In this document: positions 1 to 64,000 of the stretch, one piece after another
How the letters are laid out: the number at the start of each line of letters is the position of its first letter
How positions within the stretch are numbered: position 1 is the first letter of the stretch
From: Chloroflexia bacterium
GTDB taxonomy: Bacteria > Chloroflexota > Chloroflexia > QHBQ01 > JADMIH01
NCBI GenBank assembly: GCA_036399775.1
Contig: DASWMJ010000009.1
Span: forward strand, 3,866 to 67,865
Length of the DNA stretch: 64,000 nucleotides
Direction: 5' to 3'
Made by a program: the position numbers and the translations under genes
The notes under the pieces: model-generated
What the model was told of the DNA's origin: nothing
Databases searched by the model: none
The model's input: the letters and a program-made list of their open reading frames with translations, nothing else

Positions 1-174
1 GGCTGCATCGTGGAGTCGCAGCCCTGCCCGCCCACCGGCTACCCGATTGACTACCCGCTTACGCTCACCCTGACGCTAATATTGGTGGTAGTTGTGGCCT
101 TCTCCAACCTGCTTGCCGACATCCTCTACACGATAGTGGACCCCAGGATAAACTACAACGCCGCCCCGCAGTAA
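1..174 (+). CDS. ABC transporter permease, C-terminal fragment (DppB/OppB-like); 5' end lies outside the window
   Basis: In-frame translation from nt 1 gives ...GYPIDYPLTLTLTLILVVVVAFSNLLADILYTIVDPRINYNAAPQ*. This closely parallels the C-terminus of the full permease at 1575..2783 (GYPIDYPLALALTLIFVAIVAFSNLITDYLYTLADPRI). Confidence 0.6.
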   Translation, partial: GCIVESQPCPPTGYPIDYPLTLTLTLILVVVVAFSNLLADILYTIVDPRINYNAAPQ

Positions 175-421
175 CGCCCCAAAGCGCCCAAATGAACCTT
201 ATCAGGCGTAAATGTGTCAATATGATATAGGGGCGTAGTGCGTAGTACGTACTGCGTATCGCATAGTGCTTATCACGAAAATACGCATCACACGACAGTA
301 GTACAAATTACGACAGACATTCAGTTTTCCTGAGAGGCTTGGGGAAACTGGTTTTTATTGCACCCAACCGAGTAAACGTCACCCTACAACTACCATCTGT
401 CACTGAGACTAATATCAAACT

Positions 422-444
422 CTGACCCCTGACCCCTGACCCCT
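422..444. repeat. Tandem heptamer array (GACCCCT x3), member of the intergenic heptamer-repeat family
   Basis: Direct reading: ctgacccctgacccctgacccct. The same heptamer or its reverse complement recurs at 38133-38213, 38916-38951 and 40455-40480. Confidence 0.7.
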
Positions 445-483
445 ATTTTCGAGAGAAGAACATATGAAGGGAGCAAGTTCCAT

Positions 484-1458
484 ATGGCCGCGATAGCCCA
501 GGCGCATGACAGGCCCGCTTCTGCCGGTGTAGAGCGAAGCGAGGCCGCCGCGATATGGCGACGTTTTCGCAGGCACAAGCTAGGCGTTGCCGGGCTGATT
601 ATGCTGGCGATACTTGGACTGGCAGCGCTGATAATACCTGCCGTTTCACCTTATAGCTACCGCGACGTAAACCCCCTCATGCCGTTCGCGCCCGCCAACT
701 CTATGGATTCTGTTAGGGGTATCCCTCACTTATTTGGCACCGATTACCTCGGCAGGGATGTATTCACCCGCCTCTTTTACGGCGAGCGAACGTCTTTGTT
801 CGTTTCGATATTTGCCACCCTTTTCATAGTGGTCATCGGTGTGGTCACGGGCGCGATTGCGGGGTTCTACGGGGGTTGGGTCGATACGGTGCTGATGCGA
901 TTCACCGACTTCATGCTGGCCCTGCCCCTGCTGCCGGTATACTTGTTCGCCAACAAGCTATTCAGGCCGACGACCATCACGCCCGAAGACGCCTTCCCCG
1001 TAACCATGAACCTGGCCCTCATATTCGTGCTATTCGGCTGGATGGGCATGAGCCGCCTGGTCAGAGGCTCTTTCCTGTCGCTCCGCACGGAGTCTTACGT
1101 CGAAGCGTCAAAGGCGCTTGGGGCCAGCAATCGCAGGCTGATCTTCAGGCACCTGCTCCCCAATTCTATCGCGCCCGTGCTGGTGGCGGCCACCTTCTCC
1201 GTGGGGGACTTCATCATCTGGGAGTGCGTTCTTGCCTACTTCGGCCAGGGCGTAACCGATTTTATCGTGCCCTCGCTCGGCAATATGGTGGTGACGGCGC
1301 AGGTCTTCGTCTGGAACATGGACGTGCTCAATCCCTTCGAGGGAATTAAAGCATATCTGCTGATAATCCCCGGCGCTATGATATTTTTGACGGTCCTTTC
1401 CATCAACTATGTAGGCGACGCTCTCCGCAACGCCCTCGATCCCCACCAAACCAATTGA
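484..1458 (+). CDS. ABC transporter permease, DppC/OppC-like
   Basis: 324 aa with multiple TM segments. Carries the classic BPD-transporter motif region LGRDVFTRLFYGERTSLFVSIF...AGFYGGWVDTVLMRFTDFMLALP typical of OppC/DppC. Confidence 0.85.
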   Translation: MAAIAQAHDRPASAGVERSEAAAIWRRFRRHKLGVAGLIMLAILGLAALIIPAVSPYSYRDVNPLMPFAPANSMDSVRGIPHLFGTDYLGRDVFTRLFYGERTSLFVSIFATLFIVVIGVVTGAIAGFYGGWVDTVLMRFTDFMLALPLLPVYLFANKLFRPTTITPEDAFPVTMNLALIFVLFGWMGMSRLVRGSFLSLRTESYVEASKALGASNRRLIFRHLLPNSIAPVLVAATFSVGDFIIWECVLAYFGQGVTDFIVPSLGNMVVTAQVFVWNMDVLNPFEGIKAYLLIIPGAMIFLTVLSINYVGDALRNALDPHQTN

Positions 1459-1460
1459 CG

Positions 1461-1552
1461 AATTTTGAATTCTAAATTCTAAATTTTGAGTTATCCGCCT
1501 ATTTCAGAGGTTGTCTGAATTTAGAATTCAAAATTCAAAACTCAAAATTCAG
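1461..1552. repeat. Inverted pair of AT-rich tandem-heptamer arrays (AATTCTA/AACTCAA type) flanking a ~25-bp centre
   Basis: aattttgaattctaaattctaaattttgag ... aatttagaattcaaaattcaaaactcaaaattc. The arms are approximately reverse-complementary and the element sits between two permease genes. Confidence 0.7.
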
Positions 1553-1574
1553 AGAAGGGTTGGAGTGACAAACT

Positions 1575-2783
1575 ATGGCAACGTACATGTTGCGGCGGTT
1601 TTTGCAGAGTATCGGTTTTATTGCTATTGCCTGGCTCATTGTGTACTCGGTAGTTGTGCTATTGATACCCAACGGGCCGAAGCAGAGTTATGATCGCCAG
1701 ATACAGGCATTTCGAGAGATGAGCGGGCTGACTGACGTGAGCAGCCCGGAAACCGACCTGCTGGCACAGCGCTACAAGGTTGACAAGCCCTGGCCGCTCA
1801 ACTTCTTCTATTGGCTATTCGACCCCGACGTCAGGCCGGTAGAAGGTGCGACTGGAGGGCCTTTCGGGCAGCCAGTAGAGCACAAGCCGGTCATAGTAGA
1901 CATACAGATTGGGGGCCTGACCCTTCACGGAGCGGGCATTCTTACGGGGGACTTCGGCCAATCGGTCCGAGTGTACAGGGGCCGCCTAGTCGCAGATCTG
2001 GTGAGAGAAGCATGGCTGCATACCGCTATTCTAGTGGGTCTGTCGCTGGTGATCGCGGTAGCGCTCGCGGTGCCGGTTGGGATAGTTGGCGCTGTGCGGC
2101 AACGCTCTAAGCTAGACCACGCGTTGACCTTCTTCTCGTTTGCGGGGTTCTCGATGCCCCTCTTCCAGATCGGCCTGGTACTTATGATCTGGCTGGCCGT
2201 GTTCCCATACTTCTGGCACACCAGGGACGGTTGGACGTGGATGCCTTACTTGCCCGCAATCGGCGTGTCGGATCCCGACCAGTACGATAACTGGATAAAT
2301 CGTATCTACCATCTCATATTGCCTACGCTCACGTTGGCGCTCCCGCAGATAGTGCTGCTGTCGCGTTATATCCGCTCGTCCCTGGCAGAAGTGTTGAAGC
2401 AGGACTATATACGTACGGCCCGCGCTAAAGGACTATCCACGCGGCGCGTGGTGTGGAAGCACGGTTTGCGTAACGCCCTGATACCGCTCATCACGGTCGT
2501 AGGCGTGATGCTGCCCAGCCTGGTTTCCGGCGCGATTATCGTTGAGACCCTATTCGGCTATCCCGGCGTGGGCCAGATGTTTTACAAAGGGCTGGGCGGC
2601 TGCCTGCCGACCCTGATAGCCGGCGATACCTGTCCTGAGGGTGGATATCCAATAGACTATCCCCTGGCCCTCGCTCTGACCCTCATATTCGTGGCGATAG
2701 TGGCTTTCTCCAATCTCATCACCGACTATCTCTACACCCTGGCCGACCCCAGGATAAGTCTCACGGCGCGGCAACAGGGTTGA
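1575..2783 (+). CDS. ABC transporter permease, DppB/OppB-like, with an internal insertion
   Basis: 402 aa with TM segments. Motif region ...YIRTARAKGLSTRRVVWKHGLRNALIPLITVVG... is the characteristic permease signature. It is ~90 aa longer than typical DppB. Confidence 0.85.
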   Translation: MATYMLRRFLQSIGFIAIAWLIVYSVVVLLIPNGPKQSYDRQIQAFREMSGLTDVSSPETDLLAQRYKVDKPWPLNFFYWLFDPDVRPVEGATGGPFGQPVEHKPVIVDIQIGGLTLHGAGILTGDFGQSVRVYRGRLVADLVREAWLHTAILVGLSLVIAVALAVPVGIVGAVRQRSKLDHALTFFSFAGFSMPLFQIGLVLMIWLAVFPYFWHTRDGWTWMPYLPAIGVSDPDQYDNWINRIYHLILPTLTLALPQIVLLSRYIRSSLAEVLKQDYIRTARAKGLSTRRVVWKHGLRNALIPLITVVGVMLPSLVSGAIIVETLFGYPGVGQMFYKGLGGCLPTLIAGDTCPEGGYPIDYPLALALTLIFVAIVAFSNLITDYLYTLADPRISLTARQQG

Positions 2784-2813
2784 TGATGTAGCATATCCCT
2801 CTCAGGTTTAGGC

Positions 2814-2857
2814 AAAGGGTAGGGTTGAATCAAGTAGCAACCCTACCCTTTGTTTGT
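2814..2857 (+). terminator. Rho-independent terminator-like hairpin
   Basis: Perfect 15-bp stem caaagggtagggttg / caaccctaccctttg with a 10-nt loop, followed by a tttgtttg T-tract. Lies immediately after the permease stop. Confidence 0.6.
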
Positions 2858-2926
2858 CGTAACACTGACGCTACACCGCACAACACTGTTGCAGCGCCGT
2901 AAAATACAGGAACGCCATCTTACCAT

Positions 2927-3054
2927 CCTTGTCATTCTGAGCGTAGCGAAGAATCTCGTCCCTCGCGTATGCTCTTGCCCTTGCATTCCCCGTCTACGCT
3001 CCCCGGCTTTGTACGCGAGGGACGAGATTCTTCGCTGCGCTCAGAATGACAAGG
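2927..3054. repeat. MITE-like palindromic element A, copy 1 (~43-bp inverted arms, GTCATTCTGAGCG-AGCGAAGAATCTCG core)
   Basis: Left arm ccttgtcattctgagcgtagcgaagaatctcgtccctcgcgta and its reverse complement tacgcgagggacgagattcttcgctgcgctcagaatgacaagg. A second copy is at 58691-58859. Confidence 0.65.
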
Positions 3055-3201
3055 GGAAGGGGGTTCGTTACCCTCTACATTATGCCCCACTTCACAGCCG
3101 CCTTACTAACTTCTGTATAAGTTTTCCCCAACTCCGCATCCCCGTGCTATAATAGTCGCACACTAAAACATACGTGCTAATATCCACCGTAACGGCACCT
3201 C

Positions 3202-5928
3202 ATGAAGTGCCTGCCAAGACGAGAAAAGGTCAGCCCTATGCCATCAGCCCCCGCAAAGAAATCAACCAGGCCCGCCGCGCCTACTTGGTCGAAGGTGAGC
3301 GGTAGCAGCAACACTCCTCGGACGTCCGCTTCAAAGTCCACCGGCGCAAAGAACAGTTCTCGACCTGCATCTTCTTCCGCGCGCAACGCTGCCGGTAAAG
3401 TGAAGGCGCGCAGTACGGCGCGTGCGTCTCGTGCCGCTTCGTCTCCGCCATTTGAGATACCCGCGCATCTACGGCGGGAGATAATGGCGCTGGCTATGCT
3501 GGCGGTGGCGGGGCTGTTCGTGGTGGGGCTGCTTAGCTGGTCGAGTGGCGGCCAGGGTATCGTAGGCGTCATGGGTGGCGTGGTGGCGCAGTTGTTCGGA
3601 GTGCTGGCGTGGGTGGTGCCGGTTGCGCTGGCTGCCGGGGCCGTCGTGCTCCTGCTGGGTGCGCGCTCTGATGCTCGGTGGCTTTCCCCGTTGATGCCGT
3701 TGGGCCTCTCCATAATGCTGCTTGGGCTGATGGGTTTCGCCCATCTCTTCACTAACGGGCAGGGGGCGGCTGATAGCGGGCAGGGTGGCGGCTATGTCGG
3801 TCTCGCCATCTCTACATTCCTGTCAGACTTCCTCACCAGCGCGGGCGCGGGGGTAGTGCTTGCCGCGCTCATCCTGATCGGCTTCATGCTGGCCTTCGGG
3901 GTATCTCTGGCGCAGGTGGTACGCGGTATAGGCCGCCCCACCGTCGCCGCCGGACGCCTCACAGGTAAAGCTATAGGCGAAGCAAGCACCCAGGTATCGC
4001 GCATTCTTGATGAGAGGCAGACAAAATCTAAAATCCGGGTGCCCTCTGGGCGACCAAAATCCAATATCAACACAGAGCCTGTGCGAATAAACGGGCTGGA
4101 TACTTCTCTTGAAGCAAGTGATACCTCCGCGCTACCTACTTTTGACGTGTTGTCGGAGGTCGGTGGGGAGGCGATTGACCCGGCCTCTGCACCCACAGAG
4201 GTTGTGAATCTCCTGGGCGATAAGAGTGCGACGCCGGAAAACGGCAAGGCCAAGCCCGACCCGGTGATAAACATCCGCAAGTCGGATAAGAAGGCGGGGA
4301 CTACCGAACCGACGCTCGGCCCGCAAGAGCCTATCCAGTCGCCGTTGGGCTACATCTGGAACCTGCCTCCCATGAATTTGCTTGAAACGACCAGCGAATT
4401 GAAGGTGAGCCAGGCCGACATCAAGGCCAAGATAAAGGTGATAGAGGACGCCCTGCAATCGTTCAACGTGGAGGCGACGGTGCGCGAGGTCAACACAGGC
4501 CCCGCCGTCACGCAGTTCGCCATCGAGCCGGGCACGGGGGTGCGCGTCAACCGCATAACCGCGCTGGACAAAGACCTGGCATTGGCCCTCGCCGCCCCTG
4601 ACATACGCATCGAAGCGCCAATACCGGGGCAGTCCCGCGTTGGTATAGAGGTGCCCAACGTGTCTCTACAGGTGGTGGGCCTGCGGAGTATCCTGGAGGC
4701 TGACGCCTTCCAGGTCAGCAAGGGCCGGCTGAAGATCGCGCTGGGGCGGGACACGCACGGCCAGCCTGTGGTGACGGACCTCGCCAAGCTGCCTCACATA
4801 CTGGTGGCCGGGGCGACTGGTAGCGGCAAGTCGGTCTTCCTCAACTCGATGGTGATAGGCTTCCTGACGCAGTTTACGCCCGACGACCTTCGCATGCTGA
4901 TGATAGACCCCAAGCGGGTAGAGTTGACCGGCTTCAACGGCATCCCCCACCTCCTGCGTCCTGTGGTCACGGATGTGCGCCTCGAAAAAGACCAGTCCCG
5001 GCCTCAGAATCCGAAGTCTAAGGGAGAAGCCGACCGGGAGCGCCCCCTGACGGCTGTGGAGGCGTTGAAGTGGGCGTTGTGGGAGATGGAGAGGCGTTAT
5101 AAACTCTTCGCGAATGGAAAGCGCGGGAAGGACGGCATCAGCAAGGTATTCCGCAACATAGAGCAGTATCGCACTTTCCTGAAGGAAAACCCCGAAACCA
5201 ACATGGAATACCTGCCGTATATAGTCATCATCATAGACGAGCTTGCCGACCTGATGCTTACCGCGCCAGAGGAGGTAGAGACATCGCTGTGCCGCCTGGC
5301 GCAGCTTGCCCGCGCAACCGGCATACATTTAGTGGTCGCCACCCAGCGCCCCTCGGTGGACGTGGTGACGGGCCTCATCAAGGCCAACTTCCCTGCGCGT
5401 GCTGCATTCGCTGTCACGTCGCAAGTGGACAGCAAGGTTATCCTGGATGGGGGTGGTGCCGAGAAGCTATTGGGACGCGGCGACATGCTCTACACGGCTT
5501 CCGACGAGAGCAAGCCTGTGCGTATCCAGGGTACGTTCGTATCGGATGCCGAGTCGGATAAGGTAGTGCATTTCTGGCGCAAGCAGTTGCCGTCGGAGAA
5601 AGAGCTAGCCGAGACGGGCGTGGAGGCCCCGGTACAGCCGATGCCGATGCCCGATTGGCTGGGCACGGGCGACGCCAACGAAGAGAGCGAGCTTCTTGAG
5701 CAGGCGATAGAGCTTGTGAAGAAGAGCCAGTACGTATCGGTCTCTATGCTGCAACGCAAGCTACGTATCGGCTACAACCGCGCAGCCCGCATCGTGGAGC
5801 AGATGGAGGAGCTAGGGCTGATCTCGCCCGCGAATGGCGACAGCCGGGGCAAGCCACGCGAAGTGTTGCTGGGCGCGCCCGACCCCCGCGCCGACGATAT
5901 GCGAGAACTGGTAGGTGACGAGGACTAG
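3202..5928 (+). CDS. ftsK: DNA translocase FtsK/SpoIIIE
   Basis: N-terminal TM region, long low-complexity linker, then motor domain with Walker A LVAGATGSGKSVFLNSM, Walker B IIIDELADLM, and the LVVATQRPSVDVVTGLIKANFPARAAFAVTSQVDS motif. C-terminal gamma-like winged helix (VSMLQRKLRIGYNRAARIVEQMEELGLI). The true start may be the Met at 3238. Confidence 0.9.
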   Translation: MKCLPRREKVSPMPSAPAKKSTRPAAPTWSKVSGSSNTPRTSASKSTGAKNSSRPASSSARNAAGKVKARSTARASRAASSPPFEIPAHLRREIMALAMLAVAGLFVVGLLSWSSGGQGIVGVMGGVVAQLFGVLAWVVPVALAAGAVVLLLGARSDARWLSPLMPLGLSIMLLGLMGFAHLFTNGQGAADSGQGGGYVGLAISTFLSDFLTSAGAGVVLAALILIGFMLAFGVSLAQVVRGIGRPTVAAGRLTGKAIGEASTQVSRILDERQTKSKIRVPSGRPKSNINTEPVRINGLDTSLEASDTSALPTFDVLSEVGGEAIDPASAPTEVVNLLGDKSATPENGKAKPDPVINIRKSDKKAGTTEPTLGPQEPIQSPLGYIWNLPPMNLLETTSELKVSQADIKAKIKVIEDALQSFNVEATVREVNTGPAVTQFAIEPGTGVRVNRITALDKDLALALAAPDIRIEAPIPGQSRVGIEVPNVSLQVVGLRSILEADAFQVSKGRLKIALGRDTHGQPVVTDLAKLPHILVAGATGSGKSVFLNSMVIGFLTQFTPDDLRMLMIDPKRVELTGFNGIPHLLRPVVTDVRLEKDQSRPQNPKSKGEADRERPLTAVEALKWALWEMERRYKLFANGKRGKDGISKVFRNIEQYRTFLKENPETNMEYLPYIVIIIDELADLMLTAPEEVETSLCRLAQLARATGIHLVVATQRPSVDVVTGLIKANFPARAAFAVTSQVDSKVILDGGGAEKLLGRGDMLYTASDESKPVRIQGTFVSDAESDKVVHFWRKQLPSEKELAETGVEAPVQPMPMPDWLGTGDANEESELLEQAIELVKKSQYVSVSMLQRKLRIGYNRAARIVEQMEELGLISPANGDSRGKPREVLLGAPDPRADDMRELVGDED

Positions 5929-6487
5929 AAGCATTGACGTAACCGGAAGGAGGCGGAAGGTGGACGTAAGACCTTACAACAACGGCAACTTGATTGCGGG
6001 TGTGGCTCTTATCCTGCTTGGCTTGATCTTTTTCGTCGCCACGCAGGGCGCGTTCAACCTCAACTGGGGCACCATATGGCCCGTCTTTCCCATGCTGGCG
6101 GGCGCTCTCGTTCTATTCCAGGCACTTACTATCGGTGACGCCAATCGCCGCGTCGGAATGGTGTTCGCCGGTACCATACCTTTTTTAGTAGGCGCGTTTT
6201 TCTTCACGGTTACTCTAGGTCTCTTTTCGTGGGGCGACATGGCGACCCTCTGGCCCATGTTTCCTCTGATAGTGGGCGTGGCCTTTTTCGCCGCGTACAT
6301 GGCTTCGGGCCGGCAAGAGAATAACCTTCTTATGTCCGCCATCGTGATGACGGGCGTGGGCGTGGTACTCCTGGCTGTGTTGCAGATAGGCGGATCGTAC
6401 GCGGCCCTCGGTAAGCTGTGGCCGATCATCCTGATAATCGCGGGCGTATTGATGCTCGTGCCGGGGCTGCGCAGGGCCAGGGGTTGA
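5915..6487 (+). CDS. Hypothetical small membrane protein (4-5 predicted TM helices)
   Basis: ORF with hydrophobic stretches LIAGVALILLGLIFFVAT, LAGALVLFQALTIG, FLVGAFFFTVTLGLF and VVLLAVLQIGG. Overlaps the ftsK stop by 14 nt; start uncertain. Confidence 0.5.
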   Translation: MTRTRSIDVTGRRRKVDVRPYNNGNLIAGVALILLGLIFFVATQGAFNLNWGTIWPVFPMLAGALVLFQALTIGDANRRVGMVFAGTIPFLVGAFFFTVTLGLFSWGDMATLWPMFPLIVGVAFFAAYMASGRQENNLLMSAIVMTGVGVVLLAVLQIGGSYAALGKLWPIILIIAGVLMLVPGLRRARG

Positions 6488-6594
6488 ACACTCCTGCGTG
6501 TCAGGCACACGCCTCTAACGACAAGAGTCCAGGGTGAGCAATTAGCGCTCACCCTGAACTGTTGTTATTTGACGTAGAAGCAGAGCGCTAGCGT

Positions 6595-7221
6595 TCAGCG
6601 ATTCCCACTCGAAATGACAGCGATCACGATGACCGTTATGATCACCGATATGATCACTGAAATGAGCACAATGAGCAAGATGGTCAAGAGAATGCTGAGT
6701 AGTACGGCCGCGACGGCTTTGCCGGTGGATATCTTGCCATCCTCACGAATACCAATTACGTTGCCTATGATTTGAAGGATGGATCCGAGCAACTGCCCAA
6801 CAATAGGCACGGGAATGGCACCAAGCAGATGGAACAAATAGGTATGGCCTACGATGCGCAAGACATTGGCTCGCGTCGTTTGCGCGCCAAAGAAGCGCCT
6901 GGCAGCCAGGGTGAGCATCCGCGAGCTTGCGCTCCAGAAGATCAGCTCAAAAAGCATCCCCACAACGACGCGCCCCACCAGCACCAGCGTAGGGTCGGTC
7001 CCGGCGGCTAGCTCCATCCTGTAACCCTCCGGGATACCGTAGCCCTCCGGGAGCAGAGCGGTGGAGCCGCTTTGTGCCCTTATCAACGCACCCACCAGGC
7101 CCCGGACCAGGCCCACAACCAGCACGATGAGTAGCGCTATCCGTGTGGCCTCGCGGTCTTGTGCAACCTCACGATACGCAGCAGGTCTGAAAGTCACGAT
7201 ACCGAGCAAGCGTTCAATCAT
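6595..7221 (-). CDS. Yip1-family membrane protein (start trimmed to internal Met preceded by GGAGG)
   Basis: From MIERLLGIVTFRPAAYREVAQDREATRIALLIVLVVGLVRG..., multi-TM. The minus-strand sequence reads ggaggccaaagATGattgaacgc, giving a good RBS. The longer ORF to 7371 has an implausible Cys-rich N-terminus. Confidence 0.55.
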   Translation of the reverse strand: MIERLLGIVTFRPAAYREVAQDREATRIALLIVLVVGLVRGLVGALIRAQSGSTALLPEGYGIPEGYRMELAAGTDPTLVLVGRVVVGMLFELIFWSASSRMLTLAARRFFGAQTTRANVLRIVGHTYLFHLLGAIPVPIVGQLLGSILQIIGNVIGIREDGKISTGKAVAAVLLSILLTILLIVLISVIISVIITVIVIAVISSGNR

Positions 7222-7694
7222 CTTTGGCCTCCAGCAAAGTTGATACGTCGAAATAGCTGCCTGTTCATAATAGGAACGGGCACATGCAACGCTGTTGCCG
7301 CCACCAAACGGCTCAACGAACGGCACGCAAGCACATAGCGTTGTCGCACATAGTATCACACAGTTGACCAAAAAGCAATAGGTTAGCCCACTGTTTACTC
7401 GATTCTAAGTACAGCATATACAGAGGGAGCGTCAACCGGACAGCAACGACTTGTCTCCGCATCCGTACCTTTTCTCTCCTGTCTCACAGCACTCATGGCT
7501 GATCTCGAGTAGCCCGTTCTTCGTTTGCGTAGCTGCTCCAAAGGGCTAACATGCGCTGGCAACTCCCCTCCTCTATGCCGTCGCCATTATCTCCTATTTA
7601 GATGCGGTTGCCCTGGCGGGGGCCTTACTATTCTATTGCGCGCTATGCACGCTTGTGTTATCTTAGGTGTAACTCGGCTGATGGAGGTCACACG

Positions 7695-7916
7695 ATGCAG
7701 AGCGAACTTACCAGGGCCATTTACGACTCGGCGGGCATGGACTGGCAGACCGCCGAAAAGGTCGTCTACACATTCCTTACATACATGGAGCGCAAGATGC
7801 CGCCGGAGGACTACGCGGTGCTCAAGCGGTACATGCTCGGCGACGTAGAATACAAGCTGCCCGACAGGTCGGCCTATCCCGGCTATGCGGGGGAGATACC
7901 GGACCAGGCGCGATAA
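7695..7916 (+). CDS. Small hypothetical protein (73 aa)
   Basis: MQSELTRAIYDSAGMDWQTAEKVVYTFLTYMERKMPPEDYAVLKRYMLGDVEYKL... preceded by ggaggtcacacgATG. Family not recognised. Confidence 0.4.
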   Translation: MQSELTRAIYDSAGMDWQTAEKVVYTFLTYMERKMPPEDYAVLKRYMLGDVEYKLPDRSAYPGYAGEIPDQAR

Positions 7917-8028
7917 ACTTAGCACAGAGCATGGCCGCGATGCCCGGTTCGCATATCTGACGGAAAGTGGGGGCACGAGATAATCGTGCCCCTACGCGCA
8001 TCTTTGGGGTTGAGCAGGGGGTTTTGCG

Positions 8029-9180
8029 ATGAAAAGTGGCGTGTTCAAGATCGTGACCATAGGGGGCGTGGACATCAAGGCCCATTGGAGTTGGCTGCTG
8101 ATCCTGCTCCTCTTCACCTACCAACTGGCTACCCTCTACTTCCCAAACGCGCTGCCCGGCGAGAGCGAGATTGTTTACCTGGCGCTGGGCCTGGTGGCCG
8201 CGCTCCTCCTGTTCGTGTCGGTGCTGGTACACGAGTTGAGCCATGCGTTCATGGCTCGCGCTCGCGGGTTGAAGGTGCGCGATATAGTGCTCTTTATCTT
8301 CGGCGGCGCGGCCAACATCGAACAGGAGCCCGAGAAGCCGGGGGACGAGTTCCTCATAGCGGTGGTCGGGCCGTTGACCAGTATAGCCCTTGCTGCCCTC
8401 TTCTACGGCCTGGCGCTCATTGTTGACCCACCCATGAGGCGGGCGGGAGCATTCGCGGCCTCCGTCCTACAATACCTGGCCTTTATCAACTTCATGCTGG
8501 CACTGTTTAACATGATACCCGGCTTCCCCCTGGACGGCGGGCGCGTGCTGCGCTCCATAATCTGGGGCGTGACCCGAAACTTCCAGTCAGCCACGCGCAT
8601 TGCGGGCTTCTTCGGCCAAATGGTAGCTTATGGCTTTATCTTCCTGGGCCTTTACCAAACCTTCTTCCAGGGTGGCTTCGACGTGAGTGGGCTGTGGCTG
8701 GCCTTTATCGGCTGGTTCCTCCTGAACGCCACCCAGCAGAGCGTGGCAGGCTCTACCATACGCAATATCACACGCGGTATCACCGTAGCCCAGGTTATGC
8801 AGCAAGCCCCAACTATGGTTGCGCCCCACTATACGCTGGCGCATCTGCTTACACAATTTATGCTCCCCTACAACCTCCGCGCGATGCCCGTAGGCCAGGA
8901 AGGCAGGCTTGAGGGCATAGTCACCCAGAGCGACATCAAGGACGTGCCGCAAGACCAGTGGGGCATCGTCACGGTGGGCAATGTGATGACGGCAGGCGAC
9001 AATCTGCGCACGGTAAGCCCTCAGGACGGCCTGGAACGCGCCATGCAGCTACTAAGCGAAGGTGATTTCGACCAATTGCCGGTGGTAGACAATCTCGGCA
9101 AGCTGGTAGGCATGCTCTCCCGCGCCCACGTCCTGCGCTGGCTCCAAATCAGGGACGAGTTGAAGATGCGTGAAACGTAA
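8029..9180 (+). CDS. Site-2 protease family (M50) zinc metallopeptidase with C-terminal CBS domain pair
   Basis: HExxH in VLVHELSHAFMARARG; multi-TM core. C-terminal region ...PVGQEGRLEGIVTQSDI...LPVVDNLGKLVGMLSRAHVLRWL is typical of CBS pairs. Confidence 0.85.
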   Translation: MKSGVFKIVTIGGVDIKAHWSWLLILLLFTYQLATLYFPNALPGESEIVYLALGLVAALLLFVSVLVHELSHAFMARARGLKVRDIVLFIFGGAANIEQEPEKPGDEFLIAVVGPLTSIALAALFYGLALIVDPPMRRAGAFAASVLQYLAFINFMLALFNMIPGFPLDGGRVLRSIIWGVTRNFQSATRIAGFFGQMVAYGFIFLGLYQTFFQGGFDVSGLWLAFIGWFLLNATQQSVAGSTIRNITRGITVAQVMQQAPTMVAPHYTLAHLLTQFMLPYNLRAMPVGQEGRLEGIVTQSDIKDVPQDQWGIVTVGNVMTAGDNLRTVSPQDGLERAMQLLSEGDFDQLPVVDNLGKLVGMLSRAHVLRWLQIRDELKMRET

Positions 9181-9181
9181 A

Positions 9182-9236
9182 ACGTCAAGATGGCATGTGC
9201 TCCGGTAGGGTAAGCCAGACTTCGCCTGCGGGGAGG
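9182..9236. repeat. Direct repeat DR1-left: displaced copy of the 3' end of gene 10564..11487
   Basis: acgtcaagatggcatgtgctccggtagggtaagccagacttcgcctgcggggagg aligns with 10561-10616 (6 substitutions plus 1 indel). On the minus strand it still encodes PAGEVWLTLPEHMPS-stop. Confidence 0.8.
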
Positions 9237-9335
9237 ACTTGGCAGTTGTAGGCTCGTCATGTGAAATTACAGCGGAGTATGCCACTTGAATAAACGCCAA
9301 GTTGCAGTTTTTCTGGCCGTTTCCGATGAGAATAG

Positions 9336-10388
9336 CTATGAGCCGAGTTTGCCGTAGGCCTTAAGAATACGATATGTATCTTTACCGTCTATAAAGCAGT
9401 AGTAACGTGGCTGATAGGCATATCGAGCCAATGCCGCAAGTACATGTCTAACCTTATGATCAATATCATGGGCATGTTGGACGATCAACAAATCCGCTTG
9501 CACAGTTGCTAATCTATAGAGCTGGTCATTGGCCTTACCCTGATTGCTACTCAATGTCATAGGGCTAAAACGGGCAGGACCCTTCAGTAAGAACGCTGCT
9601 GTAACTCTCTTGCCTCCAATATGCAAAGCAGGAGTGAAGTGATCCATTTGTTCGCCTCCCCAGTCTTTACCAGTTGTATCTCCAAGCAAATCAGCTAATC
9701 TCGCCTTTATAACCTTCTCTGGCAGGTTCTTCATTTGAGATTGCCAAACAGCTAATGCAGGCGGCATTATCTTTCGACACTCACTAAACTCATCTATATT
9801 TTCTGCATGGATCTCGAATGTTTCGTAGCCAGGCCATATAACTGAATAGTCTAAATCGTGATGAGCAGAGTTATGGGTAACGACAGGCAAGCCGATCACT
9901 AAAGGCTGGATGACCACTTGCTTCTCATCAAAACTGTGTATCCGTCCTATGATTGAAACAGGTGCGCCTTCAGTCAACAAGACTCTCATGGTGGTTGATA
10001 CAAAATGCTCTGGACTGAAATCTAGAATTATAGTACGTGCATCGTATACCTGTCCAATGACCTTTTGTATGCGCTCGTTATCTGATCTGAGTTTTCCAGG
10101 TGCCACACGCTCCAAACTTGCGAATACCGTCCCCTCCCGCAGGTCATGAAGAACGGCAGCTAGTGTGGGAATACGCTTATTACGACACTTGGCAAGAACA
10201 CGATCAGACAAGAACACGCTTCTGCTCTTTACACCGAAAGGGTCGGTAAGTAGGAGCAACGCAGGGAACCGAAGAGTAATCTCAGCAATTATAGAAGGTC
10301 CAATGAACGACATACACATCCGCTCATTAAGAAATCCAGGATCAACATTTACCTCATATCCATCTGAACCAAAGAGCACTCTTATCAC
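9336..10388 (-). CDS. Hypothetical protein, cargo of low-GC islet 1 (no family recognised; C-terminal region with clustered D/E/H/K residues, possibly nuclease-like)
   Basis: 350-aa ORF in clearly AT-richer DNA, GTG start (alternative GTG at 10379 has a GAGGTG RBS). Its own ~170-bp AT-rich upstream region is 10389-10560. C-terminus ...GKDWGGEQMDHFTPALHIGGKRVTAAFLLKG...LLIVQHAHDIDHKVRH.... Confidence 0.65.
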   Translation of the reverse strand: MIRVLFGSDGYEVNVDPGFLNERMCMSFIGPSIIAEITLRFPALLLLTDPFGVKSRSVFLSDRVLAKCRNKRIPTLAAVLHDLREGTVFASLERVAPGKLRSDNERIQKVIGQVYDARTIILDFSPEHFVSTTMRVLLTEGAPVSIIGRIHSFDEKQVVIQPLVIGLPVVTHNSAHHDLDYSVIWPGYETFEIHAENIDEFSECRKIMPPALAVWQSQMKNLPEKVIKARLADLLGDTTGKDWGGEQMDHFTPALHIGGKRVTAAFLLKGPARFSPMTLSSNQGKANDQLYRLATVQADLLIVQHAHDIDHKVRHVLAALARYAYQPRYYCFIDGKDTYRILKAYGKLGS

Positions 10389-10560
10389 CTCACAGTTGCA
10401 GAACTGCGACTAAAACACAGATGGGTGCATTTAAGGCTCCCATACCACAAGTAGAATCAGAATATCCTATATGGTTGTGCCGAAGATGGGATGCGAACTC
10501 ACAGTTATGCTAGATATAAGCAATCGACAAGACACCCTTCCATGATGAGGTGTCTGCCCC

Positions 10561-10616
10561 ACGTCAAGACGGCATATGCTCCGGCAGGGTGAGCCACACC
10601 TCGCCTGCGGGGGAGG
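10561..10616. repeat. Direct repeat DR1-right: functional 3' end of gene 10564..11487
   Basis: acgtcaagacggcatatgctccggcagggtgagccacacctcgcctgcgggggagg; partner of 9182-9236. Confidence 0.8.
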
Positions 10617-11487
10617 GCTTGCTGCGAGGAGTGAGGCCGGGGCCGCCTAGCACTCTAATGGCTAGTAGAGTGCCGTCCTGGAGCATTTCTTCCACTACCC
10701 TCTCGGTCACGCCTGGGTCCCAGCCGAATAGGCGCGGGAAGATGTGGGAGGGCGCGCCCACCGAGGTATGGAGGTATCGCTCTATCAGGTAGCGCATGGC
10801 GGCGCGGCTGTTGTACTGGCGGGCCTGCTCCGCCAGGTTGGGCGCCCACCTGAGCAGCAGGTCGTAGATGTAGCAGTATTTCCACCTGTTCGAGTCGGAG
10901 ATGCCCGCCTTCACTATCTTGAGGTCGCCCTGTAGCTCCACTATGGCGCGCTCGAAGCGGCGAGCGTTATCTCCCCCACCTCCCATGCCGCAAGCCTTCC
11001 TCATCGCGCTGGTGGGCATAGGCCCTTCCCTCAGCAGCGTTTCGTAGACCAGTTTGGCCTCCACGCTCATCATTCCGTCCGCGTAGGCTTCCAGGTAGTC
11101 GTCAATCTCCCCGTAGTTGGAGGAGAGAGCGTAGACCGCAGGCAGATCGCGCATCGAGATGAAGGCGGGCTTTCCCCGGATTATCTTGCCGTACCATGCC
11201 TCCTTGCGCTCCGGTATCTTGTCTTTCCAGTCCCAGGTCTTGTGGAGGGCGTAGTCGTGGTGGTGCTTGGGCAGCTTGCGCTCGCAGCCGTTGATGGCGC
11301 TCCACAGGTCGGGGAGGGGCAGCCTATCGCCCGGAAAGAGGAGGGCGATACCTACGTCGTTGATGAATTTCACCGCTTCACCCTGCGTCTTCACCTTGAA
11401 ATCGGGGTGCATGCGGTAGCGCGGCAGGCGCACGTCGAGTATATGCGTGTAATGGAAGACAGGTAGGGAAACAGGTTCAGCTAGCAT
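10564..11487 (-). CDS. Conserved hypothetical protein (307 aa)
   Basis: Long ORF with typical high-GC codon usage. Overlaps the downstream EamA gene start by 11 nt, so operonic. No family recognised with confidence. Confidence 0.6.
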   Translation of the reverse strand: MLAEPVSLPVFHYTHILDVRLPRYRMHPDFKVKTQGEAVKFINDVGIALLFPGDRLPLPDLWSAINGCERKLPKHHHDYALHKTWDWKDKIPERKEAWYGKIIRGKPAFISMRDLPAVYALSSNYGEIDDYLEAYADGMMSVEAKLVYETLLREGPMPTSAMRKACGMGGGGDNARRFERAIVELQGDLKIVKAGISDSNRWKYCYIYDLLLRWAPNLAEQARQYNSRAAMRYLIERYLHTSVGAPSHIFPRLFGWDPGVTERVVEEMLQDGTLLAIRVLGGPGLTPRSKPSPAGEVWLTLPEHMPS

Positions 11488-12499
11488 CTGAGTGTGGTAA
11501 GTCCGTTCTAGCCTCTATGGCAGGGATAAGTTGTTTAGTAGCAAGGGTGCGCGTGCGCCTGGACCTTACGGAGCGCAACTGCGGGCCTAGCTCGGCAATA
11601 ATCATGCCCGCCAGGATGAGCGCCCCGCCCGACAAGGCGATTGGTCCGAAGCGGTCGCCGTGCAGCGCGATGCCGAACATAGCGGCGAATACCGGCTCTA
11701 ACGTGAAGATAAGGGCTGTATGTACGGCGGTCGTGTATCGCTGCACGGTCGTCTGTATCGTGAAGGCCAAGCCTGTGGCAACGATGCCCATGAAGGCTAT
11801 CCCGGCCCATACCTCCGCGCCGATGCCGCGCACGGGCGTTTCGAACAGCAGCGTGCACGCGCCACTCAGCACGCCCGCTACCATCACCTCTATCGCGGTC
11901 ACGCGCATGGCGTCGGCCCATTTTGCCACGCGAGATACGAGCACAATCTGTAGGGCGAACGCGAAGGCGCACCCCAGCACGATCGGGTCGCCTGGATTGA
12001 GGCGCAACAACTCAGCGAAGTTGCCTTGAGCAAATGCCTCATCGAAGCGCAGGCTAAGCATCCCCAGGCCCGCAGCAGCGAGCGCCACCCCCGTCCACGC
12101 CCATGCCCCAGGCTTGTAGCGCAGGACAAAGAGGCCGAACACGGGCACCAGCACGACGGAGAGGCCCGTTATGAAGCCCGCGTTGCTGGCGGTGGTCTCC
12201 TTCAGGCCGATGGTCTGGAAGGCATACCCGGCCCACAGCGCTACACCTATCAGCGAACCCCATGCAACCTCACGCATGGACAGCCCACGCCATTTGCCCA
12301 GGAATAAGATCACGAGCGCGAGGGCCAGCGCACCGAGGGCAAAGCGGGCGGCAAGGAAGATGAGTGGGGATAACTGCTCGGTGATGTCTTTGATGAGCAC
12401 AAAGGTCGCGCCCCAAACGAAGGTAACGCCCAGCAGAGCAAGGTCTGAGAGCGCCTGCTTTCTGGTGGAAACCGTATCCTGGAGAAGGGTCGCGGCCAT
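11477..12499 (-). CDS. EamA/DMT-family transporter
   Basis: ~10 TM helices, duplicated EamA-like halves; LLGVTFVWGATFVLIKD at the N-terminus. Confidence 0.8.
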   Translation of the reverse strand: MAATLLQDTVSTRKQALSDLALLGVTFVWGATFVLIKDITEQLSPLIFLAARFALGALALALVILFLGKWRGLSMREVAWGSLIGVALWAGYAFQTIGLKETTASNAGFITGLSVVLVPVFGLFVLRYKPGAWAWTGVALAAAGLGMLSLRFDEAFAQGNFAELLRLNPGDPIVLGCAFAFALQIVLVSRVAKWADAMRVTAIEVMVAGVLSGACTLLFETPVRGIGAEVWAGIAFMGIVATGLAFTIQTTVQRYTTAVHTALIFTLEPVFAAMFGIALHGDRFGPIALSGGALILAGMIIAELGPQLRSVRSRRTRTLATKQLIPAIEARTDLPHSDAS

Positions 12500-12619
12500 G
12501 AGCCAATTATAACTGAGAACACATGGGCTAATCCAGGGGACATATCGCTTGCAAAGTGGGATGTTGTGGAATATAATCAGCCTGTGGGACTGTTATGGTT
12601 CCGGCCAGGAGGCATCATT

Positions 12620-13618
12620 ATGAAAACGACGAAAGTCAGAGAGAAGGTTGCCGAGCAGCCGCCGGTGGCTGAGGAGGATGAGCCACGAAAGGAGAGGGCG
12701 GTGCAGGCGGCGCTCTTCACGCTCAACGGGAGGGGGGAGCTTACCGACCCCGTAGCCGACATCCCGGCGCTCGGCCCATCTTCCAGCCTGGACGTGGCGC
12801 GCTGGTGGTACAAGCGCCACCTAGAGCAGCAGAAGCGGCCCATCAACACGATAGACTCCTATATGTACGACCTTGCGCTCTTCCAGGAGTCGCTTGGCAA
12901 CAAGACGCTCGACCGGGTGAACAACACCGACATAGCGAACTTCCTGGGGCAGGCGAACAACAAGTCTACCCGCAAGCGGCGGCTTACCTCCTTGCAGGGC
13001 ATGTACCGCTACCTGGTGAACAAAGAGAAGATACTGCCCAAGAACCCCTGCGACAGCTTCTTCCCCGACTACATCCCCCTCAAGACGCCGCGCACCCTCT
13101 TCCCGCAAGAGCAGGACGCTATGCTTGAGGCCGCCCGCGACGAGAACTCGCGCACTTACCTGATCGTGTACCTGCTGCTGAAGCTGGGGCTGACGCGCAC
13201 CGAACTGCTCGCGCTGAAGGTAGACCACATAGACGTGAGCAACCCCGACCAGCCCATCGTCTACATTTACTATGACGAGATACGCTGGCAGCCGAAGGAG
13301 CGCAAGCTGGCGGCGGATGCCGAGTTCACCGATGCCTTCCTGCGGTACGTGGAGGAATACAGCCCGGTAGCGCGCATGTTCAATCTGCTGCCCCAGTCCA
13401 TCAACAAGATAGTGGACCGTATAGCCGAGGCCGCAGGGATAGGCAAGACGGTGACGCCCCAATCCCTGCGCGATACCTTCGCCGTTGAGCAGGCGAAGAT
13501 CGGGGCCGACGAAAAGAAGCTGCTGCTAATACTGGGCCTCGCGCCCGACAGCCGCAACCGCAAGAGCGTGCAGAGGTACATGAAGCTGGCCGCCCCGCCC
13601 GTCGCTGGCGTGGTGTGA
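12620..13618 (+). CDS. Tyrosine-type site-specific recombinase/integrase (divergent active-site residues)
   Basis: GGAGG RBS then ATG at 12620. N-terminal SAM-like core-binding region (WWYKRHLEQQKRPINTIDSYMYDLALFQESL). Catalytic-domain motifs LTRTELLALKVDHIDV (Arg-I), QSLRDTFAV (HxLRH box with H->Q and H->D), LGLAPDSRNRKSVQRYMKL (Tyr). Confidence 0.75.
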   Translation: MKTTKVREKVAEQPPVAEEDEPRKERAVQAALFTLNGRGELTDPVADIPALGPSSSLDVARWWYKRHLEQQKRPINTIDSYMYDLALFQESLGNKTLDRVNNTDIANFLGQANNKSTRKRRLTSLQGMYRYLVNKEKILPKNPCDSFFPDYIPLKTPRTLFPQEQDAMLEAARDENSRTYLIVYLLLKLGLTRTELLALKVDHIDVSNPDQPIVYIYYDEIRWQPKERKLAADAEFTDAFLRYVEEYSPVARMFNLLPQSINKIVDRIAEAAGIGKTVTPQSLRDTFAVEQAKIGADEKKLLLILGLAPDSRNRKSVQRYMKLAAPPVAGVV

Positions 13619-13704
13619 TTTTCGGTTTCAGCAGCTTCTTTCAAGCATGCGGAGTAGTGTAGAATATAGCTTGGTCATAAATCGCCACAATACAGGGGGC
13701 AACC

Positions 13705-14112
13705 ATGCACTGGCTAGCGATTGTACTCGTCTTAACTCCGGTGATTCTGTTGTGCGCACACTGCATCCTGGCCAATAGAATCGGAAGAAATAGAAGTTTC
13801 TTTTCGATCTTGGCAGGGTTGTTAGGATTGACGGTTGTTACTACTTTAACTTGGGTAGGCTCATCTTACGCGGCTGCGTACTTTGTTTTTCAAACTCGTG
13901 AACCCAAACAACAAACTCTGCTTGATGTGTTTGATAAGACATTATCATTGCCCTTCTATCTGTTCCCTCAGGCTCCGATTCTACAATCCTTCTTAGGTCT
14001 GCCGCCAATGAACGTAGCGAGTGTTCTGCTATTGCCTTCTGTTCTGTTAATACTGGGTTTAGTTTTTGCTACCATTCGAGTTCCAAGGCGCATAGCGAGA
14101 GTGCAGGCATAG
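13705..14112 (+). CDS. Small hypothetical membrane protein in a low-GC patch
   Basis: 135 aa, 3-4 hydrophobic helices. Surrounding DNA 13640-14180 is AT-richer than the flanks. Confidence 0.45.
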   Translation: MHWLAIVLVLTPVILLCAHCILANRIGRNRSFFSILAGLLGLTVVTTLTWVGSSYAAAYFVFQTREPKQQTLLDVFDKTLSLPFYLFPQAPILQSFLGLPPMNVASVLLLPSVLLILGLVFATIRVPRRIARVQA

Positions 14113-14187
14113 CGTCTTGCATGAAATTTGAAATGAAATTGTTGCTTGGGTGTCTGTATTTGGATGTTGGAGCTGTGAGTTAGCCAT

Positions 14188-14643
14188 ATGAGTAACGTTA
14201 CCGGGGAGGATAAGCGCGAAATCTCGCATACCTTTCGTGTTCGCTATGCGGAGACCGACGCTATGGGGATCGTGCATCACAGCAGCTACGTCATATGGCT
14301 GGAGATGGGGCGCACCGAGTTCATGCGCGCTTTCGGTTTCACATACAGGGAGCTTGAGGAGATGGGGGTGGTGATGCCTGTGCTTGAGATAGGCGTCCGC
14401 TACAGGCAGCCCGCCTACTACGACGACGAGCTACGCATCTCTACCTGGGTTGACGAGTTGAGCCGCACCAAAATCAAGCTGGCCTATAAGATAGTCCGCA
14501 CCTCCGACGGTAAGCTGCTGACCGAGGGCTTCTCCCTGCACACCTTCACCGGGCACGATGGCAGGCTCATCAGGATAACCCACCACCTCGAAGCCTGGTC
14601 GCGCCTGCGGGCGATGTCCCCACACCTGGATGTCAAGGAATAG
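14188..14643 (+). CDS. Acyl-CoA thioesterase, 4HBT/YbgC family
   Basis: ISHTFRVRYAETDAMGIVHHSSYVIWLEMGRTEFMRAFGF is the hotdog-fold thioesterase N-terminal signature. Confidence 0.8.
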   Translation: MSNVTGEDKREISHTFRVRYAETDAMGIVHHSSYVIWLEMGRTEFMRAFGFTYRELEEMGVVMPVLEIGVRYRQPAYYDDELRISTWVDELSRTKIKLAYKIVRTSDGKLLTEGFSLHTFTGHDGRLIRITHHLEAWSRLRAMSPHLDVKE

Positions 14644-14702
14644 GCTTTCGCGGCAGGGTCACATAAGACAGAAAAGACGGAACCACAAAGACACAAGCTA
14701 CA

Positions 14703-14752
14703 AACATGATGCAAGCCCGAAATATAGAATTCGGGCTTGCATCATGTTTACG
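14703..14752 (+). terminator. Terminator-like hairpin
   Basis: 19-bp perfect stem aacatgatgcaagcccgaa / ttcgggcttgcatcatgtt with an 8-nt loop, then tta. Confidence 0.55.
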
Positions 14753-14999
14753 CTCACCCAACTACATCTCCCCTATTCGAGAGGAATGTTCAAGAGAAGA
14801 AAACAGGCGGCGCAGTAGCCTGTTTTCTTCTTTAACTAATGATTTTACACTTGCCAACAGAGAAATATAAACATTTGAAATTTCACCTTGCCTAAATTGT
14901 GTATTGACAATATAAGAAATGGGATATATAATGAGGTATAATTTAGACTAGCCTAAAAATCACTACCGATTATGTACCGGGGTGTTGGAGATCATCAGA

Positions 15000-16052
15000 A
15001 TGGCGAAAGATACTTTATCACGGAGAGGATTCCTGCGGATGGGCGCAATAGGTATGGCTAGCATCGCCAGCCTGCCCGTGTTGGACAGATTAGCGCCTGG
15101 CAAGGCCCAGGCCCATCTCGCGACGCCTGTAGTTGAAAACGCGCATAAACCTGCCCATGCAGGGCGCTTCCAGCAGGATGCTCACGGCAACCACAACCAA
15201 TCTACCGTCGGGGACGTTGACACATCTCGTTTCGATCCGATGGAGTTCCTCACCAATTTCGATTATGGCACGACCAGCACCTTACCGAACGGGCAGACCC
15301 TGCGGGAATGGACGGTAATCGCCGGTGATGTTGAGATCGAGGTAGCGCCCGGCGTGTACTTCGCGGCCTGGGCGTATAACGGGCAGGTGCCCGGCCCCAC
15401 TTTCCGGTGCGTAGAGGGAGATCGCCTGCGCTTTACCTTCCTCAATGGATCGGTCCACCCTCACACCATACACTTCCATGGGATACACCCGCCCAGCATG
15501 GACGGCGTAGACCCACAGGTTATGCCGGGGGGCACATTCGTATACGAGTTCGACGCCGACCCTTTCGGTATGCACCTGTATCATTGCCACTCTGTACCGC
15601 TAGCCCGGCACATCCACAAGGGGCTGTACGGAAACTTCATCATTGATCCTCCCGGTGGCCGTCCTCCGGCGAAGGAGTTCTCGATGGTGATAAACGCGTT
15701 CGACACCAACTTTGATGGCGGGAACGAAGTGTACGCTGTCAATACGGTAGCATTTCACTATATGAAGCACCCTATCAAAGTGAAGGTGGGTGAGTTGGTC
15801 CGTATCTACGTATCCAACGTCACCGAGTTTGACCTTGTAAACTCGTTCCACTTGCATTCCGGCATGTACAAGCTCTACCGCACAGGCACCAGCCTTACAC
15901 AGTACGAATATACCGACAACGTGCTGATGAGCCAGGGTGACCGGCATATTATAGAGTTCACGCTGAAGTACCCCGGCAAATATATGTTCCACGCTCACCA
16001 AACAGAGTTCACCGAGCTTGGGTGGATGGGCTTCTTTGAAGCGGAAGCGTAA
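15000..16052 (+). CDS. Tat-secreted multicopper oxidase / cupredoxin-domain protein (NirK-like two-domain type)
   Basis: Twin-arginine signal SRRGFLRMGAIGMASIASL. Copper-ligand motifs HTIHFHGIH, HCHSV..H and MFHAHQTEF. Confidence 0.8.
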   Translation: MAKDTLSRRGFLRMGAIGMASIASLPVLDRLAPGKAQAHLATPVVENAHKPAHAGRFQQDAHGNHNQSTVGDVDTSRFDPMEFLTNFDYGTTSTLPNGQTLREWTVIAGDVEIEVAPGVYFAAWAYNGQVPGPTFRCVEGDRLRFTFLNGSVHPHTIHFHGIHPPSMDGVDPQVMPGGTFVYEFDADPFGMHLYHCHSVPLARHIHKGLYGNFIIDPPGGRPPAKEFSMVINAFDTNFDGGNEVYAVNTVAFHYMKHPIKVKVGELVRIYVSNVTEFDLVNSFHLHSGMYKLYRTGTSLTQYEYTDNVLMSQGDRHIIEFTLKYPGKYMFHAHQTEFTELGWMGFFEAEA

Positions 16053-16076
16053 TCCAGAGACAAGAGGAGTCCCGAA

Positions 16077-17342
16077 ATGTCAGTAAATAGTGAGGTCCTC
16101 GCCCGGCTACCCGGTGAGTCCTCGCACTCCATCGAACCGGCAAAACCTGCTGAGCCTAAAGCGCGCGGCGGAGGCTTGTTTATCCTGCTTGCTTCGCTCA
16201 TTCCACTCGGACTGCTGGCTGGTATGCTCGCGGTCTTCAACTTTATCAATCCCCTGGCGCTCTTTACGGCGGAGCTGCCACCGATAGAGAGCTTGAGCAT
16301 TCAACGCATAAACGTGACGGAAACAGGGTTCAAGTTCACCGTAATCAATGGCGGCCCGGAGCCGGTAACGATAGCCCAGGTGCTGGTGGACGACGCCTAC
16401 TGGAACTTCACCATTGAACCGTCTGCTGCTATACCACGATTGGGAGAGGCGACTATCAACGTGCCTTACCCCTGGGTGGAAGGGGAGCCAAACGCCCTGG
16501 TGCTGCTAACCTCTACGGGCGCTACCTTCGAGGGCGTGGTGCCTGTGGCTACGGAGACCCCAAGCCCAGGTTCTAAAGAGTTCCTGGCGTATGGGTTGTT
16601 GGGAGTTTACGTCGGCATCATCCCCGTGTTGCTCGGTATGCTCTGGTTCCCGGCGATGAAGCGGCTGGGGAGGCGCTGGCTGGCTGTGATCCTCGCGCTA
16701 ACGATTGGCCTGCTCTTTTTCTTACTCGTTGATACCTTGCTTGAGGCGTTCGAGGTCAGCGCCACGCTGCCGGAAGTCTACCAGGGCGTGCCCCTGACCC
16801 TTTTCGCCGCCTTACTCACATGGTTAGGGATAGCTGCGGTAAGCGCACGAGGCACAAAGCGAAATGCCGATCCTGTGAAGCAGAGGCTATTCGTAGCGAC
16901 GCTGATAGCGGTAAGCATCGGCCTGCACAACCTGGGAGAAGGGCTGGCGATAGGGGCAGCCTTCGCGCTGGGAGAAGCGGCCCTCGGCTCCTTCCTGGTG
17001 ATTGGGTTTACGTTGCACAATGTCACGGAAGGCGTAGGTATAGCTACCCCACTTACTAAAGATAGCCCCAAACTATGGCTGTTCGCGCTATTGGCGTTGG
17101 TGGCAGGCTTACCCGCCAGCATAGGCGCATGGATCGGCGGCTTCGCCTACTCTCCCCTGCTGGCGGTAATTTTCCTGGGTATCGGTGTCGGGGCTATAGT
17201 GCAGGTGATAGTTGAGGTCGGAAGGCTCCTCCTCCAGGACGCGCAGAAGGAAGGCAGACCCGCCGTGAGTTGGGCCAACGTGGGTGGGCTGGCGATGGGT
17301 ATCGGGTTGATGTACTTCACAGCGTTCTTCGTGAAGTTCTAA
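16077..17342 (+). CDS. ZIP-family (ZupT-like) metal cation transporter with N-terminal extracytoplasmic domain
   Basis: ZIP signatures GLHNLGEGLAIGAAF and HNVTEGVGIA; multi-TM C-terminal half. Confidence 0.8.
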   Translation: MSVNSEVLARLPGESSHSIEPAKPAEPKARGGGLFILLASLIPLGLLAGMLAVFNFINPLALFTAELPPIESLSIQRINVTETGFKFTVINGGPEPVTIAQVLVDDAYWNFTIEPSAAIPRLGEATINVPYPWVEGEPNALVLLTSTGATFEGVVPVATETPSPGSKEFLAYGLLGVYVGIIPVLLGMLWFPAMKRLGRRWLAVILALTIGLLFFLLVDTLLEAFEVSATLPEVYQGVPLTLFAALLTWLGIAAVSARGTKRNADPVKQRLFVATLIAVSIGLHNLGEGLAIGAAFALGEAALGSFLVIGFTLHNVTEGVGIATPLTKDSPKLWLFALLALVAGLPASIGAWIGGFAYSPLLAVIFLGIGVGAIVQVIVEVGRLLLQDAQKEGRPAVSWANVGGLAMGIGLMYFTAFFVKF

Positions 17343-17358
17343 AGAAAAAGAGATTATC

Positions 17359-17403
17359 AATAAGCGGAAAATGGGCGGCGCAGCCGCCCATTTTCCGCTT
17401 ATT
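17359..17403. terminator. Bidirectional terminator-like palindrome (AAAATGGGCGGC-GCA-GCCGCCCATTTT family)
   Basis: 21-bp perfect arms aataagcggaaaatgggcggc / gccgcccattttccgcttatt between convergent genes. A related palindrome is at 23487-23536. Confidence 0.65.
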
Positions 17404-17444
17404 GACAAAAAACATCTCTCTGTCCAGGCCAGTCACCCAGGTCC

Positions 17445-18731
17445 CTAGCACTCCTCTTTACAACGTATGACTTCCAGTCCACCCATGTATGGCCGCAAAG
17501 CGCCGGGGATGACTACCGAGCCATCTTCTTGCTGGAAATTCTCCAGGATCGCGGCCCAGGTGCGGCCTATCGCGAGACCTGAGCCGTTGAGGGTGTGGGC
17601 GAAGCGGGGGCGCTCCTCCGGGGCGGGGCGGTAGCGGATATTGGCGCGGCGGGCCTGGAAGTCCTCGAAGTTGCTGCACGACGAAATCTCGCGGTAAGTG
17701 TCCTGCGCGGGAAGCCATACTTCCAGGTCGTAGCTCTTGGCGGCGCTGAAGCCCAGGTCGGCGGTGCAGTGCTCGCTCACCTGGTAGGGGATATTCAGAC
17801 GCTGCAGTACGGCCTCTGCGTCGGCGGTCAGCGTCTCAAGCTCCTCGTAGCTGGTCTCGGCGGTGGTGAACTTTACCATCTCGACCTTGTTGAACTGGTG
17901 TACCCTGATTACCCCGCGCACGTCCTTGCCCGCCGACCCCGCCTCGCGGCGGAAGCAGGCTGTATAGGCGGTGTAGTAGATGGGCAGTTGGTTCGCGCTA
18001 AGTATCTCTTCGCGGTGCAGGTTGGTGACGGGCACCTCTGCCGTTGGGATGAGGTAGAGATCGTCGTTCGCCAGCTTATACATGTCTTCCTCGAACTTGG
18101 GAAGCTGGCCGGTGCCTACCATGCTGGCCTCGTTCACCAGCACGGGCGGGAATACCTCCGTGTAGCCGTGCTCCGTTATGTGCATGTCGAGCATGAAGTT
18201 GAAGAGCGCTCTCTCAAGGCGAGCGCCCAGGCCTGTGAGCACGTAGAAGCGCGCCCCGCTTATCTTGACGCCGCGCTCGAAGTCTACCATGCCGAGGCGC
18301 ACGCCTACGTCCCAGTGGGCGAGCGGCTCGAACTCGAACTGGCGCGGCTCGCCCCACCGCCGCACTACCACGTTATCCTCTTCGCCCTCGCCGACGGGCA
18401 CCGACTCGTGCGGGAGGTTGGGGAGGCTCAACAGCACCTTCCTCAGCGCCTGCTCTACCTCGTCTGTCTGCCTGTCTAGCTCGGCTATGCGCGGGCCTAT
18501 GGCTTTCGACTCCTCGATGAGAGGTGCGCGCTCCTGTGGGTCCTTCGCCCTGGGCACCTGCTTCGACAATTCGTTGCGGCGGGCTTGCAGGGTCTCTTTC
18601 TCTACCAGCAAGGCGCGGCGCTGCTCGTCAAGTTCTAAGATGCGGCCAACGTGCGCGGGGTCTTCGTTGCGATTTTGCAGCCCGGCTCGCACCTTGTCGG
18701 GCGCTTCGCGTACCAGTCGGATGTCTAACAT
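17445..18731 (-). CDS. serS: Seryl-tRNA synthetase
   Basis: 428 aa. N-terminal coiled-coil MLDIRLVRE..., class II core with ...[26 protein letters not shown]... and the C-terminal [15 protein letters not shown] motif. Confidence 0.92.
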
Positions 18732-18826
18732 TTATGGCCTCCTGATGTAAATAGGACATACAAGTATAAAGCAAAACCCCCGCAACTGTGTGCAGGGGTG
18801 TACGCTGAAGTCCGCGACGTGCGGCT

Positions 18827-19372
18827 TCAGCTGGGGCTGCTGGAGGAGACGGCGGGTTGCATGCCCGGCAGGTAGATGAGCCATTCATCGAGCGGGCCGG
18901 TCTCCATGTAGCGATAGACCATGTGGTAGATATTGGCGCGCGGCTCGCGGGGCGCGCGGGCCAGGTGCATGCGTGCTTCGGCCAGGCTCTTGCCGCCCTT
19001 GCGATGGTTGCAGCCCCGGCACGCGCTGACCAGGTTCTCCCAGGTGTGGGGACCGCTCTTGCTGCGCGGGATAACGTGGTCGAGGGTGAGGTCGCGCGTC
19101 TTCACGCCGCAGTACTGGCAGGTGTAGCTGTCGCGGATGAAGATCTCCTTGCGGCTGAGGCGGGCGCGTACGCGGGGACGCCTGATGAGGTAGGCCAGGC
19201 GGATGACCGAAGGGCAATGGATGCTGAGGGTGGGCGTATGTATTACCTGGTGGTTTAGTTCCAGCACCTCGGCTTTTCCGCCCAGCACCAGCACAAGGGC
19301 GCGCTTGACGTTGCAGACGTTCAGCGGCTCGTAATTCTGGTTCAGCACCAATACTGGAGCGTTGTACATCAT
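18827..19372 (-). CDS. HNH endonuclease
   Basis: CQYCG...LTLDHVIPRSKSGPHTWENLVSACRGCNHRKG is the canonical HNH motif. N-terminus MMYNAPVLVLNQNYEPLNVCN is typical of small standalone HNH proteins. Confidence 0.85.
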   Translation of the reverse strand: MMYNAPVLVLNQNYEPLNVCNVKRALVLVLGGKAEVLELNHQVIHTPTLSIHCPSVIRLAYLIRRPRVRARLSRKEIFIRDSYTCQYCGVKTRDLTLDHVIPRSKSGPHTWENLVSACRGCNHRKGGKSLAEARMHLARAPREPRANIYHMVYRYMETGPLDEWLIYLPGMQPAVSSSSPS

Positions 19373-19595
19373 GTTTCCCTTGCCCGTTCTAGCTCTTTCT
19401 CCTCGATGTCTACTTTAATCGGTGGTCTAACCATAAGCGTTTATGGCTACCTATGAGGATATTGTACCATGTTATATTATCGCTAGCAATCATTCCACAG
19501 AAGGACATTTCCGGCATTTCTCTCCCCCGTTACGCGCCCGCGTTAGCCCATTCTAAGATACACCAAGAATCTAGGATAGTAAGCACATCTTCTAA

Positions 19596-19710
19596 TCGCC
19601 AAGACGCCAAGACGCCAAGAATCCGCTAAGCGTCTTATTGTTTGGTTTCTCGCAGGCAGTACTATAAGCCAGATCGGATACCCCTACACAGTCTTTGCGT
19701 CTTGGCGGTT
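19596..19710. repeat. Inverted pair of heptamer arrays (CGCCAAGA type) around a ~60-bp centre
   Basis: cgccaagacgccaagacgccaaga ... tttgcgtcttggcgg. Confidence 0.6.
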
Positions 19711-19810
19711 AGTATCTATTCGACGTGCCAGCCCTGGACGTGTAGTATATAATAGTCTGTACGGCCCTTTTACCGGCCAAAGAGATATACTCGCCCAACA
19801 CGCGAACAAA

Positions 19811-19850
19811 CTGACTTCTGATTTCTAACTTCTAACTTCTAACTTCTAGC
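19811..19850. repeat. Tandem heptamer array (AACTTCT x4) immediately upstream of metG
   Basis: ctgacttctgatttctaacttctaacttctaacttctagc. Confidence 0.7.
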
Positions 19851-19855
19851 AAAAC

Positions 19856-21691
19856 ATGACAGATCACACGAACCACACCCCTGAGAAGATATTTGTAGCG
19901 GTAGCGTGGCCCTACGCAAGCGGGCCTCGACACGTGGGACACGTCGCGGGCGCGTACCTGCCTGCCGACATATTCGCGCGCTACCACCGCATGAAGGGCA
20001 ACCGCGTGCTTATGGTGTCGGGCAGCGACATGAACGGCACACCCATCACCGTCAACGCGGAGGCTGCGGGGGTCTCGCCCGCTACCCTGGCGCGGCGCAT
20101 CCACCGGCTCAACACCGAGCTATGGCACAAGATGGGCTTTACCTACGACCTCTTCACCGACACCACTACGCCCATACACCGGGAAGTGGTACAGGACTTC
20201 TTCCTCAAGCTGCACGAGAAGGGGTATATCTTCAAGGACAGCACCATCGCGCCCTTCTGTCCGGTTGACCAGCGCTTCCTCCCCGACCGCTACGTGGAGG
20301 GCACCTGCCCGCATTGCGGCTACACCAACGCGCGCGGCGACCAGTGCGACAACTGCGGGCGGCCTCTCGACCCCATAGACTTAATAGACGCGCGCTGCCG
20401 CCTCTGCGGCACCAAGCCTGAGTTTCGCTCCACCGAGCACTTCTTCCTGGACCTCCCCAAGCTGGAGAAGCCCCTCCTCGAATGGCTACAGCAGGGTAAC
20501 GAACACTGGCGGCAAAACGTCATCACTTACACCCTCAACTGGATACGCGAGGGCCTGCGTCCGCGCTCCTACACCCGCGACATCGAGTGGGGCGTGCCTA
20601 TACCGATGGAGGGGTACGAGAACAGCGGCAAGCGCATATACGTTTGGTTCGACGCGGTGAAGGGCTATGTGTCGGCTGCCGTAGAGTGGGCGCGACTTAA
20701 AGGCGACCCCGACGCATGGAAAGAGTGGTGGCTGCAAGAGAAGGGGGAGCCTCGCCCCAGCAAGTCTTACTACTTCATAGGCAAGGACAATATTACCTTC
20801 CACACTATCCTCTGGCCGAGCATGCTGATAGGCTACGGCGGCCTGATGCTGCCATACGACGTGCCCGCCAACGAGTTCCTGACGGGCGAATCGGGTGAGA
20901 AAGCCAGCACCAGCCGGGGCGGGGGCGGGGTGCCCTGGCTGCCCGACTACCTGGACCGCTACGAGCCTGACCCCATACGTTACTTCATGACGATCAAGGC
21001 CCCGGAAACGCGCGACGCTACCTTTTCGTGGGCCGAGTTCTACAGCCGCAACAACGACGAACTGGTAGCCACCTATGGCAACCTTGTCCACCGCATGCTC
21101 ACCTTCACCTCGCGCAACTTCGAGGGCGCGGTGCCCCAACCCGGCCAACTGACCCCCCAGGACGAGGCTATCCTGGCGATTGCCAGGGGCGCGTTCGAGC
21201 GCGTTGGCGAGCTGATAGCAGCGTGCCGCTTCAAGGAAGCGTTGCGGGAGGTCATGGCCGTCGCCACCGAGGCCAACCGCTACCTGGACGAAGCTGCCCC
21301 CTGGAAGGCGCTCAAGACCGACCGGGAGCGTGCGGGTACGTCCACATACGTCACCCTGTCGGTCATCAACATGCTGAAGATACTGACCGCGCCGTTCCTT
21401 CCCTTCTCGTCGCAGAAGCTCCACGAGATGCTTGGCTTCACGGGCGATGTCCACAAAGAGCGTTGGGCCGCGCCCGATCTCCCCGCAGGACAGAAGCTGG
21501 GCACGCCCGCGCCTCTCTTCATCAAGCTGGACGAGGCATTGCTTGAAGAGGAGAACGCCCGCCTCGGCCTACCCTGGCAGGACCCTGAAGGCGCGCTATC
21601 CGAAGATAAGCCCCAGGAGCGCGTAGTCATATTCGAGGGAGAGATAAGGAATCGCGAAGAACTGGGCGAGGCAGGAGAGGGCTGGAGTTGA
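19856..21691 (+). CDS. metG: Methionyl-tRNA synthetase
   Basis: HIGH-type motif PRHVGHVAG and KMSKS-like KASTSRGG. Zinc knuckles CPHCG...CDNCG...CRLCG are characteristic of MetRS; C-terminal anticodon-binding region. Confidence 0.88.
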   Translation: MTDHTNHTPEKIFVAVAWPYASGPRHVGHVAGAYLPADIFARYHRMKGNRVLMVSGSDMNGTPITVNAEAAGVSPATLARRIHRLNTELWHKMGFTYDLFTDTTTPIHREVVQDFFLKLHEKGYIFKDSTIAPFCPVDQRFLPDRYVEGTCPHCGYTNARGDQCDNCGRPLDPIDLIDARCRLCGTKPEFRSTEHFFLDLPKLEKPLLEWLQQGNEHWRQNVITYTLNWIREGLRPRSYTRDIEWGVPIPMEGYENSGKRIYVWFDAVKGYVSAAVEWARLKGDPDAWKEWWLQEKGEPRPSKSYYFIGKDNITFHTILWPSMLIGYGGLMLPYDVPANEFLTGESGEKASTSRGGGGVPWLPDYLDRYEPDPIRYFMTIKAPETRDATFSWAEFYSRNNDELVATYGNLVHRMLTFTSRNFEGAVPQPGQLTPQDEAILAIARGAFERVGELIAACRFKEALREVMAVATEANRYLDEAAPWKALKTDRERAGTSTYVTLSVINMLKILTAPFLPFSSQKLHEMLGFTGDVHKERWAAPDLPAGQKLGTPAPLFIKLDEALLEEENARLGLPWQDPEGALSEDKPQERVVIFEGEIRNREELGEAGEGWS

Positions 21692-21734
21692 ACATTGCTC
21701 TCGCGGCCAACTATTTAGCCTAGCCGCAAATCCC

Positions 21735-22100
21735 ATGTCAGAACCAAATTGGGTTGTTCGCTCCGGTATAGCGACACCAGAGCGGCTGAAGGATGGTACG
21801 AGCGAGCATAAGGCAATAGCGGGCCTATATGGTTTCTCTGTGCAATACCAACCAGGACGTAGTATCCAGGAACTTGCTGTCGCGGGCTGGTTTCCAAATA
21901 GGCACATTAGCGTTGCAACAACTGAGGACCTGATTGCTGCTGGTGAAAATGCTGGTTACAATGTGAGTGTGGTTAAGAGTCTAGGTAGAGGTTATCATCA
22001 CACAATCGAAGTACCTTACCCGATGCCGGATGATTTGGCGAGGGCGTTGAGCAGCGTATTCACTCAGATGCTCAATCCTGCACCTTTCCCGAGGCCGTGA
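21735..22100 (+). CDS. Hypothetical protein (121 aa) in an AT-richer patch
   Basis: ORF with lower GC than neighbours; no family recognised. Its stop overlaps the start region of the next small ORF. Confidence 0.4.
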   Translation: MSEPNWVVRSGIATPERLKDGTSEHKAIAGLYGFSVQYQPGRSIQELAVAGWFPNRHISVATTEDLIAAGENAGYNVSVVKSLGRGYHHTIEVPYPMPDDLARALSSVFTQMLNPAPFPRP

Positions 22101-22120
22101 CCCAAAAGGAGGCGATACCA

Positions 22121-22369
22121 ATGTGCCGAATTTCGGTTGATTTTAATACCATGATGATGGATGAGGATGAGCGGGTTCTCATCAATCTCAGCACGCACGA
22201 GGGTCTGGCCGAGCACCTATCCCCAGGATTGCGAGTCATGCTTTACGACGAAGAGCTTGAAGTAGAAGCCAACCTGGAGTTCGATGGAAAAGGTGGCATG
22301 TGGTGGGGTAGGCCCGATTGGTCCACCCGCCGCGACATATCTTACCTGGCAGACAACGTAGCTTCCTAA
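22121..22369 (+). CDS. Hypothetical small protein (82 aa), probable partner of 21735..22100
   Basis: aaaaggaggcgataccaATG gives a strong RBS. MCRISVDFNTMMMDEDERVLINLSTHEGLAEHL.... Confidence 0.4.
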   Translation: MCRISVDFNTMMMDEDERVLINLSTHEGLAEHLSPGLRVMLYDEELEVEANLEFDGKGGMWWGRPDWSTRRDISYLADNVAS

Positions 22370-22389
22370 GTGGAGGGATTTAGCGCTTT

Positions 22390-23436
22390 ATGGCTCAAGA
22401 GAAGGTTCTAATCACCGGCGGGGCGGGCTTCCTGGGTATCAACCTGATACGCTACCTGGATGCGCGCGGGTACAGTCTCGTATCGCTCGACATAGCCGAC
22501 TTCGACTACCCCGATATGAAGGACAAGATAACTATCGTCAAGGGCGACATCCGCAACGAGAAGGACGTTGAGCGGGCGATGGAGGGAGTTGACATGGTGG
22601 TGCATTGCGCCGCCGCCCTGCCGCTCTACACACCCAAAGACATCTATACGACCGACGTAGAGGGCACGCGCATGGTGCTCAAGGTAGCCCATCGCCTGAA
22701 GGTCAAGCGGGTGGTGCATATCTCCTCGACGGCGGTATACGGCATCCCCGACCACCACCCTCTATATGAGGACGACAAGCTGGAAGGGGTTGGCCCCTAC
22801 GGGCAGGCGAAGATACAGGCCGAGATGGTATGCCTCGAATACAGAGGGAAGGGGATGGTAGTGCCTATCATCCGCCCCAAGTCGTTCATCGGGCCGGAGC
22901 GCCTGGGCGTGTTCGCGCTCCTCTACGACTGGGCGCTGGATGGCCGCAACTTCCCCATGATAGGGAACGGGCGCAACCGCTACCAGCTGCTCGACGTGGA
23001 AGACCTGTGCCAGGCCATCCATCTCTGCATGACCCTGCCCGATGAGGTGGTCAATGACACCTTCAACATCGGCGCGAAGCACTTCACCACGATGAAGCGA
23101 GACTACCAAGCCGTGCTCGATTACGCGGGCAAAGGCAAGAAAATAGTTGGATTCCCGGCGGAGCCTGCCATCTGGGGCCTGCGCTTCCTGGAGATGCTGC
23201 ACGTCTCGCCCCTCTACAAGTGGGTGTACGAGACCGCCTCGAAGGACTCCTTCGTCTCGATAGAGAAGGCCGAGCGCGTGCTTGGCTATAAGCCTAAGTA
23301 CTCCAACAAGGACGCGCTGATACGCAACTTCAAGTGGTACATTGAGAGCCGCCACAAGTTCGAGTCGCAGTCGGGCATCTCCCACCGCGTACCCTGGAAG
23401 CAAGGCGCGCTTGGCCTCCTCAAGAAGGTATTCTAG
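22390..23436 (+). CDS. NAD-dependent epimerase/dehydratase (SDR superfamily)
   Basis: Rossmann motif VLITGGAGFLGINLIRYL. YxxxK within ...GPYGQAKIQAE.... Confidence 0.85.
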   Translation: MAQEKVLITGGAGFLGINLIRYLDARGYSLVSLDIADFDYPDMKDKITIVKGDIRNEKDVERAMEGVDMVVHCAAALPLYTPKDIYTTDVEGTRMVLKVAHRLKVKRVVHISSTAVYGIPDHHPLYEDDKLEGVGPYGQAKIQAEMVCLEYRGKGMVVPIIRPKSFIGPERLGVFALLYDWALDGRNFPMIGNGRNRYQLLDVEDLCQAIHLCMTLPDEVVNDTFNIGAKHFTTMKRDYQAVLDYAGKGKKIVGFPAEPAIWGLRFLEMLHVSPLYKWVYETASKDSFVSIEKAERVLGYKPKYSNKDALIRNFKWYIESRHKFESQSGISHRVPWKQGALGLLKKVF

Positions 23437-23486
23437 CTCGCCTGGCATACTGAACGGCGTTTGCCGACAAGCGTAAAATTCTTAGT

Positions 23487-23536
23487 TCAAAAATAATAAA
23501 ATGGGCGGCGCAGCTGCCCATTTTATTATTTTTGAA
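23487..23536. terminator. Terminator-like palindrome (same core as 17359-17403)
   Basis: ttcaaaaataataaaatgggcggc gca gctgcccattttattatttttgaa. Confidence 0.6.
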
Positions 23537-23597
23537 CATCCCTCTTTAACACGGAGGGCTGTAGTGGAGCGCTCGTAAGCATGAGGCGAGCACGAAG

Positions 23598-26243
23598 CTA
23601 TTTGGTAGGGCTTGCAGCCTCACAGGTTGGGAAGAAGGTATTTGTTACGATCTTCGACACCTGGCCCCTGGTGGCATTGTTGTTTACGCGGAAGTAGGGT
23701 TTGTTGTCTGAGCCGCATGGCTCTCCCTCCCCGCCACAGTTGTAGCCGCCCATGATGCCGCGAATAGCCAGCCTCTGCACCCAATCGTAGAAGCTGCTGC
23801 CGGGCGGTACATCCTCGAATATCTGCGTGCCAGCCGGTTCGTTGTAACCCGCCGCGTTGGAGACTATCTTGGAGATTTGCCCCCTGGTGGCGTTGTTGTT
23901 CGTGCGGAAGTAAGGCTTGTCGTCCGAGCCGCACGGCTCGCCCTCTCCACCGCAAGCGTACCCGCCCATGATGCCGAGGTTGGACAGCCTATTTATCCAG
24001 GTGTAGAAGGTGCTGCTGAGCGGCACGTCCTCGAATATCTGTGGGCCGGGGTCCGCGTCGAAGCCCGCCGAGTTGGACACTATCTTGGCTAACTGGCCCC
24101 TGGTTATCGAGTTGTTGGGGCGGAAGGTGTTGTCGCCATACCCACTGATGACATCCTGGGTTGCCATGCACTCGATGAAGGAGTAGAAGGTATTGGTGGT
24201 GGGCACGTCATAGTAGCGTTGGCCCGGCCCCAGCGGGTCATATCTTATGATAGTGCTTCTACTCCCTACAATCCAGCCTCCACGTCCCGGTACGAGAGAT
24301 ATACCATTTAATTCAGACTGGGTAGGCGGATAACCTTCTGAGCGCCATTCCCCGCCTACGTTGTGGTATGCCCAGCCTCCAATGCCCCATGCTTCACCGA
24401 GAGCTTCCGCCGATAGGCTGTAGATGCTGCTACCCCCCTCGATGTTGGTATCTACCGTCCATACTCCGCCGCTTAATCGTAGCACCCCGCCCCCGCCATT
24501 CGAACTTGTGCCGGCTGCCCAGCCCGCCGTTCCATCTGGTGCCAGCAAAATATCGCGCAGGTGCGGAGCGTTTGCAGGCAGGCTTGAGCTGCGGTCTACC
24601 CAGTTGCCTCCGGTATACTCCAACAAGACCGGAACATAGTTCTCAGGTAAAGGTACGAAATCATACCCCACTGCCCAGCCGTGGGATGGGGAGTCCATCG
24701 CCACCGCGTAGAGGTCTCGTGTGGTTGGGCTAGCCACAGTGCTCCATGTTCCACCGGAGGCGTGCCAGATAGCTCCGTTCTCCCCCACAACCCAGCCCTC
24801 TCCACTGCCTAGCATGTACACCCCATGTAAAGGTGCAGGGGAACTTATTACTTTCGTCCAATAGGTGCCGTCCCATTTCAGGACCCCATCAACCCCTACC
24901 GCGTAACCATCAGTGGGAGAAATCATTTGTACGTCATATAGTGCGTTGATAGACAGGGACGTAACGGGTTGCCACGTGCCACCCGTATAATGCAAGATGC
25001 TGCCAAGCTCACCGACTGCCCAGGCATCATCTGTGCTGAGAGTAAAAACAGAATAGAGATCGCTGGTGACTGGGCTGCCGCGCTCCCGTGGCCAAAATCC
25101 AGTGCCGTGGCGGCTCAGGATGATGTCCGCCTCGCCGACGGCCCAGACCTGCCCCGCTACGCCTGACACATCGAAGATACGCGTTCCGCCGATGTCGTCG
25201 TCAAGGCTCCAACTCGTACCGTCCCAGCGCAATATCGTATAGGGCGTCACCACCCAACCCTGCGAGGAGTCAAGCATGAACAGGGAGGTCGGGTCTGTGC
25301 CGTGCTCGGGTATCGCGAAGGAACTCCATGTGCCGCCACTATAACGATACAGTTTATCCGTGTTGTCCGTGTCATAGCCTGTGAACCATATATCCGTCGG
25401 TGAGGCTACTGAAAGTTCAATTAATCTACCTACGTCAGCCAGCACGGCTACGGAAGACCACGTTCCCGCGTTGTAGTGGTACAAGACAGGTGTGGTTGGC
25501 GCGCCCCCACCTGGGTAGTCGAAGCCGACCGCCCAGCCGTCGGTGGCACTTGCCATCTTGATATCGGTGAAGTGAGTAGTAAAGGGGATCGCCGGCCCTG
25601 CTGCCGTCCAGCTACTGCCATCCCAATGTGCTATCCTACCGCAACAGTTTGTGCGTGGGTTGTAAAGATACCCCAGGCCCCACACGTCATCTGCGGATAC
25701 TGCGGAGACGTAATTGACATAGAGAGCGTCAGGACCGAGACCCTGGCTCTTCTCCTGCCATACGCTGCCGTTGTACTGGAAGGCCTTGTACCCGGTCACG
25801 AGCCACCCGCTGCTCGATGACACCATATCAATGTCTTTTATAAACTCGCCGCGCATATCAGTTGGGTCAACTTCGATCCAGGAGCCGCCCGTGTAATGCA
25901 GCAGATGACCATATTCACCGCCAGCCCATGCGTCTGTGCTTGACACTGCGCTGACTGTGTTCAGATCAGGATAGAGGTTAGTCCAGTTGCCTACGGTGAC
26001 GGCCTCCGGCCCGTTCCTGTTGTCCGCGCCCGGCTGGCAAGACGTGGGCATGGCTGGCGGGGTAGAAGGCTTTTGTCCTACCCCTTTATCCGTCCTAGGA
26101 GCGGACCACGCGCTGGTGCTCGCGGTCAGCATAGCCAACAGCAAAATCAGCGTAAACCCGATACCAGCCGTAAGCCATCTACTCTCACGTCGCATACCAG
26201 GGTGGTGCCTGTCGGACCGCCGCATGAAGAAATATGCAAACAC
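23598..26243 (-). CDS. Cell-surface beta-propeller repeat protein with three C-terminal SLH-like domains
   Basis: Signal peptide (true start probably MRRESRWLTAGIGFTLILLLAMLTAS, ~26195). A GGTW/DGTSW-type motif recurs every ~45 aa. Three C-terminal repeats F.DVP....FY.WI.RL...GIMGGY.CGGEGEPCGSD.KPYFR.NNN.TRGQ.SKIV match the SLH consensus with a Cys-containing loop insertion. Confidence 0.75.
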   Translation of the reverse strand: MFAYFFMRRSDRHHPGMRRESRWLTAGIGFTLILLLAMLTASTSAWSAPRTDKGVGQKPSTPPAMPTSCQPGADNRNGPEAVTVGNWTNLYPDLNTVSAVSSTDAWAGGEYGHLLHYTGGSWIEVDPTDMRGEFIKDIDMVSSSSGWLVTGYKAFQYNGSVWQEKSQGLGPDALYVNYVSAVSADDVWGLGYLYNPRTNCCGRIAHWDGSSWTAAGPAIPFTTHFTDIKMASATDGWAVGFDYPGGGAPTTPVLYHYNAGTWSSVAVLADVGRLIELSVASPTDIWFTGYDTDNTDKLYRYSGGTWSSFAIPEHGTDPTSLFMLDSSQGWVVTPYTILRWDGTSWSLDDDIGGTRIFDVSGVAGQVWAVGEADIILSRHGTGFWPRERGSPVTSDLYSVFTLSTDDAWAVGELGSILHYTGGTWQPVTSLSINALYDVQMISPTDGYAVGVDGVLKWDGTYWTKVISSPAPLHGVYMLGSGEGWVVGENGAIWHASGGTWSTVASPTTRDLYAVAMDSPSHGWAVGYDFVPLPENYVPVLLEYTGGNWVDRSSSLPANAPHLRDILLAPDGTAGWAAGTSSNGGGGVLRLSGGVWTVDTNIEGGSSIYSLSAEALGEAWGIGGWAYHNVGGEWRSEGYPPTQSELNGISLVPGRGGWIVGSRSTIIRYDPLGPGQRYYDVPTTNTFYSFIECMATQDVISGYGDNTFRPNNSITRGQLAKIVSNSAGFDADPGPQIFEDVPLSSTFYTWINRLSNLGIMGGYACGGEGEPCGSDDKPYFRTNNNATRGQISKIVSNAAGYNEPAGTQIFEDVPPGSSFYDWVQRLAIRGIMGGYNCGGEGEPCGSDNKPYFRVNNNATRGQVSKIVTNTFFPTCEAASPTK

Positions 26244-26357
26244 GCTATGCCTTCATCTTTCTTTAGATGCCGAGATCGTACACGTTCATATATACTGCGT
26301 TGCAGCAGATATGCGCTAATTCCGGCCAGGTGCGTTGATAATGCCGTGCTGATCCCA

Positions 26358-26398
26358 AGCGGGCGCTAATCAGATTTACTATCTGATTAGCGCCCGCT
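26358..26398. terminator. Terminator-like hairpin downstream of 26482..28536
   Basis: agcgggcgctaatcagat / atctgattagcgcccgct, an 18-bp stem. Confidence 0.5.
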
Positions 26399-26481
26399 GA
26401 AGTCTGAATAGCACTAAGAATTGTACCAATAAGAAGCCGGACGTTGCAAGTCGTTTCCTTATTGATAGCGAATAGTTGCGT

Positions 26482-28536
26482 CTATGGTTCTGTAGCTAAG
26501 ACACACGCCGGGAAGAAGGTAGCTGCCGCTATCTTGGCGGTCTGGCCTCGCGTCACGTCGGCGTTGGGGCGGAAATATGGGCGGTTGGCGGGTGGCACGC
26601 ACGGCTCGTCCTGCGTGCCGCAACGGTAGCCCCCGATGCTGCCATGCGCAGACAAGCGCTCTATCCAGACGAAGAAAGCGTGAGAAGCAGGCACATCCTG
26701 GAAAGTCTGCTCGGTATGCGGCTCGTTGTACCCGGCGGCGTTGGAGATGATCTTGGCAAGCTGGCCCCTGGTGGTGTCGTTGTATGGCCGGAAGTATGGC
26801 TTGTTGTCAGGGGCTATGCACGGCTCCCAGTAAAGCCTGCCGCATGGGTAGCCACCCAGGATGCCTCTGCGAGCCAGCCTGTTTATCCAGGGATAGAAGC
26901 CATCATATACGCCTACATCCTGGAAAATAGCCGGCCCCGGATCGTCGTTCAGCCCGGCGGCGCTTGCAACTATCTTGGCGATCTGGCCCCGCGTGATGTC
27001 GGTGTTGGGTCGGAAATAGGGGTCGTTGTTGATATTGCAAGGCTCATTCGGGTACCCGCATTGGTACCCGCCTACGATGTTTCTGCATGCAAGATAATGT
27101 ATGTAGGGATAGAAGACATTGCTGGGCGGCACGTCGGTGAAGCGCGTCTGACAGTCGTTCGTTGTGCTGGTGTAGTGCTGGATGAGGGTCCGAGGCTCGT
27201 AGTCATAGCTGTAGCCGCTGGCCCGCCCTACCGCCCATACGTCGCCGGGGGCGATTACTACGACTGAAGAAAGGTAGTTGTAGGTCACAGGCCCGAAGTC
27301 CGGAGTGGGCACGATGCTCCACGCCTGCCCATCCCAATGTGCGGAGATAGAGCGCGGCCAGTAGTAATAGCCACCTGCGCGTCCCACGGCCCATATATCG
27401 TCCGCCGAGCGTGCATCTACCCATAGGAACTGGTAGTCCTCTTCGGTGGGCACCGGCACGGGCACCGCCTCAAAGGCGCTCCCGTCCCAATGGAGAGACA
27501 ATGGCCTGTACACTCCCCTGTTGTCTATATAATATCCTACAGCCCACACGTTATCGGCGGAGACTGCATCAATGGAGAGCGCCAGGTTGTCCGTCGATCC
27601 CACGTTGGGGCTTGGCACGACGCTCCATGCCAGGCCATCCCAATGCATCGCCAGAGTCCTGAGCAGATCGTCCGTGCTGATGGAGAAGCCCACCGCCCAG
27701 ATGTCGCTTGCTGAAATGATAGCCAGGTCGTGCAGCGCGTTGCCTTCCGGCCCAGTGTTGGGGCTGGGCACTACAGTCCACGCCTTCCCCTGCCAGCGCA
27801 TCGTCAAGGTCTGCCCAACGCCCACGTCATCTATGTAATACCCAACCGCCCACACGTCGTCCGCCGTTACGGCTTGCACGGAAAGCAATTCGTTATCCCG
27901 CAGTGGGGTGGTGTTCGGGCTAGACAAGATCTCCCACTGCGTACCATTCCAATGCTCAACAAGCGTCTGGGCCACGCCAAAGTCGTTGAGGTAATAGCCT
28001 ACCGCCCACACGTCATCCTCAGCGACGACATCCACAGACAGCAGGTGATTATCATCAAGTCCAACATTTGGGCTGGGCACGATGGTCCACTGGGTGCCGT
28101 CCCACCGCTCAACTAACGTGCGGAGCACGAAGGTGCTGTCTTCACGGTCCGCGTGCCCGCGCTTCAACGATTGCCACTTCTCCAGCTCGGTCTGCCGTTC
28201 GTGATGCGAGCCGTTGCTCCCCATGTAGTAGCCAACCGCCCACAACTCGTCTGCTGATACGGCGTCCACGCTATAAAGCTCGTTCGGCCCCTCCTCAGCG
28301 TTGGGGCTGCTGACCACGTACCAAACGGATGGGCAGGTAGCGGTTCCGATCGTGGTCGCAGGCGCACCGCCTGGCGCGTCGCTCTTGATTGGCTCAGTGT
28401 ATGGTTGGGGTTGCGGCCCCTTGCCTTTGGCCGCGACCTTCCCGCCATCCCCTGCGGAATAGCTATTGCTGGCCGTGAGCATTGCCCCTGCCGCCAACAA
28501 CATAAATGTCCCTACCAGTATGATGAGACTCTTCAT
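26482..28536 (-). CDS. Paralogous cell-surface beta-propeller protein with three C-terminal SLH-like domains
   Basis: Signal peptide MKSLIILVGTFMLLAAGAMLTAS. Repeats D.VWAVGYY...W.G..W; the same Cys-loop SLH-like C-terminal triplet as 23598..26243. Confidence 0.8.
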   Translation of the reverse strand: MKSLIILVGTFMLLAAGAMLTASNSYSAGDGGKVAAKGKGPQPQPYTEPIKSDAPGGAPATTIGTATCPSVWYVVSSPNAEEGPNELYSVDAVSADELWAVGYYMGSNGSHHERQTELEKWQSLKRGHADREDSTFVLRTLVERWDGTQWTIVPSPNVGLDDNHLLSVDVVAEDDVWAVGYYLNDFGVAQTLVEHWNGTQWEILSSPNTTPLRDNELLSVQAVTADDVWAVGYYIDDVGVGQTLTMRWQGKAWTVVPSPNTGPEGNALHDLAIISASDIWAVGFSISTDDLLRTLAMHWDGLAWSVVPSPNVGSTDNLALSIDAVSADNVWAVGYYIDNRGVYRPLSLHWDGSAFEAVPVPVPTEEDYQFLWVDARSADDIWAVGRAGGYYYWPRSISAHWDGQAWSIVPTPDFGPVTYNYLSSVVVIAPGDVWAVGRASGYSYDYEPRTLIQHYTSTTNDCQTRFTDVPPSNVFYPYIHYLACRNIVGGYQCGYPNEPCNINNDPYFRPNTDITRGQIAKIVASAAGLNDDPGPAIFQDVGVYDGFYPWINRLARRGILGGYPCGRLYWEPCIAPDNKPYFRPYNDTTRGQLAKIISNAAGYNEPHTEQTFQDVPASHAFFVWIERLSAHGSIGGYRCGTQDEPCVPPANRPYFRPNADVTRGQTAKIAAATFFPACVLATEP

Positions 28537-29009
28537 GGCACAGCACTCCTTCGCTATTCCTTTGTCATGTGTGTAGTTTATGCCTTCGGAAGGCCGGTTG
28601 TAAAGTTATGCACGGTCGGAATGTTCACAGCTAATAACGAACTGCTCTACATGGAGTTGCGCATCCTGCCGTTGTGAAGTTATGCCTTCCTGATCTACTC
28701 TGAAAGTAGCCACTCGGACACTCACCGAGCCGCTCAGGAGTAAGCGCTCACGTTTGAGGTAGGGGCGACCCGGTGGGTCGCCCTGGCGGGGTTAGCGTAC
28801 CATGCTTATGTGCTACCCCAACTAGGGCGACCCGGCGGGTCGCCCCTACGGAAACATTCCTTTATCCCTATTCTAAACAGTTACGCTTAGGAAAGTTATT
28901 CACATACAACAGAGTAAAATTACTATTGGCACAGGCCACGCGTTGTGGTATGATTGCAAGACCTGACTTTCGTTTCCTCTTGAGTCACTAACCACAGGTT
29001 GATTATTGC

Positions 29010-30290
29010 ATGGGCGCGAATTTCCAAGACAATGCACCCGACTCTTCGGGCGATGATCCGGCCTCAGAGCAGAGTTTACAAGCGCGGGAGGAAGAACTTC
29101 GCTCACGCTTCAGCTACGCTCGTACGCTGATCCAGTATGGCCGCGTGCCTGAAGCTTTGACTGTCATCACTGAAACTGAAGCAAGTGCCCAAAGGTTTTG
29201 GGAGAAACTGCCTGCGGATGTGCGCTACCTTCCGCACTTCCTTCGAGGGCGCGCGTATCTCCAGCAGGTTGAGCCCGCCCTGGCGCAACCTCACTTGGAA
29301 GCAGCCCTGGAGATTGTCAGGGAGGATCAGGAGGCTGCGGCCCGCGTGCGTAACCTGTTAGGCGTGGTCTACTTAGAGCAGCAGCGACCCGATCTGGCGC
29401 TCAAACAACATCTAGAATGCCTGGATGTTGCTCTTGCCAAGGGCTTCAAGGATCAAGATCGTAGTTTCCGTTTGAGCGTCTACCGCAATCTTGCCAACGA
29501 CTATCTGGCTACCAACAATATTTTGCAAGCCATTGACGTATATAAACAGGCATTGGTAATTATGGAAGATCACCATGACCTTGAACGACAGGCTGGAACG
29601 CATTGGGGTTTAGCTATGGCCTATCAGGCTCGAAATGATTGGACACGAGCTATGGCGCATGGCATTCGTAGCGTAGATATCTATGAGAGTATCGGCAAGA
29701 AAGCTGATGCTGCTTCTGTTGGTTTAAACCTAGCGGAGATGCTGACTGACATTGGTCGTTATGGTGATGCAGAGCGCTTACTGAACCGTGTTAAAGTCCT
29801 GTTAGACGCTATAGATAACCTTGAACTGCTGGGTTACTTCTATATCTATCGGGCGGATCTAGCCCGTAAGCAGAAGGTGATGGACAATGCCAAGGAATAC
29901 TCCACCAAGGCTCTAGAATTAGCAGAGGCTCTTATAGGCGAAATATCCACCTCAGAGGAAATCTATGTAGAGGGTCTGGTGCAGGCTGCTTCAGGCGGTG
30001 GCAGTAAGGTAGGCAATGGAACGTCGGGCAAGCTTTGGATAGCACCCGTCCACGTTTACATTGAGGCTCTAGGTGTGACCGCGATGGTCGAAGAAGATCT
30101 CGGTCACGAAGATGCTGCTGACAGGCTCTTCAAGCATGCCGTTATCTTGATCCAACAGATTGGATTTCGCGATATGTTACGTACTATGAGTTGGAAATAT
30201 GCGAAGGTGCTCAGCTCACGTGGGGCGCACGGAAAAGCCGTGGAATATTATAGTATGGCTGTCGATCCCAACCGATATACACCATCCTAA
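29010..30290 (+). CDS. Tetratricopeptide-repeat protein
   Basis: Multiple TPR-like helical repeats (…ALKQHLECLDVALAKGFKDQDRSFRLSVYRNLANDYL…). Lower-GC region. Confidence 0.65.
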   Translation: MGANFQDNAPDSSGDDPASEQSLQAREEELRSRFSYARTLIQYGRVPEALTVITETEASAQRFWEKLPADVRYLPHFLRGRAYLQQVEPALAQPHLEAALEIVREDQEAAARVRNLLGVVYLEQQRPDLALKQHLECLDVALAKGFKDQDRSFRLSVYRNLANDYLATNNILQAIDVYKQALVIMEDHHDLERQAGTHWGLAMAYQARNDWTRAMAHGIRSVDIYESIGKKADAASVGLNLAEMLTDIGRYGDAERLLNRVKVLLDAIDNLELLGYFYIYRADLARKQKVMDNAKEYSTKALELAEALIGEISTSEEIYVEGLVQAASGGGSKVGNGTSGKLWIAPVHVYIEALGVTAMVEEDLGHEDAADRLFKHAVILIQQIGFRDMLRTMSWKYAKVLSSRGAHGKAVEYYSMAVDPNRYTPS

Positions 30291-30396
30291 TGATGCGACC
30301 ATTAAATAACAGGCGCAGGTGCTCAATACTCCCAGGCCTTTGCAAGGGCGATACAATCAAGGTCGTTTCGCCCTTGCAGTTGGATTTGTGTGACTC

Positions 30397-30621
30397 TTAT
30401 TCTCCGTCTGGGGTCGCAGTGGGCGTAGGAGTAGGCGGGCACAAACCATCTAGGTCCGGCGGTGGACGCACACCATCGCACCCATCAGCATAAGCCACCG
30501 TCGCTCCCCCCTGCGTTCCCAGCGACGGTATGACTGCGCTGCCAAAGATGCCAAGTGCCAGGGCCAGTATCGCCACCCCGGAAGCCACTATGCGTTTGCG
30601 ATTCTTGTTTATATCAGACAT
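30397..30621 (-). CDS. Small secreted/membrane-anchored Cys- and Pro/Thr-rich peptide (74 aa)
   Basis: MSDINKNRKRIVASGVAILALALGIFGSAV... then ...GCDGVRPPPDLDGLCPPTPTPTATPDGE. Confidence 0.4.
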   Translation of the reverse strand: MSDINKNRKRIVASGVAILALALGIFGSAVIPSLGTQGGATVAYADGCDGVRPPPDLDGLCPPTPTPTATPDGE

Positions 30622-30848
30622 TTCTCTTCCTCTCCTTCCAACTAAGTGATATTGCGGTACTTTCCACACTGAGACCTCAAAGGCCACAGGAAAGAACCTC
30701 TTATCTACCTAATAGGGAGAGGGCATAGAAATCGGGACATTTCCGAAACGAATTACTATAGAACTTATGGGTGATTGACAACTTCGCGCGTATAAGTTTA
30801 TGATATACTCAGGTTGTTTGCTCTGTACTTAATAGATTTGGAAACAGA

Positions 30849-31505
30849 ATGGCTGAAACCTTGAAAGATGTACAGGTCTTTGGGTTTGAAGATGCAGAAC
30901 TGGCGCGGTGGCCGGAGGATTACGGCCTGCGACCAAACAATCTGACGTTGGAAGAGATGCTGCATCTGCCTGATGATGAGCCTCTCATAATACACGTCCG
31001 ACTAGGGGTCGAAGCTACCCGGACACTCGAAACTGCGGGCAGTGAGAACGACGTAATCCTCTATGTGCCCCAGGGCCAGGACGTACCGCGAGGCGCATAT
31101 TACGAAGCACGAATCACCGACGCCGGGCTACCTGCTTTGCGCGGTATGCTCGCCCACCCTGAGCAGTTCCGCATGCGAGAGCTTGCCGAGGATGTGCCGC
31201 TAGGCCTACTCGCAAGGGCCATCGAGACAATAGATTTAGGCGAGTTGGGCCTACCTGAGCAGGCTTCCAGGCACCTGTCGGGTTGCCGTATCTGCCAGAG
31301 GGCGCTCCGAGAGGCCCTGCAAGACAAAGTGCTCCTCTACCAGAAGATGTTCTGCCCAAGCCCCGGCATGCTGATTGTCTATTCGCTTGAGGGAAGCGAT
31401 GGGGAAGGGTCATTACGCACCCACATTGACAGTTGTCCTCTTTGTGGCCCCCAGTTAAGTGCCTTGCGCGATGCATTCACCGGCCCCAAGCAGCGAATAG
31501 GATAG
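30849..31505 (+). CDS. Hypothetical protein with C-terminal zf-HC2-like motif (possible anti-sigma-like regulator)
   Basis: C-terminus CRICQ...(about 45 aa)...HIDSCPLCG matches the H-x3-C-x2-C arrangement seen in zf-HC2 anti-sigma domains. Confidence 0.4.
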   Translation: MAETLKDVQVFGFEDAELARWPEDYGLRPNNLTLEEMLHLPDDEPLIIHVRLGVEATRTLETAGSENDVILYVPQGQDVPRGAYYEARITDAGLPALRGMLAHPEQFRMRELAEDVPLGLLARAIETIDLGELGLPEQASRHLSGCRICQRALREALQDKVLLYQKMFCPSPGMLIVYSLEGSDGEGSLRTHIDSCPLCGPQLSALRDAFTGPKQRIG

Positions 31506-31591
31506 ACAGCGCCCACCAGGCATAATATCGTCGCAGTCCACACCGATATCAGGAAAAATTAATAAGTACCTGGCATCGCTGTGGAGGTAAG

Positions 31592-32821
31592 ATGTTAGCT
31601 CTTGACGATATAGCGCATGGGCTATTTGACGTGGCGCGAACGGGCGATAACGCTTACGTGCAGGTTATAGCCTCGCGCGTCGGCACATGGCACCAAGATC
31701 GCCCACTCATCATTCAAAGCCGATCTAACCATATAAAGAGGCGTAAATCCGCGCAGGCTGCTTTACATAAGCATCGAATTCGCCTGCTCATCAACCCTGG
31801 ATGGAGATGCCCATATCTCGTAGCTGAGAACCTGTATAAAAAGGGTTGCCCTCTGCTGGATGAGTTGCAGGCGCGAGTAGACATCTATGGAAATGGCATA
31901 GATTGGGCCTGCGGTTTGCTGGAAATCGGACAGAAGCTCGAAGCGCAATACAACGACTGGCTATGGGACTGGAGCCATATCCTGCTCATGCGTAATGGCC
32001 GGGTGGAGGCAGCGTCACGCCTGCTGGACAAGTACATCGGCCACATCGAGAAGCTGGCCCGGCGCTTTGAGGGTATGTGCCCGGCGCTGGCAGACGACCT
32101 GTTCCAGGAAGCCTGGATCCACTTCCATTACCGTGTGCTGCCCAGCTACGACCCGACGCATGGTGCCACTTTGTGGGAATACGCGTCAGTCGCGCTCCAA
32201 CGCAAGTTACGCGATGTATGTCTGAAATGGTCCCACGCCTCCCGCTGGGATAGAACGCCTTACAAGTTGGTGCAGGATACCTTGCAGGACCTGCGCGGCA
32301 GACTGGAGCGTGAGCCTGCCGATACAGAAGTGGCGCAGGAGTGCAGGCTGGCCCTGGCGGAAGTTCAGGAAATCCTGGATAGGGACCGGCTGCCTCGAAC
32401 CGTGTCGCTCGACCTGGCAGCCGGCGGGAGCAGCATCCGGCCCCCCAAAGAATCGGACGTGCCGAGCGCGCTGATAGAGTTCATGGGCCGCCAGTCGCAG
32501 CTTGATGAGATCGTCAGGTTCCTCAACGAGGACAACGGCGGGTCTGATGGGGTGAAATGGTTGAGTATCTACGCCCTGAAACTTTATGAAAAGCATACCT
32601 GGGCTGATATTCTCCTGGTGCTGGATGACGCTCAACCCATCGAGTGGGCAACCGTACACGCACGCTACAGACTGCCTTCGTCGGTGCCTACCCACTGGCC
32701 TACAATCCGCGCTTTGTTCGATAAGCGGCCTCCGACGCTGAACGTGGAAAGCATGAAAAAGTGGTTCAGGCGGCGCACGGACAGGCTGCTCAGCGAGTTC
32801 AAACCTGCGCCCCGATCCTGA
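31592..32821 (+). CDS. Sigma-70-family-like protein with long N-terminal extension
   Basis: Region ADDLFQEAWIHFHYRVLPSYDPTHGATLWEYASVALQRKLRD resembles sigma-70 region 2 (DLxQEtfl...W.......). The remainder is not recognised. Confidence 0.45.
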   Translation: MLALDDIAHGLFDVARTGDNAYVQVIASRVGTWHQDRPLIIQSRSNHIKRRKSAQAALHKHRIRLLINPGWRCPYLVAENLYKKGCPLLDELQARVDIYGNGIDWACGLLEIGQKLEAQYNDWLWDWSHILLMRNGRVEAASRLLDKYIGHIEKLARRFEGMCPALADDLFQEAWIHFHYRVLPSYDPTHGATLWEYASVALQRKLRDVCLKWSHASRWDRTPYKLVQDTLQDLRGRLEREPADTEVAQECRLALAEVQEILDRDRLPRTVSLDLAAGGSSIRPPKESDVPSALIEFMGRQSQLDEIVRFLNEDNGGSDGVKWLSIYALKLYEKHTWADILLVLDDAQPIEWATVHARYRLPSSVPTHWPTIRALFDKRPPTLNVESMKKWFRRRTDRLLSEFKPAPRS

Positions 32822-32859
32822 CAGGTCTTGATCGTTCTCGGAGGCTTAATGCAACCACA

Positions 32860-32985
32860 CCGCCCGGCGACTAAAGTCGCGGGCAACAACAACAAAGTCG
32901 CCCTTCGGCGACTACTTTCATGGCATAGTCCGCGTAGGCGGACTTCGTAACCGTAGCCCGCGAATTCATTCGCCGGGCGGTGTCC
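32860..32985. repeat. REP-like structured palindrome, solo copy (family also flanking the IS200-like tnpA)
   Basis: ccgcccggcgactaaagtcgcgggcaac...gtcgcccttcggcgac...agtccgcgtaggcggact...cgccgggcgg. Nested hairpins. About 85-90% identical to 44149-44275 and 44738-44870. Confidence 0.7.
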
Positions 32986-33020
32986 AGGGATAATGATCAG
33001 ACTCTTGCAGCCCTGATAGT

Positions 33021-34028
33021 TCAGGTATTCACTTCAACCCTGCGGCCCGTGCGTGCTGATTCTAGCAACGCGCCCATCGTCTGCATATTAGCCAGGCTCT
33101 CTCCGAGGGTGTAACTCAATTCGGTATTTGACAGCACGGCATCGGCAAAGTGTTCGACCATCAGGTGGTATTCGTGGGCACCCTCGATGGTTATAGATTC
33201 TATTGGGCTTGTGGCCTCGCATCTGTCGATTACTATAGCCGTATCTTCCTCGCGTATGCGAAACGGCTCCGCTACCTTGATCAACCCGTCGGTGCCGGAG
33301 ATTTCGACCCACTGCTGCATGGTACGACCTACGTTGAAGCTGCAATCAATGAGCGCAAGCACGCCGTTCGGAAACTCCAACGTGCCCACCAGCGACATAT
33401 CGACGCCTGTATCGGCCCATACCGCGCTGGCCGTTACCCGGTGCGGTGGCATGCCCGCCAGCAAGGTCGCGATATTCACGCAGTAGCAGCCGACATCCAT
33501 GAGCGCGCCCCCTCCCAGGTCTTTGCTCCACCGCACGTCGTGGGGACGCCTCAGGTAGAAGTCGAAGGTTGCCCTGATTATTCGTGTTTCGCCTATCGCC
33601 TGGTCCGCCACCAACTGCCTGACGCGCTCCGTCTGGGGGTGGAAGCGGAACATGAACGCCTCCATAATCTTGACCCCGTTCTCTTGAGCGGCGGCTATCA
33701 TCCTCTCCACGTCTTGCGGGTTGGTAGCGGCGGGCTTCTCGCAGAGGACGTGTTTATGGTGTTCGGCAGCGCGTATGCTCCACTCGGCATGCAGGGCGTT
33801 GGGGAGCGGCACGTACACCGCGTCAATCAGGTCAGATGCTAGCATTTCGTCGTAGCTACCGAAGTAGTGGGGGACGTCGCGCTCCTGCGCCCAGGCGCGG
33901 GCCTTCTCTATATCCCGGCTCGCTATCGCCACCAATTCCCCGTTCTTCGACTTTCTGATCCCGGCTACATTCGCGTCTGCGATACGTGCAGTACCGAGCA
34001 CGCCCCACCGCAATTTTGTCTTTTGCAT
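33021..34028 (-). CDS. Gfo/Idh/MocA-family NAD(P)-dependent oxidoreductase
   Basis: N-terminal Rossmann LRWGVLGTARIADANV...; EKP motif in HVLCEKPAA. Confidence 0.85.
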   Translation of the reverse strand: MQKTKLRWGVLGTARIADANVAGIRKSKNGELVAIASRDIEKARAWAQERDVPHYFGSYDEMLASDLIDAVYVPLPNALHAEWSIRAAEHHKHVLCEKPAATNPQDVERMIAAAQENGVKIMEAFMFRFHPQTERVRQLVADQAIGETRIIRATFDFYLRRPHDVRWSKDLGGGALMDVGCYCVNIATLLAGMPPHRVTASAVWADTGVDMSLVGTLEFPNGVLALIDCSFNVGRTMQQWVEISGTDGLIKVAEPFRIREEDTAIVIDRCEATSPIESITIEGAHEYHLMVEHFADAVLSNTELSYTLGESLANMQTMGALLESARTGRRVEVNT

Positions 34029-34043
34029 ACTTGCTCCCTCTGA

Positions 34044-35690
34044 TTACTTGGCAATGTCACGCTTCTTCAGCCCCACGAGGCTGCCGGCGGCCAATAGCAG
34101 CGTTGCCGCCACCAACGCCAACGTCCCGCCCCACTGGATGCCCTGTATCATCGGCTTGCCGTAGAGGTGGAAGATGGAGAGGTTGAGCACGGCGTCGGGC
34201 AGACCCAGGAGCGGGGCGAATAGCTCCAGGAAGAACATAGCGACAACGATGCCTATCGTTACCGGCATGGCGACTCCCGGCCTCTTCAGCCACGCTGCCA
34301 CGCACAGCCCGAACGCCGCCACAACCATGCCAAGCGGCAGGCTCGCGCCCAGGGCACCCCACATACGGCTTGTGTCGAGCGTTACTCCACTGGCCGCCGC
34401 GCCAAGCAGGAGGGCCGCGCCTAGCGCCCCCAGGATGACCAGCAGCGACAGCAAGATGGCAGCATAGCGCGCCGCGATTAGCTGCCACCTCGGCAGGGGC
34501 ATGGCCGCGAGCACTTCCAGACGCCCCTCTTCCTCGTCGCTTGCCCAGCCCTCGACCTGGGTTATCGCGAAGGCCGACAGGAGCGCGGGCAGGTAGGTGA
34601 AGAGGCTGTACGATACATATGCCTCAGGGGTTGACATGTTGCCAATGATAGCCCCGATCAAGCCCATATCTCCGTTGCTTAGCATCTGGCGTAACGGCCC
34701 CAGGACCTCGTTTACTGTTGAGACGAGCATCAGGGCGTATAGCCCCAGGCCGAGAGACCAGAAGAAGGTCGGCCACAGGAGGTCTCGTATGCTCTTGCCG
34801 AAGACCGACCCCAGCAGCGTGCTCGCCCCCTCTTTGGCGCGCGTCCCTGCCCTTGATGGGAAGATACGGAAGGTCGAGCCAATATCGCGCCGCACGAAGA
34901 GCAGCCCCGCCATCAGCAACGCTCCTGCGGTGAACGCCATGAGCGCCAGCCACGCTCCCCATTCCATGACCCGCCCCGGCACGAGCGGCTTGCTGACCGA
35001 ATAGTAATGGAACGGCATGAGCCACCCCAGCCATTTGAGGTTGGGCAAGCCTTCGAGCAGGTTGTTCAGCAGGAACGTGCCGAAGATGATCCCGCCCGTG
35101 ATGGACGATGCCGTGCGCCTGACGAGCACCAACTGTCCGACAAGTAGGCCCACCGCCGCCCAGAACGCCATTATGGCGGCTATGTTGAGCATCGCCAGGG
35201 CTAGCTCGATGGCGGGTAGAGGCTCGCCCGAAGCGAGGATGCCTACGAACAGGCCCAGGCTCAAGAAGGCTATGGCTGCCACTATCACTACCAGGAGAGC
35301 CGCTACTTTCTCCCGCAGCACGGAGAGGCGGCTGTGCGGCGTTGACAGGAGCATATCGAGCGCGCCCTGCTGCTCCTCGCCTCTTATCAACCCGATAGCA
35401 ACCACCGCTATCCATAAGGCAAGCATCACAGGCACGAAGCCAAGTATGCGAGTAGTCAGGAAGCCCCCGATAGTATCGAGCGCGGTGATTTCGCCCAACA
35501 TGAAGCTGAAAGCCTGGAACGCCTTGGCCATCTCCGCAGCCATGCGAGCGCGCATCTCGCCAGCCCCGCCTATCACCTGTGGGTACTGCGCCGCCCCTAC
35601 CAGCATAATGAACCCAAACCCCGCCCCCCAACCAAGCACCCCCGCCCGGTTGTCGCGCAAGCTCTTCAAGAATATGCTTCTGAGCATCAT
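34044..35690 (-). CDS. ABC-2-type exporter permease (large, ~12 TM)
   Basis: 548-aa highly hydrophobic protein immediately downstream of, and co-directional with, the ABC ATPase gene. Confidence 0.75.
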   Translation of the reverse strand: MMLRSIFLKSLRDNRAGVLGWGAGFGFIMLVGAAQYPQVIGGAGEMRARMAAEMAKAFQAFSFMLGEITALDTIGGFLTTRILGFVPVMLALWIAVVAIGLIRGEEQQGALDMLLSTPHSRLSVLREKVAALLVVIVAAIAFLSLGLFVGILASGEPLPAIELALAMLNIAAIMAFWAAVGLLVGQLVLVRRTASSITGGIIFGTFLLNNLLEGLPNLKWLGWLMPFHYYSVSKPLVPGRVMEWGAWLALMAFTAGALLMAGLLFVRRDIGSTFRIFPSRAGTRAKEGASTLLGSVFGKSIRDLLWPTFFWSLGLGLYALMLVSTVNEVLGPLRQMLSNGDMGLIGAIIGNMSTPEAYVSYSLFTYLPALLSAFAITQVEGWASDEEEGRLEVLAAMPLPRWQLIAARYAAILLSLLVILGALGAALLLGAAASGVTLDTSRMWGALGASLPLGMVVAAFGLCVAAWLKRPGVAMPVTIGIVVAMFFLELFAPLLGLPDAVLNLSIFHLYGKPMIQGIQWGGTLALVAATLLLAAGSLVGLKKRDIAK

Positions 35691-35700
35691 AATCTTACCC

Positions 35701-35812
35701 TACTGCGTAGTGCGTAGTGCGTAATTGTTGAACCGCAAAATCGCAAAGGAACGCAGAGTTCGCAAAGGTTATTATAGGTTCTACGCAATACGCAATACGT
35801 TTACGTTTCACG
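35701..35812. repeat. Inverted pair of heptamer arrays (GCGTAGT / CGCAATA type) between the two ABC genes
   Basis: ctgcgtagtgcgtagtgcgtaa ... ctacgcaatacgcaatacgtttacgtttcacg. Confidence 0.65.
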
Positions 35813-36705
35813 ATAGTACGTCAGGAACGCTTCTTCCAGGGTCGGTTCGTGGCTGGTCATGGAAACGATGGGGTACGACACTGCCTGCTTTAGCACCTGG
35901 TCCATCTCTCCGTGGACTACGAACTGTAGCGAGTGGTCGGTGGCGGTTACGCCGCTTACGTTGGGGAGGGATGAGAACGCTTGCTGCATGTCGTCGGTGG
36001 CAGGCACGCCCAGCGTCAGGGTCATGTGGTAGAGGCGCTCGGCTACCACCTCGCGCACCGAGCCTACGCGCACCAGGCGGCCTTCGCGTATGATGCCCAC
36101 GCGGTCGCAGCTATGCTCGACCTCGCTCAGTACGTGCGACGACAGGAAGACGCTCGCCCCGCGCTCTCGCGCTTCGACCACCATGCGGAAGAACTCCTGC
36201 TGGTTCAGGGGGTCTAGGCCGCTGGTCGGCTCGTCCAGTATGAGCAGGCGCGGCTGGTGCATCAACGCCTGTACCAGCCCCACCTTCTGCTTGTTTCCTT
36301 TGGAGTATTCGCGGAACTTCTTACTCAGGTCCAACTGAAGCCGCTCGGCGTAACCTTCTATCACGCTCGGCTCGACCCCGCCGCGCAGGTTGCCCAGGTA
36401 AGTGAGCGTCTGCCGTCCCGTCAGGTTATTCCACAGGGATAGCTCGCCCGGCAGGTAGCCCACCATGCGCTTTATCGCTACCGGGTCGGCCTGGCAGTCT
36501 TTACCGAAGATAGCAGCCTTACCCTGGGTGGGGCGTATCAGGTCCATCAGCACGCGTATAGTGGTCGTCTTGCCCGCGCCGTTGGGCCCCAGGAAGCCGA
36601 ATATCTCCCCGTCCTCCACCCGCAAATCGAGGTCAATAACACCCCGCGCCTGGCCGTAGCTCTTGGTCAGGCTCTCTATTTCAATGGCAGGCACATTCGC
36701 GGCCA
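35801..36705 (-). CDS. ABC transporter ATP-binding protein
   Basis: Walker A GPNGAGKTT, signature YSKGNKQK, Walker B LILDEPTSGLD. Start set at MAANVP preceded by AGGAGGG. Confidence 0.88.
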
Positions 36706-36978
36706 TGTACAGCCCTCCTGCTGCTGTACCGGGTCTCCCAATTACTTCGGGTCGCCCGGCAATATCACTCACAAAAAGGATAGCACTGCGCGGGAAATGT
36801 GTCAACGGCTTTGACACCGCCCGGCCCGTGTGCTATTATCCTCTCATAATCGGTTATCTTGTCCATCTTTCCAGGGAAAACTAACGGCATACTTATTGCG
36901 GCGCGGTGTACCAATCGGTACACTTTTTTGTCCGTTATCATCATTTTGTTCTGCAATCATTCGTAACTTAGAGCTTAT

Positions 36979-38133
36979 ATGTCGTTCAACATAACGATCC
37001 GCGTAATCGGGATGTTGCTGTTCGCGGCGGCGGGCCTTCTCCTGGGGCTGGACCTCTCTCCCAGGCTCTACGGCGATAGCCCTAACGGCTTCAACGAGGT
37101 CGTTCTGCCCCTCACCATCGGTGGCGCGCTCGTCGGCTTCTTCCTGCTGCCATACCTGACCATCTACCCGTTGCGGTGGGTGCGCAACAGGCTCAGGATG
37201 ATGCCCGCGCTGGACCTTATCTCGGCTGCGGTGGGCCTCTTCGTGGGCTTGCTGCTGGGTGCGCTGCTGGCGTGGCCCCTCAGCACGCTGCCGGGGTGGT
37301 TGGGCCAGGCAGCGCCTACCGTCTCAACGCTCCTTTTCGGATACCTCGGCATATACGCGAGTGTGCTACGCAAGCGTGACGTGCTTGATGCGTTGCGCCT
37401 CGAACGTAAGAAGGAATCCACTAACGGCTCCGGGAATGGGAACAGACACCCGCGCGTTGAGAGCTTGCGCCTGGCGACGGGCCAGCTACACCCTGATACG
37501 GTTACGGCTCCGGACGATAGGATACAGACCGAAAAGTACCTGCTGGTAGATACGAGCGCCATCATTGACGGGCGCATAGCCGACATCAGCAAAACAGGCT
37601 TCCTGGACGGCGTGCTTCTAGTGCCGCGCTTCATACTCAACGAATTGCAGCACATCGCGGACTCGGCGGACGGCCTGCGCCGGGCCAGGGGCCGCCGGGG
37701 ATTGGATATGCTCAACCGTTTGCAAAAGGAGTCGGTGGTGCCTATCCAAATAAGTGAAGTGGACGCGGAGGATATACCGGAGGTAGACGGCAAGCTGGTG
37801 AAGATCGCCCGCGTCTACCACTGTCCCATAATCACCAACGACTTCAACCTGAACCGCGTAGCCGAGATACAGGGTGTGAAGGTGCTCAACATCAACGAAT
37901 TGGCGAACGCGGTAAAGCCTGTGGTGCTGCCGGGCGAGGAGATGAACGTCCACGTAATCCAGGAAGGCAAGGAATTGGGTCAGGGCGTAGCCTACCTGGA
38001 CGACGGCACGATGGTGGTAGTGGAGAACGGCAAGAAGTACATGCACAACGACGTAGACGTAGTCGTGACGCGCGTCCTGCAAACGGTAGCCGGGCGCATG
38101 ATATTCGCGCAAATGAAGAACGGGCGAGTTTAG
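36979..38133 (+). CDS. PIN/TRAM-domain membrane protein (YacL-like)
   Basis: N-terminal TM helices; PIN core KYLLVDTSAIIDGRI; C-terminal TRAM-like beta-barrel (...VVVENGKKYMHNDVDVVVTRVLQTVAGRMIFAQ). Synteny yacL-ispD-ispF as in Firmicutes. Confidence 0.8.
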   Translation: MSFNITIRVIGMLLFAAAGLLLGLDLSPRLYGDSPNGFNEVVLPLTIGGALVGFFLLPYLTIYPLRWVRNRLRMMPALDLISAAVGLFVGLLLGALLAWPLSTLPGWLGQAAPTVSTLLFGYLGIYASVLRKRDVLDALRLERKKESTNGSGNGNRHPRVESLRLATGQLHPDTVTAPDDRIQTEKYLLVDTSAIIDGRIADISKTGFLDGVLLVPRFILNELQHIADSADGLRRARGRRGLDMLNRLQKESVVPIQISEVDAEDIPEVDGKLVKIARVYHCPIITNDFNLNRVAEIQGVKVLNINELANAVKPVVLPGEEMNVHVIQEGKELGQGVAYLDDGTMVVVENGKKYMHNDVDVVVTRVLQTVAGRMIFAQMKNGRV

Positions 38134-38213
38134 GGATCAGGGGCCAGGGGCTAGGGGTCAGGGATTTGTACCTGGCGGATCCTGATCCCTGATCCCTAAC
38201 CCCTGGCCCCTGG
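38133..38213. repeat. Inverted pair of heptamer arrays (GGGGTCA/GGGGCCA type)
   Basis: gggatcaggggccaggggctaggggtcaggg ... cctgatccctgatccctaacccctggcccctgg. Confidence 0.7.
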
Positions 38214-38222
38214 AGGAACGAA

Positions 38223-38951
38223 ATGAGTGTTATGGTAGCGATAATCGTAGCGGCGGGGCGGAGCCAGAGGATGGGCGGGGCTGATAAGCAGTTGCGGACC
38301 ATCGCGGGGGTGCCCGTGCTGGCTCGCACGGTCGAGGCTTTCAGCGCGTGCCCCGACGTGGGCGCTATCGTGCTCGTGCTCAACCCCGACAATATGGTGG
38401 GCGCTGCCGAGATGAAGATGGAGTACGGCTGGGACAAGGTGCAGGCGATGGTGCCGGGTGGGGAGCGTCGCCAGGACTCGGTGGCTGCCGGGCTGGCGGC
38501 TGTGAAGTCAATGGGCCGGGGAGGCTCAGGCTATGAGTGGGTGGCGGTCCATGATGGGGCGCGTCCCCTCGTCACGCCTGACGTGATAAGTCGCGGGCTG
38601 GAAGCGGCGCGTGAGGTTGGCGCGGCTATCGCAGCCGTGCCCGCTACCGATACGGTAAAGGTGGTGGACGCCTCTCGTATTATTACCGCCACACCTGAGC
38701 GAAGCAACCTGTGGCTGGCGCAGACCCCGCAGGTCTTCCGAACGTCGCTGCTCGCGGGCGCTTACGAAGCCCTGGCGAGCGACGATGCGCTGCTGGATGT
38801 GACAGATTGCGCGCGCCTGCTTGAACTGACGGGCCACGCCGTGAAGATATTCGAAGGCGAGCGCACGAATATCAAAATAACTACCCCACTCGACCTCTGG
38901 ATAGCTGAGGCTATCGTGAGGGGCCAGGGGCCAGGGGCGAGGGGCCAGTAG
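38223..38951 (+). CDS. ispD: 2-C-methyl-D-erythritol 4-phosphate cytidylyltransferase
   Basis: VAIIVAAGRSQRMGGADKQ...GVPVL is the IspD N-terminal signature. The last ~11 codons (VRGQGPGARGQ) are encoded by a GGGGCCA heptamer array. Confidence 0.88.
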   Translation: MSVMVAIIVAAGRSQRMGGADKQLRTIAGVPVLARTVEAFSACPDVGAIVLVLNPDNMVGAAEMKMEYGWDKVQAMVPGGERRQDSVAAGLAAVKSMGRGGSGYEWVAVHDGARPLVTPDVISRGLEAAREVGAAIAAVPATDTVKVVDASRIITATPERSNLWLAQTPQVFRTSLLAGAYEALASDDALLDVTDCARLLELTGHAVKIFEGERTNIKITTPLDLWIAEAIVRGQGPGARGQ

Positions 38952-39488
38952 TTGGGAGAAGATCGGCAGTATCATGGCTACCGTGCCGGTTTTGGTTACG
39001 ACGCGCACAGGCTGGTAGAGGGTCGCCCTCTTATCCTGGGGGGTATCGAGGTGCCCTTCGAGAAGGGATTAGACGGGCACTCGGACGCCGACGTGCTGCT
39101 GCACGCTCTTATAGACGCCATCCTGGGCGCGGCGGGCATGGGCGATATAGGCACCCACTTCCCCTCGTCCGACCCGGCGTTAGAGGGCATATCCAGCGTT
39201 GACATGCTCGCAAGGGTTATGGAGAAAGTGAGTGAGGAAGGCTGGCGGGTGGAGAACGTAGACGGCACGATTGTCGCTCAACGTCCGCGCCTCTCTTCCC
39301 ACACGCCTCGCATGAAGGCAAAGATAGCCGCGATAGTGGGTATCGAAGAAAGCCATGTCAACATCAAGAGCAAGACCACCGACGGGATGGGCTTCACAGG
39401 CACGGGAGAAGGCATGGAGGCCTATTGTACCGTGATGATGGTTAGATATAAGTATGACCTAGAGCCTGTGACGAACTACAGGGAATAA
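38952..39488 (+). CDS. ispF: 2-C-methyl-D-erythritol 2,4-cyclodiphosphate synthase
   Basis: RAGFGYDAHRL...GHSDADVLLHALIDAILGA are the metal-binding motifs of IspF. Non-ATG start immediately after the ispD stop. Confidence 0.88.
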   Translation: MGEDRQYHGYRAGFGYDAHRLVEGRPLILGGIEVPFEKGLDGHSDADVLLHALIDAILGAAGMGDIGTHFPSSDPALEGISSVDMLARVMEKVSEEGWRVENVDGTIVAQRPRLSSHTPRMKAKIAAIVGIEESHVNIKSKTTDGMGFTGTGEGMEAYCTVMMVRYKYDLEPVTNYRE

Positions 39489-39628
39489 AGTTGATACAAT
39501 CGGGGATGGAAGACAAAGAACGATACCCCGGTGATGTAAGTGGTGATGACTGGCTCTCACAACCTTCTCGCCCAATCCTTACGCGCCTGCCAACGATTTA
39601 CAAAGTAGCTTACTAGGAGGTTCCACTG

Positions 39629-40294
39629 ATGGAGCCCAGTCGGACCCCAAAAAAGAGCGTGCTCGCTATTCTCCTCTTCTATATCGGCCTGTTCGACGCT
39701 CTATTCCCCAGAACCTGGACGCTGTATCAGAAGTTGCGAAACTCCTTAGTGAGGTTCCTTTACTTAGTGGCAGGGGTTCTTGGAGTGCCGATTATTGCCT
39801 GGTGGCTTACATATCTTGCCGCTGGGCAACTCGACCCGATGCACCAAGTTCAAGTTTCAAAGGGCTTCCTGTATTTGTATCTGGTCCTCGACCTGGTTTG
39901 TTTCACTTTCCTCGGGCGAATATTGATAACTAGACTTGATGCAATTTACGAGAAATCAATAGGGAGGTATGAGTTTGTACGACGCTATATAGTAGTACCG
40001 ATACCACTTCCCGGTGTTATTGACAACGTTACATACAGGGGCCTGATTCGTAGTCTTGCTCCTGAGTTCGTAACGATATTGATATACGGCCTACTCGTAG
40101 TAGCGGCAATGATTGCTAAATTCGAGGACTTCTCCGGGGTAGAAATCATTACAGTGAGTCTTTGGAAAGATTACCGCTCGGTCTTCGTTGAAGTTCTGCT
40201 CACATACATTATCATTATTGAAGGCTATAAGCGACTGGATGAGTGGTTTCAAAAAGCTAATGTCGCTCACGATATAGCCAGTAAATCCGAGTAG
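39629..40294 (+). CDS. Hypothetical membrane protein in a low-GC patch
   Basis: 221 aa, 5-6 hydrophobic helices, AT-richer than the flanks, followed by MITE-like element B. Confidence 0.5.
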   Translation: MEPSRTPKKSVLAILLFYIGLFDALFPRTWTLYQKLRNSLVRFLYLVAGVLGVPIIAWWLTYLAAGQLDPMHQVQVSKGFLYLYLVLDLVCFTFLGRILITRLDAIYEKSIGRYEFVRRYIVVPIPLPGVIDNVTYRGLIRSLAPEFVTILIYGLLVVAAMIAKFEDFSGVEIITVSLWKDYRSVFVEVLLTYIIIIEGYKRLDEWFQKANVAHDIASKSE

Positions 40295-40321
40295 GAACTA
40301 TTCCAGAGAAGTCTAACGTCT

Positions 40322-40385
40322 TATAGCCCCGGAGGGGCGTAAAACATAGACAGGGGCTATTTAAGACTTACGCCCTTCCGGGGCT
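40322..40385. repeat. MITE-like palindromic element B, copy 1 (TATAGCCCCGGAGGGGCGTAA arms)
   Basis: tatagccccggaggggcgtaa ... ttacgcccttccggggct. Second copy at 62231-62316. Confidence 0.65.
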
Positions 40386-40476
40386 TGGTTTGGCTGCTGC
40401 CCCCTACATTGATAATTATGGGGCTGCTCGATAGCTTTCGCTGCGATAGCCTCCTCTCACCCCTGACCCCTGATCT

Positions 40477-40964
40477 CTACCTCGTCCATCGCCCCTCTAT
40501 GGCTACCAGCAACTCCTCGAAATAGGCCGACACCTCCGGGTAATTGCATTTTGCCTGAACGGCTATCCGGCCGTCCGCAAGCGGAAAAACCATGAATACT
40601 ATCGCCTGGTAGTGCATTATGATGCCGCCTTCTTTCTCGCAAAAGAGGGCATTCATGGTGAGCAGGGTGTTATCCTCGGCCTCGTTCTCGTCCGTTCGCC
40701 TGGGCGCGTGGGCCTGCTCGATAGTGTAGTAGCCGTCGGGCGTGTGGTATTTTTGCCTGGGGGTTGTGCGCGCGGCTGCATTGAGCCAGCGTGCAAAGTG
40801 GTCCGCGTTTGTGTCGAGCAGCAGCGTCCGAGCCGCGCCGGATCGAGGTTTGTCCTGCCCAGCAGCGTCCGGGTAAAGGGCATCCAGGCGCGCAATCAGG
40901 CTCTTCATACGCGCCTGGCGAGCTTCTTTGCTCTCTTCATTTCCCTGGTTGTTATTTACATCGG
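40477..40964 (-). CDS. Hypothetical protein (trimmed from the over-extended ORF 40477..41265)
   Basis: From MSDVNNNQGNEESKEARQARMKSLIARLDALYP.... The upstream 100 codons of the longer ORF are Arg/Cys/Pro-rich and overlap the dtd promoter. Weak RBS. Confidence 0.35.
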
Positions 40965-41069
40965 ACATAGCTTTCGCCCCGTCAGGGTAGTTGATAATAG
41001 TATGGCACACGCGTAAAATGCATAATATCATATCGCAGTAACATTCTCTGACCCCAACATCCAACACCC

Positions 41070-41519
41070 ATGAGAGCAGTAGTACAGCGAGTAACGCACG
41101 CGAGCGTCGAAGTTGAGGGTGAGACTGTGGGCAGTATCGGCCCCGGCTTTCTCGTGCTGCTCGGCGCGGGGCGCGACGACACAGAGGAGGACGTGCGCTA
41201 CATCGCCCGCAAGATAGCCGAGATGCGCATCTTCCAGGACGCGGATGGCAAGACGAACCTTTCACTGGCAGACGTGGGTGGCGCTATCCTGCTGGTGTCG
41301 CAGTTCACCCTCTACGCCGATACGCGCAAGGGGAGGCGGCCTTCCTTCACCGACGCCGCCCCGCCCGATCTCGCGAATGCGCTGGTAGACAGGTGCGCCC
41401 AACTCTTCCGAGAGGCGGGCCTCCACGTAGAGACAGGCCGGTTCGGCGCGCACATGCACGTGTCTCTACTCAACGACGGCCCGGTAACGATCCTGCTAGA
41501 CACGGCAGGCCATGTATGA
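41070..41519 (+). CDS. dtd: D-aminoacyl-tRNA deacylase
   Basis: MRAVVQRV...GPGFLVLLG...SQFTLY...NDGPVT; the SQFTLY motif is diagnostic. Confidence 0.88.
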
Positions 41520-41520
41520 A

Positions 41521-41634
41521 CCGTATTGCGTAAAGCTATATAGAGTTTGTACAATCCCACAAATCGCTTAGTGTTCTTTGTGTCTTTGTGGTTCGATAAT
41601 CACGCAATACGCAATACGAACTACGCAATACGAG
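41521..41634. repeat. Composite repeat: GAACCACAAAGACACAAAGAACACTAAG unit (reverse orientation) joined to a CGCAATACG heptamer array
   Basis: cttagtgttctttgtgtctttgtggttcgat aatcacgcaatacgcaatacgaactacgcaatacg. The same unit in opposite orientation is at 61326-61460; a partial is at 14676-14697. Confidence 0.7.
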
Positions 41635-41648
41635 TCCAGGAGCACTCC

Positions 41649-42836
41649 ATGATACAGACACCACCGGCTTCGATTGACCCTATCATTTCGCGGTTGCGGC
41701 CACGCTCTGTGGGCGAGGTGGTTGACCACTCATTCAGGCTTTATCGCAGGCACTTCCTGACGTTCCTGGCGATAACGGCCATCATCTTTGTGCCTGTGCA
41801 ACTGGCTATCCAGGCATTGACCCTCTGGATACAGGGTAGCACCGGGATGTTAAATAACGCGTCGGACCCGCTAACCTCCAGCGATTTTCAGGGCGGCGCT
41901 GCCAATGAGGTATTTATAGGCCTGATGATAGCGCTAATCGCGCTGCTGGTGCTGGCAGTACTGGGTAGCCTCTTGATGTATCTGAGCCAGGGCGCGCTCA
42001 CCGCCGCCGTAGCCGACAGCCATCTCGATAAGCCCGTCAGCTTCGGAGAGGCATACCGCAGTATGCTCAAACACGTCGGCCCGTTGCTGGGTATCATGGC
42101 CTTGCAGGTACTGGTTGGTATAGGGGTCTTCATACCTGTGTTCTTGCTTTTCTTTGTGGCTATACTCATGGTTGCCGGCTCGGGGGACGGCGCTGGCGCA
42201 GCCTTCGGGCTGATATGTTTTGCCTTCCTGGCTATGATACCGGCGTTCGTCTTCTACATATATATTAGCGTGCGCTGGTCGCTGGTCGTGCCCGCTATCA
42301 TGGTTGAGAACCTCGGCCCGGTGCAAGCTATCCGCAGAAGCTGGGGACTTGTTCAGGACTACTGGTGGCGCACGGCAGGCATAGGCTTCCTCCTCTACGT
42401 AATCGAAGCCATAATTTCGGCGGGGCCTGTATACGTAATTACGGCGCTGGCGTTGGTCCTGTTCAGAAATATGGACCCGGTGGCGCTTGGTGCCATAACA
42501 GGAGGGATAACGGTACTCACCACACTCTTGTACGTGCCGCTCGAACTGACGGCCTGGACCCTCTATTATTTCGACCAGAGAGTGCGCAAGGAAGGCTTCG
42601 ACATAGAGACCGCCCTGGCGCAGAGGTACCCCCAGGCACCGCCCCCCGGCTATAATGTCGGGCAACCTGGTCAACCGCAGCAATACGGCCCGGCGCAAAG
42701 CGGCGCTGTGGCCCCGCCTGTGCTTGGCTACGAGTCGCAGGGGGCGGGCTATGGGTCAGGCTATGGTCAAAGTTACAAGCAACCTGAGCAGCCCCGCCAA
42801 ACTCCGCAAGACGATGATACACCGCCCCAGGGTTGA
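41649..42836 (+). CDS. Hypothetical polytopic membrane protein with Pro/Gln/Gly-rich C-terminal tail
   Basis: MIQTPPASIDPIISRLRPRSVGEVVDHSFRLYRRHFLTFLAITAIIFVPVQLAIQAL..., 6+ TM helices. Tail ...PPPGYNVGQPGQPQQYGPAQSG.... Confidence 0.55.
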   Translation: MIQTPPASIDPIISRLRPRSVGEVVDHSFRLYRRHFLTFLAITAIIFVPVQLAIQALTLWIQGSTGMLNNASDPLTSSDFQGGAANEVFIGLMIALIALLVLAVLGSLLMYLSQGALTAAVADSHLDKPVSFGEAYRSMLKHVGPLLGIMALQVLVGIGVFIPVFLLFFVAILMVAGSGDGAGAAFGLICFAFLAMIPAFVFYIYISVRWSLVVPAIMVENLGPVQAIRRSWGLVQDYWWRTAGIGFLLYVIEAIISAGPVYVITALALVLFRNMDPVALGAITGGITVLTTLLYVPLELTAWTLYYFDQRVRKEGFDIETALAQRYPQAPPPGYNVGQPGQPQQYGPAQSGAVAPPVLGYESQGAGYGSGYGQSYKQPEQPRQTPQDDDTPPQG

Positions 42837-42921
42837 GGACCGCAAGCACGATGCTCACCGAATCGCCCGAACTCTCCACTGGACTTGCACGCTACAACGC
42901 CGGAAAAGGTGGTAGCGGGCA

Positions 42922-44136
42922 GTGAGTGCCCTTGTTCAGCAATTTGGCAGCATCCCCGCACGCATGAAGTGGGGCGGCCTGGCCGCTGTTGTGCTTATGG
43001 CGGCGCTCCTGGGGTGGTACTTCTTCCGCAGCGCGCCGGGGCAGGGCCAGCTAGCCGCGCCACCCCCGCCGCGCCCCGCTATCGGCAAGACGATCACATA
43101 TAGGGAATATACCGCCGCCATACTCAGCGCGCTCTCCGATGTCCGCAAGGCCAAACCGGCTGCGTTGGGTGACGAGCGGGAAGAGTTGCTCAAGAAAGCG
43201 GCAGGTACCCTCGAAGGAGTAGAGGGCGCGGGCACGCCCGCGCGAGATGGTGGTCTGTCGGAGATAGACAACACCGCTATCATTGACGCGCTCAGGGCTA
43301 AAGACCCGGATGTCGAGGATATAGAGTCCAGCCTGTCGGCGCTTGCCCAGGGCTTACAGGGAGGCGCGTTAGACCCGGTGGCGGGCACGCTCGATGGCGC
43401 GCAGGCCACCGGCGCGATGCATGAGGTGTTGAACGACCCCATCTTCGACTACGAGCAGCAGATATCACCCCTGCAAAGGTTGGCGCGCTGGCTTGCCGGT
43501 TTCACGGGAGATGGCGACCCTGACGACGTGCTCTGGCGGTGGTTCTCAGCCCTGGTGGCAGCCATAGCTGCGGGCGCGCTCACGTTTCTGGCGAGTGACA
43601 AGTTGGGCAATCGCTGGGCGCGGCTGGGGCTTGCGGTGTTAGTAGGTTTGCTCGTCGGGGCGCTCTTCTTTGCTGGGTTGGGCGCGATTGACGACACAAT
43701 ACTGCTTTTGGGTGCCGTGGGGCTGGTGGTAGCGGCTATAGTGGTCGGCCTACTCGTGGCGGGACTGGGTCGCGGGTCCGCGCCGAGCGCGAGGCCGCCC
43801 GCTATATCGGAGCTGGCTGCGGCCCTGGGCATGAACGCCGCCGAAGCGCGCAGGAGATCGGCGGAGGCTGCGGGAGAGGGCGATTACCGTGGAGCGATAA
43901 GATACAGGTGCCTGGCCGTGCTCCTCGCGCTTGACGAGGTGGGCAGGCTCACGTTCGACCGGGCCGCCACCAACCGTGAATACCTGTACCGCGCCCCCGG
44001 CACCCTCCAGGAAGAGCTACAGCCCCTGCTCACCCGCTTCGATGCTATCTGGTACGGCGGCTCCCCCACCGATGGAGAGGAATGGGCCGAGTATTCGGAG
44101 CGCGCTGCTCGAATAGAAGCGCAGGTGGCTGTGTGA
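42922..44136 (+). CDS. DUF4129-like protein (first gene of the MoxR/DUF58 cluster)
   Basis: C-terminus LTFDRAATNREYLYRAPGTLQEELQPLLTRFDAIWYGG is typical of DUF4129. N-terminal TM helices. GTG start (alternative ATG at 42964). Confidence 0.6.
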   Translation: MSALVQQFGSIPARMKWGGLAAVVLMAALLGWYFFRSAPGQGQLAAPPPPRPAIGKTITYREYTAAILSALSDVRKAKPAALGDEREELLKKAAGTLEGVEGAGTPARDGGLSEIDNTAIIDALRAKDPDVEDIESSLSALAQGLQGGALDPVAGTLDGAQATGAMHEVLNDPIFDYEQQISPLQRLARWLAGFTGDGDPDDVLWRWFSALVAAIAAGALTFLASDKLGNRWARLGLAVLVGLLVGALFFAGLGAIDDTILLLGAVGLVVAAIVVGLLVAGLGRGSAPSARPPAISELAAALGMNAAEARRRSAEAAGEGDYRGAIRYRCLAVLLALDEVGRLTFDRAATNREYLYRAPGTLQEELQPLLTRFDAIWYGGSPTDGEEWAEYSERAARIEAQVAV

Positions 44137-44148
44137 AAATAGACAGAA

Positions 44149-44275
44149 TTGCCCTTGCGACTGAAGTCGCGGGCAACAAAAACAAAGTCGCCCTTCGGCG
44201 ACTACTCTATCCAATATAGTCCGCGCAGGCGGACTTCGTAATCGTTGCCCGCGACTTCAGTCGCAAGGGCAATTT
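44149..44275. repeat. REP-like palindrome, copy flanking tnpA on the 5' side
   Basis: attgcccttgcgactgaagtcgcgggcaac...gtcgcccttcggcgac...agtccgcgcaggcggact...gttgcccgcgacttcagtcgcaagggcaat. Confidence 0.75.
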
Positions 44276-44299
44276 TGACAATAGCAAAGGGGCAGGCGT

Positions 44300-44728
44300 A
44301 TGCGCGCACCTTACACGCAACTTTATCTGCATTGCGTTTGGGCAACATGGGATCGCTTGCCATTGATTACCCCTACCGTTGAGCCGCACGTTTATGCTTG
44401 TATAGCTACCAAGTGTGAGGAGCATAGTTGTGAAACGCTTGCCGTTGGTGGAATTGAGGACCATATTCACCTACTGGTACGCTTTCCTCCTACGCTTGAA
44501 ATAGCAAGAATTATGAAAGAGGTAAAAGGCGCATCGTCGCACTTGATGACACATGTGCTTACGCCGGATGTCTTCTTCAAGTGGCAAGGCGGGTATGGAG
44601 CATTCACGGTTACTAAATTTGGAGTGGATAAAGCCAGAGCCTATGTAGAGAAGCAAAAGGAGCATCACTCCGCGAACCGGTTGTTTTCAGAATGGGAACG
44701 ATACGAATTCGATGATAAAGATGCGTGA
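44300..44728 (+). mobile_element. tnpA: IS200/IS605-family Y1 transposase (TnpA; REP-associated tyrosine transposase-like)
   Basis: 142 aa. HxH motif in GIEDHIHLLVRF; N-terminus MRAPYTQLYLHCVWATWDRLPLI and ...GGYGAFTV... are typical of IS200-like TnpA. Flanked on both sides by REP-like palindromes. Confidence 0.8.
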
Positions 44729-44737
44729 TCCCCGACA

Positions 44738-44870
44738 TTGCCCAGCGACTGAAGTCGCGGGCAACAAAAACAAAGTCGCCCTTCGGCGACTACTCTCTCC
44801 TAGAGAGTCCGCCTGCGCGGACTTCGTTTCCGTTGCCCGCGACTTCAGTCGCCGGGCAATCCTCCGGCGC
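44738..44870. repeat. REP-like palindrome, copy flanking tnpA on the 3' side
   Basis: attgcccagcgactgaagtcgcgggcaac...gtcgcccttcggcgac...agtccgcctgcgcggact...gttgcccgcgacttcagtcgccgggcaat. Confidence 0.75.
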
Positions 44871-44881
44871 GAGGCAAGCAT

Positions 44882-46138
44882 ATGAGCATAGAGCCTGTAC
44901 GCCAGGGCAACAGCAGGCTCGGCGAGCTTGCGGTGCTCGGCGTGTCTGTGGTGGCGGTCTTCGCCGGCATGATATGGCTGGTCGGCCTGCAAGGTACGTC
45001 AGACACGCCCGAAAGCGCGGGTTCTTCCCAGAGCGCGGGGCGCAGGGGTACGCTGGCTCTCTACAGGTGGTTGGAGAGATCGGGGTTTGAGGTATCACGT
45101 GTGGCGGGCGGGGAGCAGTTCCCGCCGCGCGTAGATACTCTTATCATGGTCAACCCCAACGGGGACTTCCCTCAGGGGCAGGCGGGCAGCGTGCGCCGGT
45201 GGGTAGAGGAGGGGCACACCCTCATCCTCGCGCTGGGCAGCAGGAACGGCGATCTGAGCACAGGCATAGGAGGCAGACACCCTATGCTACGCGAGCTTGG
45301 CATTGACCTCGACCTGTCACCCGGTTATTCCTCGACGGTGCCTCTTTCCCAGCCTCTTTTCAGCCGCCCGCCGGTATCGAAAGTCAAGTTGCCAGGGGTA
45401 TTCAGGTTGGAGTTGCCTGTGCGCGACACCGTTGTGCTCGCATCTTCCGGCAACGAGGATGGCAGCCGCGCACACCTGGCCGCTTTGCTCAAGCTGGGCG
45501 AGGGGCGCGTTTTCGTGCTCGCCAGCGATTACCCTCTCAACAACGAGGGTCTGCGCGACGAAGACAACGGCGCATTCATCTATAACATGGCGCAGGCGGC
45601 AGGCGGCAGGCGTGTAGCCTTTGACGAAGCGCATCACGGCCAGAGCGTCGGCGGCGACCTCATCGCCCTCTTGACGGACAATCCCTGGGGTTGGGCGCTA
45701 CTCTATGGCGTGCTGCTCACGGGCGTATATATCTTTTGGAGCGCGCGCCGCCTCGGCCCTCCACTGCCGGTAAGGTCGCCCGACCAGCGTAGGCCCACTT
45801 CCGATTACGTTACTTCGGTGGCGGGCCTCTTCAGGCGAGCACGCAAGCCGGGTTACGTTGCGGAGCGCTATCTACAGTTTTTCAAGCGCACCCTCTCACG
45901 CCACGCCGAGCTAGACCCGACCCTCACCGACTCGCGCTTCGTGCAGGCGCTCTCTGAACGAGGTCGCCATACCTTTGACCCGGAAAGTATGCTGCGTGCC
46001 GTAGAGCGTCTGCGTCGCCTGGAAGGTGAGGCTACGGCTGGTGAAGGCATAGAGTTAGAGACGCTAAAGGCGATACGAGAGGCGGAAAGAGTTAGGCGGG
46101 AGGCCTTGGGGCTGCGGAGTGATTCTGAAAACGGCTGA
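44882..46138 (+). CDS. DUF4350-like protein (MoxR cluster)
   Basis: N-terminal TM; GTLALYRWLERSGFEV...LIMVNP resembles the DUF4350 signature. It sits between DUF4129 and MoxR as in the canonical cluster. Confidence 0.6.
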   Translation: MSIEPVRQGNSRLGELAVLGVSVVAVFAGMIWLVGLQGTSDTPESAGSSQSAGRRGTLALYRWLERSGFEVSRVAGGEQFPPRVDTLIMVNPNGDFPQGQAGSVRRWVEEGHTLILALGSRNGDLSTGIGGRHPMLRELGIDLDLSPGYSSTVPLSQPLFSRPPVSKVKLPGVFRLELPVRDTVVLASSGNEDGSRAHLAALLKLGEGRVFVLASDYPLNNEGLRDEDNGAFIYNMAQAAGGRRVAFDEAHHGQSVGGDLIALLTDNPWGWALLYGVLLTGVYIFWSARRLGPPLPVRSPDQRRPTSDYVTSVAGLFRRARKPGYVAERYLQFFKRTLSRHAELDPTLTDSRFVQALSERGRHTFDPESMLRAVERLRRLEGEATAGEGIELETLKAIREAERVRREALGLRSDSENG

Positions 46139-46228
46139 AATTTGCTATTCACCGCTTGTACGAAATCATAGAATATAGTAGGATAAAGATAGCGCAGTTT
46201 GCGCTATTTACACAAAAGGGGGTATATC

Positions 46229-46501
46229 ATGGAGAAGGCAATAAGTGCGTTCGAGGCAAGACGTAACTTTGGAAAGTTGCTACAGGACGTTGCAGCAAAG
46301 GGAGACAAGATAGTTGTAGAGCGTCACGGAGAGCCGGTGGCTGTGCTGGTGCCCATGTCAGTTTATAAGCAATGGCAATGCAACAGGGAGAGGGCATATA
46401 ACACTCTGCGGGAGATATCTGAACGGGTGAACATGTCTGAGGAAGAGGCCAATATACTCATTGAGGAGGCCATAAGCGCGGTTCGCAGAGGCGAAGATTG
46501 A
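46229..46501 (+). CDS. Type II antitoxin, Phd/YefM family
   Basis: MEKAISAFEARRNFGKLLQDVAAKGDKIVVERHGEPVAVLVPMSVYKQW; AAGGGGG RBS. Confidence 0.75.
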   Translation: MEKAISAFEARRNFGKLLQDVAAKGDKIVVERHGEPVAVLVPMSVYKQWQCNRERAYNTLREISERVNMSEEEANILIEEAISAVRRGED

Positions 46502-46920
46502 TGAAGGTGGTGGTAGACGCTAACATTATTATTAGTCGTATACTCGTGCCCACAGGCGTACCAGCACAGGTTATAGAATACCATAAGAAAACGATTGAAC
46601 TTCTGACTTCCGAGCCTATTCTTGCGGAATGTCGCAGGGTGATGCGCTACAAACGCCTTCGCGCACGTCATCATTTGACTGACGATGAGATAGATTTGGC
46701 TATTGATTCGTTTAGGGAGATTGCCGATGTGGTGGAAGGAATCATGAATCTTGATGTCATCACAAAAGACCCGGACGACAATAAGATTATTGAATGCGCG
46801 GTGGTAGGCGGGGCTGATTACATAGTAAGTGGTGACGCCCACCTACTCAATGTCGGAGAGTATAAAGGCATCAGGATTCTCTCCCCCGCAAGTTTCCTAC
46901 TCCTATTAAAACGGGCCTAG
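46498..46920 (+). CDS. PIN-domain toxin (VapC-like), overlaps antitoxin stop by 4 nt
   Basis: MMKVVVDANIIISRIL... with acidic residues at typical PIN positions (DAN, ...SGD). ATGA overlap with the upstream antitoxin. AT-richer DNA. Confidence 0.6.
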   Translation: MMKVVVDANIIISRILVPTGVPAQVIEYHKKTIELLTSEPILAECRRVMRYKRLRARHHLTDDEIDLAIDSFREIADVVEGIMNLDVITKDPDDNKIIECAVVGGADYIVSGDAHLLNVGEYKGIRILSPASFLLLLKRA

Positions 46921-47020
46921 TTCATCTTACACCGTTGCCCCACCCCACCACCCTCTGCTATACTAAGCCCTCGACAGGGGCCGATAATACACACCTTTTA
47001 TCCATCATGGAGGTGCGCGC

Positions 47021-47779
47021 ATGACGGTGACCATTCAGCAAGAGGACTGGCAGAAGGTGCTCGCCGAGGTGGTCGGCACGTTCTTTTTCTTTTTCATCGG
47101 CATAGGCAGCGTGGCGTGGGTGCAGACCGGCGGCGTGGTTTACGTGGCGCTGGCTCACGGCCTGGCGCTGGCGATAGCTATCTCGGCGTTGGGGCACATA
47201 TCGGGCGGGCACTTCAACCCCGCCGTGACGCTGGGCCTCATGGTAGCCCGCAAGATTAGCCCTATGCTGGCTCTGCTTTATATCGTAGGGCAGATAGTAG
47301 GAGGCGTGCTGGCCTGCCTCGCGGTGGCTTTTGTGCTCCCCCCAGGCACAGTCCAGAGTGCCACTCCCCATCTCGCGGGCGGCATAGGTATGCTAGAGGC
47401 GATAATCCTTGAGGCAATACTTACTTTCTTCCTGGTCATCGCCGTCTTCGGCACGGCAGTAGACCCACGCGCCACTCGCATCGGCGGCTTTGGCATCGGT
47501 CTCACCGTGTTCGCTGACATCCTGGTGGGCGGGCCAGTGACGGGCGGAGTGATGAACCCGGCCAGGGCCATTACCCCCGCCATCATCGCCCGCGACTTCC
47601 AGCCGGATATGCTAGTGTACTGGGTAGGCCCCATCGTAGGAGGCATAATAGCAGCCCTCCTATACTCAATGGTCTTCCTGCCGAAGGGTGACGAGCCGAT
47701 AATCAAAGCCCCCGACGCCACCGATAGACTCGTAGAGCCGCCTCTGAGCGAGCCTGGGCTGGTGACAAACAGAAAGTAA
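47021..47779 (+). CDS. Aquaporin / MIP-family channel
   Basis: Two NPA boxes: [14 protein letters not shown] and [12 protein letters not shown]. Confidence 0.88.
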
Positions 47780-47789
47780 GGAGTATTAC

Positions 47790-48731
47790 TTGCCACTCGT
47801 AGACATGTATCGCGCCCTTGATAGCGAGCGGCGCAAAGTTATCGTTGGGCAGCGTTGGACGTTCGATTTGCTGCTCGTGGCCCTGCTCACCGACGGGCAC
47901 GTCTTGTTGGAGGGAGTGCCGGGGGTGGCTAAGACCCTCATGGCGCGCACCCTTGCTACTACCCTGCGAGCCGACTTCAAGCGCGTGCAGTTCACACCTG
48001 ACCTCATGCCCTCCGACGTTATCGGCACCAACGTATTTGACCTGGCGAGCAGCACTTTCTCTCTGAGGCGGGGACCCGTATTTACCAGCATCATGCTAGG
48101 CGACGAGATAAACCGCGCCCCGGCCAAGACCCAATCGGCACTCCTGGAAGCGATGGAGGAGCGTCAGGTGACTATTGACGGCGTGAGCCACCCCCTGCCC
48201 GATCTCTTCATGGTCATCGCCACCCAGAACCCAATCGAGTACGAGGGCACCTACCCCTTGCCGGAGGCGCAACTCGACCGCTTCCTCTTCAAAGTGCTGG
48301 TGGACTACCCTACGCACGAAGAAGGTCTGCAAGTATTGAGGAATTACCAGGCGGGGTTCAGTCCGCGCAGGCTAACGGGTATAGAGCCGGTGGCGGGGCC
48401 GGACGACCTGCGCTCGGCGCGCCACGAGATAGCCGCCATCAAAGTAGCCGACCCGCTGATCGACTACATCCAGCGCATCGTGGACGAGAGCCGCCGCTCA
48501 CCCGATTTGTCGCTGGGTGGCTCCCCACGCGCCGCGATAGCCCTTCTCAACGCGAGCAAAACCCTCGCCGCGCTCCAGGGCCGCGAGTACGTTGTGCCCG
48601 ACGACATCAAGCTCCTGGTGCCGCCCGTTATGCGCCACCGCGTCATCCTCAAACCCGAAGCTGAGATAGAGGGGCTGAACGCCGATCGTGCCCTTGAGCG
48701 CATCATGGCGCGGGTCGAAGTACCCAGGTAA
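47790..48731 (+). CDS. MoxR-family AAA+ ATPase
   Basis: Walker [13 protein letters not shown], Walker B region [24 protein letters not shown], then the ...[21 protein letters not shown] sensor motifs. Confidence 0.88.
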
Positions 48732-48784
48732 ATTGCGAATTTCGGATTGCGGATTGCGAATTTGATGACCTTAGATTTTACGGC

Positions 48785-50164
48785 ATGATAACGCGGCGTG
48801 CTCTTTATTTGCTGCTGCTCGCGGCACCTATACTCGCGCTGGCGACTATAGTGCCCGTCGCTGTATGGGCGGCTGCTCTTTACCTGGCGGGTATGCTGGC
48901 GCTGCTGGCCGCCGACTTTTGGCTGTCGCCCAAGCCTTCCGACTTCAGGCTTGCACGGGAGAATGAAAGCAAGCTCTCCCTCGGTGCAGACAACATGGTG
49001 CGTATCGCTATCAGGCGGCTGGGCGCGCCCGGCGGCCAGGGCCTGAGAGATGCCCCCGTGCCCTTCCTGGTGCGCGACGAGCCTCCGGTCGAGTACATCG
49101 CCAGCGACGTATTTCTCCCACGCAGCAACGAGGCAAATAACTCAAAACTCAAAACTCAAAACTCAAAACTCGAAATCGGTCCAGGGGAGACGGCGGAAGT
49201 CAGCTATACCGTCAAGCCGTTGCGGCGCGGGGACTATGCGTTCGGTGGGTGCCACCTGCGCTATGGCGGCGTGCTGGGCCTCATCCTCCGCCAGCATCGC
49301 TACCCCATCGGTGCGCCCGTGAAGGTCTACCCTAACCTACTGGAAGTGCGTAAATATGAATTGCTGGCGCGGCGGGACCAGCTATTCGAGATAGGGCTGA
49401 AGAATGCTCGGCGCATAGGGCAGGGCACCGAGTTCGAGCGGCTGCGTGACTATGAGCGCGACGACGACTACCGCCGCATCAACTGGCCCGCCACCGCCCG
49501 CCTGCACAAGCCCATCACTACGGATTACCAGCCCGAAAGGAGCCAGAGCGTTATCGTCATGCTCGACGCGGGGCGATTGATGACCGCGCCCCTCGGCCCG
49601 CTCTCCAAGCTCGATTATGCTATCAACACGACGCTACTGCTGGCATACGTAGCTATAATTCGGGGGGACCGGGTCGGCCTCCTTACCTTCGCCGATAGAG
49701 TGACGGGCTACTGGGAGCCGGACAAGGGCCGCAAGCAGTTCCTCGCGCTGCTGGATGCCCTCTACAAGGTGCAGCCCCAGCAAGTTGAGGCCGATTATAT
49801 GCGGGCGAGCGCGTTCCTCTCTACGAGGCGCAGCAAGCGCAGCCTGGTGGTGCTCTTCACCGACATTATAGACAGGCAGCAGGCCGACGTGATGGTGCGC
49901 GGCTTCGGGCGGCTGGCCCCACGCCACCTGCCTGTGGCCGTGACTATGGCCGACAACGAAGTGCTGACTATGGCCCACCGCGAACCGTCCGATGCCCAGC
50001 AGATGTACGAGAAGGTAATCGCCCAGCAACTCCTGGACGACCGCGTGAAGGCTCTGGACGCCCTCCAACGCCGGGGCGCGCTCACCATAGACGTGCCCGC
50101 CGACAAGCTGACGCCTGCGGTAGTGAACAAGTACCTTGAGCTAAAGGCGCGAGGGAGGTTGTAA
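48785..50164 (+). CDS. DUF58-domain protein (vWA-like, MoxR partner)
   Basis: DYERDDDYRRINWPATARLHKPITTDYQPERSQSVIVMLDAGRLM is the DUF58 core. Contains an in-frame AACTCAA heptamer array (49139-49177) encoding NSKLKTQNSKLEI. Confidence 0.8.
   Translation: MITRRALYLLLLAAPILALATIVPVAVWAAALYLAGMLALLAADFWLSPKPSDFRLARENESKLSLGADNMVRIAIRRLGAPGGQGLRDAPVPFLVRDEPPVEYIASDVFLPRSNEANNSKLKTQNSKLEIGPGETAEVSYTVKPLRRGDYAFGGCHLRYGGVLGLILRQHRYPIGAPVKVYPNLLEVRKYELLARRDQLFEIGLKNARRIGQGTEFERLRDYERDDDYRRINWPATARLHKPITTDYQPERSQSVIVMLDAGRLMTAPLGPLSKLDYAINTTLLLAYVAIIRGDRVGLLTFADRVTGYWEPDKGRKQFLALLDALYKVQPQQVEADYMRASAFLSTRRSKRSLVVLFTDIIDRQQADVMVRGFGRLAPRHLPVAVTMADNEVLTMAHREPSDAQQMYEKVIAQQLLDDRVKALDALQRRGALTIDVPADKLTPAVVNKYLELKARGRL
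50081..50164. repeat. Direct repeat DR2-left: native 3' end of the DUF58 gene (84 bp)
   Basis: ctcaccatagacgtgcccgccgacaagctgacgcctgcggtagtgaacaagtaccttgagctaaaggcgcgagggaggttgtaa. Partner at 52063-52146 has 5 differences. Confidence 0.85.
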
Positions 50165-50538
50165 AATCGGTTTCAGATCCCCACTCTTCGTATCGTCTTC
50201 AGCCATTGCAATCATTCCATTAGGTTATCAGCCTCGAGTAGGTTGCAGAGGACTTTGAGATGCTTAGGCGAGGGTGATAATTGTGCTGGCTAGCTGTGCT
50301 CAATAATATCTTGGGAAAGTTGAGCTTTGCGTAACGAAAGCCACATAGTATGAATATTCTTCAAAATAGACGTGTAAAATGTGGGAAACTGTGGTACAAT
50401 GAGGTGTACGGAGTGCATATGTTTATGTAATGCCTCGTTTTTCCGCCCTCAGTATAGAGTTCTGGCACCAAGCTATTCAAGAGAAATCAGCATTTTGGGG
50501 TAGGGTGCTAAGAGCTAAAGGAATAAGGGACGAGTGTT

Positions 50539-50862
50539 GTGCCATTCACTAAGGGATTCGTATCTGAATCAGAACTACTCGACCACTTTGATAGGCATAA
50601 TAAACTGATTGGCGCGCATGATGAGCAGCATTACTTACAGCTTGCTGACACGTTTTTAGGCGGTCCCAAAGGCCCCACAACGCTGGAGTGCCCCGAAAGA
50701 GCGCGAGATGGGTGTTTGACTAGATTTGATTATGTTACAAATGAATTTGGTGTGCTGACCCCTGATAGCTATATTCTGTCGTATTATATACCGGAGCCGA
50801 AACGTCATAAACAGCGTACCAATACAAAGTATTTTCAGGCTGATTGCAGGAGCAAAGAATGA
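50539..50862 (+). CDS. Hypothetical protein (107 aa), islet 2 gene A
   Basis: ORF in AT-rich islet, GTG start, overlaps the next ORF by 19 nt. No family recognised. Confidence 0.45.
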   Translation: MPFTKGFVSESELLDHFDRHNKLIGAHDEQHYLQLADTFLGGPKGPTTLECPERARDGCLTRFDYVTNEFGVLTPDSYILSYYIPEPKRHKQRTNTKYFQADCRSKE

Positions 50863-51248
50863 ACTATACATGTCCAGTTTGCGGATACGACAAATTGATT
50901 AGCCCGCCAGCGAACTATCATATTTGCCCATCCTGTGGCACCGAGTTTGAATACGATGACTTTGCCACGAGCCATGATCTGTTGCTTAAGCAGTGGATAC
51001 GAGAAGGGATGCCCTGGCATAAGACGCGAACTGGCCCGCCGCCCGGATGGGATCCGGTCGTGCAGATCTTCCAAGCCGGACTTGGTGCTGCTCTAATCGA
51101 ATTTATGGCAAGGGAAGCCCGGCAGAGCTACGAGGCTATTACACTGGGTACGGTGCAGCCCTACGTTTCAGGTAGCATCAAGCTTACTACTAACGCGCCT
51201 GCACACCAATTGAGCACTCAGAACTGTTTTGCCTTCGCCTCTAGTTAA
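50844..51248 (+). CDS. Hypothetical zinc-ribbon protein (134 aa), islet 2 gene B
   Basis: N-terminal CPVCGYDKLISPPANYHICPSCGTEF (two CxxC pairs). Confidence 0.5.
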   Translation: MQEQRMNYTCPVCGYDKLISPPANYHICPSCGTEFEYDDFATSHDLLLKQWIREGMPWHKTRTGPPPGWDPVVQIFQAGLGAALIEFMAREARQSYEAITLGTVQPYVSGSIKLTTNAPAHQLSTQNCFAFASS

Positions 51249-51266
51249 GTACATGAGAGAAAAGCA

Positions 51267-51725
51267 ATGCCCAAGCTTGTCGTCTTCGCGCCATGCCTAA
51301 AGGTGATTATCAGCGAGAGAGATGACTCACTCTCGCTGATAGCGCTAATGGATGCTATAAAAGTAAGTGTTGCTGAGGGTGCGGAAGTGCCTGCTGATGC
51401 CAAAGTACCTAATGCCTGGGACATCCTCGCTTTTTGGCGTAACTCAGCGGATGATGCAGGAAAGGAATACGAGCAACGTACGCGGCTTTTACTACCTAAT
51501 GGCGAAACGAGTGTAGAAGCAACAATGTCCTTTTCAGGTAATAATCGTTCGCATCGGAATGTGATCAATATTACCGGAGTTCCGGTTGGACAGGCAGGTG
51601 AATGCTCCCTTCAATTATGGCTTCGCGAAGCGGGTGCGGATGATTGGGGAGATCCTGTAGCAGATTATTCTTTGATGGTCATCCATGATACTGTACCAGT
51701 AGAGACGGAGCAACCCGAAGAATAG
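51267..51725 (+). CDS. Hypothetical protein (152 aa), islet 2 gene C
   Basis: ORF 19 nt after gene B, same strand. No family recognised. Confidence 0.45.
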   Translation: MPKLVVFAPCLKVIISERDDSLSLIALMDAIKVSVAEGAEVPADAKVPNAWDILAFWRNSADDAGKEYEQRTRLLLPNGETSVEATMSFSGNNRSHRNVINITGVPVGQAGECSLQLWLREAGADDWGDPVADYSLMVIHDTVPVETEQPEE

Positions 51726-51878
51726 ATAGTAGGAGCAGCCCACGTCATGCTTCCTGTGTGAGACCAAGAAATCCGGCGGGTTACCCGGCAGTGCTTAGGG
51801 TATCGGCGGAGGCACTGAATGGAGAGGTGCTCATAAGATCCTCCTGACTAAAGAGCTCAGTCTTATCATGACTGAGCT

Positions 51879-52046
51879 CTAATCTTCGGCTTCCTCGTCA
51901 AAATCCTCATAGCCCCAATCAACATCGTCCAGTTCATATATGCTCAAAAGTTCGTTCTTTAGATCCTTCCCTTCTACCTCGTTGGAGAAAACCTCTTCTG
52001 AATACACCTGTAGCATACCTTTTTCATCCCTTTCAATCTCAGTCAT
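51879..52046 (-). CDS. Small acidic hypothetical protein (55 aa), islet 2 gene D (start trimmed)
   Basis: MTEIERDEKGMLQVYSEEVFSNEVEGKDLKNELLSIYELDDVDWGYEDFDEEAED. The longer ORF to 52184 is antisense to the duplicated DUF58 3' end. Confidence 0.35.
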   Translation of the reverse strand: MTEIERDEKGMLQVYSEEVFSNEVEGKDLKNELLSIYELDDVDWGYEDFDEEAED

Positions 52047-52062
52047 TTTCCATAAGCCCGTC

Positions 52063-52146
52063 CTCACCATAGATGTGCCTGTCGACAAGCTCACGCCTGC
52101 GGTGGTGAACAAGTACCTTGAGCTAAAGGCGCGAGGGAGGTTGTAA
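52063..52146. repeat. Direct repeat DR2-right: second copy of the DUF58 3' end
   Basis: ctcaccatagatgtgcctgtcgacaagctcacgcctgcggtggtgaacaagtaccttgagctaaaggcgcgagggaggttgtaa. Encodes LTIDVPVDKLTPAVVNKYLELKARGRL-stop, versus native ...PADKL... (4 synonymous and 1 A->V change). Confidence 0.85.
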
Positions 52147-52329
52147 CGTAAGTGTCCAGTACGAATAACATTCCTTCCTGGCATCTAAGCATTTACGTTG
52201 TACGATAGGCGTGAGAAGGGTGGGATTGTAATAGAGGGCCAATCTTCGGAATAGTCTTGTAACTTTTGTGAGATACAATGCTAGGGGATGAACGTATAAT
52301 AGTTATAGGCATATTAAGGAGACATACCA

Positions 52330-52728
52330 ATGAAAAGTAAAGTAATCAAGTCTGATGCGGAGTGGAAGCAACAACTTACCCCGGATCAGTACCGGGTCGC
52401 CCGCCAGAAGGGTACGGAGCGCGCCTTCACAGGCGAATACGCTCACACCCACGACGAGGGCGTGTATAAGTGCGTGTGCTGTGGGGCGGAACTATTCAGC
52501 TCGGACACCAAATTCGAGTCGGGCACCGGCTGGCCCAGCTTCTACGCGCCCATCTCGGAGGAGAATGTCAGCACGGAGACCGACGACAGCTTCTGGATGC
52601 GGCGCACAGAAGTGATGTGTAGCGCCTGCGACGCCCACCTGGGCCACGTCTTCGATGACGGCCCCCAGCCGACGGGCCTGCGCTATTGCATCAACTCGGC
52701 ATCTCTCAAGCTGGATAGGGAAGCGTAA
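52330..52728 (+). CDS. msrB: Peptide methionine sulfoxide reductase MsrB
   Basis: CxxC...CxxC zinc site and GTGWPSF...RYCINSASL catalytic motif. Confidence 0.88.
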
Positions 52729-52738
52729 AACGTAAAAC

Positions 52739-53248
52739 GTGAGAGGAAATAGGAGAAATAGAATGGAAAAGGCAACATTGGAGAAGGCGACGTTTGGAGC
52801 GGGGTGCTTCTGGGGTGTAGAGGCGGCGTTTCGACAGATAAAGGGGGTGGTCTCGACCTCGGTTGGATACAGTGGTGGAGCGTACAACAACCCATCCTAC
52901 CGGGATGTCTGCACGGGGAGGACCGGGCATGCTGAGGTGGTGGAGGTGGTATACGACCCGGCTAGAGTCTCATACGACGATCTCTTGCAGGTCTTCTGGG
53001 AGAACCACAACCCGACCACGATGAACCGGCAAGGCCCCGACGTAGGCACTCAGTACAGGTCCGCGATCTTCTTCCACAGCCCTGAACAGCAGGCAGCCGC
53101 GCTGGCCTCAAAAACGAAGCTGGATAGCAGTGGCAGGTATGGCAGGCCAATCGTGACGGAAATCACGCCCGCCTCGCAGTTCTACCCTGCGGAGGAGTAC
53201 CACCAGCAGTACCTGGAGAAGCGCGGGCTGTCTACCTGCCATATTTAG
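52739..53248 (+). CDS. msrA: Peptide methionine sulfoxide reductase MsrA
   Basis: [15 protein letters not shown] is the GCFWG active-site motif. Confidence 0.88.
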
Positions 53249-53358
53249 AGCGTCTGATAACGCACAGATGTGGATCAAGCAGGAGCTGTTCTTGGACTGC
53301 TTCTGCTTGAGATTTGTTAAGAGCGCTAACGGGTAGCTCGCTTCGCTTCTGTAAGACT

Positions 53359-53586
53359 TCAAGCAACCGAAGGAGATTGATCTGGTTGATACCGAAGGGC
53401 CATTAGCATGCTATCATGCAAAGCAAGCATTGCATAGGTCCGGCCCTCGTCGTCGCTGAATTCTACTTCAAAGGCGTCAGGCGCAAGTATCTCCACAACG
53501 GTGCCTACCTGTCCGCGACGAAGACCCCTTTCCGGTAAGTCCTCCGTCAGTGCTACCACACTAAGAAGGGTGATTTCGTTATTCAT
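53359..53586 (-). CDS. DUF4926-like small protein
   Basis: LLSVVALTEDLPERGLRRGQVGTVVEILAPDAFEVEFSDDEGRTYAMLAL matches my recollection of the DUF4926 pattern (recall only). Confidence 0.55.
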   Translation of the reverse strand: MNNEITLLSVVALTEDLPERGLRRGQVGTVVEILAPDAFEVEFSDDEGRTYAMLALHDSMLMALRYQPDQSPSVA

Positions 53587-53596
53587 TGATACCTCC

Positions 53597-53929
53597 TCAT
53601 GGTATATAGCAGCTTATGAGCCTCGGAAAATCCTCTCTGGCACGAACAATCCAGGCACTCCGCACCGTAGCCCTTCCACGAGGCCCAGTCATTACAAAGT
53701 CCAACACGTAGCGTTGCCCGTATTCATCCCCTTGACCAATAGTTGCATCCTCATTCTCAGCCGCATTACGAAGGGCGAAATACAACTCGCTTACATGAAT
53801 AGCTGTTAATCCAAGTACTGATAGGAACACCCTGGCTTTGTGACGCCCTCGTAGATGCTCGAAGCTCAAGCAGTAGTCACGAAGTTTCTCAATATCTACA
53901 ACAGCACGCTCCGGGTTCGGTAGCTTCAC
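53597..53929 (-). CDS. DUF6883-like protein, upstream partner of the DUF4926 gene
   Basis: IEKLRDYCLSFEHLRGRHKARVFLSVLGLT resembles the DUF6883 signature (KLTDYLLS..HP.GRHKARFF; recall only). 10-nt gap to the next gene, same strand. Confidence 0.5.
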   Translation of the reverse strand: MKLPNPERAVVDIEKLRDYCLSFEHLRGRHKARVFLSVLGLTAIHVSELYFALRNAAENEDATIGQGDEYGQRYVLDFVMTGPRGRATVRSAWIVRAREDFPRLISCYIP

Positions 53930-54089
53930 TGCGCCAACTCCTTGCCCTTTCTGCCCCTCGCCATCAGAATTTCCGTCCTGAACTTTACCGCGTCAGTATT
54001 TCGATACGCTTTCTCCTCTTATAGCCCCCTGGGGGCATAAGATTGTAAAATAGTGTCTCCACTTGCTCCCGCCTTACGCTTCGAGTGGG

Positions 54090-55202
54090 CTATAGCCACT
54101 TGCGAACCCTGAAAAACGCGAGCATGCTAACGGCCACCACGATCATCATGAAGATAACAATAGGGAAGGCGTAAGGACTCTCCTCGCCGGGTAGCTTGAC
54201 GTTCATGCCCAGGATGCCTGAGATGAGGGTGAGAGGCAGCAGGATAACCGAGATGAGCGTGAGCACCTTGATTATCTCGTTGATGCGGTTGGAGGTGAGG
54301 GAGTTGATGGTGTCGCTCAGCCCCTCGATTACCTCCTTGAAGTCTTCCAGCGTATCCCATATCTTGCTCAGGTGGTCGGAAATGTCACCGAAGTATTCCT
54401 CCATGTCTTCATTGAGGTAAGGGCGGTGCTTGCGCTCAAGGCTGTTGACCACCGGGATAAGCGGCTTGACTATACGGCGGAAGGCGATAATGTCGCGCCT
54501 GATGACGGATATATCCTGGATGGTCCGGCGCACTTTCTCCTCGAATATCTCATCCTCCGCACGCTCGATGTTGGCGTCTATCTTATTGAGGATGGGGAAG
54601 CAGTAGTCTACCAGCTTATCTACTATGAGATAGAGCAAGTAGCCGGTGGAGCGGCTCATAGCGGCGGCGCGCACGGCGGGGTCCTCAAGGCACTGGTTGA
54701 ACAGGCGAGTGAGAGGCTTGAGCTTGCCATCGTGGACGGTAATCACGTAGTTCTGCCCCACGAATATATCTACTTCGCTGGGCGTGGTGACGCGCACCAG
54801 CTTGGAGTAGACGGGGATATGCATGACGATAAAGGAGTAGTCATCGTCGTCGTCTATTTTGGGGCGCTGGACCTTCGAGAGAGTGTCGTCGAGGTACAAG
54901 GGGTGGAACTGGTAATGAGCGCGCAGCCACTCGATCTCAGCGTCTCCTGGGTGGACAATATCTACCCAGGTTATATCGCCGTGCGTGATGGTGCGAACGG
55001 AGAGTGGGCGCGGCGTATCAGACACGGGCGCGGTCCCACGAGGGCGCGTGCGCATGTCCGAAGGCGCGGGCATAGAGACCACAGGCTGCATAGCCCCCTG
55101 TCCCTGGACCTGCGGTTGGGTCTGCAAGTTTACCTGGGTAGCCGGGATGCCACCCTTGATTTCCGGCTTCGGCTGCTGCACGTTCACACCTCCTCTCAAC
55201 AT
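54090..55202 (-). CDS. corA: Magnesium/cobalt transporter CorA
   Basis: C-terminal two TM helices with the GMN motif (ILGMNVKLPG). The real start may be the GTG at ~55181 preceded by GAGGAGG. Confidence 0.85.
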   Translation of the reverse strand: MLRGGVNVQQPKPEIKGGIPATQVNLQTQPQVQGQGAMQPVVSMPAPSDMRTRPRGTAPVSDTPRPLSVRTITHGDITWVDIVHPGDAEIEWLRAHYQFHPLYLDDTLSKVQRPKIDDDDDYSFIVMHIPVYSKLVRVTTPSEVDIFVGQNYVITVHDGKLKPLTRLFNQCLEDPAVRAAAMSRSTGYLLYLIVDKLVDYCFPILNKIDANIERAEDEIFEEKVRRTIQDISVIRRDIIAFRRIVKPLIPVVNSLERKHRPYLNEDMEEYFGDISDHLSKIWDTLEDFKEVIEGLSDTINSLTSNRINEIIKVLTLISVILLPLTLISGILGMNVKLPGEESPYAFPIVIFMMIVVAVSMLAFFRVRKWL

Positions 55203-55252
55203 AAGGCTTATGTACCACTATAAGTATAAGCCTGTAGAGGAAGAGTGGCAAA

Positions 55253-55413
55253 TGCGGAGTGCGGAGTGCGGAGTGCGGAAGGCGGAGTGCGGAGTGCGGA
55301 GTGCGGAGTGCGGAATATAGCCGAGCACTAACGCCAACATTACCGATTACCCAAATTGGCCTATCTTAATTCCGCATTCCGCACTCCGCATTCCGCACTC
55401 CGCATTCCGCATT
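55253..55413. repeat. Inverted pair of heptamer arrays (GCGGAGT x9 / TTCCGCA x6) around a 53-bp centre
   Basis: gcggagtgcggagtgcggagtgcggaaggcggagt... atagccgagcactaacgccaacattaccgattacccaaattggcctatcttaa ...ttccgcattccgcactccgcattccgc. Confidence 0.8.
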
Positions 55414-55787
55414 CAGGAGGCTGCTCGCTCTTGAAGGTCGGTGTACTTCGTGTTGCGGCCTCTTGACAGGTCGGCGGGGTAGTGGCCTGCGGAGATCGCC
55501 ATCTTGTCGCGGAAGACGGCAGAGAGGTCGAAGTCTACCGAGGAAGCGAGCGCCAGGACGTGATAGAGCAGATCGGCTATCTCGTGGGCGACGGCCAGCC
55601 GCTTGCCTGGCTGCTTGAGGAGGGCTTCTATCTCATCATCTGTGCGGAAGCGGAAATGCTCCATCAACTCGCCCAGCTCTATCGCCATGCTGAGGGTGAG
55701 GTCCTTCGGGGACTCATGCCACTGGCGCTCCTCGCAAAACTTATCTACCAGGCTGCGCAGGTAGGCTACCGATGTCTGCTCGTCCAT
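55413..55787 (-). CDS. MazG-like nucleotide pyrophosphohydrolase
   Basis: ELGELMEHFRF...EIADLLYHVLALA is the EExxE/D MazG core. Confidence 0.8.
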   Translation of the reverse strand: MDEQTSVAYLRSLVDKFCEERQWHESPKDLTLSMAIELGELMEHFRFRTDDEIEALLKQPGKRLAVAHEIADLLYHVLALASSVDFDLSAVFRDKMAISAGHYPADLSRGRNTKYTDLQERAAS

Positions 55788-56002
55788 CTCTGTAGATGCT
55801 CCTGTGGCTCTATTGGGTGATGGGTGATAGGTTTTGGGTGGTAGGCAGTCGAAGTGCCGCTATCCGGTTAACGGATTATAGCCCGCATGGTTCCCGCGCG
55901 CCGACATTTCCACTAATCGGGATACCTGTTTCATGAGAAATCCCGATTTTCCTTATCCTTGCGCAAATCGGCACTCTCATCTGCCAGGCACAAACCTCTT
56001 AT

Positions 56003-56057
56003 AAAATCAACAGTAAAAATCACGCCGCGCAGCGGCGTGATTTTTACTGTTGATTTT
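56003..56057. terminator. Long perfect palindrome, terminator-like
   Basis: aaaatcaacagtaaaaatcacgccgc gcag cggcgtgatttttactgttgatttt (26-bp arms). It is followed by a second hairpin cccctccccacgctgggggtgggg. Confidence 0.55.
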
Positions 56058-56151
56058 AATCTCCCCTCCCCACGCTGGGGGTGGGGTGTTAGGGTTCCGA
56101 ATCTAAATTTCGGGATGTGTCCTGTGTCTGAAAGAAGTGGAGGCAGGCGGG

Positions 56152-56820
56152 CTAGCCTGCTACCAGGCTGAACTCCAGGAGGCGGGTCAGGCGGGAGGCT
56201 TTTTCGGACGGCAGCACGTCCAGGGCGGAGCGCAGCAGGTCCGTGCTGTAGCCGCAGGAGCGCATGGCGTGGAGTATGCGGCGGGTGAACTGCGCGTCGT
56301 TGGTCGCCGCGCTCTCAGCCAGCAAGAACTCTATGGGCACCACCGCCACGTCCAGGTTGCCCTCAAAGGAGGCGCGGCGCACTTCCGCTTCGGGGCGCAC
56401 GGCCTGGGCAACCGGGTCGGAGTAGACGCTGCGGACGTAGGAGACCTGCACCGTAGCGCCGTCTACCAGCCACCGGCCAAACCAGCAGGCCCGCCCGGCA
56501 TGGCTCCACGCGACGATGCGCTGGTGGACGTTGGAGTGCCAGCTTTCGGAAGGGGGAACGTTGCCGCCCCGCCTGTAGATGATGGTGGCTTTGTTCGCGG
56601 GGACCTCGTAGGGCTTCATAAACTGCGCGAAATAGGCAGCCGCGAAGGGCGAGATGGCCCGGAACTCTATCACGTCGGGTTCTACGTCAACGCCCTGTAG
56701 GGCGAGCGCCGCGTCCCCGGACAGAAGCCACGGGACGGGGGTTCGGGTGGTTGGGTCATAGACCCTTCGGAGGGTATGCCGCAAGGACTCGGCCCAGCGG
56801 CCCGTTCTGGTTACACACAT
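56152..56820 (-). CDS. Hypothetical protein (222 aa), last gene of the FtsK-like/DinB operon
   Basis: Long ORF with good codon usage, co-directional and closely spaced with 56924..57388. Family not recognised. Confidence 0.5.
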   Translation of the reverse strand: MCVTRTGRWAESLRHTLRRVYDPTTRTPVPWLLSGDAALALQGVDVEPDVIEFRAISPFAAAYFAQFMKPYEVPANKATIIYRRGGNVPPSESWHSNVHQRIVAWSHAGRACWFGRWLVDGATVQVSYVRSVYSDPVAQAVRPEAEVRRASFEGNLDVAVVPIEFLLAESAATNDAQFTRRILHAMRSCGYSTDLLRSALDVLPSEKASRLTRLLEFSLVAG

Positions 56821-56923
56821 AGCTCTATCACCTCTCTAATCTAACTCTCTAAAACTCTGCTCAAACTCTCTTGGCTGATTTTCTGCATATTTTCCTGGTT
56901 AGCTGGCAGGTAGCGGAGTGTCG

Positions 56924-57388
56924 CTACCTTGTTCCCCATTCCCACATGCCATAAGCCGTCTTCTTGTCGAGGGCATGTCCTGATTGGTTGAGTATCATGC
57001 CAATCTCGCCCTGGTGGTACGACTCGTGGGCAATCAGGTAGGCCATGAAGGCCACCGCATGGGGCTTGAAGCCCTTTATCTTGCCGCCCGCCTCTATGCC
57101 CCTCCCCAGCAAGGCATCTATGGCGCTGCCCGACCCTTCCAGCGCCCGCCGCAGCAACTCTTTATCGCCCGCGCTCCCCTTGTCTATCTTCGCCAGCCCC
57201 TCTATCAGATCGGGCGCTGCCGCCTCAAGCCACGCGATGCGGTTGTTGTGCATGTGGGCGAACTCTGCTCCGACTGTGCGCCCTTTGGAGGCTGAAACGC
57301 CGCCCAATGCTTCGGGCGAGATGGCATCCAGCACGTAAAGGGTGATGCGGTTGTGGATGCGCCAGGTATCCAGCACATGCTCGTCCAT
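56924..57388 (-). CDS. DinB/YfiT-family (DinB_2-like) metal-dependent protein
   Basis: Histidine pattern H...(about 100 aa)...HESYHQGEI typical of the DinB_2 helical bundle. Confidence 0.7.
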   Translation of the reverse strand: MDEHVLDTWRIHNRITLYVLDAISPEALGGVSASKGRTVGAEFAHMHNNRIAWLEAAAPDLIEGLAKIDKGSAGDKELLRRALEGSGSAIDALLGRGIEAGGKIKGFKPHAVAFMAYLIAHESYHQGEIGMILNQSGHALDKKTAYGMWEWGTR

Positions 57389-57391
57389 GCC

Positions 57392-58603
57392 TTACTCGCC
57401 GCTCCAATTGCGCCTCAACTGGATCGGTTCCTCCACGTGGCGCTCAGGCTTGCCTGCGCGGTGGCGCGTGGCAGGCATCAGGTCTTCTTCGCCGTAAGCC
57501 TGGGAAGGGGTCTGCGTATGGGATACCAGGTAATCAACGGCTTTGCGGACCTCGGCTTCGCTAGCGCCTGCGGCCTGGAAGCGTATTAGCTCTGCGTTGA
57601 GCGTGATGAGGAAGTCGCCCGCGCCCAACAGGCCATGCGCGCCTGAGCCTTTGATGCCTGTCGCCAGGCGCGCGGCCTCCTGCGATGAGACCCAGCCGCT
57701 GATGCGCGCACTCCACCGCACGTCACCCAGGCGTTCAGGCTGCTGGGCCGACACTACCATGTGGATGTTGTGCCTGCGCCCCTCCATGAGAAGGCGGCTG
57801 AGCGCGTCTAGGGCTTCGGCGTCCGCCCGTCGGTTGCCGGTCGAGCATAGCTCGTCGGCCCCATCAACCATGACCACGAGAACAGGTTCCTCTGCATGGC
57901 CTGAGTACTCAAAGAGCCGTTCATCCTCTCTCGTGTCGTCATCATCGAAGCTTAGCTCGTCGCGCTCGGAGAGGTGGAGACGGCGGGTCAGGGTGCGTAA
58001 AGCCCAGCGCAGGCTGACCAGCGAATTGACGGGGCCGCGCGCCACCGGGCAGGCGAGGTGGGGCAGGCCGTCCAACCCTCTGAACGCGCTGCCGTCCGCC
58101 GCGCCACTCAACAGCAGGAGGCCCATCCTTTGGGGCGAATTGTGCAGGGCAAGGGAGAGGGCCATACCCCTGAGCAGGCTGCTTTTGCCCGCGCCCGGGT
58201 TGCCCGCGACAATCACCGGGTCTACGTCGGGTGAGTTGAGCCTCAGGAGGAGGGGAGTGCTGTCCGTGTCGAGGCCCAGCGTAGCGGTGAAGGGCGGGAC
58301 CACGTCAGCGACGCGCTGTACCAGGGGCAGCAAGCGCACGGGCACGGGGTCGGGTCGGGGCACTTCCAGGTAAACGCCCTCGTCGGTGGGCGCGAGCCTG
58401 CACGATACCACGCCAAGCGCGTCGGCTATTTCAGGTACGAGGGAGGTTAGTTGAGCAGGCCGCACGCCCGGCGGCAGCATAATGTGGAAATGCGTGAGCC
58501 GGGGCGACATTTTACCGCCGTCTACCTGCCCTTTGATGCCGTGTATGTGCAGCACGTATTCGATGCTGTTGGCCTGCCGGTCCAGTATGTCTCGTAGTGC
58601 CAT
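57392..58603 (-). CDS. Soluble FtsK/SpoIIIE-family ATPase paralogue (alpha+beta motor domains only)
   Basis: N-terminal ...LDRQANSIEYVLHIHGIKGQV...VSCRLAPTDEGVYLEVP parallels the FtsK alpha domain. Walker A VIVAGNPGAGKSSLL, Walker B VLVVMVDGADEL, ...MVVSAQQP.... No TM helices or gamma domain. Stop overlaps the DinB-family gene start. Confidence 0.75.
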   Translation of the reverse strand: MALRDILDRQANSIEYVLHIHGIKGQVDGGKMSPRLTHFHIMLPPGVRPAQLTSLVPEIADALGVVSCRLAPTDEGVYLEVPRPDPVPVRLLPLVQRVADVVPPFTATLGLDTDSTPLLLRLNSPDVDPVIVAGNPGAGKSSLLRGMALSLALHNSPQRMGLLLLSGAADGSAFRGLDGLPHLACPVARGPVNSLVSLRWALRTLTRRLHLSERDELSFDDDDTREDERLFEYSGHAEEPVLVVMVDGADELCSTGNRRADAEALDALSRLLMEGRRHNIHMVVSAQQPERLGDVRWSARISGWVSSQEAARLATGIKGSGAHGLLGAGDFLITLNAELIRFQAAGASEAEVRKAVDYLVSHTQTPSQAYGEEDLMPATRHRAGKPERHVEEPIQLRRNWSGE

Positions 58604-58690
58604 GGTAGTGACCTCGGATAATCTTAGGTAGTCTTATTTGCTCTCTGGTGGCGTATCAAAAAAGTAGCGAGGGAACGCCACCCTACTATT

Positions 58691-58859
58691 CCTGTCATTC
58701 TGAGCGAAGCGAAGAATCTCGATCCTCGCGTAGATGCTTATGGTACGCCTTGTATGCTTACCCGACACGATCTCTGAGAGCGAGATTCTTCTTTCTTACG
58801 AATAATCCCGGCATTGTTCGCGAGGATCGAGATTCTTCGCTTCGCTCAGAATGACAAGG
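58691..58859. repeat. MITE-like palindromic element A, copy 2
   Basis: cctgtcattctgagcgaagcgaagaatctcgatcctcgcgta ... cgcgaggatcgagattcttcgcttcgctcagaatgacaagg. Confidence 0.65.
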
Positions 58860-58929
58860 CTTACTTTATTCGCTTACTCCTCACAATCTGCTTGCCCATG
58901 TGAAGTAACTGCTCAGATACGGGTTGACA

Positions 58930-59463
58930 TTATGCCTGCTGTAGCTGCTCCTCCGATTCTGGCTTTTCCAGCCAGGCGCTTATCGGCCCGAGGTGCTCTG
59001 GATAGTGCTCGAAGGTGTTCTCAGCGATGAGCCGCCAGGGCTTCCAGTCGGGAGGCATATCTTCGTAAAGGGAGGCGTCGTTCAGGTCTTCATCAGATAG
59101 CTTCTCGATTTCTGCGACAAGCTGCGCGTATACCTGTTGCGCTTCCGACAAGACTTCATCCAGTGATAGATGCTTGCCCTCCTCCACCATCGCGGTATTA
59201 CGCTCGGTTTGGGGCAGATCCCAGAGGTCGGAGCCTGTCAGCTTGTGCTGCCGGAATACCTCTATAATCTCGCGTTCGCCCCACAACACATGGTATATGA
59301 CATCCTTGACCGTCCACTCCGACCCATCTCCCATCACCCCAGGCTCCGTCATGCGCGCCGACGGTATCCGCGAAATGAGCGCGTCCCACTCCTGGCGGGC
59401 GCTACGCATCGCCTCCAACACCTCTGCCTTGCTCATTTCTTCACCCATTCTCGACCCTCTCAA
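58930..59463 (-). CDS. DfsB/ClbS-family (DUF1706-like) four-helix-bundle protein
   Basis: WTVKDVIYHVLWGEREII... and C-terminal ...FEHYPEH... resemble the ClbS/DfsB pattern (recall only). Confidence 0.55.
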   Translation of the reverse strand: MRGSRMGEEMSKAEVLEAMRSARQEWDALISRIPSARMTEPGVMGDGSEWTVKDVIYHVLWGEREIIEVFRQHKLTGSDLWDLPQTERNTAMVEEGKHLSLDEVLSEAQQVYAQLVAEIEKLSDEDLNDASLYEDMPPDWKPWRLIAENTFEHYPEHLGPISAWLEKPESEEQLQQA

Positions 59464-59514
59464 ATGCGGAATGCCGAATATGACCTTCGCAAATCACGTT
59501 TTACGTTTCACGTT

Positions 59515-60234
59515 TCACGCATCACACTTGAGTACCATCGTCACCACGCCCTGCACGCGTACCGGGTCGCGGTCGCCTTCGCGGCGGCCTGGGAAGATGC
59601 GGATGGGGTCGGTGGAGGCATTGGCTGATTGTAGGAAGATGTGGTCGCGGCGCTTGTAGAACCGCTTGAGGGTGGCGAGACCTTCCGCGCCTGCCGCGTC
59701 CCCGGCGGTGAAGCCTGCTACCACGAAATCGCCGTCTTCGGCCCAGTTCTGCGGGCGCACTATCACAACGTCGCCCGGCTCGATGCCGACGTGGGTCATG
59801 GAGGTGCCGCGCACGCGCAGAGCGTAAGAGCCGCCACGCGCCAGGGCTTTCTCCACCAGCACGCCGCCTTCGTAGTCGAGGCAGTCGTACTCCTGGTAGG
59901 CCACCGTCACATCGTACTGCCCCGCCGCGATCTCGCCTATGACGGGCAGGCGGGACACGCTGGCTGCGGGCTTGCGGCGCTGCCTCTCCACATTGGAGAC
60001 GTAGACGCTGCTGTTGTGCTTGTTGCGCTCCGGCCTGCTCTGCTGTTCGTCCGAAAGGGTAGGCTCTCCACCGAGCACGCGGTATGCCTCAGCTTCAGGC
60101 TTGAACGCCTTGAGGCTGACGCTGCTCACCCAATCGGGCGGCGCTGCTACCGTGCGGGTGAAGCGCGCCCAGGCCGGGTTAGGCCCCGCCTGCGGCCCGC
60201 GATGTGGTGAAAATCCCGGCAATCGAATTACCAT
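59515..60234 (-). CDS. S24-family peptidase (LexA/UmuD-like C-terminal domain) with non-canonical N-terminus
   Basis: C-terminus GTSMTHVGIEPGDVVIVRPQNWAEDGDFVVAGFTAGDAAGAEGLATLKRFYKR is the S24 catalytic domain (Ser in GTSM, Lys in LKRF). The N-terminal ~110 aa lack an obvious wHTH. Start uncertain. Confidence 0.6.
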   Translation of the reverse strand: MVIRLPGFSPHRGPQAGPNPAWARFTRTVAAPPDWVSSVSLKAFKPEAEAYRVLGGEPTLSDEQQSRPERNKHNSSVYVSNVERQRRKPAASVSRLPVIGEIAAGQYDVTVAYQEYDCLDYEGGVLVEKALARGGSYALRVRGTSMTHVGIEPGDVVIVRPQNWAEDGDFVVAGFTAGDAAGAEGLATLKRFYKRRDHIFLQSANASTDPIRIFPGRREGDRDPVRVQGVVTMVLKCDA

Positions 60235-60250
60235 TGTGCCTACCTCCTAA

Positions 60251-60371
60251 CGTATTGCGTAGTGCGTATTTCGTATTGCAATGGAGTTAGTGAACTTGAG
60301 TTGTGGAAGCTAGCTATTACTAACCCTCTTTGATTGGGACCTTACGCAATACGAAATACGCACTACGTAAG
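60251..60371. repeat. Inverted pair of heptamer arrays (CGTATTG/CGTAGTG) around a ~75-bp centre
   Basis: cgtattgcgtagtgcgtatttcgtattgca ... ttacgcaatacgaaatacgcactacgtaa (exact reverse-complement arms). Confidence 0.8.
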
Positions 60372-60471
60372 GATGGATGGCGAACCGGCCAGGGATAAGC
60401 CCCAGGCCGGCGCACTCTATTTAGGGTATGCACCCGGCGCATACCTCTAATGACTCAGTTATCGCTTATTT

Positions 60472-61170
60472 TTAGTCCAGGCGGCGGATGACGCCCACTA
60501 CCCTGCCCTTGATCTCTACGTTGTCGGGCTGGGTGAAGATGGGGGACATGGTGCTGTTGGCGGGCTGCAAGCGAACGCGCCCCTCTTCGAGGTAGAACCT
60601 CTTGAGGGTAGCTTCCTGCTCGGCCTTGAGCCATGCCGCGACGGTCTGGCCGTTCTCGGCTGTCTCCCGCGCTTCGAGGATCACCAGATCGCCGTCGTTG
60701 ATGAGGGCGTCTATCATGGAGGTCCCCTTGACGCGCAGGGCGTACAGGCGGTCTATGTGCGTCGCGTGGCGGCCCAGGAAGTCACCTGTCACCTCCACCG
60801 TGTCGTCGGTCGCCGCGCCCATGCGGATGTCTTCCAGCACGGGGATGGGGGAACCGGCGGCGATGGGCGTTGGCGCGACGGGTATCATGTAGGCCGGCTG
60901 GCGGTTGCGGCTGCGCCCGTTGCTGTCCACAAGCTCTATCGCCCGTGACTTATTGCGGTCGCGCCTGATGTAGCCCGCCTCCTCCAATGCGCGCAGGTTG
61001 TAGTCTACAACCGACGTGGAGGTGTTGCCCGATGCCGTGCGCACGAGGCCTGCCTTCTCGACTTCGCCCTTGATCTCGCGGATAGAAGGCGCGTAGCCGT
61101 GTTCCCGGAGGTAGTCGCCGATGAAGGACAGGATAAAGCGTTGGCGTTCCGATAATCGCTTCTTTTTCAT
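60472..61170 (-). CDS. lexA: LexA repressor
   Basis: N-terminal wHTH LSERQRFILSFIGDYLREHGYAPSIREI. Cleavage/catalytic domain ...ALRVKGTSMIDALINDGDLVILEARETAENGQTVAAWLKAEQEATLKRFY. Confidence 0.88.
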   Translation of the reverse strand: MKKKRLSERQRFILSFIGDYLREHGYAPSIREIKGEVEKAGLVRTASGNTSTSVVDYNLRALEEAGYIRRDRNKSRAIELVDSNGRSRNRQPAYMIPVAPTPIAAGSPIPVLEDIRMGAATDDTVEVTGDFLGRHATHIDRLYALRVKGTSMIDALINDGDLVILEARETAENGQTVAAWLKAEQEATLKRFYLEEGRVRLQPANSTMSPIFTQPDNVEIKGRVVGVIRRLD

Positions 61171-61270
61171 GGTTCTATTTCCTCTCTAGTGCTCCCCCGG
61201 AGCTTTTGCATATAATGGGCATTCTGAATTTCTTGCGATACGCCCGATATGCCTAGGGCGACTATAGCAT

Positions 61271-61284
61271 AGAACCAATGTTCT
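61271..61284. promoter_or_regulatory. Candidate LexA operator (Cheo-box-like GAAC-N4-GTTC) between lexA and the divergent cvpA-like gene
   Basis: agaaccaatgttct, ~100 bp upstream of the lexA start codon. Palindromic GAAC/GTTC half-sites with a 4-nt spacer. Confidence 0.45.
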
Positions 61285-61325
61285 TGTCAATACCTTTTTG
61301 CACTAATTTGGAACAAATATGCTGA

Positions 61326-61460
61326 TTCGTATTGCGTAGTGCGTATTGCGTATTGCATGTGAACCACAAAGACACAAAGAACACTAAGGTTTCGGGATTG
61401 AACCATAGGAGCGCTGAGGCTATTAGAAGCTTTACGCAATACGTACTACGTAGTACGAGG
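61326..61460. repeat. Composite repeat: CGTATTG heptamer array + GAACCACAAAGACACAAAGAACACTAAG unit + inverted heptamer array
   Basis: cgtattgcgtagtgcgtattgcgtattg catgt gaaccacaaagacacaaagaacactaagg ... ctttacgcaatacgtactacgtagtacg. The unit matches 41555-41585 in opposite orientation. Confidence 0.75.
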
Positions 61461-61570
61461 CGCCTTTTACGTTTGGGCCATATGCCGGTGTGACTTATGT
61501 CCTATTCCTCGCTGGGGGTGGTGCCGTTAGAATGATGGGGTATGAGTGTGTGCAGTAGGGGGTTTAGTCT

Positions 61571-62182
61571 GTGCGTGAGCTAATCAATCTTATACCGTTC
61601 TTGGACATAGCCATTGGAGTGTTGGTGCTCTTTTTCCTGTACCTGGGGTGGAATCATGGCGTGCCGAAGCTGTTGATGGTCATAGGGGCTATCTACACGG
61701 GGTTTCTGCTGGCTTCGGTCTACTATCATCTTATTGGGGTGAAGCTTGCCACCGTGTTCAAGATAAAGAGCGCGTTCGTAGCCGACCTGATTACGTTCCT
61801 GGCGCTTGACGCGCTGGTTACCATATTTATGCTGGTTGTGCTGCTCAATGTTTTCAAGCACGTGCAGTTCAAAGGGCGGGTCGTGGTGTTCGATAAGATA
61901 GCGGGGTCGGTGGTGGGTCTCTTCGCGGCGGTGCTGGTCGCAGGCATCCTGATAGCTTTGTTGAGGGTGCCCTACGAGGCTGGCAAGAGCAAGATCAACC
62001 CGGCAACGGATGTGCCTGCGGTGCAGGTGTTCAATAACGCTTATGAGAAATCCGCGCTCGCACCCAATTTCCTGAAGGCCGCACCGCTATTTATACGTAC
62101 CGTAGCGCCGCTATTGCCAACGGAGACTAAGGAGAAGGGCGCAGTGCCTCTGCTTCAAAGTATAGTGGTGTCGCAGCAGTAG
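61571..62182 (+). CDS. CvpA-family membrane protein
   Basis: N-terminus LIPFLDIAIGVLVLFFLYLGWNHGVPKLL and 3-4 TM helices are typical of colicin V production protein CvpA. GTG start. Confidence 0.65.
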   Translation: MRELINLIPFLDIAIGVLVLFFLYLGWNHGVPKLLMVIGAIYTGFLLASVYYHLIGVKLATVFKIKSAFVADLITFLALDALVTIFMLVVLLNVFKHVQFKGRVVVFDKIAGSVVGLFAAVLVAGILIALLRVPYEAGKSKINPATDVPAVQVFNNAYEKSALAPNFLKAAPLFIRTVAPLLPTETKEKGAVPLLQSIVVSQQ

Positions 62183-62230
62183 TTCAGAGCTCCAGGGCGC
62201 AAGCCTGGGGAACGACAACACAATATAGTT

Positions 62231-62316
62231 TATAGCCCCGGAGGGGCGTAAGACGTTTAGCGCAGAGCCGATCACGACTCTATATCCGCTACATCTTACG
62301 CCCCTCCGGGGCTATT
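62231..62316. repeat. MITE-like palindromic element B, copy 2
   Basis: tatagccccggaggggcgtaag ... cttacgcccctccggggctat with a 43-bp spacer. Confidence 0.65.
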
Positions 62317-62475
62317 TTGGGAGAGAATAGCTTTCCCGGGCCAAAGCTTACCTCCTAGTCATCCTGAGTGCTGCACTAACAAAAGCGTTGCCAATAATCC
62401 AACTGTTGAAAATGACATATAGAGCAGCTGATCTCTCACAGACAGCAATTTATAACTCGCTTCGAGCATTTTCAC

Positions 62476-63177
62476 CTATCGAATACGTCGTCGGAACCGT
62501 CTCGGAAAGAAGAACAGAATAGGTCTAAGAAAGAATCCAACAATAGGGACTGCGATATCGGTGCCAATGTCTATTTCGATGAACTGATCGATACTTCTTA
62601 CTCCTTTGATATATCCTTCGACTCTGAATGGCCCTGATAACTGCGTACCTATTATCTGTAAGTGAAACCAATTATGATCATTGATGAGCGTCTTTTCCAG
62701 TGTCACGGTTCCACCATTGGCAGTTGCATTTAGCTGTAGGCTTGGTGGATGAGACTCAGTAGTATAGGCTTCATATATGTGGGCATTGCTATCTACGAAT
62801 GTCACTTGAATTGGCATCTCGTAGTCTGATGGCTCAATTGGAAGTTCACCAGTATTGGCAAACTTTAATATGACAACGTCAGGATTAGTTATCACCCGAC
62901 GTCCGAGTTTCAGTGATATGATCTTGGTACTGGCTGCTGGGCTTCTAAGACCCGGTAGTGGTCCCTGTGAGAGGATTTGATACATCAAAACCTTTCGTTT
63001 CGTTGCGACCCTAATCGTGACGATAATGGCTAATACGGAAAGGAGAATGGCAATGATTGTCCCTATGCCTTGAATGCCTGTCCATATTGGGTTGCTCAAA
63101 TCAGGGAACCGTGGAGGTATGTCTGTCTGACTGACCACCGTCTGTGTTATTGCTCGACTAGTAAACTCATCGCTCAT
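62476..63177 (-). CDS. Hypothetical membrane-anchored protein in a low-GC region
   Basis: 233 aa with one N-proximal TM (IGTIIAILLSVLAIIVTI). AT-rich DNA (about 42% GC by eye). Confidence 0.45.
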   Translation of the reverse strand: MSDEFTSRAITQTVVSQTDIPPRFPDLSNPIWTGIQGIGTIIAILLSVLAIIVTIRVATKRKVLMYQILSQGPLPGLRSPAASTKIISLKLGRRVITNPDVVILKFANTGELPIEPSDYEMPIQVTFVDSNAHIYEAYTTESHPPSLQLNATANGGTVTLEKTLINDHNWFHLQIIGTQLSGPFRVEGYIKGVRSIDQFIEIDIGTDIAVPIVGFFLRPILFFFPRRFRRRIR

Positions 63178-63784
63178 ATCAGAGTACTCCGTTGCAGCTA
63201 AACGTACGCAACAATCTCTTGCTATGGATCATCTAGATGATGCCAGCCCTTCTCCTATCGCCGTCTGGTTCGACCAACTCTCACGTTGTGCATAAAGATC
63301 ATGTCTAAGCAGCTAGGAAATTAGCACATTAGACTCATTTGATTGCTCATACCATCACAATATTTGGTAATGATAATTTCATTTGCTAGCATATATTGAC
63401 ATAATGGTAACCTATCGAGTATATTACGCTCATAGGTTCTAATTTTGTATTTGTTCGTGGTTATATCAGTAGGTAGGATGGTATAGAGGAAACTAATGGC
63501 CTTATGCAGGCGTCGTAGACATTGACAATTGTATGGCTCTCGTATATCTTCATAACTGCGGAAAGACAAACCAATCGGTTCTGATCTTTCCACCCCAATC
63601 CAAGGGGCGAGTTTGTCCTGCAATGCTTACCCGCCTCCTGTTTCCTCATCCCTTTTTCTTATGGTACTACCTCAGCAATAGAAGTATTGAGTTTTACACG
63701 AACTTTTCTAGAATTCTTCTACCAACTGCCTGAAAATATTCGGCAAATCAGGTAGACAATGGTTGGTCAAGGATGGGAGGATCC

Positions 63785-64000
63785 ATGCGTAAAGGTGTTA
63801 CGATAGATGATGCGGCACGAAAGCTCCGCCTGAGCACTAAGACAGTAAGGCGTTATGTCGAAATTGGGAAATTATCAGGGGAGAAAATAGATGGACGTTG
63901 GATAATCAACCTCCCTGAAGACGTAGAAGAGTACGTGGATCAAGAAGGTTTCAGCGTTTCAAGTCTTCAAGCTCAATTAGAAGCAATGAGGACAGAGCGT
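63785..64000 (+). CDS. Excisionase/AlpA-family helix-turn-helix DNA-binding protein, 3'-truncated by the window edge
   Basis: GGGAGG RBS then ATG at 63785. MRKGVTIDDAARKLRLSTKTVRRYVEIGKLSGEKIDGRWII matches the Xis/excisionase-family HTH pattern (ITI.EAA..LG.S..T.YR....G.L.A.K.G..WRI). Not in the ORF track because no stop falls within the window. Confidence 0.6.
   Translation, partial: MRKGVTIDDAARKLRLSTKTVRRYVEIGKLSGEKIDGRWIINLPEDVEEYVDQEGFSVSSLQAQLEAMRTER

Follow-up and report, generated by a model that had tools for sequence, protein, structure and literature searches.

Tandem arrays of heptanucleotide units are pervasive between the genes of the 64-kb stretch of DNA analysed here (the window), which belongs to a metagenome genome of an uncultured member of the Chloroflexota. 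These between-gene arrays are probably slippage-driven simple-sequence repeats of the STRR type described in cyanobacteria. 'Long SSRs' built of 7-nt units, reported from several other bacterial groups, are of this kind too. Repeats of the STRR type have long been known in cyanobacteria, and a proven function for them is still lacking. According to the summaries of Mrazek 2007 in PMC4679880 and PMC4692102, heptanucleotide long SSRs are over-represented and polymerase slippage was proposed. Heptanucleotide repeats in the P6b element of the Nostoc trnL intron pair into a hairpin, with variable copy number and inserted elements (PMC3488679), and in Geobacter metallireducens octa- and heptanucleotide tandem sites form pairs on opposite strands, as in the case of proB and proA (PMC2700814). 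None of the published heptanucleotide units was found in tandem in the window.

The preliminary description of this DNA had reported a pervasive family of intergenic tandem heptamers that was not CRISPR, and both statements are borne out. Tandem arrays were recovered by TRF at all of the loci it cited, the sequences agree with its readings, and period 7 accounts for 24 of the 42 TRF rows from the window. A scan for strict arrays (at least three units) gave nine with period 7 and a single one with period 8 in the window, periods 5, 6 and 9-12 being unrepresented, whereas 30 second-order Markov simulations of the window gave no strict period-7 array. Four arrays had been overlooked (38919-38948, 40459-40473, 49139-49175 and 55814-55840), and the same contig carries further arrays past both ends of the window. 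Non-coding DNA makes up 17% of the window and holds 25 of the 28 arrays. The promoter and terminator positions originally suggested are not typical: arrays occur in 11 of 36 co-directional spacers, 2 of 9 divergent and none of 10 convergent ones. As a rule they start at the upstream stop codon, which 8 of the 10 co-directional elements overlap or follow by 4 nt or less. It was likewise an overstatement that the heptamer varies by locus, as the units group into about four related families (TGCGKAK, AAAACGT/GAAACGT, GGGGNCA and AAYTYWA) that recur at several loci. Across other genomes the units are very diverse.

Table 1. Repeat arrays and hairpin elements of the window. Arrays are given as unit and copy number; hairpin energies are in kcal/mol.
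Position	Strand	Type	Units and structure	Genomic context
233-269		solo array	GCGTAGT x5.3, TGCGKAK family	310-nt spacer upstream of OppC-like permease gene
422-444		solo array	CTGACCC x3.3, perfect; GGGGNCA family, C-rich strand	permease start codon 39 nt downstream
1461-1552	+	inverted pair	AATTCTA / AATTCAA; hairpin -28.7 (+ strand), -30.4 (- strand), z ~ -6	between two co-directional ABC permease genes; begins 2 nt past upstream stop codon
14676-14694	+	partial octamer-hairpin arm	GGAACCACAAAGACACAAG	downstream of 4HBT gene, directly before terminator-like hairpin
19596-19710		inverted pair, 8-nt-unit hairpin	CGCCAAGA x3 (19597-19620); inverted AACCGCCAAGACGCAAAGA, - strand (19692-19707); loop ~70 nt	
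19811-19850	+	solo array	ACTTCTA/GATTTCT x5	ends 7 nt upstream of metG start codon
35701-35812	-	inverted pair, composite element	TGCGTAG x2.9 arm; centre with diverged octamer core GAACCGCAAAATCGCAAAGGAACGCAGAG; TACGCAA arm; short ACGTTT array	between ABC ATPase and ABC-2 permease genes; array overlaps ATPase stop codon
38133-38213	+	inverted pair, G-rich/C-rich	GGGGNCA x3.7 ... TGATCCC x3.6; hairpin -62, z ~ -10	between PIN-TRAM gene and ispD; begins at stop codon
38919-38948	+	array	AGGGGCC x4.3; G-quadruplex motif inside; unchanged in Logan contig L141	forms last ~10 codons of ispD; ispF follows directly
40459-40473		weak two-unit array	ACCCCTG x2.1; family as for 422-444	
41521-41634	+	inverted pair, composite element	short CGTATTG arm; centre; 28-nt octamer core (41567-41594, - strand); ACGCAAT x4.4 arm	begins 2 nt after dtd stop codon; ends 15 nt before next start codon
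48731-48766	+	solo array	AATTGCG/GATTGCG x4.6	begins on moxR stop codon
49139-49175	+	array	AACTCAA x5.3	in called DUF58 ORF, codons ~111-122, upstream of Pfam domain; either inserted in frame or preceding the true start codon
52724-52742	+	array	CGTAAAA x2.4	first unit holds msrB stop codon; 22 nt before msrA start codon
55253-55414	-	inverted pair, largest	TGCGGAG x8.9 ... ATTCCGC x6.6; hairpin -108 (+ strand), -93 (- strand)	between MazG-like and corA genes; overlaps MazG-like stop codon
55814-55840		weak array	TGGGTGA x3.9; sequence kept in relative L142	upstream of MazG-like gene
59494-59526	-	array	GAAACGT/AAAACGT, 3.7 units (TRF)	overlaps S24 paralogue stop codon
60251-60371	-	inverted pair	CGTATTG x4.1 ... 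TACGCAA x3.6	between lexA and S24 paralogue; ends 16 nt from start codon of S24 paralogue
61326-61460		inverted pair, composite element	CGTATTG x4.1 arm; 28-nt octamer core (61361-61388, + strand); centre; TACGCAA arm	between divergent lexA and cvpA genes

The inverted-pair architecture proposed at the outset stands for eight loci (Table 1), where a long hairpin is predicted in every case because an array is paired with its reverse-complement array (z scores from -2.6 to -11.6). The remaining loci are solo arrays, and one of the eight pairs, 19596-19710, consists of 8-mers rather than 7-mers. The sense strand of the hairpins has no folding advantage over the antisense strand. The + strand folds better by 8-15 kcal/mol at the pairs starting at 55253, 60251 and 61326, and this strand is antisense to both flanking genes at the first two; at 61326 no sense strand is defined because the flanking genes are divergent.

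Several of the pairs had been noted to share a core. This core, GAACCACAAAGACACAAAGAACACTAAG, is indeed identical over 28 nt in the elements at 41521 and 61326, partial at 14676 and diverged within 35701-35812; it forms one arm of a distinct hairpin element with 8-nt units, embedded in some pairs, and is not a unique centre, and the hairpin at 19596-19710 is of this same class, not of the class of the 7-mer arrays. The elements at 41521 and 61326 also have the 16-mer junction CGTATTGCGTAAAGCT in common. Four elements (35701-35812, 41521-41634, 60251-60371 and 61326-61460) can be aligned with one another as copies of a single dispersed composite element, so the contrast previously drawn with REP and MITE elements of constant sequence fails for these. 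The exact core 22-mer is present in at least 113 DNA stretches from genomes of many phyla, against a calculated chance expectation of ~0.07, and the genomes that contain it are also rich in 7-mer arrays.

Comparison with other strains and assemblies gave copy-number differences in exact multiples of 7, and thereby direct evidence for the slippage hotspots that were among the options first listed. The metG array has five units here and four in the relative L003, with a clean 7-nt gap; the array at the S24/DUF1706 junction (59494-59526) is one unit shorter in L142; and an inner TCACGCA array in the corA spacer has seven units in L142 versus four in L139. The ENA and JGI assemblies have a single indel between them in 20.7 kb, which removes 14 nt (two units) from the 55369-55414 arm in the ENA contig and could represent repeat collapse by the assembler and not true polymorphism, with reads possibly common to both assemblies. 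Just beyond the window, a perfect (CGTATTG)x16.4 arm lies opposite a degenerate inverse arm of ~5 units; this homogeneity beside a degenerate partner therefore suggests recent expansion of one arm only.

Units are gained, lost and exchanged in the arrays at a far higher rate than the adjacent genes change. In L142, whose flanks are 89-93% identical, the cvpA-lexA element retains its centre and core (24 of 28 core nt), and both arms have switched together to AAACGTG-type units. The L142 arrays of the corA and S24 spacers also differ from those of the window: the whole corA spacer is replaced, in L139 as well, by a GGGGTCA pair enclosing the TCACGCA array, and the lexA-S24 spacer instead carries an AAACGTG array that is not inverted, together with a GATTTCT array. 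The latter arrangement is shared with L146, which is 97% identical in lexA and differs already at this spacer; the L142 version does not fold as a hairpin (z 0.3). Arrays are absent from the compared operon junctions of L117, a more distant relative (75-81% identical), where the pair 60251-60371 is missing with sharp boundaries and the site of the 59494-59526 array is a spacer of only ~10 nt. The segment 19596-19710 is absent or replaced in L003.

Replication slippage is the best-supported driver of this turnover and would both create and resize the arrays. Copying from arm to arm in an extruded hairpin (template switching) may keep the arms complementary, recombination or gene conversion between dispersed copies could also maintain this complementarity, and these processes together would carry a unit type to further loci. 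Arrays presumably build up directly behind stop codons because duplicating 7 nt does no harm at that position but shifts the frame inside a gene. The preference for 7 nt may have its cause in the polymerase, an argument made in published work. Hairpins transcribed within operons would probably be REP-like intercistronic stem-loops affecting mRNA decay or translation termination, and the array sequence as such may have no specific function; an RNA-hairpin role is unproven. Two findings argue against slippage alone, namely the wholesale replacement of array and centre at the corA spacer between genomes 90-95% identical, and the 28-mer and 16-mer junction that are identical in paralogous copies here and differ in the L142 ortholog. 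These findings therefore point to some copy-and-paste or gene-conversion process.

It is possible, if doubtful, that the inverted pairs are small non-autonomous MITE-like or SDR-like mobile elements with heptamer arrays as ends, which insert or replace one another at intercistronic sites and are only modified later by slippage. The mover would be some transposase, or an RNA or ssDNA hairpin intermediate. Such mobility fits the four alignable copies, the shared core and junction at 41521 and 61326 (the L142 ortholog of the latter has four core differences and different arms) and the many phyla with the exact 22-mer. It fits equally the presence or absence of 60251-60371 as a unit, the swap, in L139 and L142, of an entire array-centre-array unit in the corA spacer, and the GATTTCT/AACTTCT array type upstream of two unrelated genes. 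However, no target-site duplication is visible at the single testable boundary (the L117 comparison), the number and even the type of units in the arms varies from copy to copy, many arrays stand alone, and the arms of one ortholog are not complementary. Within the DNA examined, the centres of the pairs at 1461, 38133 and 55253 have no second copy. Moreover, the arrays have no candidate transposase associated with them, and the only Y1 transposase of the window (44300-44728) has another palindrome family at its flanks.

A second tentative explanation is that the hairpins are selected cis-acting RNA elements in operons, as are REP/BIME in enterobacteria, and serve as stabilisers, processing sites, attenuators, terminators or translation uncouplers at the stop codon. 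In E. coli, Liang, Rudd and Deutscher reportedly found in 2015 that translation of a gene is affected by REP hairpins that follow its stop codon within ~15 nt. The preference for co-directional over convergent spacers, the proximity to stop codons and the very stable stems are consistent with this role, as is the hairpin architecture that is kept at the corA and cvpA-lexA spacers despite sequence replacement, with both arms changing together. Selection of this kind is difficult to reconcile with two elements that fold clearly better as antisense, with the missing elements at the same operon junctions of L117 and with the L142 lexA-S24 version, which forms no hairpin. In addition, no U-tract was found 3' of the hairpins of the window, and the elements had no Rfam family match.

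Function through G-quadruplex formation by the G-rich GGGGNCA family is unlikely. Canonical G3+N1-7 motifs are present at 38133-38157 (+), 38920-38944 (+) and 38187-38210 (-), and a G-quadruplex role has been proposed for the similar GGGNATC repeats of Xanthomonas and Nostoc (PMC4692102). This would account for just one of the four unit families, the exact published units are absent from the window, and at 38133-38213 the complementary C-rich arm (-62 kcal/mol) competes with the quadruplex.

We consider it very unlikely that the arrays are iterated sites at which DNA or RNA is bound by a protein (a global regulator, for instance, or an IHF/HU-like or Csp/S1-like protein). In their paired and iterated layout the arrays are reminiscent of multi-site operators or transposon ends, some of them lie next to start codons (as at metG, 7 nt away), and protein binding has been proposed for the Geobacter paired repeats and the TAACTGA repeats of Beggiatoaceae (PMC2700814, PMC4679880). 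Against this, at least four unit families occur within 64 kb, other genomes show extreme unit diversity, orthologous sites differ in unit type between strains 89-97% identical, and copy numbers are unstable; a sequence-specific binder therefore cannot keep pace. The protein-binding arrays that had been suggested are thus improbable for any one specific protein, because the unit sequence differs between close strains.

Assembly artefact is effectively refuted: short-read assemblers can collapse repeats and one array differs by 14 nt between two assemblies, but every other array compared is the same in all of the JGI, ENA and Logan assemblies, other samples and strains contain homologous arrays, and the arrays are shorter than the reads. 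The JGI contig (L002, L144, L149) and the Logan contigs of SRR10954981 (L141, L145, L151) match the window, arrays included, and the ENA contig matches it except for the two-unit indel. Reproduction in three assemblies, whose reads are perhaps not independent, shows that the arrays are not an assembly artefact. The ENA contig also has four clustered mismatches just outside the window (L143 4832-4839), and upstream of the window start it differs at a few further places.

Tandem arrays of heptanucleotide units are pervasive in the window, and period 7 accounts for 24 of its 42 Tandem Repeats Finder rows. A scan of our own, requiring three or more units per array, returned nine with period 7, one with period 8 and none with periods 5, 6 or 9-12, and 30 second-order Markov simulations of the window gave no strict period-7 array against the nine observed. 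These are therefore head-to-tail 7-nt units in runs longer than chance would produce, as in heptanucleotide long simple-sequence repeats (SSRs). Tandem Repeats Finder detected arrays at every locus of the preliminary description, which had been made from the sequence alone, and the sequences there are as described except at 19596-19710, where the units are 8-mers (CGCCAAGA) and not 7-mers; four further arrays had been missed (see table). In CRISPR loci, direct repeats of 23-47 nt alternate with unique spacers about as long as the repeats, and cas genes usually lie nearby. The arrays were rightly held apart from these, since their units are 7-8 nt and contiguous and no Rfam CRISPR repeat occurs in the window; among the array-flanking genes scanned with Pfam, none was a cas gene.

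The window is identical to JGI metagenome contig 3300034402 Ga0334960_000007 (loci L002, L144 and L149) and to three Logan contigs of run SRR10954981 (L141, L145 and L151), and ENA contig ERZ27253115 k141_175468 represents the same genome. Over 20.7 kb of this ENA contig (L143) the differences consist of one 14-nt gap and four clustered mismatches, and a few more differences lie upstream of where the window starts. An assembly artefact was therefore rejected: the JGI, Logan and ENA assemblies, some of which may share reads, all reproduce the arrays. Their absence elsewhere in the genome had been named as the other point that would count against them; the same families in fact carry on along the contig past both window ends. 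One example is an ATTTTAG/AAATCTA pair between two permease genes. Another, ~2.3-2.5 kb beyond the end of the window, is the longest array seen, 115 nt of perfect (CGTATTG)x16.4; a unique centre separates it from a degenerate inverse arm of ~5 units. The four clustered ENA-versus-JGI mismatches directly adjoin this array. The host is an uncultured member of the Chloroflexota; among named homologues of its MetRS and CorA, the nearest come from 'Chloroflexia/Chloroflexota bacterium' MAGs at 70-80% identity, with Ktedonobacteria at ~61%.

Eight of the loci are inverted pairs and the others are solo arrays. All eight pairs are predicted to fold into long stem-loops (-29 to -108 kcal/mol; z -2.6 to -11.6 against shuffles), and each has the terminal inverted repeats expected of a MITE, although one ortholog in a relative (L142) has non-complementary arms. 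We tested the pairs for a folding advantage on the sense strand and found none: for those at 55253 and 60251 it is the antisense strand of the flanking genes that folds better, by 8-15 kcal/mol, and the pair at 61326 has the same + strand advantage, its sense strand being undefined because the flanking genes are divergent. No Rfam family matched anywhere in the window at gathering thresholds, and none was found for the heptamer pairs or the octamer hairpin treated below; permissive E-values at five octamer-hairpin loci gave only matches far below threshold to generic miRNA-hairpin models, and a tRNA/tmRNA scan returned nothing. The heptamer had been thought to vary freely by locus, a view that we do not retain, as the units are not arbitrary and fall into about four families. 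Only the GGGGNCA family contains predicted G-quadruplex motifs (at least four G-tracts, each of at least three G, with short loops, as in the heptamer SSRs of Rehm et al. 2015), three in number.

Placement relative to genes was taken from the collection gene calls and Pfam. Non-coding sequence makes up 17% of the window and holds 25 of the 28 arrays, so that they are largely intergenic; arrays are present in 11 of the 36 spacers between co-directional genes, in 2 of the 9 between divergent genes and in none of the 10 between convergent genes. Eight of the ten elements of co-directional spacers start at most 4 nt from the upstream stop codon or overlap it, and in several the first unit includes the stop codon itself (TAA in CGTAAAA after msrB, TGA in GTGAAAC after the S24 paralogue). 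Two arrays intrude into called coding sequence, forming the last ~10 codons of ispD and 12 codons near the N-terminus of a called DUF58 gene.

Repeat elements and associated features (window coordinates unless a locus is named)
Feature	Position	Details
Inverted pair	1461-1552	
Inverted pair	19596-19710	8-nt units
Inverted pair	35701-35812	
Inverted pair	38133-38213	
Inverted pair	41521-41634	
Inverted pair	55253-55414	
Inverted pair	60251-60371	
Inverted pair	61326-61460	
Additional array	38919-38948	
Additional array	40459-40473	
Additional array	49139-49175	
Additional array	55814-55840	
Unit family (i), array starts	233, 35701, 41521, 48731, 55253, 60251, 61326	TGCGKAK
Unit family (ii), array starts	35799, 52724, 59494	AAAACGT/GAAACGT
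Unit family (iii), array starts	422, 38133, 38919, 40459	GGGGNCA
Unit family (iv), array starts	1461, 19811, 49139	AAYTYWA
Predicted G-quadruplex motif	38133-38157	
Predicted G-quadruplex motif	38187-38210	- strand
Predicted G-quadruplex motif	38920-38944	
22-mer of core	41572-41593	+ strand
22-mer of core	61362-61383	- strand
Longest array and inverse arm	L144 4701-4913	
dnaA-side arrays of relative	L142 6132-7990	
Replaced octamer-hairpin segment	19523-19720	L003 5951-7221 in relative
Y1 transposase gene	44300-44728	PF01797
Palindromic repeats, ~125 nt	44139-44282, 44737-44860, 32857-32983	
MITE-like palindromes	2909-3087, 58672-58859	TGTCATTCTGAGCGAAGCGAAGAATCTCG
MITE-like palindromes, relative	L003 3747-3870, 7010-7179	TGTCATTCTGAGCGAAGCGAAGAATCTCG
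Palindrome, other family	28759-28849	GGGCGACCCGGYGGGTCGCCC
Symmetric hairpins	14789-14837, 17357-17405, 23487-23535	AAAATGGGCGGCGCAGCCGCCCATTTT
Direct repeat, 84 nt	50081-50164, 52063-52146	
Coding tandem repeats	23650-24104, 26529-27016	
Toxin-antitoxin pair (candidate module)	46229-46920	PhdYeFM/PIN_3
TIR and NB-ARC-TPR genes (candidate module)	L144 762-3319	just outside window
Direct repeat, 52 nt	9182-9233, 10561-10612	

Whole-unit variation in copy number between strains, which is characteristic of such repeats and had been proposed as a check, was observed as differences of 7 nt, of 14 nt and of four versus seven units. The array before metG has five units in the window and four in L003, DNA of a relative that is ~91% identical, with a clean 7-nt gap; in the arm at 55369-55414, the difference between the ENA and JGI contigs is TGCGGAATGCGGAG, precisely two units; L142 has one unit fewer than the window in its array at the S24/DUF1706 junction; and in the corA spacer the inner TCACGCA array counts seven units in L142 and four in L139, another relative. 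Other junctions differ in the unit itself. The cvpA-lexA element of L142 has flanks almost identical to those of the window and a recognisably homologous centre, with (AAACGTG)x9 as its left arm and CACGCAT/CACGTTT as its right, against CGTATTG and CAATACG in the window; both arms of this hairpin have switched unit type together. Between the stop codon of the MazG-like gene and a conserved ATTTGCCACTCTTCC, in the corA spacer, the window has (TGCGGAG)n...(CTCCGCA)n and both L139 and L142 have (GGGGTCA)3 ... (TCACGCA)n ... (CTAACCC)3, with flanking genes that are 90-95% identical. The lexA-S24 spacer holds a CGTATTG hairpin in the window and, in L142 and in L146 (lexA 97% identical to the window), an AAACGTG array and after it a GATTTCT/AACTTCT array, the two being non-complementary; the L142 element fails to fold (z 0.3).

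A more distant relative (L117, 75-81% identical), the only close one from a LexA metagenome scan in which the peptide patterns were unspecific, has no heptamer arrays at its lexA-S24 and S24-DinB junctions, and the boundaries with the window at these array-less junctions are sharp. An exact-match look-up with FtsK gave no match. The sole filled/empty comparison, of the 60251-60371 element with L117, revealed no clear target-site duplication, L117 being too diverged to decide the matter. On the L142 contig, dnaA lies ~1 kb from cvpA-lexA and is followed directly by AGTTATG x4.7 and CTCAGCA x9.4 arrays (hairpin z -5.7); the dnaA neighbourhood in the window's genome is unlike this, which indicates a rearrangement beside the region.

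The observations show that array length changes by whole units, single arms can expand alone (a perfect 16-unit arm faces a degenerate 5-unit arm), and unit types and whole elements turn over much faster than the flanks diverge; array positions are restricted to places where a 7-nt duplication is harmless. Because of these four properties, replication slippage acting on simple-sequence repeats is the best-supported mechanism. Slippage would resize arrays in whole 7-nt units, the arms would stay complementary through template switching inside the hairpin, and unit types, together with the core embedded in some of them, would spread from copy to copy by recombination or gene conversion.

This core belongs to a separate hairpin element built of 8-nt units. 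It is a 28-nt sequence (GAACCACAAAGACACAAAGAACACTAAG) that consists of two such units (CACAAAGA) plus flanks, and exact matches to a 22-mer within it (GTTCTTTGTGTCTTTGTGGTTC) were found in at least 113 DNA stretches taken from one genome per species (L004-L116), compared with ~0.07 expected by chance in our own calculation. Among the matches listed, the hosts include cyanobacteria (Calothrix, Microcystis, Spirulina, Halothece, Symploca), Chloroflexota (Anaerolineae, Phototrophicaceae, Chloroflexia), Planctomycetota, Acidobacteriota, Desulfobacterales, Bacteroidota, Proteobacteria and a Pelosinus. In most of these matches the 22-mer is an arm of the hairpin GAACCAC(A/G)AAG(A/G)CAC(A/G)AAG ... 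loop ... CTTYGTGYCTTYGTGGTTC, with the partner arm upstream in 76 of the 119 listed occurrences and downstream in 22 of the 119. The window element with CGCCAAGA units is of the same class; in L003 this segment is replaced by a gene of the aminoglycoside-phosphotransferase family (PF01636), together with one copy of a MITE-like palindrome. Orientation of the octamer hairpin relative to neighbouring genes had no clear bias across the 113 listed loci, where crude ORF calls make the measure noisy. A reading of RNA-level selection from G·T versus A·C mismatches between the arms was discarded, because an exact-match search that fixes one arm biases the result.

The octamer hairpin and the heptamer arrays occur together beyond the window. 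Heptamer arrays flank the hairpin, as they do here, in several core-containing genomes (e.g. Spirulina L044 and L074), and inverted heptamer pairs of their own are present at core-containing loci of Acidobacteriota (L030, L065), Planctomycetaceae (L077) and Chloroflexia (L070). Period-7 arrays of at least 2.8 copies have a density of 0.28 per kb in the window, 0.23 per kb in the relative strain (L142 plus L003) and 0.10 per kb in the 113 core-containing loci among the matches listed, against 0.008 per kb in 241 kb of unrelated control loci, a comparison confounded by taxonomy. Within the window, the pairs at 35701, 41521, 60251 and 61326 can be aligned as one composite family (four copies in 64 kb), and the copies at 41521 and 61326 have an identical 28-mer and a 16-nt junction in common; the L142 ortholog of the latter has four differences in the core. 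Sharing between the two copies, set against the diverged ortholog, points to copying or gene conversion between dispersed copies in this lineage. In 2008 Elhai et al. reportedly described small dispersed repeats (SDRs) of Nostoc punctiforme, elements of 21-27 nt with hairpin potential that are embedded in tandem heptameric repeats and confined to a subgroup of cyanobacteria. Our core recalls the SDRs, as so described, in being embedded in heptamer arrays, whereas its 22-mer is found across many phyla. No paper naming the 22-mer was found, and a literature search with the core sequence gave primer matches only.

Several other readings of the pairs were weighed against slippage. REP, BIME and REPIN elements retain a single conserved palindrome, tagged GTAG or CGTC, and are not composed of tandem units. 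Like these, the pairs are intergenic, hairpin-forming inverted doublets that often lie between cistrons, and a RAYT-type gene is present in the window. Position alone makes it plausible that they act, as REP elements do, as intercistronic RNA hairpins; the folding asymmetry lends this role no support. The arms are not one conserved palindrome and instead comprise tandem 7-mers of four families that change between strains. A bolder reading would unite the 7-mer pairs and the 8-mer core hairpin in a single undescribed, horizontally spreading and self-propagating hairpin system, in which an enzyme, or copying through an RNA or single-stranded DNA hairpin, would install and replace elements at intercistronic sites next to stop codons. 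If true, this would explain the exact 22-mer common to cyanobacteria, Chloroflexota, Planctomycetota, Acidobacteriota, Desulfobacterales, Bacteroidota and others, the more than tenfold excess of 7-mer arrays in 22-mer genomes over control loci, and the unrelated arrays of the same architecture at orthologous spacers of near-identical strains. We consider such a system improbable. No partner transposase, as a MITE family would have in a related autonomous element, was identified for the pairs in the 64-kb window.

Binding of one sequence-specific protein, as at iterons, has a precedent in the 'global regulator sites' of Geobacter metallireducens, read as IHF/HU-type binding sites with a fixed consensus per class (PMC2700814). 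Those sites resemble the present arrays in having three to five tandem 7-9-nt units, opposite-strand pairs a variable distance apart, positions between genes including cistrons (proB/proA), and lineage-specific sequence families (PMC2700814). Here, in contrast, the unit type switches between close strains and no fixed-distance association with insertion sequences was seen; four unit families together with this switching make a single binding protein unlikely. Mobilisation by the window's RAYT was set aside because that gene is flanked by a different repeat family. The gene encodes an IS200-like Y1 transposase with a low GC3 of 0.45, and ~125-nt palindromic repeats lie on either side of it, with a third copy elsewhere in the window. 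Gene and palindromes look like a RAYT with REPIN-type repeats, unrelated to the heptamer arrays.

The arrays are thus confirmed, and they extend a known phenomenon to Chloroflexota; our search found no paper on such arrays in this phylum. Heptanucleotide repeats have been noted in bacteria since 1990 and are used for strain typing, and to our knowledge neither a reason for the 7-nt period nor any function has been established. The survey of Mrazek et al. in 2007, as represented in later papers, described long SSRs of 5-11-nt units that were intergenic and dominated by heptanucleotides, and proposed polymerase slippage (PMC4679880, PMC4692102). Our arrays agree with these in their dominant 7-nt period, intergenic position and whole-unit variation; going by the same later accounts, inverted pairs were apparently not emphasised in that survey and the present lineage was not included. 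The STRR arrays of 2002, in the account given by PMC3488679, have several degenerate classes of tandem 7-nt units, pair as hairpins, differ in copy number between strains and contain inserted non-repeat elements, all of which is paralleled here. The architecture also matches the P6b hairpin of the Nostoc trnL intron, in which the repeats pair with one another, differ in copy number and contain additional insertions (PMC3488679). By that account the hosts of STRR are heterocystous cyanobacteria and not Chloroflexota, the unit sequences differ, and the arrays lie inside an intron helix, whereas ours are mainly intercistronic and close to stop codons. The STRR1-3 units (CCCCAGT, TTGGTCA and CAACAGT) do not occur in tandem in the window, and since the host is moreover a member of the Chloroflexota, we assign the arrays to the broad heptanucleotide kind and not to the named STRR1-3.

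Two further published groups are comparable in part. GGGNATC and GGGGA(Y)T repeats of Xanthomonas and Nostoc have quadruplex potential and are intergenic, variable in length among close relatives and in some cases inverted (PMC4692102); only the GGGGNCA family is similar, and its exact unit differs. TAACTGA repeats of marine Beggiatoaceae, cyanobacteria and Bacteroidetes lie directly upstream of start codons, at the expected position of the ribosome-binding site, a placement paralleled here by the ACTTCTA array that ends 7 nt short of metG; in those genomes one unit dominates, and apart from one inverted case nearly all arrays are direct (PMC4679880). None of the published units, TAACTGA included, occurs in tandem in the window.

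This locus and its close relatives constitute an unusually clean natural experiment, as the same operon junctions are empty in one relative and differently filled in others, and the strain series includes the same array differing by one or two units and one hairpin with both arms switched together. With such series, slippage, hairpin-templated copying and mobility can be told apart. A further link, from 7-mer arrays to an 8-nt-unit hairpin conserved across many phyla, is testable in public genomes. What gives the finding its value is this clean series of comparisons, along with the octamer hairpin accompanying the arrays across phyla. For practical use, the arrays offer hypervariable markers for strain resolution in metagenomes, and they also give rise to small differences between assemblies.

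Other repeats and gene modules were recorded alongside the arrays. MITE-like palindromes with TGTCATTCTGAGCGAAGCGAAGAATCTCG have arms of 38-43 nt that are 98-100% complementary, and those of L003 occupy other positions than in the window; a palindrome with 38-nt arms and GGGCGACCCGGYGGGTCGCCC modules, upstream of a TPR gene, represents another repeat family. Some gene ends have perfectly symmetric hairpins (AAAATGGGCGGCGCAGCCGCCCATTTT), A/T-rich on either flank, which look like bidirectional intrinsic terminators, so that ordinary terminators distinct from the heptamer pairs exist in the window. The 84-nt direct repeat (94% identical) consists of the last codons and stop codon of DUF58 copied 2 kb downstream, in a low-GC3 stretch of small ORFs (~50.5-52.2 kb), and coding tandem repeats of 216-222 nt, unrelated to the arrays, occur in two adjacent large SLH-domain genes. 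Two candidate modules for defence or addiction were noted: a PhdYeFM antitoxin/PIN_3 toxin pair and, just beyond the window, an NB-ARC-TPR gene preceded by a TIR-domain gene. The 52-nt direct repeat (88% identical) flanks a low-GC3 ORF (9336-10388) and may mark the boundaries of an inserted segment.

Follow-up and report, generated by a model that had tools for sequence, protein, structure and literature searches.

Cargo-only islets that are flanked by att sites and lack an integrase are known as the Streptococcus ICE cis-mobilisable elements and the pseudo-SCC elements at the 3' end of rlmH/orfX, and the recombinase family that recognises their repeats is known and is carried by related elements occupying that site. 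The closest known counterpart of the locus reported here, as far as the published examples go, is insertion with long target duplication (Nobusato et al. 2000, Gene 259:99; Furuta, Abe and Kobayashi 2010, NAR, PMC2853133), in which restriction-modification systems and solitary type IV genes are inserted with duplications of >30 bp and no mobility genes. The later of these studies recognises such events by repeats of >30 bp, a single copy in a relative, the absence of a mobility gene and an insert of <20 kb, and the repeats in its examples often span a stop codon, with the target left intact (PMC2853133). For the locus described below, in the genome of a Chloroflexia bacterium, we propose with a probability of roughly 0.45 that a single-gene defence islet was acquired horizontally and inserted in an integrase-free manner, with duplication of ~60 nt of the resident target.

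The locus lies in a 64-kb stretch of DNA that was analysed as a whole and is referred to as the window. On the plus strand, a gene for an M50 metalloprotease with CBS domains (8029..9180; Pfam Peptidase_M50, 1.2e-23; CBS, 6.2e-19) forms the resident flank, and all other features of the locus are on the minus strand. The target gene, which is intact and encodes a 307-aa AlkZ-rel protein (YcaQ-like, winged-helix; 10564..11487; Pfam AlkZ-rel, 2.6e-33), ends in a segment (copy B, 10561..10621, the functional 3' end with the stop codon at 10564-10566 and 3 nt beyond it) that recurs as an orphan identified by repeat search and alignment (copy A, 9182..9241), with 4 nt between the orphan's stop codon and that of the M50 gene. 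Between the copies lie an AT-rich leader of 172 nt (10389..10560, GC 0.43), a cargo gene encoding 350 aa of an unannotated family (9336..10388, placed by homologue alignment and predicted fold) and a non-coding tail from the cargo stop to the orphan copy (9242..9335), in which the ORF list has no entry and no credible similarity was seen to the gene sequence upstream of the repeat. A 7-bp stem (AGACACC/GGTGTCT) is located directly past the AlkZ-rel stop, inside the cargo leader; a promoter and terminator consensus scan of the islet returned nothing informative and no such element in the leader.

The repeat search recovered a direct repeat of 52 nt (9182-9233 and 10561-10612, 46/52 identical, spacing 1379 nt), which local alignment lengthens to 60 and 61 nt (9182-9241 and 10561-10621, respectively), with the addition of a 1-nt indel in a C-run and one more substitution. 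The duplicated segment corresponds to the last 19 AlkZ-rel codons, the stop codon and CGT, and the longest identical run between the copies is 12 nt (identical blocks of 12 and 9 nt). The 52-mer copies differ at six sites (GAG/GAA, GTG/GTC, CTC/CTT, CTG/CTA, CAT/CAC and CCG/CCA), each a synonymous third-position change, an outcome expected for six randomly placed substitutions with P = 7e-5 to 3e-4, and both copies encode PAGEVWLTLPEHMPS-stop. A degenerate search for the 52-mer (≤3 mismatches) found two sites only in the window, with 0 expected from shuffles, and the back-translated 42-nt repeat pattern had no match in a metagenome contig collection, a null that only shows the repeat not to be widespread; on these two counts a dispersed repeat was rejected. 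The preliminary description of this DNA had reported the duplicated gene end, had named a dispersed repeat as a possibility to be excluded and had described the divergence as synonymous only. The first claim stands, with the ends of the duplication slightly adjusted, and the last holds for all six differences in the 52-mer but fails in the extended alignment, which adds a Pro-to-Ser change in the orphan.

The islet has a GC content of 0.45 (0.43-0.48 across 9200-10550, against 0.58-0.66 in the flanks) and the cargo gene a GC3 of 0.41, against 0.75-0.83 in five neighbouring genes, values which support a compositionally foreign islet. The 1.3-kb insert contains a sole real ORF (9336-10388, minus strand), and neither the ORF list nor a domain search revealed a recombinase or transposase in it. 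A search for empty sites in related genomes, suggested in the preliminary description, was successful: in L004 and L005 the AlkZ-rel stop abuts the convergent M50 stop, with the native gene 3' end in the position occupied here by the orphan copy, while L014, L018 and L024 carry the gene end in single copy. AlkZ-rel orthologues share 96-98% protein identity across the other strains of the clade, to which the C-terminal tail LPEHMPS is specific. No truly empty site was found in a genome of the same lineage, the ancestral allele being taken from strains at ~93% DNA identity. The insertion spot is a strain-variable hot spot, where L014 and sample 3300067032 have a 23S_rRNA_IVP gene and L018 has a DUF1801-like gene. 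The cassettes of L014 and L018 have no 3'-end duplication beside them (L018 is covered for ~0.9 kb past the stop, short of the M50 gene), and no duplicated gene end was found at the spot in more distant relatives; within this coverage, the spot does not serve as a recurrent att site. The low-GC islet with one 350-aa ORF, its AT-rich leader, the lack of an integrase within it and its status as an insertion, all previously proposed, are thus borne out.

The same anatomy was found in two further islets. One, in the same window (50081-52146), has it without the OB-plus-PD-(D/E)xK type of nuclease predicted for the cargo described here, and with L022 as outgroup its orphan shows four private changes (one Ala-to-Val, three C-to-T) and its gene copy one. 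The other, in genome L013, contains a homologue of the cargo (39% identical) bracketed by an 81-nt duplication of the end of a Sua5/YciO/YrdC gene. Between its copies there are two substitutions, one synonymous and one exchanging Ala and Thr, and a 1-nt deletion. As the ORF of the gene copy is uninterrupted, the deletion belongs to the orphan; the two substitutions are not assignable to either copy without an outgroup. In all three islets the duplication comprises the last 60-84 nt of a gene, with its edge 0-3 nt past the stop codon. Taken together, the three orphans have 10 substitutions, 7 of them at third positions (P ~0.03 under strict neutrality). The flanks of the cargo homologues in L009, L012 and L025 have no convincing long duplication. 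Near these homologues, L009 shows a 29-nt, 83% match only, that of L012 lies near a serine recombinase gene and that of L025 adjoins an IS.

Differences between copies A and B were polarised with the sister alleles of L014, L018 and L024. Two of them (gag and cat) are private to the functional gene copy, one is a shared polymorphism (gtc in the orphan as in L014, gtg in the gene copy as in L018 and L024) and three (ctt, cta and cca) are private to the orphan, all of these being GC-to-AT transitions. Just upstream, the orphan also has a CCC-to-TCC change (Pro-to-Ser) and a 1-nt deletion causing a frameshift. Three of the orphan's own four substitutions are third-position (P ~0.15 under neutrality), and its divergence (5 changes in 61 nt, or 0.08 per site) agrees with the per-lineage value of ~0.09 at third positions in the clade, so that from the aligned alleles it looks like neutral decay. 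We count this agreement of rates, together with the private GC-to-AT, missense and frameshift changes, as evidence for an orphan decaying in place.

In the reading that we prefer, a single Chloroflexia lineage would have received the islet in its chromosome immediately beyond the AlkZ-rel stop codon, without a dedicated integrase, and ~60 nt of resident target would have been duplicated, as in the insertions with long target duplication known for restriction genes. The upstream copy would keep the target gene whole and, being under selection, would later accept synonymous changes only, whereas the downstream copy would be a dead remnant drifting at the neutral rate, and the cargo would be retained for defence against foreign DNA. 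We infer the origin of both copies in resident sequence and the chemistry of their joining. Support for this reading comes from the empty sites, the variable spot, the lack of a recombinase ORF and the resident nature of the neighbouring tyrosine recombinase (discussed below), from the asymmetry of substitutions in the second islet and the duplication in L013, and from the precedent of restriction genes in the examples of the published survey (PMC2853133).

Import from a sister lineage, again without a dedicated recombinase, is doubtful but explains several observations. The islet would already have been located past the stop codon of the donor's AlkZ-rel orthologue, the repeat copies would be two alleles of one population, and the homology would end at the stop codon where the donor's islet begins. 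A DNA fragment or circle with the donor's gene end and the islet could have entered by Campbell-type homologous recombination on the ~60-nt homology, or by homology-facilitated illegitimate recombination, anchored by homology within the gene and joined illegitimately 60 nt ahead of the resident stop; this latter process is a published proposal for T6SS and Rhs loci, where it leaves displaced 3' remnants (PMC5361080). The longest identical run is too short for RecA unless most differences came later, but in that case the allelic signal vanishes. That signal consists in the sharing of Val codons by each copy with different strains, and in pairwise counts of differing sites (6 each for A-B, A-L018 and B-L018; 3 each for A-L014 and B-L014) that place the orphan equidistant from other alleles, as an ordinary allele would be, but the orphan's private variants, all GC-to-AT, occur in 0 of 4 other alleles. 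Import would account for the pooled third-position excess, which makes some allelic, selection-filtered origin possible, yet orphans also carry frameshifts and missense changes. The stop-codon edge in all three islets counts against the preferred reading, as random staggered-joint insertion does not predict it, and fits incoming DNA that carried a gene end. With a clade-specific LPEHMPS tail the donor must be a close relative, but no islet-bearing donor without the duplication was found, and the closest homologue of the cargo is just 43% identical. The earlier interpretation of the synonymous divergence as a coding history in another lineage is not required, as 2-3 of the six differences lie on the gene copy and the orphan appears to be decaying; an imported allele is possible rather than demonstrated.

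Site-specific integration by a tyrosine or serine recombinase is unlikely. Here attB would be the AlkZ-rel 3' end and attP a mimic of that gene end, yielding attL and attR, and the islet itself would represent an integrative element, either non-autonomous or decayed, whose recombinase acted in trans or was lost. The architecture is that of the textbook, with direct repeats of which one completes the gene and homology ending at the stop, and this part of the attL/attR claim in the preliminary description stands. A recombinase is absent from all three islets, and the other cassettes seen at the spot have no duplication. Upstream of the 52-mer, identity drops abruptly, as an unconstrained P arm would predict, but the three islets lie at three unrelated target genes with no common terminal sequence. 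Foreign composition and empty sites would also follow from an integrative element, but the islet DNA had no match in phage and plasmid collections, and its att-like sequence was likewise absent there and from the metagenome pattern scan. A tyrosine recombinase gene (12566-13618) lies ~2 kb from the islet, with two genes between it and the site, but it is found at the same position with 80-82% identity in L002-L004 and L018, and L004 is an empty-site genome; because it is syntenic also beside an empty site, gene order identifies it as a resident gene and not the integrase of the islet. The published screen for >30-bp repeats without a mobility gene, as it is set out, separates such cases from typical site-specific recombination (PMC2853133).

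Capture by the nearby tyrosine recombinase in the manner of integrons or Xer was rejected, this gene being syntenic at empty sites and scoring far below the XerC, XerD and IntI cut-offs (41.7 bits against 265 bits for the integron-integrase cut-off). A repeat search and sequence scan at the islet revealed no attC-like element. A template/variable repeat pair of a DGR was also rejected; the orphan has A at just 3 of the 6 mismatched positions, all mismatches are synonymous and no reverse transcriptase is encoded nearby.

The cargo belongs to a family of at least 344 proteins that is unannotated and has no Pfam model. In the predicted layout, a helical region at the N-terminus is followed by an OB-like barrel, and the C-terminal part has a PD-(D/E)xK nuclease fold of restriction type; the alpha-beta-beta-beta-alpha-beta core of this superfamily is present in the predicted structure. 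All 32 invariant columns of a 40-sequence family alignment are retained in the cargo, including E246, D249 and K269; the residue two before K269, the presumed acidic position of (D/E)xK, is leucine. Searches of the cargo against Pfam, NCBIfam, PADLOC and the sequences of the PDB gave no match, its hhalign probability for the FokI cleavage domain was 0.2, and Foldseek against PDB returned weak OB-fold matches only. Protein-level matches on plasmids were two hypothetical proteins, from Rhodococcus and Gordonia, and a metagenome protein scan yielded three loci only. As judged from its fold only, a solitary endonuclease of restriction type is the most likely identity of the cargo, comprising a predicted OB-like DNA-binding module and a FokI/MspJI-like PD-(D/E)xK cleavage domain, and a role in defence against foreign DNA would be in keeping with this.

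It is quite improbable that stop-anchored duplication of gene ends represents a distinct, undescribed and integrase-free route for defence islets, in which the nuclease aids its own insertion, for instance by cleaving DNA at a site that is then mended with a copy of the gene end. We count in its favour that members of the cargo family only 39% identical to each other show the same anatomy in unrelated genomes (the window and L013), but the islet at 50081-52146 lacks that nuclease, which makes the route at best a shared one and not nuclease-specific. An assembly chimera of two co-occurring strains, with copy B and the islet from one and copy A and the M50 gene from the other, is hardly credible despite the metagenomic source and the several strains of the clade in public data, given that three assemblies produced by different pipelines and assemblers (JGI, ENA/MEGAHIT and Logan) agree at 100% identity over the 3459 bp of the arrangement and that the copies have no k-mer >12 nt in common on which a de Bruijn graph could be spuriously joined.

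The locus provides a clean case, checked against empty sites, of single defence genes entering the genomes of uncultured Chloroflexia without mobile-element machinery, and its cargo draws attention to a widespread unannotated family of restriction-like nucleases. It also calls for caution in sequence-only reading, in that a gene end and an orphan copy that differ only synonymously are by themselves no proof of a foreign allele; selection on the functional copy yields part of the synonymous pattern, and an outgroup is therefore needed to polarise the differences. The stop-anchored edge seen in three islets would, if systematic, bear on the mechanism of long target duplication.

Comparison of the cargo with FokI, MspJI and AspBHI (type IIS and modification-dependent type IV enzymes) reveals no sequence or profile similarity, and unlike these enzymes it has leucine at the acidic (D/E)xK position, while in place of an SRA-like or FokI recognition domain its N-terminus is predicted to have a helical region and an OB-like barrel. 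The islet resembles the cis-mobilisable and pseudo-SCC elements in consisting of cargo-only DNA between direct repeats, which take in a housekeeping gene's 3' end without disrupting the gene, but unlike them it was found with no such recombinase, no related autonomous element and no recurrent use of the site. As in the displacement of T6SS effector-immunity and Rhs modules (PMC5361080), a module would arrive with a homologous upstream segment and the resident 3' part would be orphaned; in those systems a variable toxin tip and immunity gene are displaced, whereas the 60 nt displaced here encode the same peptide. Relative to the published long target duplications, as far as they are described, the islet's repeats are less alike (88% identical, against mostly 93-100%; PMC2853133), the two Haemophilus examples have gene-end overlaps of 2-15 bp whereas the duplication ends at the stop in three cases here (PMC2853133), and the host is an uncultured Chloroflexia bacterium. 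A restriction or modification gene is represented here by a predicted restriction-type fold only, with no methyltransferase and no Pfam or PADLOC match. In other respects the islet agrees with the published description: it has repeats of >30 bp that are unique within the 64-kb window, a single copy of the sequence in relatives, no mobility gene and an insert of 1.3 kb, and it shares with the described cases a small insert, a gene of putative restriction type, a GC content that deviates from that of the host and a repeat that spans the stop codon.

A repeat search of the window returned a 52-nt direct repeat (9182–9233 and 10561–10612, spacing 1379 nt) with 46 of 52 positions identical, present in two copies where none is expected by chance. 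Local alignment lengthened it to 60 nt (9182–9241, copy A) against 61 nt (10561–10621, copy B), adding one substitution and, within a C-run, a 1-nt indel; the longest identical run common to both copies is 12 nt. Copy B is the genuine 3' end of the minus-strand gene at 10564–11487, whose product is an AlkZ-related, YcaQ-like protein (Pfam PF24741, 2.6e-33), and copy A, the first of the two along the plus strand, is an orphan situated 1 nt past the stop of the M50/CBS protease gene. The six substitutions within the 52-mer are without exception synonymous third-position changes, so both copies encode PAGEVWLTLPEHMPS followed by a stop. The 1.3 kb between them has a GC content of 0.43–0.48 against 0.58–0.66 outside, and its sole gene, the cargo (9336–10388, minus strand), has a GC3 of 0.41 against 0.75–0.83 in five neighbouring genes. 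The preliminary description of a duplicated gene end with synonymous-only differences around an AT-richer single-gene islet is upheld, and within the window the repeat is unique to the islet edges rather than dispersed. An assembly artefact was rejected, with three assemblies from different pipelines being 100% identical over 3459 bp spanning the islet.

The window belongs to a 181-kb JGI metagenome contig of a Chloroflexia bacterium. In two GTDB relatives, L004 and L005 (71% and 67% identity in the AlkZ-related gene), the AlkZ-related stop adjoins the convergent M50 stop, the intervals being 1 and 10 nt. Both loci are empty sites, and the horizontal acquisition proposed for the islet is confirmed. 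Same-clade strains (AlkZ-related gene 96–98% identical in protein, ~93% in DNA) carry differing small cassettes at the exact islet spot: a 23S_rRNA_IVP gene (150 aa) between inverted heptamer arrays in L014 and in a contig of sample 3300067032, and a DUF1801-like gene in L018. No duplicated gene end was seen with either cassette, the L018 contig stopping short of M50. Given differing cassettes or an empty site among relatives, the AlkZ-related/M50 site is a strain-variable hot spot and the islet is one occupant, seen solely in this strain (loci L015 and L017 being the same sequence). In two 77–78% relatives, L002 (8975–9030) and L003 (8945–8990), synteny is altered, M50 not lying downstream of the AlkZ-related gene, and a perfect palindrome, cttacaattattcgacccgcagggtcgaataattgtaag, lies 3' of that gene. 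Nearby in L014 (7843–9608), an EcoRV-like endonuclease and a D12-class methyltransferase, another strain-specific defence insertion, lie between ftsK and an ABC permease gene and are missing at the corresponding place in the window. A low-GC (0.44) lone ORF of 135 aa with no Pfam match (13705–14112), between the tyrosine recombinase and 4HBT thioesterase genes, is missing from the matching interval in L018 and the 3300067032 contig; no long flanking repeat was seen around it.

Arrays of tandem heptamers (CGTATTG, CGGAGTG and CGTGAAA are examples of the units) also occupy other intergenic positions in the window (234–277, 48726–48765, 55238–55314, 60251–60280 and 61328–61357) and in same-clade strains (L014 2197–2235 and 2708–2735, the inverted pair around the hot-spot cassette; L024 471–500; L018 5086–5110). 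In the window, a direct pair surrounds a LexA-like gene (60472–61170) and a single array separates the MoxR gene from the DUF58 gene, at the place where comparison locus L023 has an IVP gene; the arrays resemble end sequences or scars left by a further class of small cassette. An IS200/IS605-type Y1 transposase gene (44300–44728; Pfam Y1_Tnp, 6e-23), flanked by two 108-nt, 90% identical copies of a long palindromic element (44157–44852), resembles a REP-associated (RAYT-like) arrangement. Three related intergenic palindromic hairpins (14789–14837, 17357–17405 and 23487–23535; core AAAATGGGCGGCGCAGCCGCCCATTTT) are probably a common terminator-type element, and diverged tandem and dispersed repeats within long ORFs at 23647–24140 and 26524–28270 (periods ~216 and 153–306 nt) suggest a repeat-domain surface protein.

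The same anatomy recurs in two further islets. An 84-nt direct repeat, 94% identical (50081–50164 and 52063–52146), corresponds to the last 27 codons and stop of a DUF58 gene (48785–50164) and delimits a 1.9-kb low-GC islet (GC 0.41–0.55; 50081–52146 with its repeats). This islet has three short ORFs, of 107, 134 and 152 aa, a zinc ribbon among them, and no recombinase; in a sister strain msrB follows DUF58 with no intervening gene. Of the five repeat differences, one is Ala/Val and the other four are synonymous; when L022 is taken as outgroup, four are private to the orphan (three C-to-T, the missense among them) and one to the gene copy. On an unrelated metagenome contig, L013 (5436–7327), a homolog 39% identical to the cargo occupies a 1.7-kb insert of lower GC. 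A duplicated 81-nt stretch, the 3' terminus of a Sua5/YciO/YrdC gene with its stop, frames this insert; two substitutions, one synonymous and one Ala/Thr, separate its copies, and the orphan has lost 1 nt. The duplicated segment ends 0–3 nt past the stop codon in all three islets. The two window islets have no terminal sequences in common, and no comparable gene-end duplication was found at three other cargo homologs (L009, L012 and L025).

Synonymous-only divergence had been taken as proof that copy A is a foreign coding allele. Six random substitutions on 48 coding nt would all be synonymous with P = 7e-5 to 3e-4, but this test takes both copies as free to vary, whereas copy B is a working gene end admitting synonymous change only. 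Polarisation against three sister alleles (L014, L018 and L024; clade consensus at the six variable codons gaa gt(c/g) ctc ctg cac ccg) assigns two private changes to copy B (gag, cat) and three to copy A (ctt, cta, cca), all three GC-to-AT transitions, with the Val codon a shared polymorphism (gtc in copy A and L014; gtg in copy B, L018 and L024). Directly upstream of its private third-position changes, copy A also has a CCC-to-TCC change (C-to-T, Pro-to-Ser) and a 1-nt deletion. The step from synonymous-only differences to a foreign coding allele is not established. Third positions account for three of copy A's own four substitutions (P ~0.15 under neutrality, allowing for G/C base positions), and its five changes in 61 nt amount to 0.08 per site; at third positions this strain diverges from L014 or L018 by 0.17–0.18, or ~0.09 per lineage. 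The polarised changes and matching rates fit two copies that would have differed little at the time of insertion and accumulated changes in situ thereafter, one under selection and the other neutrally. Pooled, the three orphans have seven of ten substitutions at third positions (P ~0.03 under strict neutrality). They also have two frameshifts and three missense changes; three or more missense among ten has P ~0.1 given the coding constraint in this clade (12% of changed codons non-synonymous). Neither a pure in-situ duplicate nor a pure foreign coding allele fits the data fully.

We favour, at a probability of roughly 0.45, an integrase-free insertion that would have duplicated the AlkZ-related gene end, copy B then remaining under selection as the working gene end and copy A decaying neutrally; in its favour are the bias towards GC-to-AT changes, the agreement between rates, the frameshifts in the orphans and the lack of any recombinase. 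Rather unlikely is an import in which homologous or illegitimate recombination would have brought in an allelic gene end along with the islet: copy A is equidistant from the other alleles (3–6 differences) and a gene-end copy carried on incoming DNA would explain the stop-codon edge in the three islets, but the base bias, neutral-rate match and frameshifts of the orphans point to decay. Site-specific integration with the recombinase lost or working in trans, the attL/attR reading of the preliminary description, is slightly less likely again and was not established. The ORF and Pfam survey found no recombinase inside the islet, as that description had stated, and the nearest tyrosine recombinase (12566–13618) is a resident gene, found at the same position with 80–82% identity in L002, L003 and L004 (the last of these having the empty site), present also in L018, and scoring far below the XerC, XerD and IntI cut-offs. 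The other cassettes at the hot spot were not found to reuse the repeat, and neither islet nor repeat was matched elsewhere in a metagenome contig pattern scan or in phage and plasmid collections. Integrase-less att-flanked remnants of the CIME or pseudo-SCC type are a known frame for repeat-bounded islets and stay in contention as a rival.

For the cargo (350 aa), a restriction-type nuclease fold (OB-like barrel with a FokI/MspJI-type PD-(D/E)xK domain) is predicted; no match was found in Pfam, NCBIfam, PADLOC or PDB sequences. Its homologs (at least 344; ~350 aa, 35–43% identity), every one annotated as hypothetical, span Chloroflexota, Acidobacteriota and Proteobacteria, and the residues E246, D249 and K269 do not vary among family members. 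Because a leucine occupies the canonical acidic position of the (D/E)xK motif and profile comparison with FokI gave no similarity, the nuclease assignment holds at fold level only. One homolog is flanked by hsdR and ygjP within a type I R-M locus in which an Mrr-type gene also occurs, and we infer that the cargo may be a solitary, possibly modification-dependent, restriction-like endonuclease. This unannotated nuclease family and the recurring stop-codon-anchored edge raise the interest of the islet somewhat.

Displacement by homology-facilitated illegitimate recombination (PMC5361080) is another known frame and likewise a live rival. The nearest described parallel is the insertion with long target duplication of restriction(-modification) genes (Nobusato 2000; Furuta, Abe and Kobayashi 2010, PMC2853133). 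Its operational features are an insert <20 kb, repeats >30 bp, no mobility genes and a single repeat copy in a related genome; the cases include a solitary type IV gene, and double-strand breakage is proposed to take part, with no proven mechanism given. The AlkZ-related islet has every one of these structural features, and its cargo matches the restriction-gene feature at fold level only.

Follow-up and report, generated by a model that had tools for sequence, protein, structure and literature searches.

Between two convergent housekeeping genes in a Chloroflexia genome lies an islet of low GC content carrying a single gene, which raises the question of what the encoded protein is, how its gene reached this position, and what it may do there. 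The initial annotation, made from the letters of the whole stretch of DNA analyzed here (64,000 nucleotides, referred to as the window), described an open reading frame (ORF) for a protein of no recognizable family, regarded its C-terminal third as compatible with a PD-(D/E)xK-like nuclease fold, and placed it in an att-flanked insert of the kind that frequently holds defense genes.

The islet gene and its family

The ORF at 9336..10388 on the minus strand (350 aa counted from the first GTG in the ORF list) was confirmed, and the two peptides quoted in the initial annotation are both present in its translation. The length of 350 aa holds for the ORF as listed, but the protein itself is likely 347 aa long: on the coding strand, GAGG (10391-10388) is located 8 nt before a second GTG at 10379, nothing comparable was found in the stretch upstream of the first GTG, and the public gene call on the contig (P0001) comprises 347 aa with 100% identity to the ORF product. 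The gene therefore probably starts at the second GTG, 9 nt later than in the ORF list, and the probable real coding sequence is 9336-10379 (minus strand).

A word-indexed search returned at least 344 homologues, with E-values down to 1e-75 and 35-43% identity, nearly all of them 345-370 aa in length and all labeled 'hypothetical protein' or unnamed. These E-values were obtained outside its own contig, and with so many homologues the ORF is no chance one; it is real and intact. In a HMMER scan with the full profile against 1.84 billion cluster representatives, 1,203 clusters were found at E ≤ 1e-3 and 476 at E ≤ 1e-30, the resulting family size of approximately 1,200 being a count of clusters at 50% identity. 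A scan with one genome per species identified relatives in 376 of 185,579 genomes (~0.2%), distributed over more than 12 phyla, including Planctomycetota, Alpha- and Gammaproteobacteria, Cyanobacteria, Actinomycetota, Bacteroidota, Acidobacteriota, Gemmatimonadota, Verrucomicrobiota, Nitrospirota, Myxococcota, Chloroflexota, and others. Sequenced plasmids and phages hardly ever carry a member (2 of 72,556 and 1 of 50,697, respectively).

That the protein belongs to no recognizable family was borne out by all searches. The window protein yielded zero matches against Pfam, NCBIfam, PADLOC, PHROGs, and all PDB sequences (phmmer), and nothing meaningful was obtained with each of 40 aligned members against Pfam or with the family profile against PDB (hmmsearch); against Pfam nuclease models, including those of the Mrr type, the 40 members did not reach even E=5. 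The HMM search proposed as a check in the initial annotation thus gave no confident match to any housekeeping enzyme family. On these sequence comparisons, the window gene is a member of a large family that is both unnamed and unannotated.

The window copy agrees with the family at 54 of the 61 positions conserved in at least 90% of members, with every candidate catalytic residue among them, and deviates by I15V, H58V, D197N, I290L, T316V, R318A, and P324A. Among the 40 aligned members, only one is more divergent, and its closest relative outside its own contig shares 43% identity. The copy looks intact, possibly with an altered specificity of the presumed reader domain described below. A scan for a sigma-70 promoter and a terminator around the gene revealed nothing convincing.

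The genomic contexts of the homologues were compared as well. Among neighboring ORFs of at least 90 aa within 6 kb (87 loci), none recurs in more than six loci, and the sole six-locus cluster is a generic ABC transporter. Among ORFs of 35-200 aa within 900 bp (85 loci), the largest shared cluster comes from three closely related cyanobacteria, and the conserved small partner gene that marks a toxin-antitoxin pair was not found. With no conserved neighbor, the family acts as a one-gene unit. A solitary gene without a cognate methyltransferase is the rule in the main clade and in the window insert, the exception being a branch located beside type III Mod genes. The GC content of the homologous genes is lower than that of their flanks by a median of 7 points, and by more than 5 points in 38 of 62 loci; this offset in most hosts indicates repeated recent transfer.

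About half of the Pfam-annotated contexts (n=10) are defense islands or mobile elements. They include CBASS SMODS and S_4TM genes together with a DNA methylase, an HD protein, and a ResIII helicase; a type III Cmr CRISPR cassette; AAA_21/AAA_15 ATPase and radical-SAM genes; a conjugative element with a DUF499 gene; and transposases adjoining the homologue. The remaining contexts are ordinary housekeeping neighborhoods. Conserved metabolic operons, in which the initial annotation had seen a counter-argument, accounted for none of the ten. Only 2 of ~90 loci lie near signal-generating systems, and the majority of copies stand alone.

Two loci showed peculiarities of their own. In Parvibaculum sp. 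(L003:8001-10069; identical in 15 contigs), the start of the homologue overlaps the stop of a MiaB/MtaB-like radical-SAM housekeeping gene (ATGA-type) and the homologue is followed by ~1 kb with no called gene; its GC content is 14.5 points under that of the flanks, and a flanking repeat was not found at this locus. In a Bacteroidales MAG (L057), copies of a 33-nt near-palindrome (AGACCTCAAAGGTTT...AAACCTTTGAGGTCT) are located on either side of the homologue, at ~9070-9105 and ~11127-11160; they look like a REP- or MITE-type element, not a target duplication.

A divergent branch of the family has the complete architecture and shares the invariant residues. In three genomes, its homologue is located inside a tight operon (L085:1452-12539, L080:2696-12786, and L083:1574-12927) in the order type III Res, a variable gene (GmrSD_N in L085), type III Mod (PADLOC MTase_III, E 8e-301), the homologue, and a GajB-like UvrD helicase. 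Adjoining genes of the operon abut or overlap at their stop and start codons, and the start of the UvrD helicase gene overlaps the stop of the homologue. The adjacent UvrD-family helicase was found in these three genomes only; neither the window nor the main clade has it. The operon may represent a distinct multi-gene defense system in which the protein is partnered with the helicase.

Insertion and target duplication at the AlkZ-related/M50 junction

Across 9200-10600, the GC content is 44-47%, compared with 58-64% in both flanks. A direct repeat of 52 nt (9182-9233 and 10561-10612; 88% identical, spacing 1379) surrounds the ORF and grows to 61 nt when one indel is allowed (9182-9241 and 10561-10621). 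The copy at 10561..10621 (minus strand) is the functional 3' end, comprising the last 18 codons and the stop, of an AlkZ-related (YcaQ-like) DNA glycosylase gene (10564-11487, minus strand; PF24741, E 2.6e-33), which was the insertion target. The copy at 9182..9241 (minus strand) is an orphan duplicate of this 3' end and abuts the stop of a convergent gene encoding an M50 peptidase with CBS domains (8029..9180, plus strand; Pfam). The inserted DNA between the repeats (9242..10560) measures 1,319 bp, has ~45% GC, and contains one gene and no recombinase gene.

Of the description as a single-gene, low-GC, att-flanked insert, the single gene, the low GC content, and the flanking repeats hold, but the repeats are not integrase att sites, since they are a duplicated 3' end of the neighboring gene and the ORF list contains no integrase or recombinase ORF between them. 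A tyrosine recombinase gene at 12566-13618 was considered as the integrase of the islet and rejected, because its position is outside the repeats and a related locus (L098) without the islet has it in synteny. This gene (plus strand), 2 kb off the islet, shows weak Phage_integrase and SAM-like N-domain matches and normal GC content; it belongs to the conserved synteny, being next to EamA in L098, and is probably Xer-like. Just past it, the stretches 13600-14200 and 14600-15000 are also low in GC (42-46% vs ~60%), the former with an ORF for a predicted membrane protein of 135 aa (13705-14112), and may be further islets.

A search with the glycosylase identified a 98% identical orthologue in the Chloroflexia MAG GCA_035634225.1 (L097), which has the same gene order (EamA, AlkZ-related, slot, M50, LiaF-like, FtsK) at 87-90% nucleotide identity. 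There, the 3' end of the AlkZ-related gene occurs once, and therefore it was duplicated around the insert in the window. The slot in L097 is filled by a different cassette and so is not strictly empty. This cassette (L097:2190-2736, corresponding to window 9181-10563) comprises a gene for a 150-aa protein of the 23S_rRNA_IVP family (four-helix bundle), with inverted heptamer arrays at either end, one being (GTATTGC)x5 and the other (GCAATAC)x3. With two unrelated cassettes at the same tail-to-tail junction of the AlkZ-related and M50 genes, this site is an insertion hotspot. In the reconstructed empty site, the stop codons of the two genes lie 4 nt apart (TGA-CGTT-TTA), the junction reading ...CCGTCTTGACGTTTTACG....

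Other differences among relatives were observed around the junction. In L098:6952-11391, where the AlkZ-related gene is 79% identical, a SAM-methyltransferase gene and toxin-antitoxin genes of the DUF433/DUF5615 and PhdYeFM types replace the M50 gene and sit between the AlkZ-related gene and FtsK; in this lineage, everything downstream of the AlkZ-related gene is variable. In L097, an EcoRV-family restriction endonuclease gene (PF09233; L097:7843-8189) starts just past FtsK. A metagenome scan for the empty site turned up only one candidate (L087), which was set aside because its downstream region is not syntenic.

The six differences within the 52-nt repeat core are all synonymous third-position changes, as if the orphan had evolved as coding sequence in a different lineage. 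With L097 as the outgroup, three of them fall on the gene copy, in which selection spares synonymous changes only, and three, all GC-to-AT, on the orphan, whose 5' extension carries in addition a non-synonymous first-position change and a 1-nt deletion (frameshift). On these grounds, we rejected a donor lineage as the source of the orphan repeat, in which case the islet would have arrived as a circle that held a copy of the gene end. A consistent synonymous bias was not seen in the repeats of other loci, and duplication followed by divergence is sufficient to explain the differences. An argument for purifying selection based on the intact ORF compared with the decayed orphan was dropped, as the events are too few (1 indel and 4 substitutions in 61 nt), and a hairpin that closely follows the AlkZ-related stop codon scored no better than shuffled sequence (z = -0.98).

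In ~8 of 72 family loci, the gene is flanked by long, imperfect repeats of 19-149 nt that are specific to the locus; all of them score above the best of 58 control comparisons, and ~64 of 72 loci showed no detectable duplication. Where they could be assigned, the repeats of other loci are 3' or 5' ends of adjoining genes; a common motif among the duplicated sequences across loci was not found. 'Insertion with long target duplication' has been described for type I-IV restriction genes, characterized by imperfect repeats of >30 bp, overlap with a gene 3' end, atypical GC content, and no mobility gene (Furuta, Abe and Kobayashi, 2010; PMC2853133). The islet resembles this class in its size (1,319 bp, with the class limit at <20 kb), its imperfect repeats of 52-61 nt overlapping the 3' end of the neighbor, its atypical GC content, the lack of mobility genes, and the single occurrence of the repeat at the same locus in L097, though the slot there holds another cassette. 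The pattern recurs in other loci of the family. The published class was defined on annotated restriction-modification genes, whereas a restriction function of the islet is itself something we infer.

Predicted fold and candidate active center

A full-length AlphaFold model, with the alignment of 40 members (A1) as input, was confident (mean pLDDT 88, pTM 0.85) and consists of four parts. The N-terminal cap (residues 1-87; 10128..10388, minus strand), assigned from the secondary structure of this model, is composed of one strand and helices and bears the family motifs (H)HIDPGF.N.R and NDHL, partly diverged in the window copy (H58V). It is followed by an OB-fold beta-barrel (residues 88-172; 9873..10127, minus strand), presumed to be the nucleic-acid-binding reader domain, and by a linker of three helices (residues 186-239; 9672..9833, minus strand; EIFPEDIDEFS...EW..M..PE..VK), delimited by the model and the boundary seen in fusion proteins. 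The linker, in which E224 and K228 are invariant, begins a portable C-terminal module that ends with the restriction-endonuclease-fold core of the PD-(D/E)xK type (residues 240-350; 9339..9671, minus strand).

In structure comparison, the N-terminal part resembles OB-folds and not CARF, SAVED, or STAND sensors; Foldseek gave a weak OB signal and nothing else. The C-terminal part has the alpha/beta fold with a central mixed sheet and flanking helices that defines the PD-(D/E)xK superfamily core, and its nearest structures are non-specific cleavage modules that can be detached, as found in type IIS, type IV, and type ISP restriction enzymes and in defense effectors. The PD-(D/E)xK-like fold considered in the initial annotation is therefore supported at the fold level, and that interpretation as a whole is supported in part.

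The clustered acidic, His, and Lys residues pointed out in the C-terminal third correspond to the family-invariant D242, E246, D249, K269, Q304, H305, and H307. Altogether, D242, W243, G245, E246, D249, K269, G270, P271, D288, Q289, R292, Q304, H305, H307, C331, and G335 are invariant in the C-terminal module, and invariance over the ~1,200 clusters and differing architectures extends to more than 15 polar residues (D, E, K, Q, H, R). The candidate catalytic motif is non-canonical, D249-X17-L267-x-K269. In the model, D249 starts one strand and K269 ends the next strand of a hairpin, a placement that matches FokI D450 and K469 with similar spacing. At least 90% of members have a hydrophobic residue (L267) two positions before K269, where D/E/Q is canonical (D467 in FokI). 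Relocated acidic ligands occur elsewhere within the PD-(D/E)xK superfamily, in Cfr10I and NgoMIV. That so many polar residues are invariant is unusual and suggests that the active site is functional but rewired, in which case D242, E246, Q304, or H305 would contribute what L267 cannot. By the topology of the model, these four residues would be placed at the same sheet edge as D249 and K269, and this is the weakest link of the nuclease claim.

Neither the window protein nor any of the 40 aligned members matched a curated nuclease-family profile (Pfam, NCBIfam, PDB). A by-eye match to FokI ('DWGGExxD / HLGGSRKPD') was likewise unsupported at the sequence level: hhalign of the family profile against the FokI cleavage domain, whose sequence was checked to be identical to 1fok_A residues 381-576, gave a probability of 0.2%.

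The last ~160 residues, comprising the helices and the core, also follow N-terminal regions of unrelated kinds in proteins that are 286-753 aa long, and E224, D242, E246, D249, K269, Q289, R292, Q304, H305, and D334 are invariant in every such fusion. The occurrence of the module as a swappable effector behind unrelated N-termini fits a nuclease 'warhead'. In one fusion (P0162, 694 aa), an NCAB2 domain (NACHT C-terminal alpha/beta 2, PF22726) at 435-513 is directly followed by the module at 538-694, and no NACHT ATPase domain was detected upstream of NCAB2 at E<=0.01. The N-termini of three others (P0173, 753 aa; P0174, 625 aa; P0181, 517 aa) have no Pfam match.

Proposed function and relation to known systems

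Proceeding from the fold, the family, the solitary state of the gene, and its insertion with target duplication, we infer nuclease activity, a DNA substrate, a defense role, and discrimination between self and non-self. The best explanation, to which we assign a probability of about 0.5, is that the islet gene encodes a self-contained, modular restriction-type endonuclease and constitutes a mobile one-gene defense or selfish unit. The N-terminal cap and the OB-fold barrel would read a nucleic-acid feature, and the C-terminal FokI/MspJI/Mrr-like PD-(D/E)xK module would cut the bound nucleic acid via D249 and K269, assisted by the family-specific invariants D242, E246, Q304, and H305. Because no methyltransferase, immunity gene, or conserved partner accompanies the gene, the sparing of self-DNA would have to lie in recognition by the reader, for example of a modification or structure that marks invading DNA, in the manner of type IV restriction. 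In its behavior, the gene is a horizontally mobile unit of a defensive or selfish kind, and in the window it entered the 4-nt gap between the convergent housekeeping genes, duplicating 61 nt of target.

Alternatively, the protein could be an abortive-infection effector activated by infection or a signal, comparable to Avs, Cap4, NucC, or Can2-type effectors, in which detection of a phage protein, a nucleotide signal, or a replication intermediate by the cap and OB-fold unleashes an indiscriminate nuclease, and the cell dies or is arrested. The scarcity of loci near signal-generating systems (2 of ~90, most copies being alone), an N-terminal part that matches OB-folds instead of CARF, SAVED, or STAND sensors, and the lack of an ATPase domain make this rather unlikely. 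The behavior of the gene may also be mainly selfish and homing-like, its own cuts allowing insertion with long target duplication at little or no benefit to the host. Such behavior has already been proposed for restriction genes (PMC2853133), and it would agree with the long, locus-specific duplications in ~8 of 72 loci whose inserts lack a recombinase, with insertion points that are often gene ends, and with the two cassettes found at the same junction in two close relatives. As ~64 of 72 loci have no detectable duplication, the copy number is not expanded (one copy in the 64-kb window), and the duplicated sequences share no motif pointing to a homing site, we regard it as improbable as the main explanation, although it is compatible with the restriction-nuclease reading.

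That the protein is an inactive DNA-binding protein or a decaying remnant, with the PD-(D/E)xK scaffold serving only binding or oligomerization, is suggested by the invariant Leu or other hydrophobic residue in place of the canonical D/E/Q of (D/E/Q)xK, by the divergence of the window copy, and by the failure to detect a promoter and terminator. An invariant polar set of this size over so many clusters and several architectures is, however, typical of an active site, the ORF has stayed intact while the adjoining orphan repeat is already frameshifted, and relocated acidic ligands have precedents in the superfamily; inactivity is thus quite improbable. A role as a housekeeping repair or recombination nuclease, for example of the NucS/EndoMS type, is very improbable for a family present in ~0.2% of species and scattered across phyla, with atypical GC content in most hosts and no conserved synteny, and a 98%-related genome (L097) lacks the gene at this locus; the glycosylase gene next to it is merely the target of the insertion. 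Least credible is a toxin, either of a toxin-antitoxin pair or a polymorphic-toxin nuclease: a conserved adjoining small ORF was not found in 85 loci, and the 1,319-bp insert holds one gene and no secretion or delivery domain.

Under the restriction-nuclease reading, the fold superfamily and the design of a reader plus a cleavage module are already well known. New are the unannotated family, the OB-type reader, the non-canonical active site, the lack of a detectable sequence link to known families, and the recurrent signature of long target duplication. A more far-reaching version, which we put forward tentatively and hold to be unlikely rather than likely, is a new class of single-protein restriction in which an OB-fold reader (not SRA, winged-helix, or methyl-binding) is joined to a FokI-like module with a rewired site (D...LxK plus Asp/Glu/His), reads a feature of the invader (a base modification, for instance, or replication intermediates that are single-stranded), and owes its spread into gene-end junctions by long target duplication to its own nuclease. 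If the restriction-nuclease reading is true, a compact family of one-gene defense nucleases of ~1 kb, with ~1,200 clusters, is missing from Pfam, NCBIfam, PADLOC, and PHROGs, and combines a type of reader domain not used by known type IV enzymes with an atypical PD-(D/E)xK active site. As FokI and MspJI, which are likewise built from a reader and a cleavage module, became useful tools, a new reader specificity may be of practical interest. The family would also supply several fresh and clear cases of restriction-type genes that inserted with a long target duplication and without a recombinase, including a junction occupied by different cassettes in two near-identical genomes. Should the protein be inactive or act outside defense, the finding would shrink to yet another orphan gene located in an islet.

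Compared with known systems, the protein shares with NucS/EndoMS an N-terminal barrel followed by a C-terminal PD-(D/E)xK domain but differs in having neither the vertical, clade-wide distribution nor a close structural match. AF1548 (PDB 1y88) and Mrr-type catalytic domains share 10-11% sequence identity with it in structural alignment. The defense nuclease effectors Hna, Avs4, Upx, Hachiman HamA, and Gabija differ from the main clade, which has no helicase or ATPase partner, and PADLOC gave no matches for the islet protein. In Gabija-like pairs, the nuclease adjoins a UvrD helicase, whereas no helicase adjoins the window gene; GajA is an ATPase-Toprim protein and not a PD-(D/E)xK enzyme. Among cleavage modules, FokI (type IIS), N.BspD6I/R.BspD6I, and the nuclease domain of LlaBIII (type ISP) were compared. 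The equivalent of FokI D467 is Leu in the islet family, which has the additional invariant residues Q304, H305, and H307 and, in its main clade, no companion methyltransferase. MspJI/AspBHI enzymes use an SRA-like (PUA-type) base-flipping reader and the motif D-X20-QxK, whereas the islet protein has an OB-fold with a helical cap, and no SRA-like domain, and its family has D-X17-LxK; sequence similarity between the two was not detectable in Pfam and PDB searches. What the main clade has in common with the MspJI/AspBHI type is the solitary gene working without a cognate methyltransferase.
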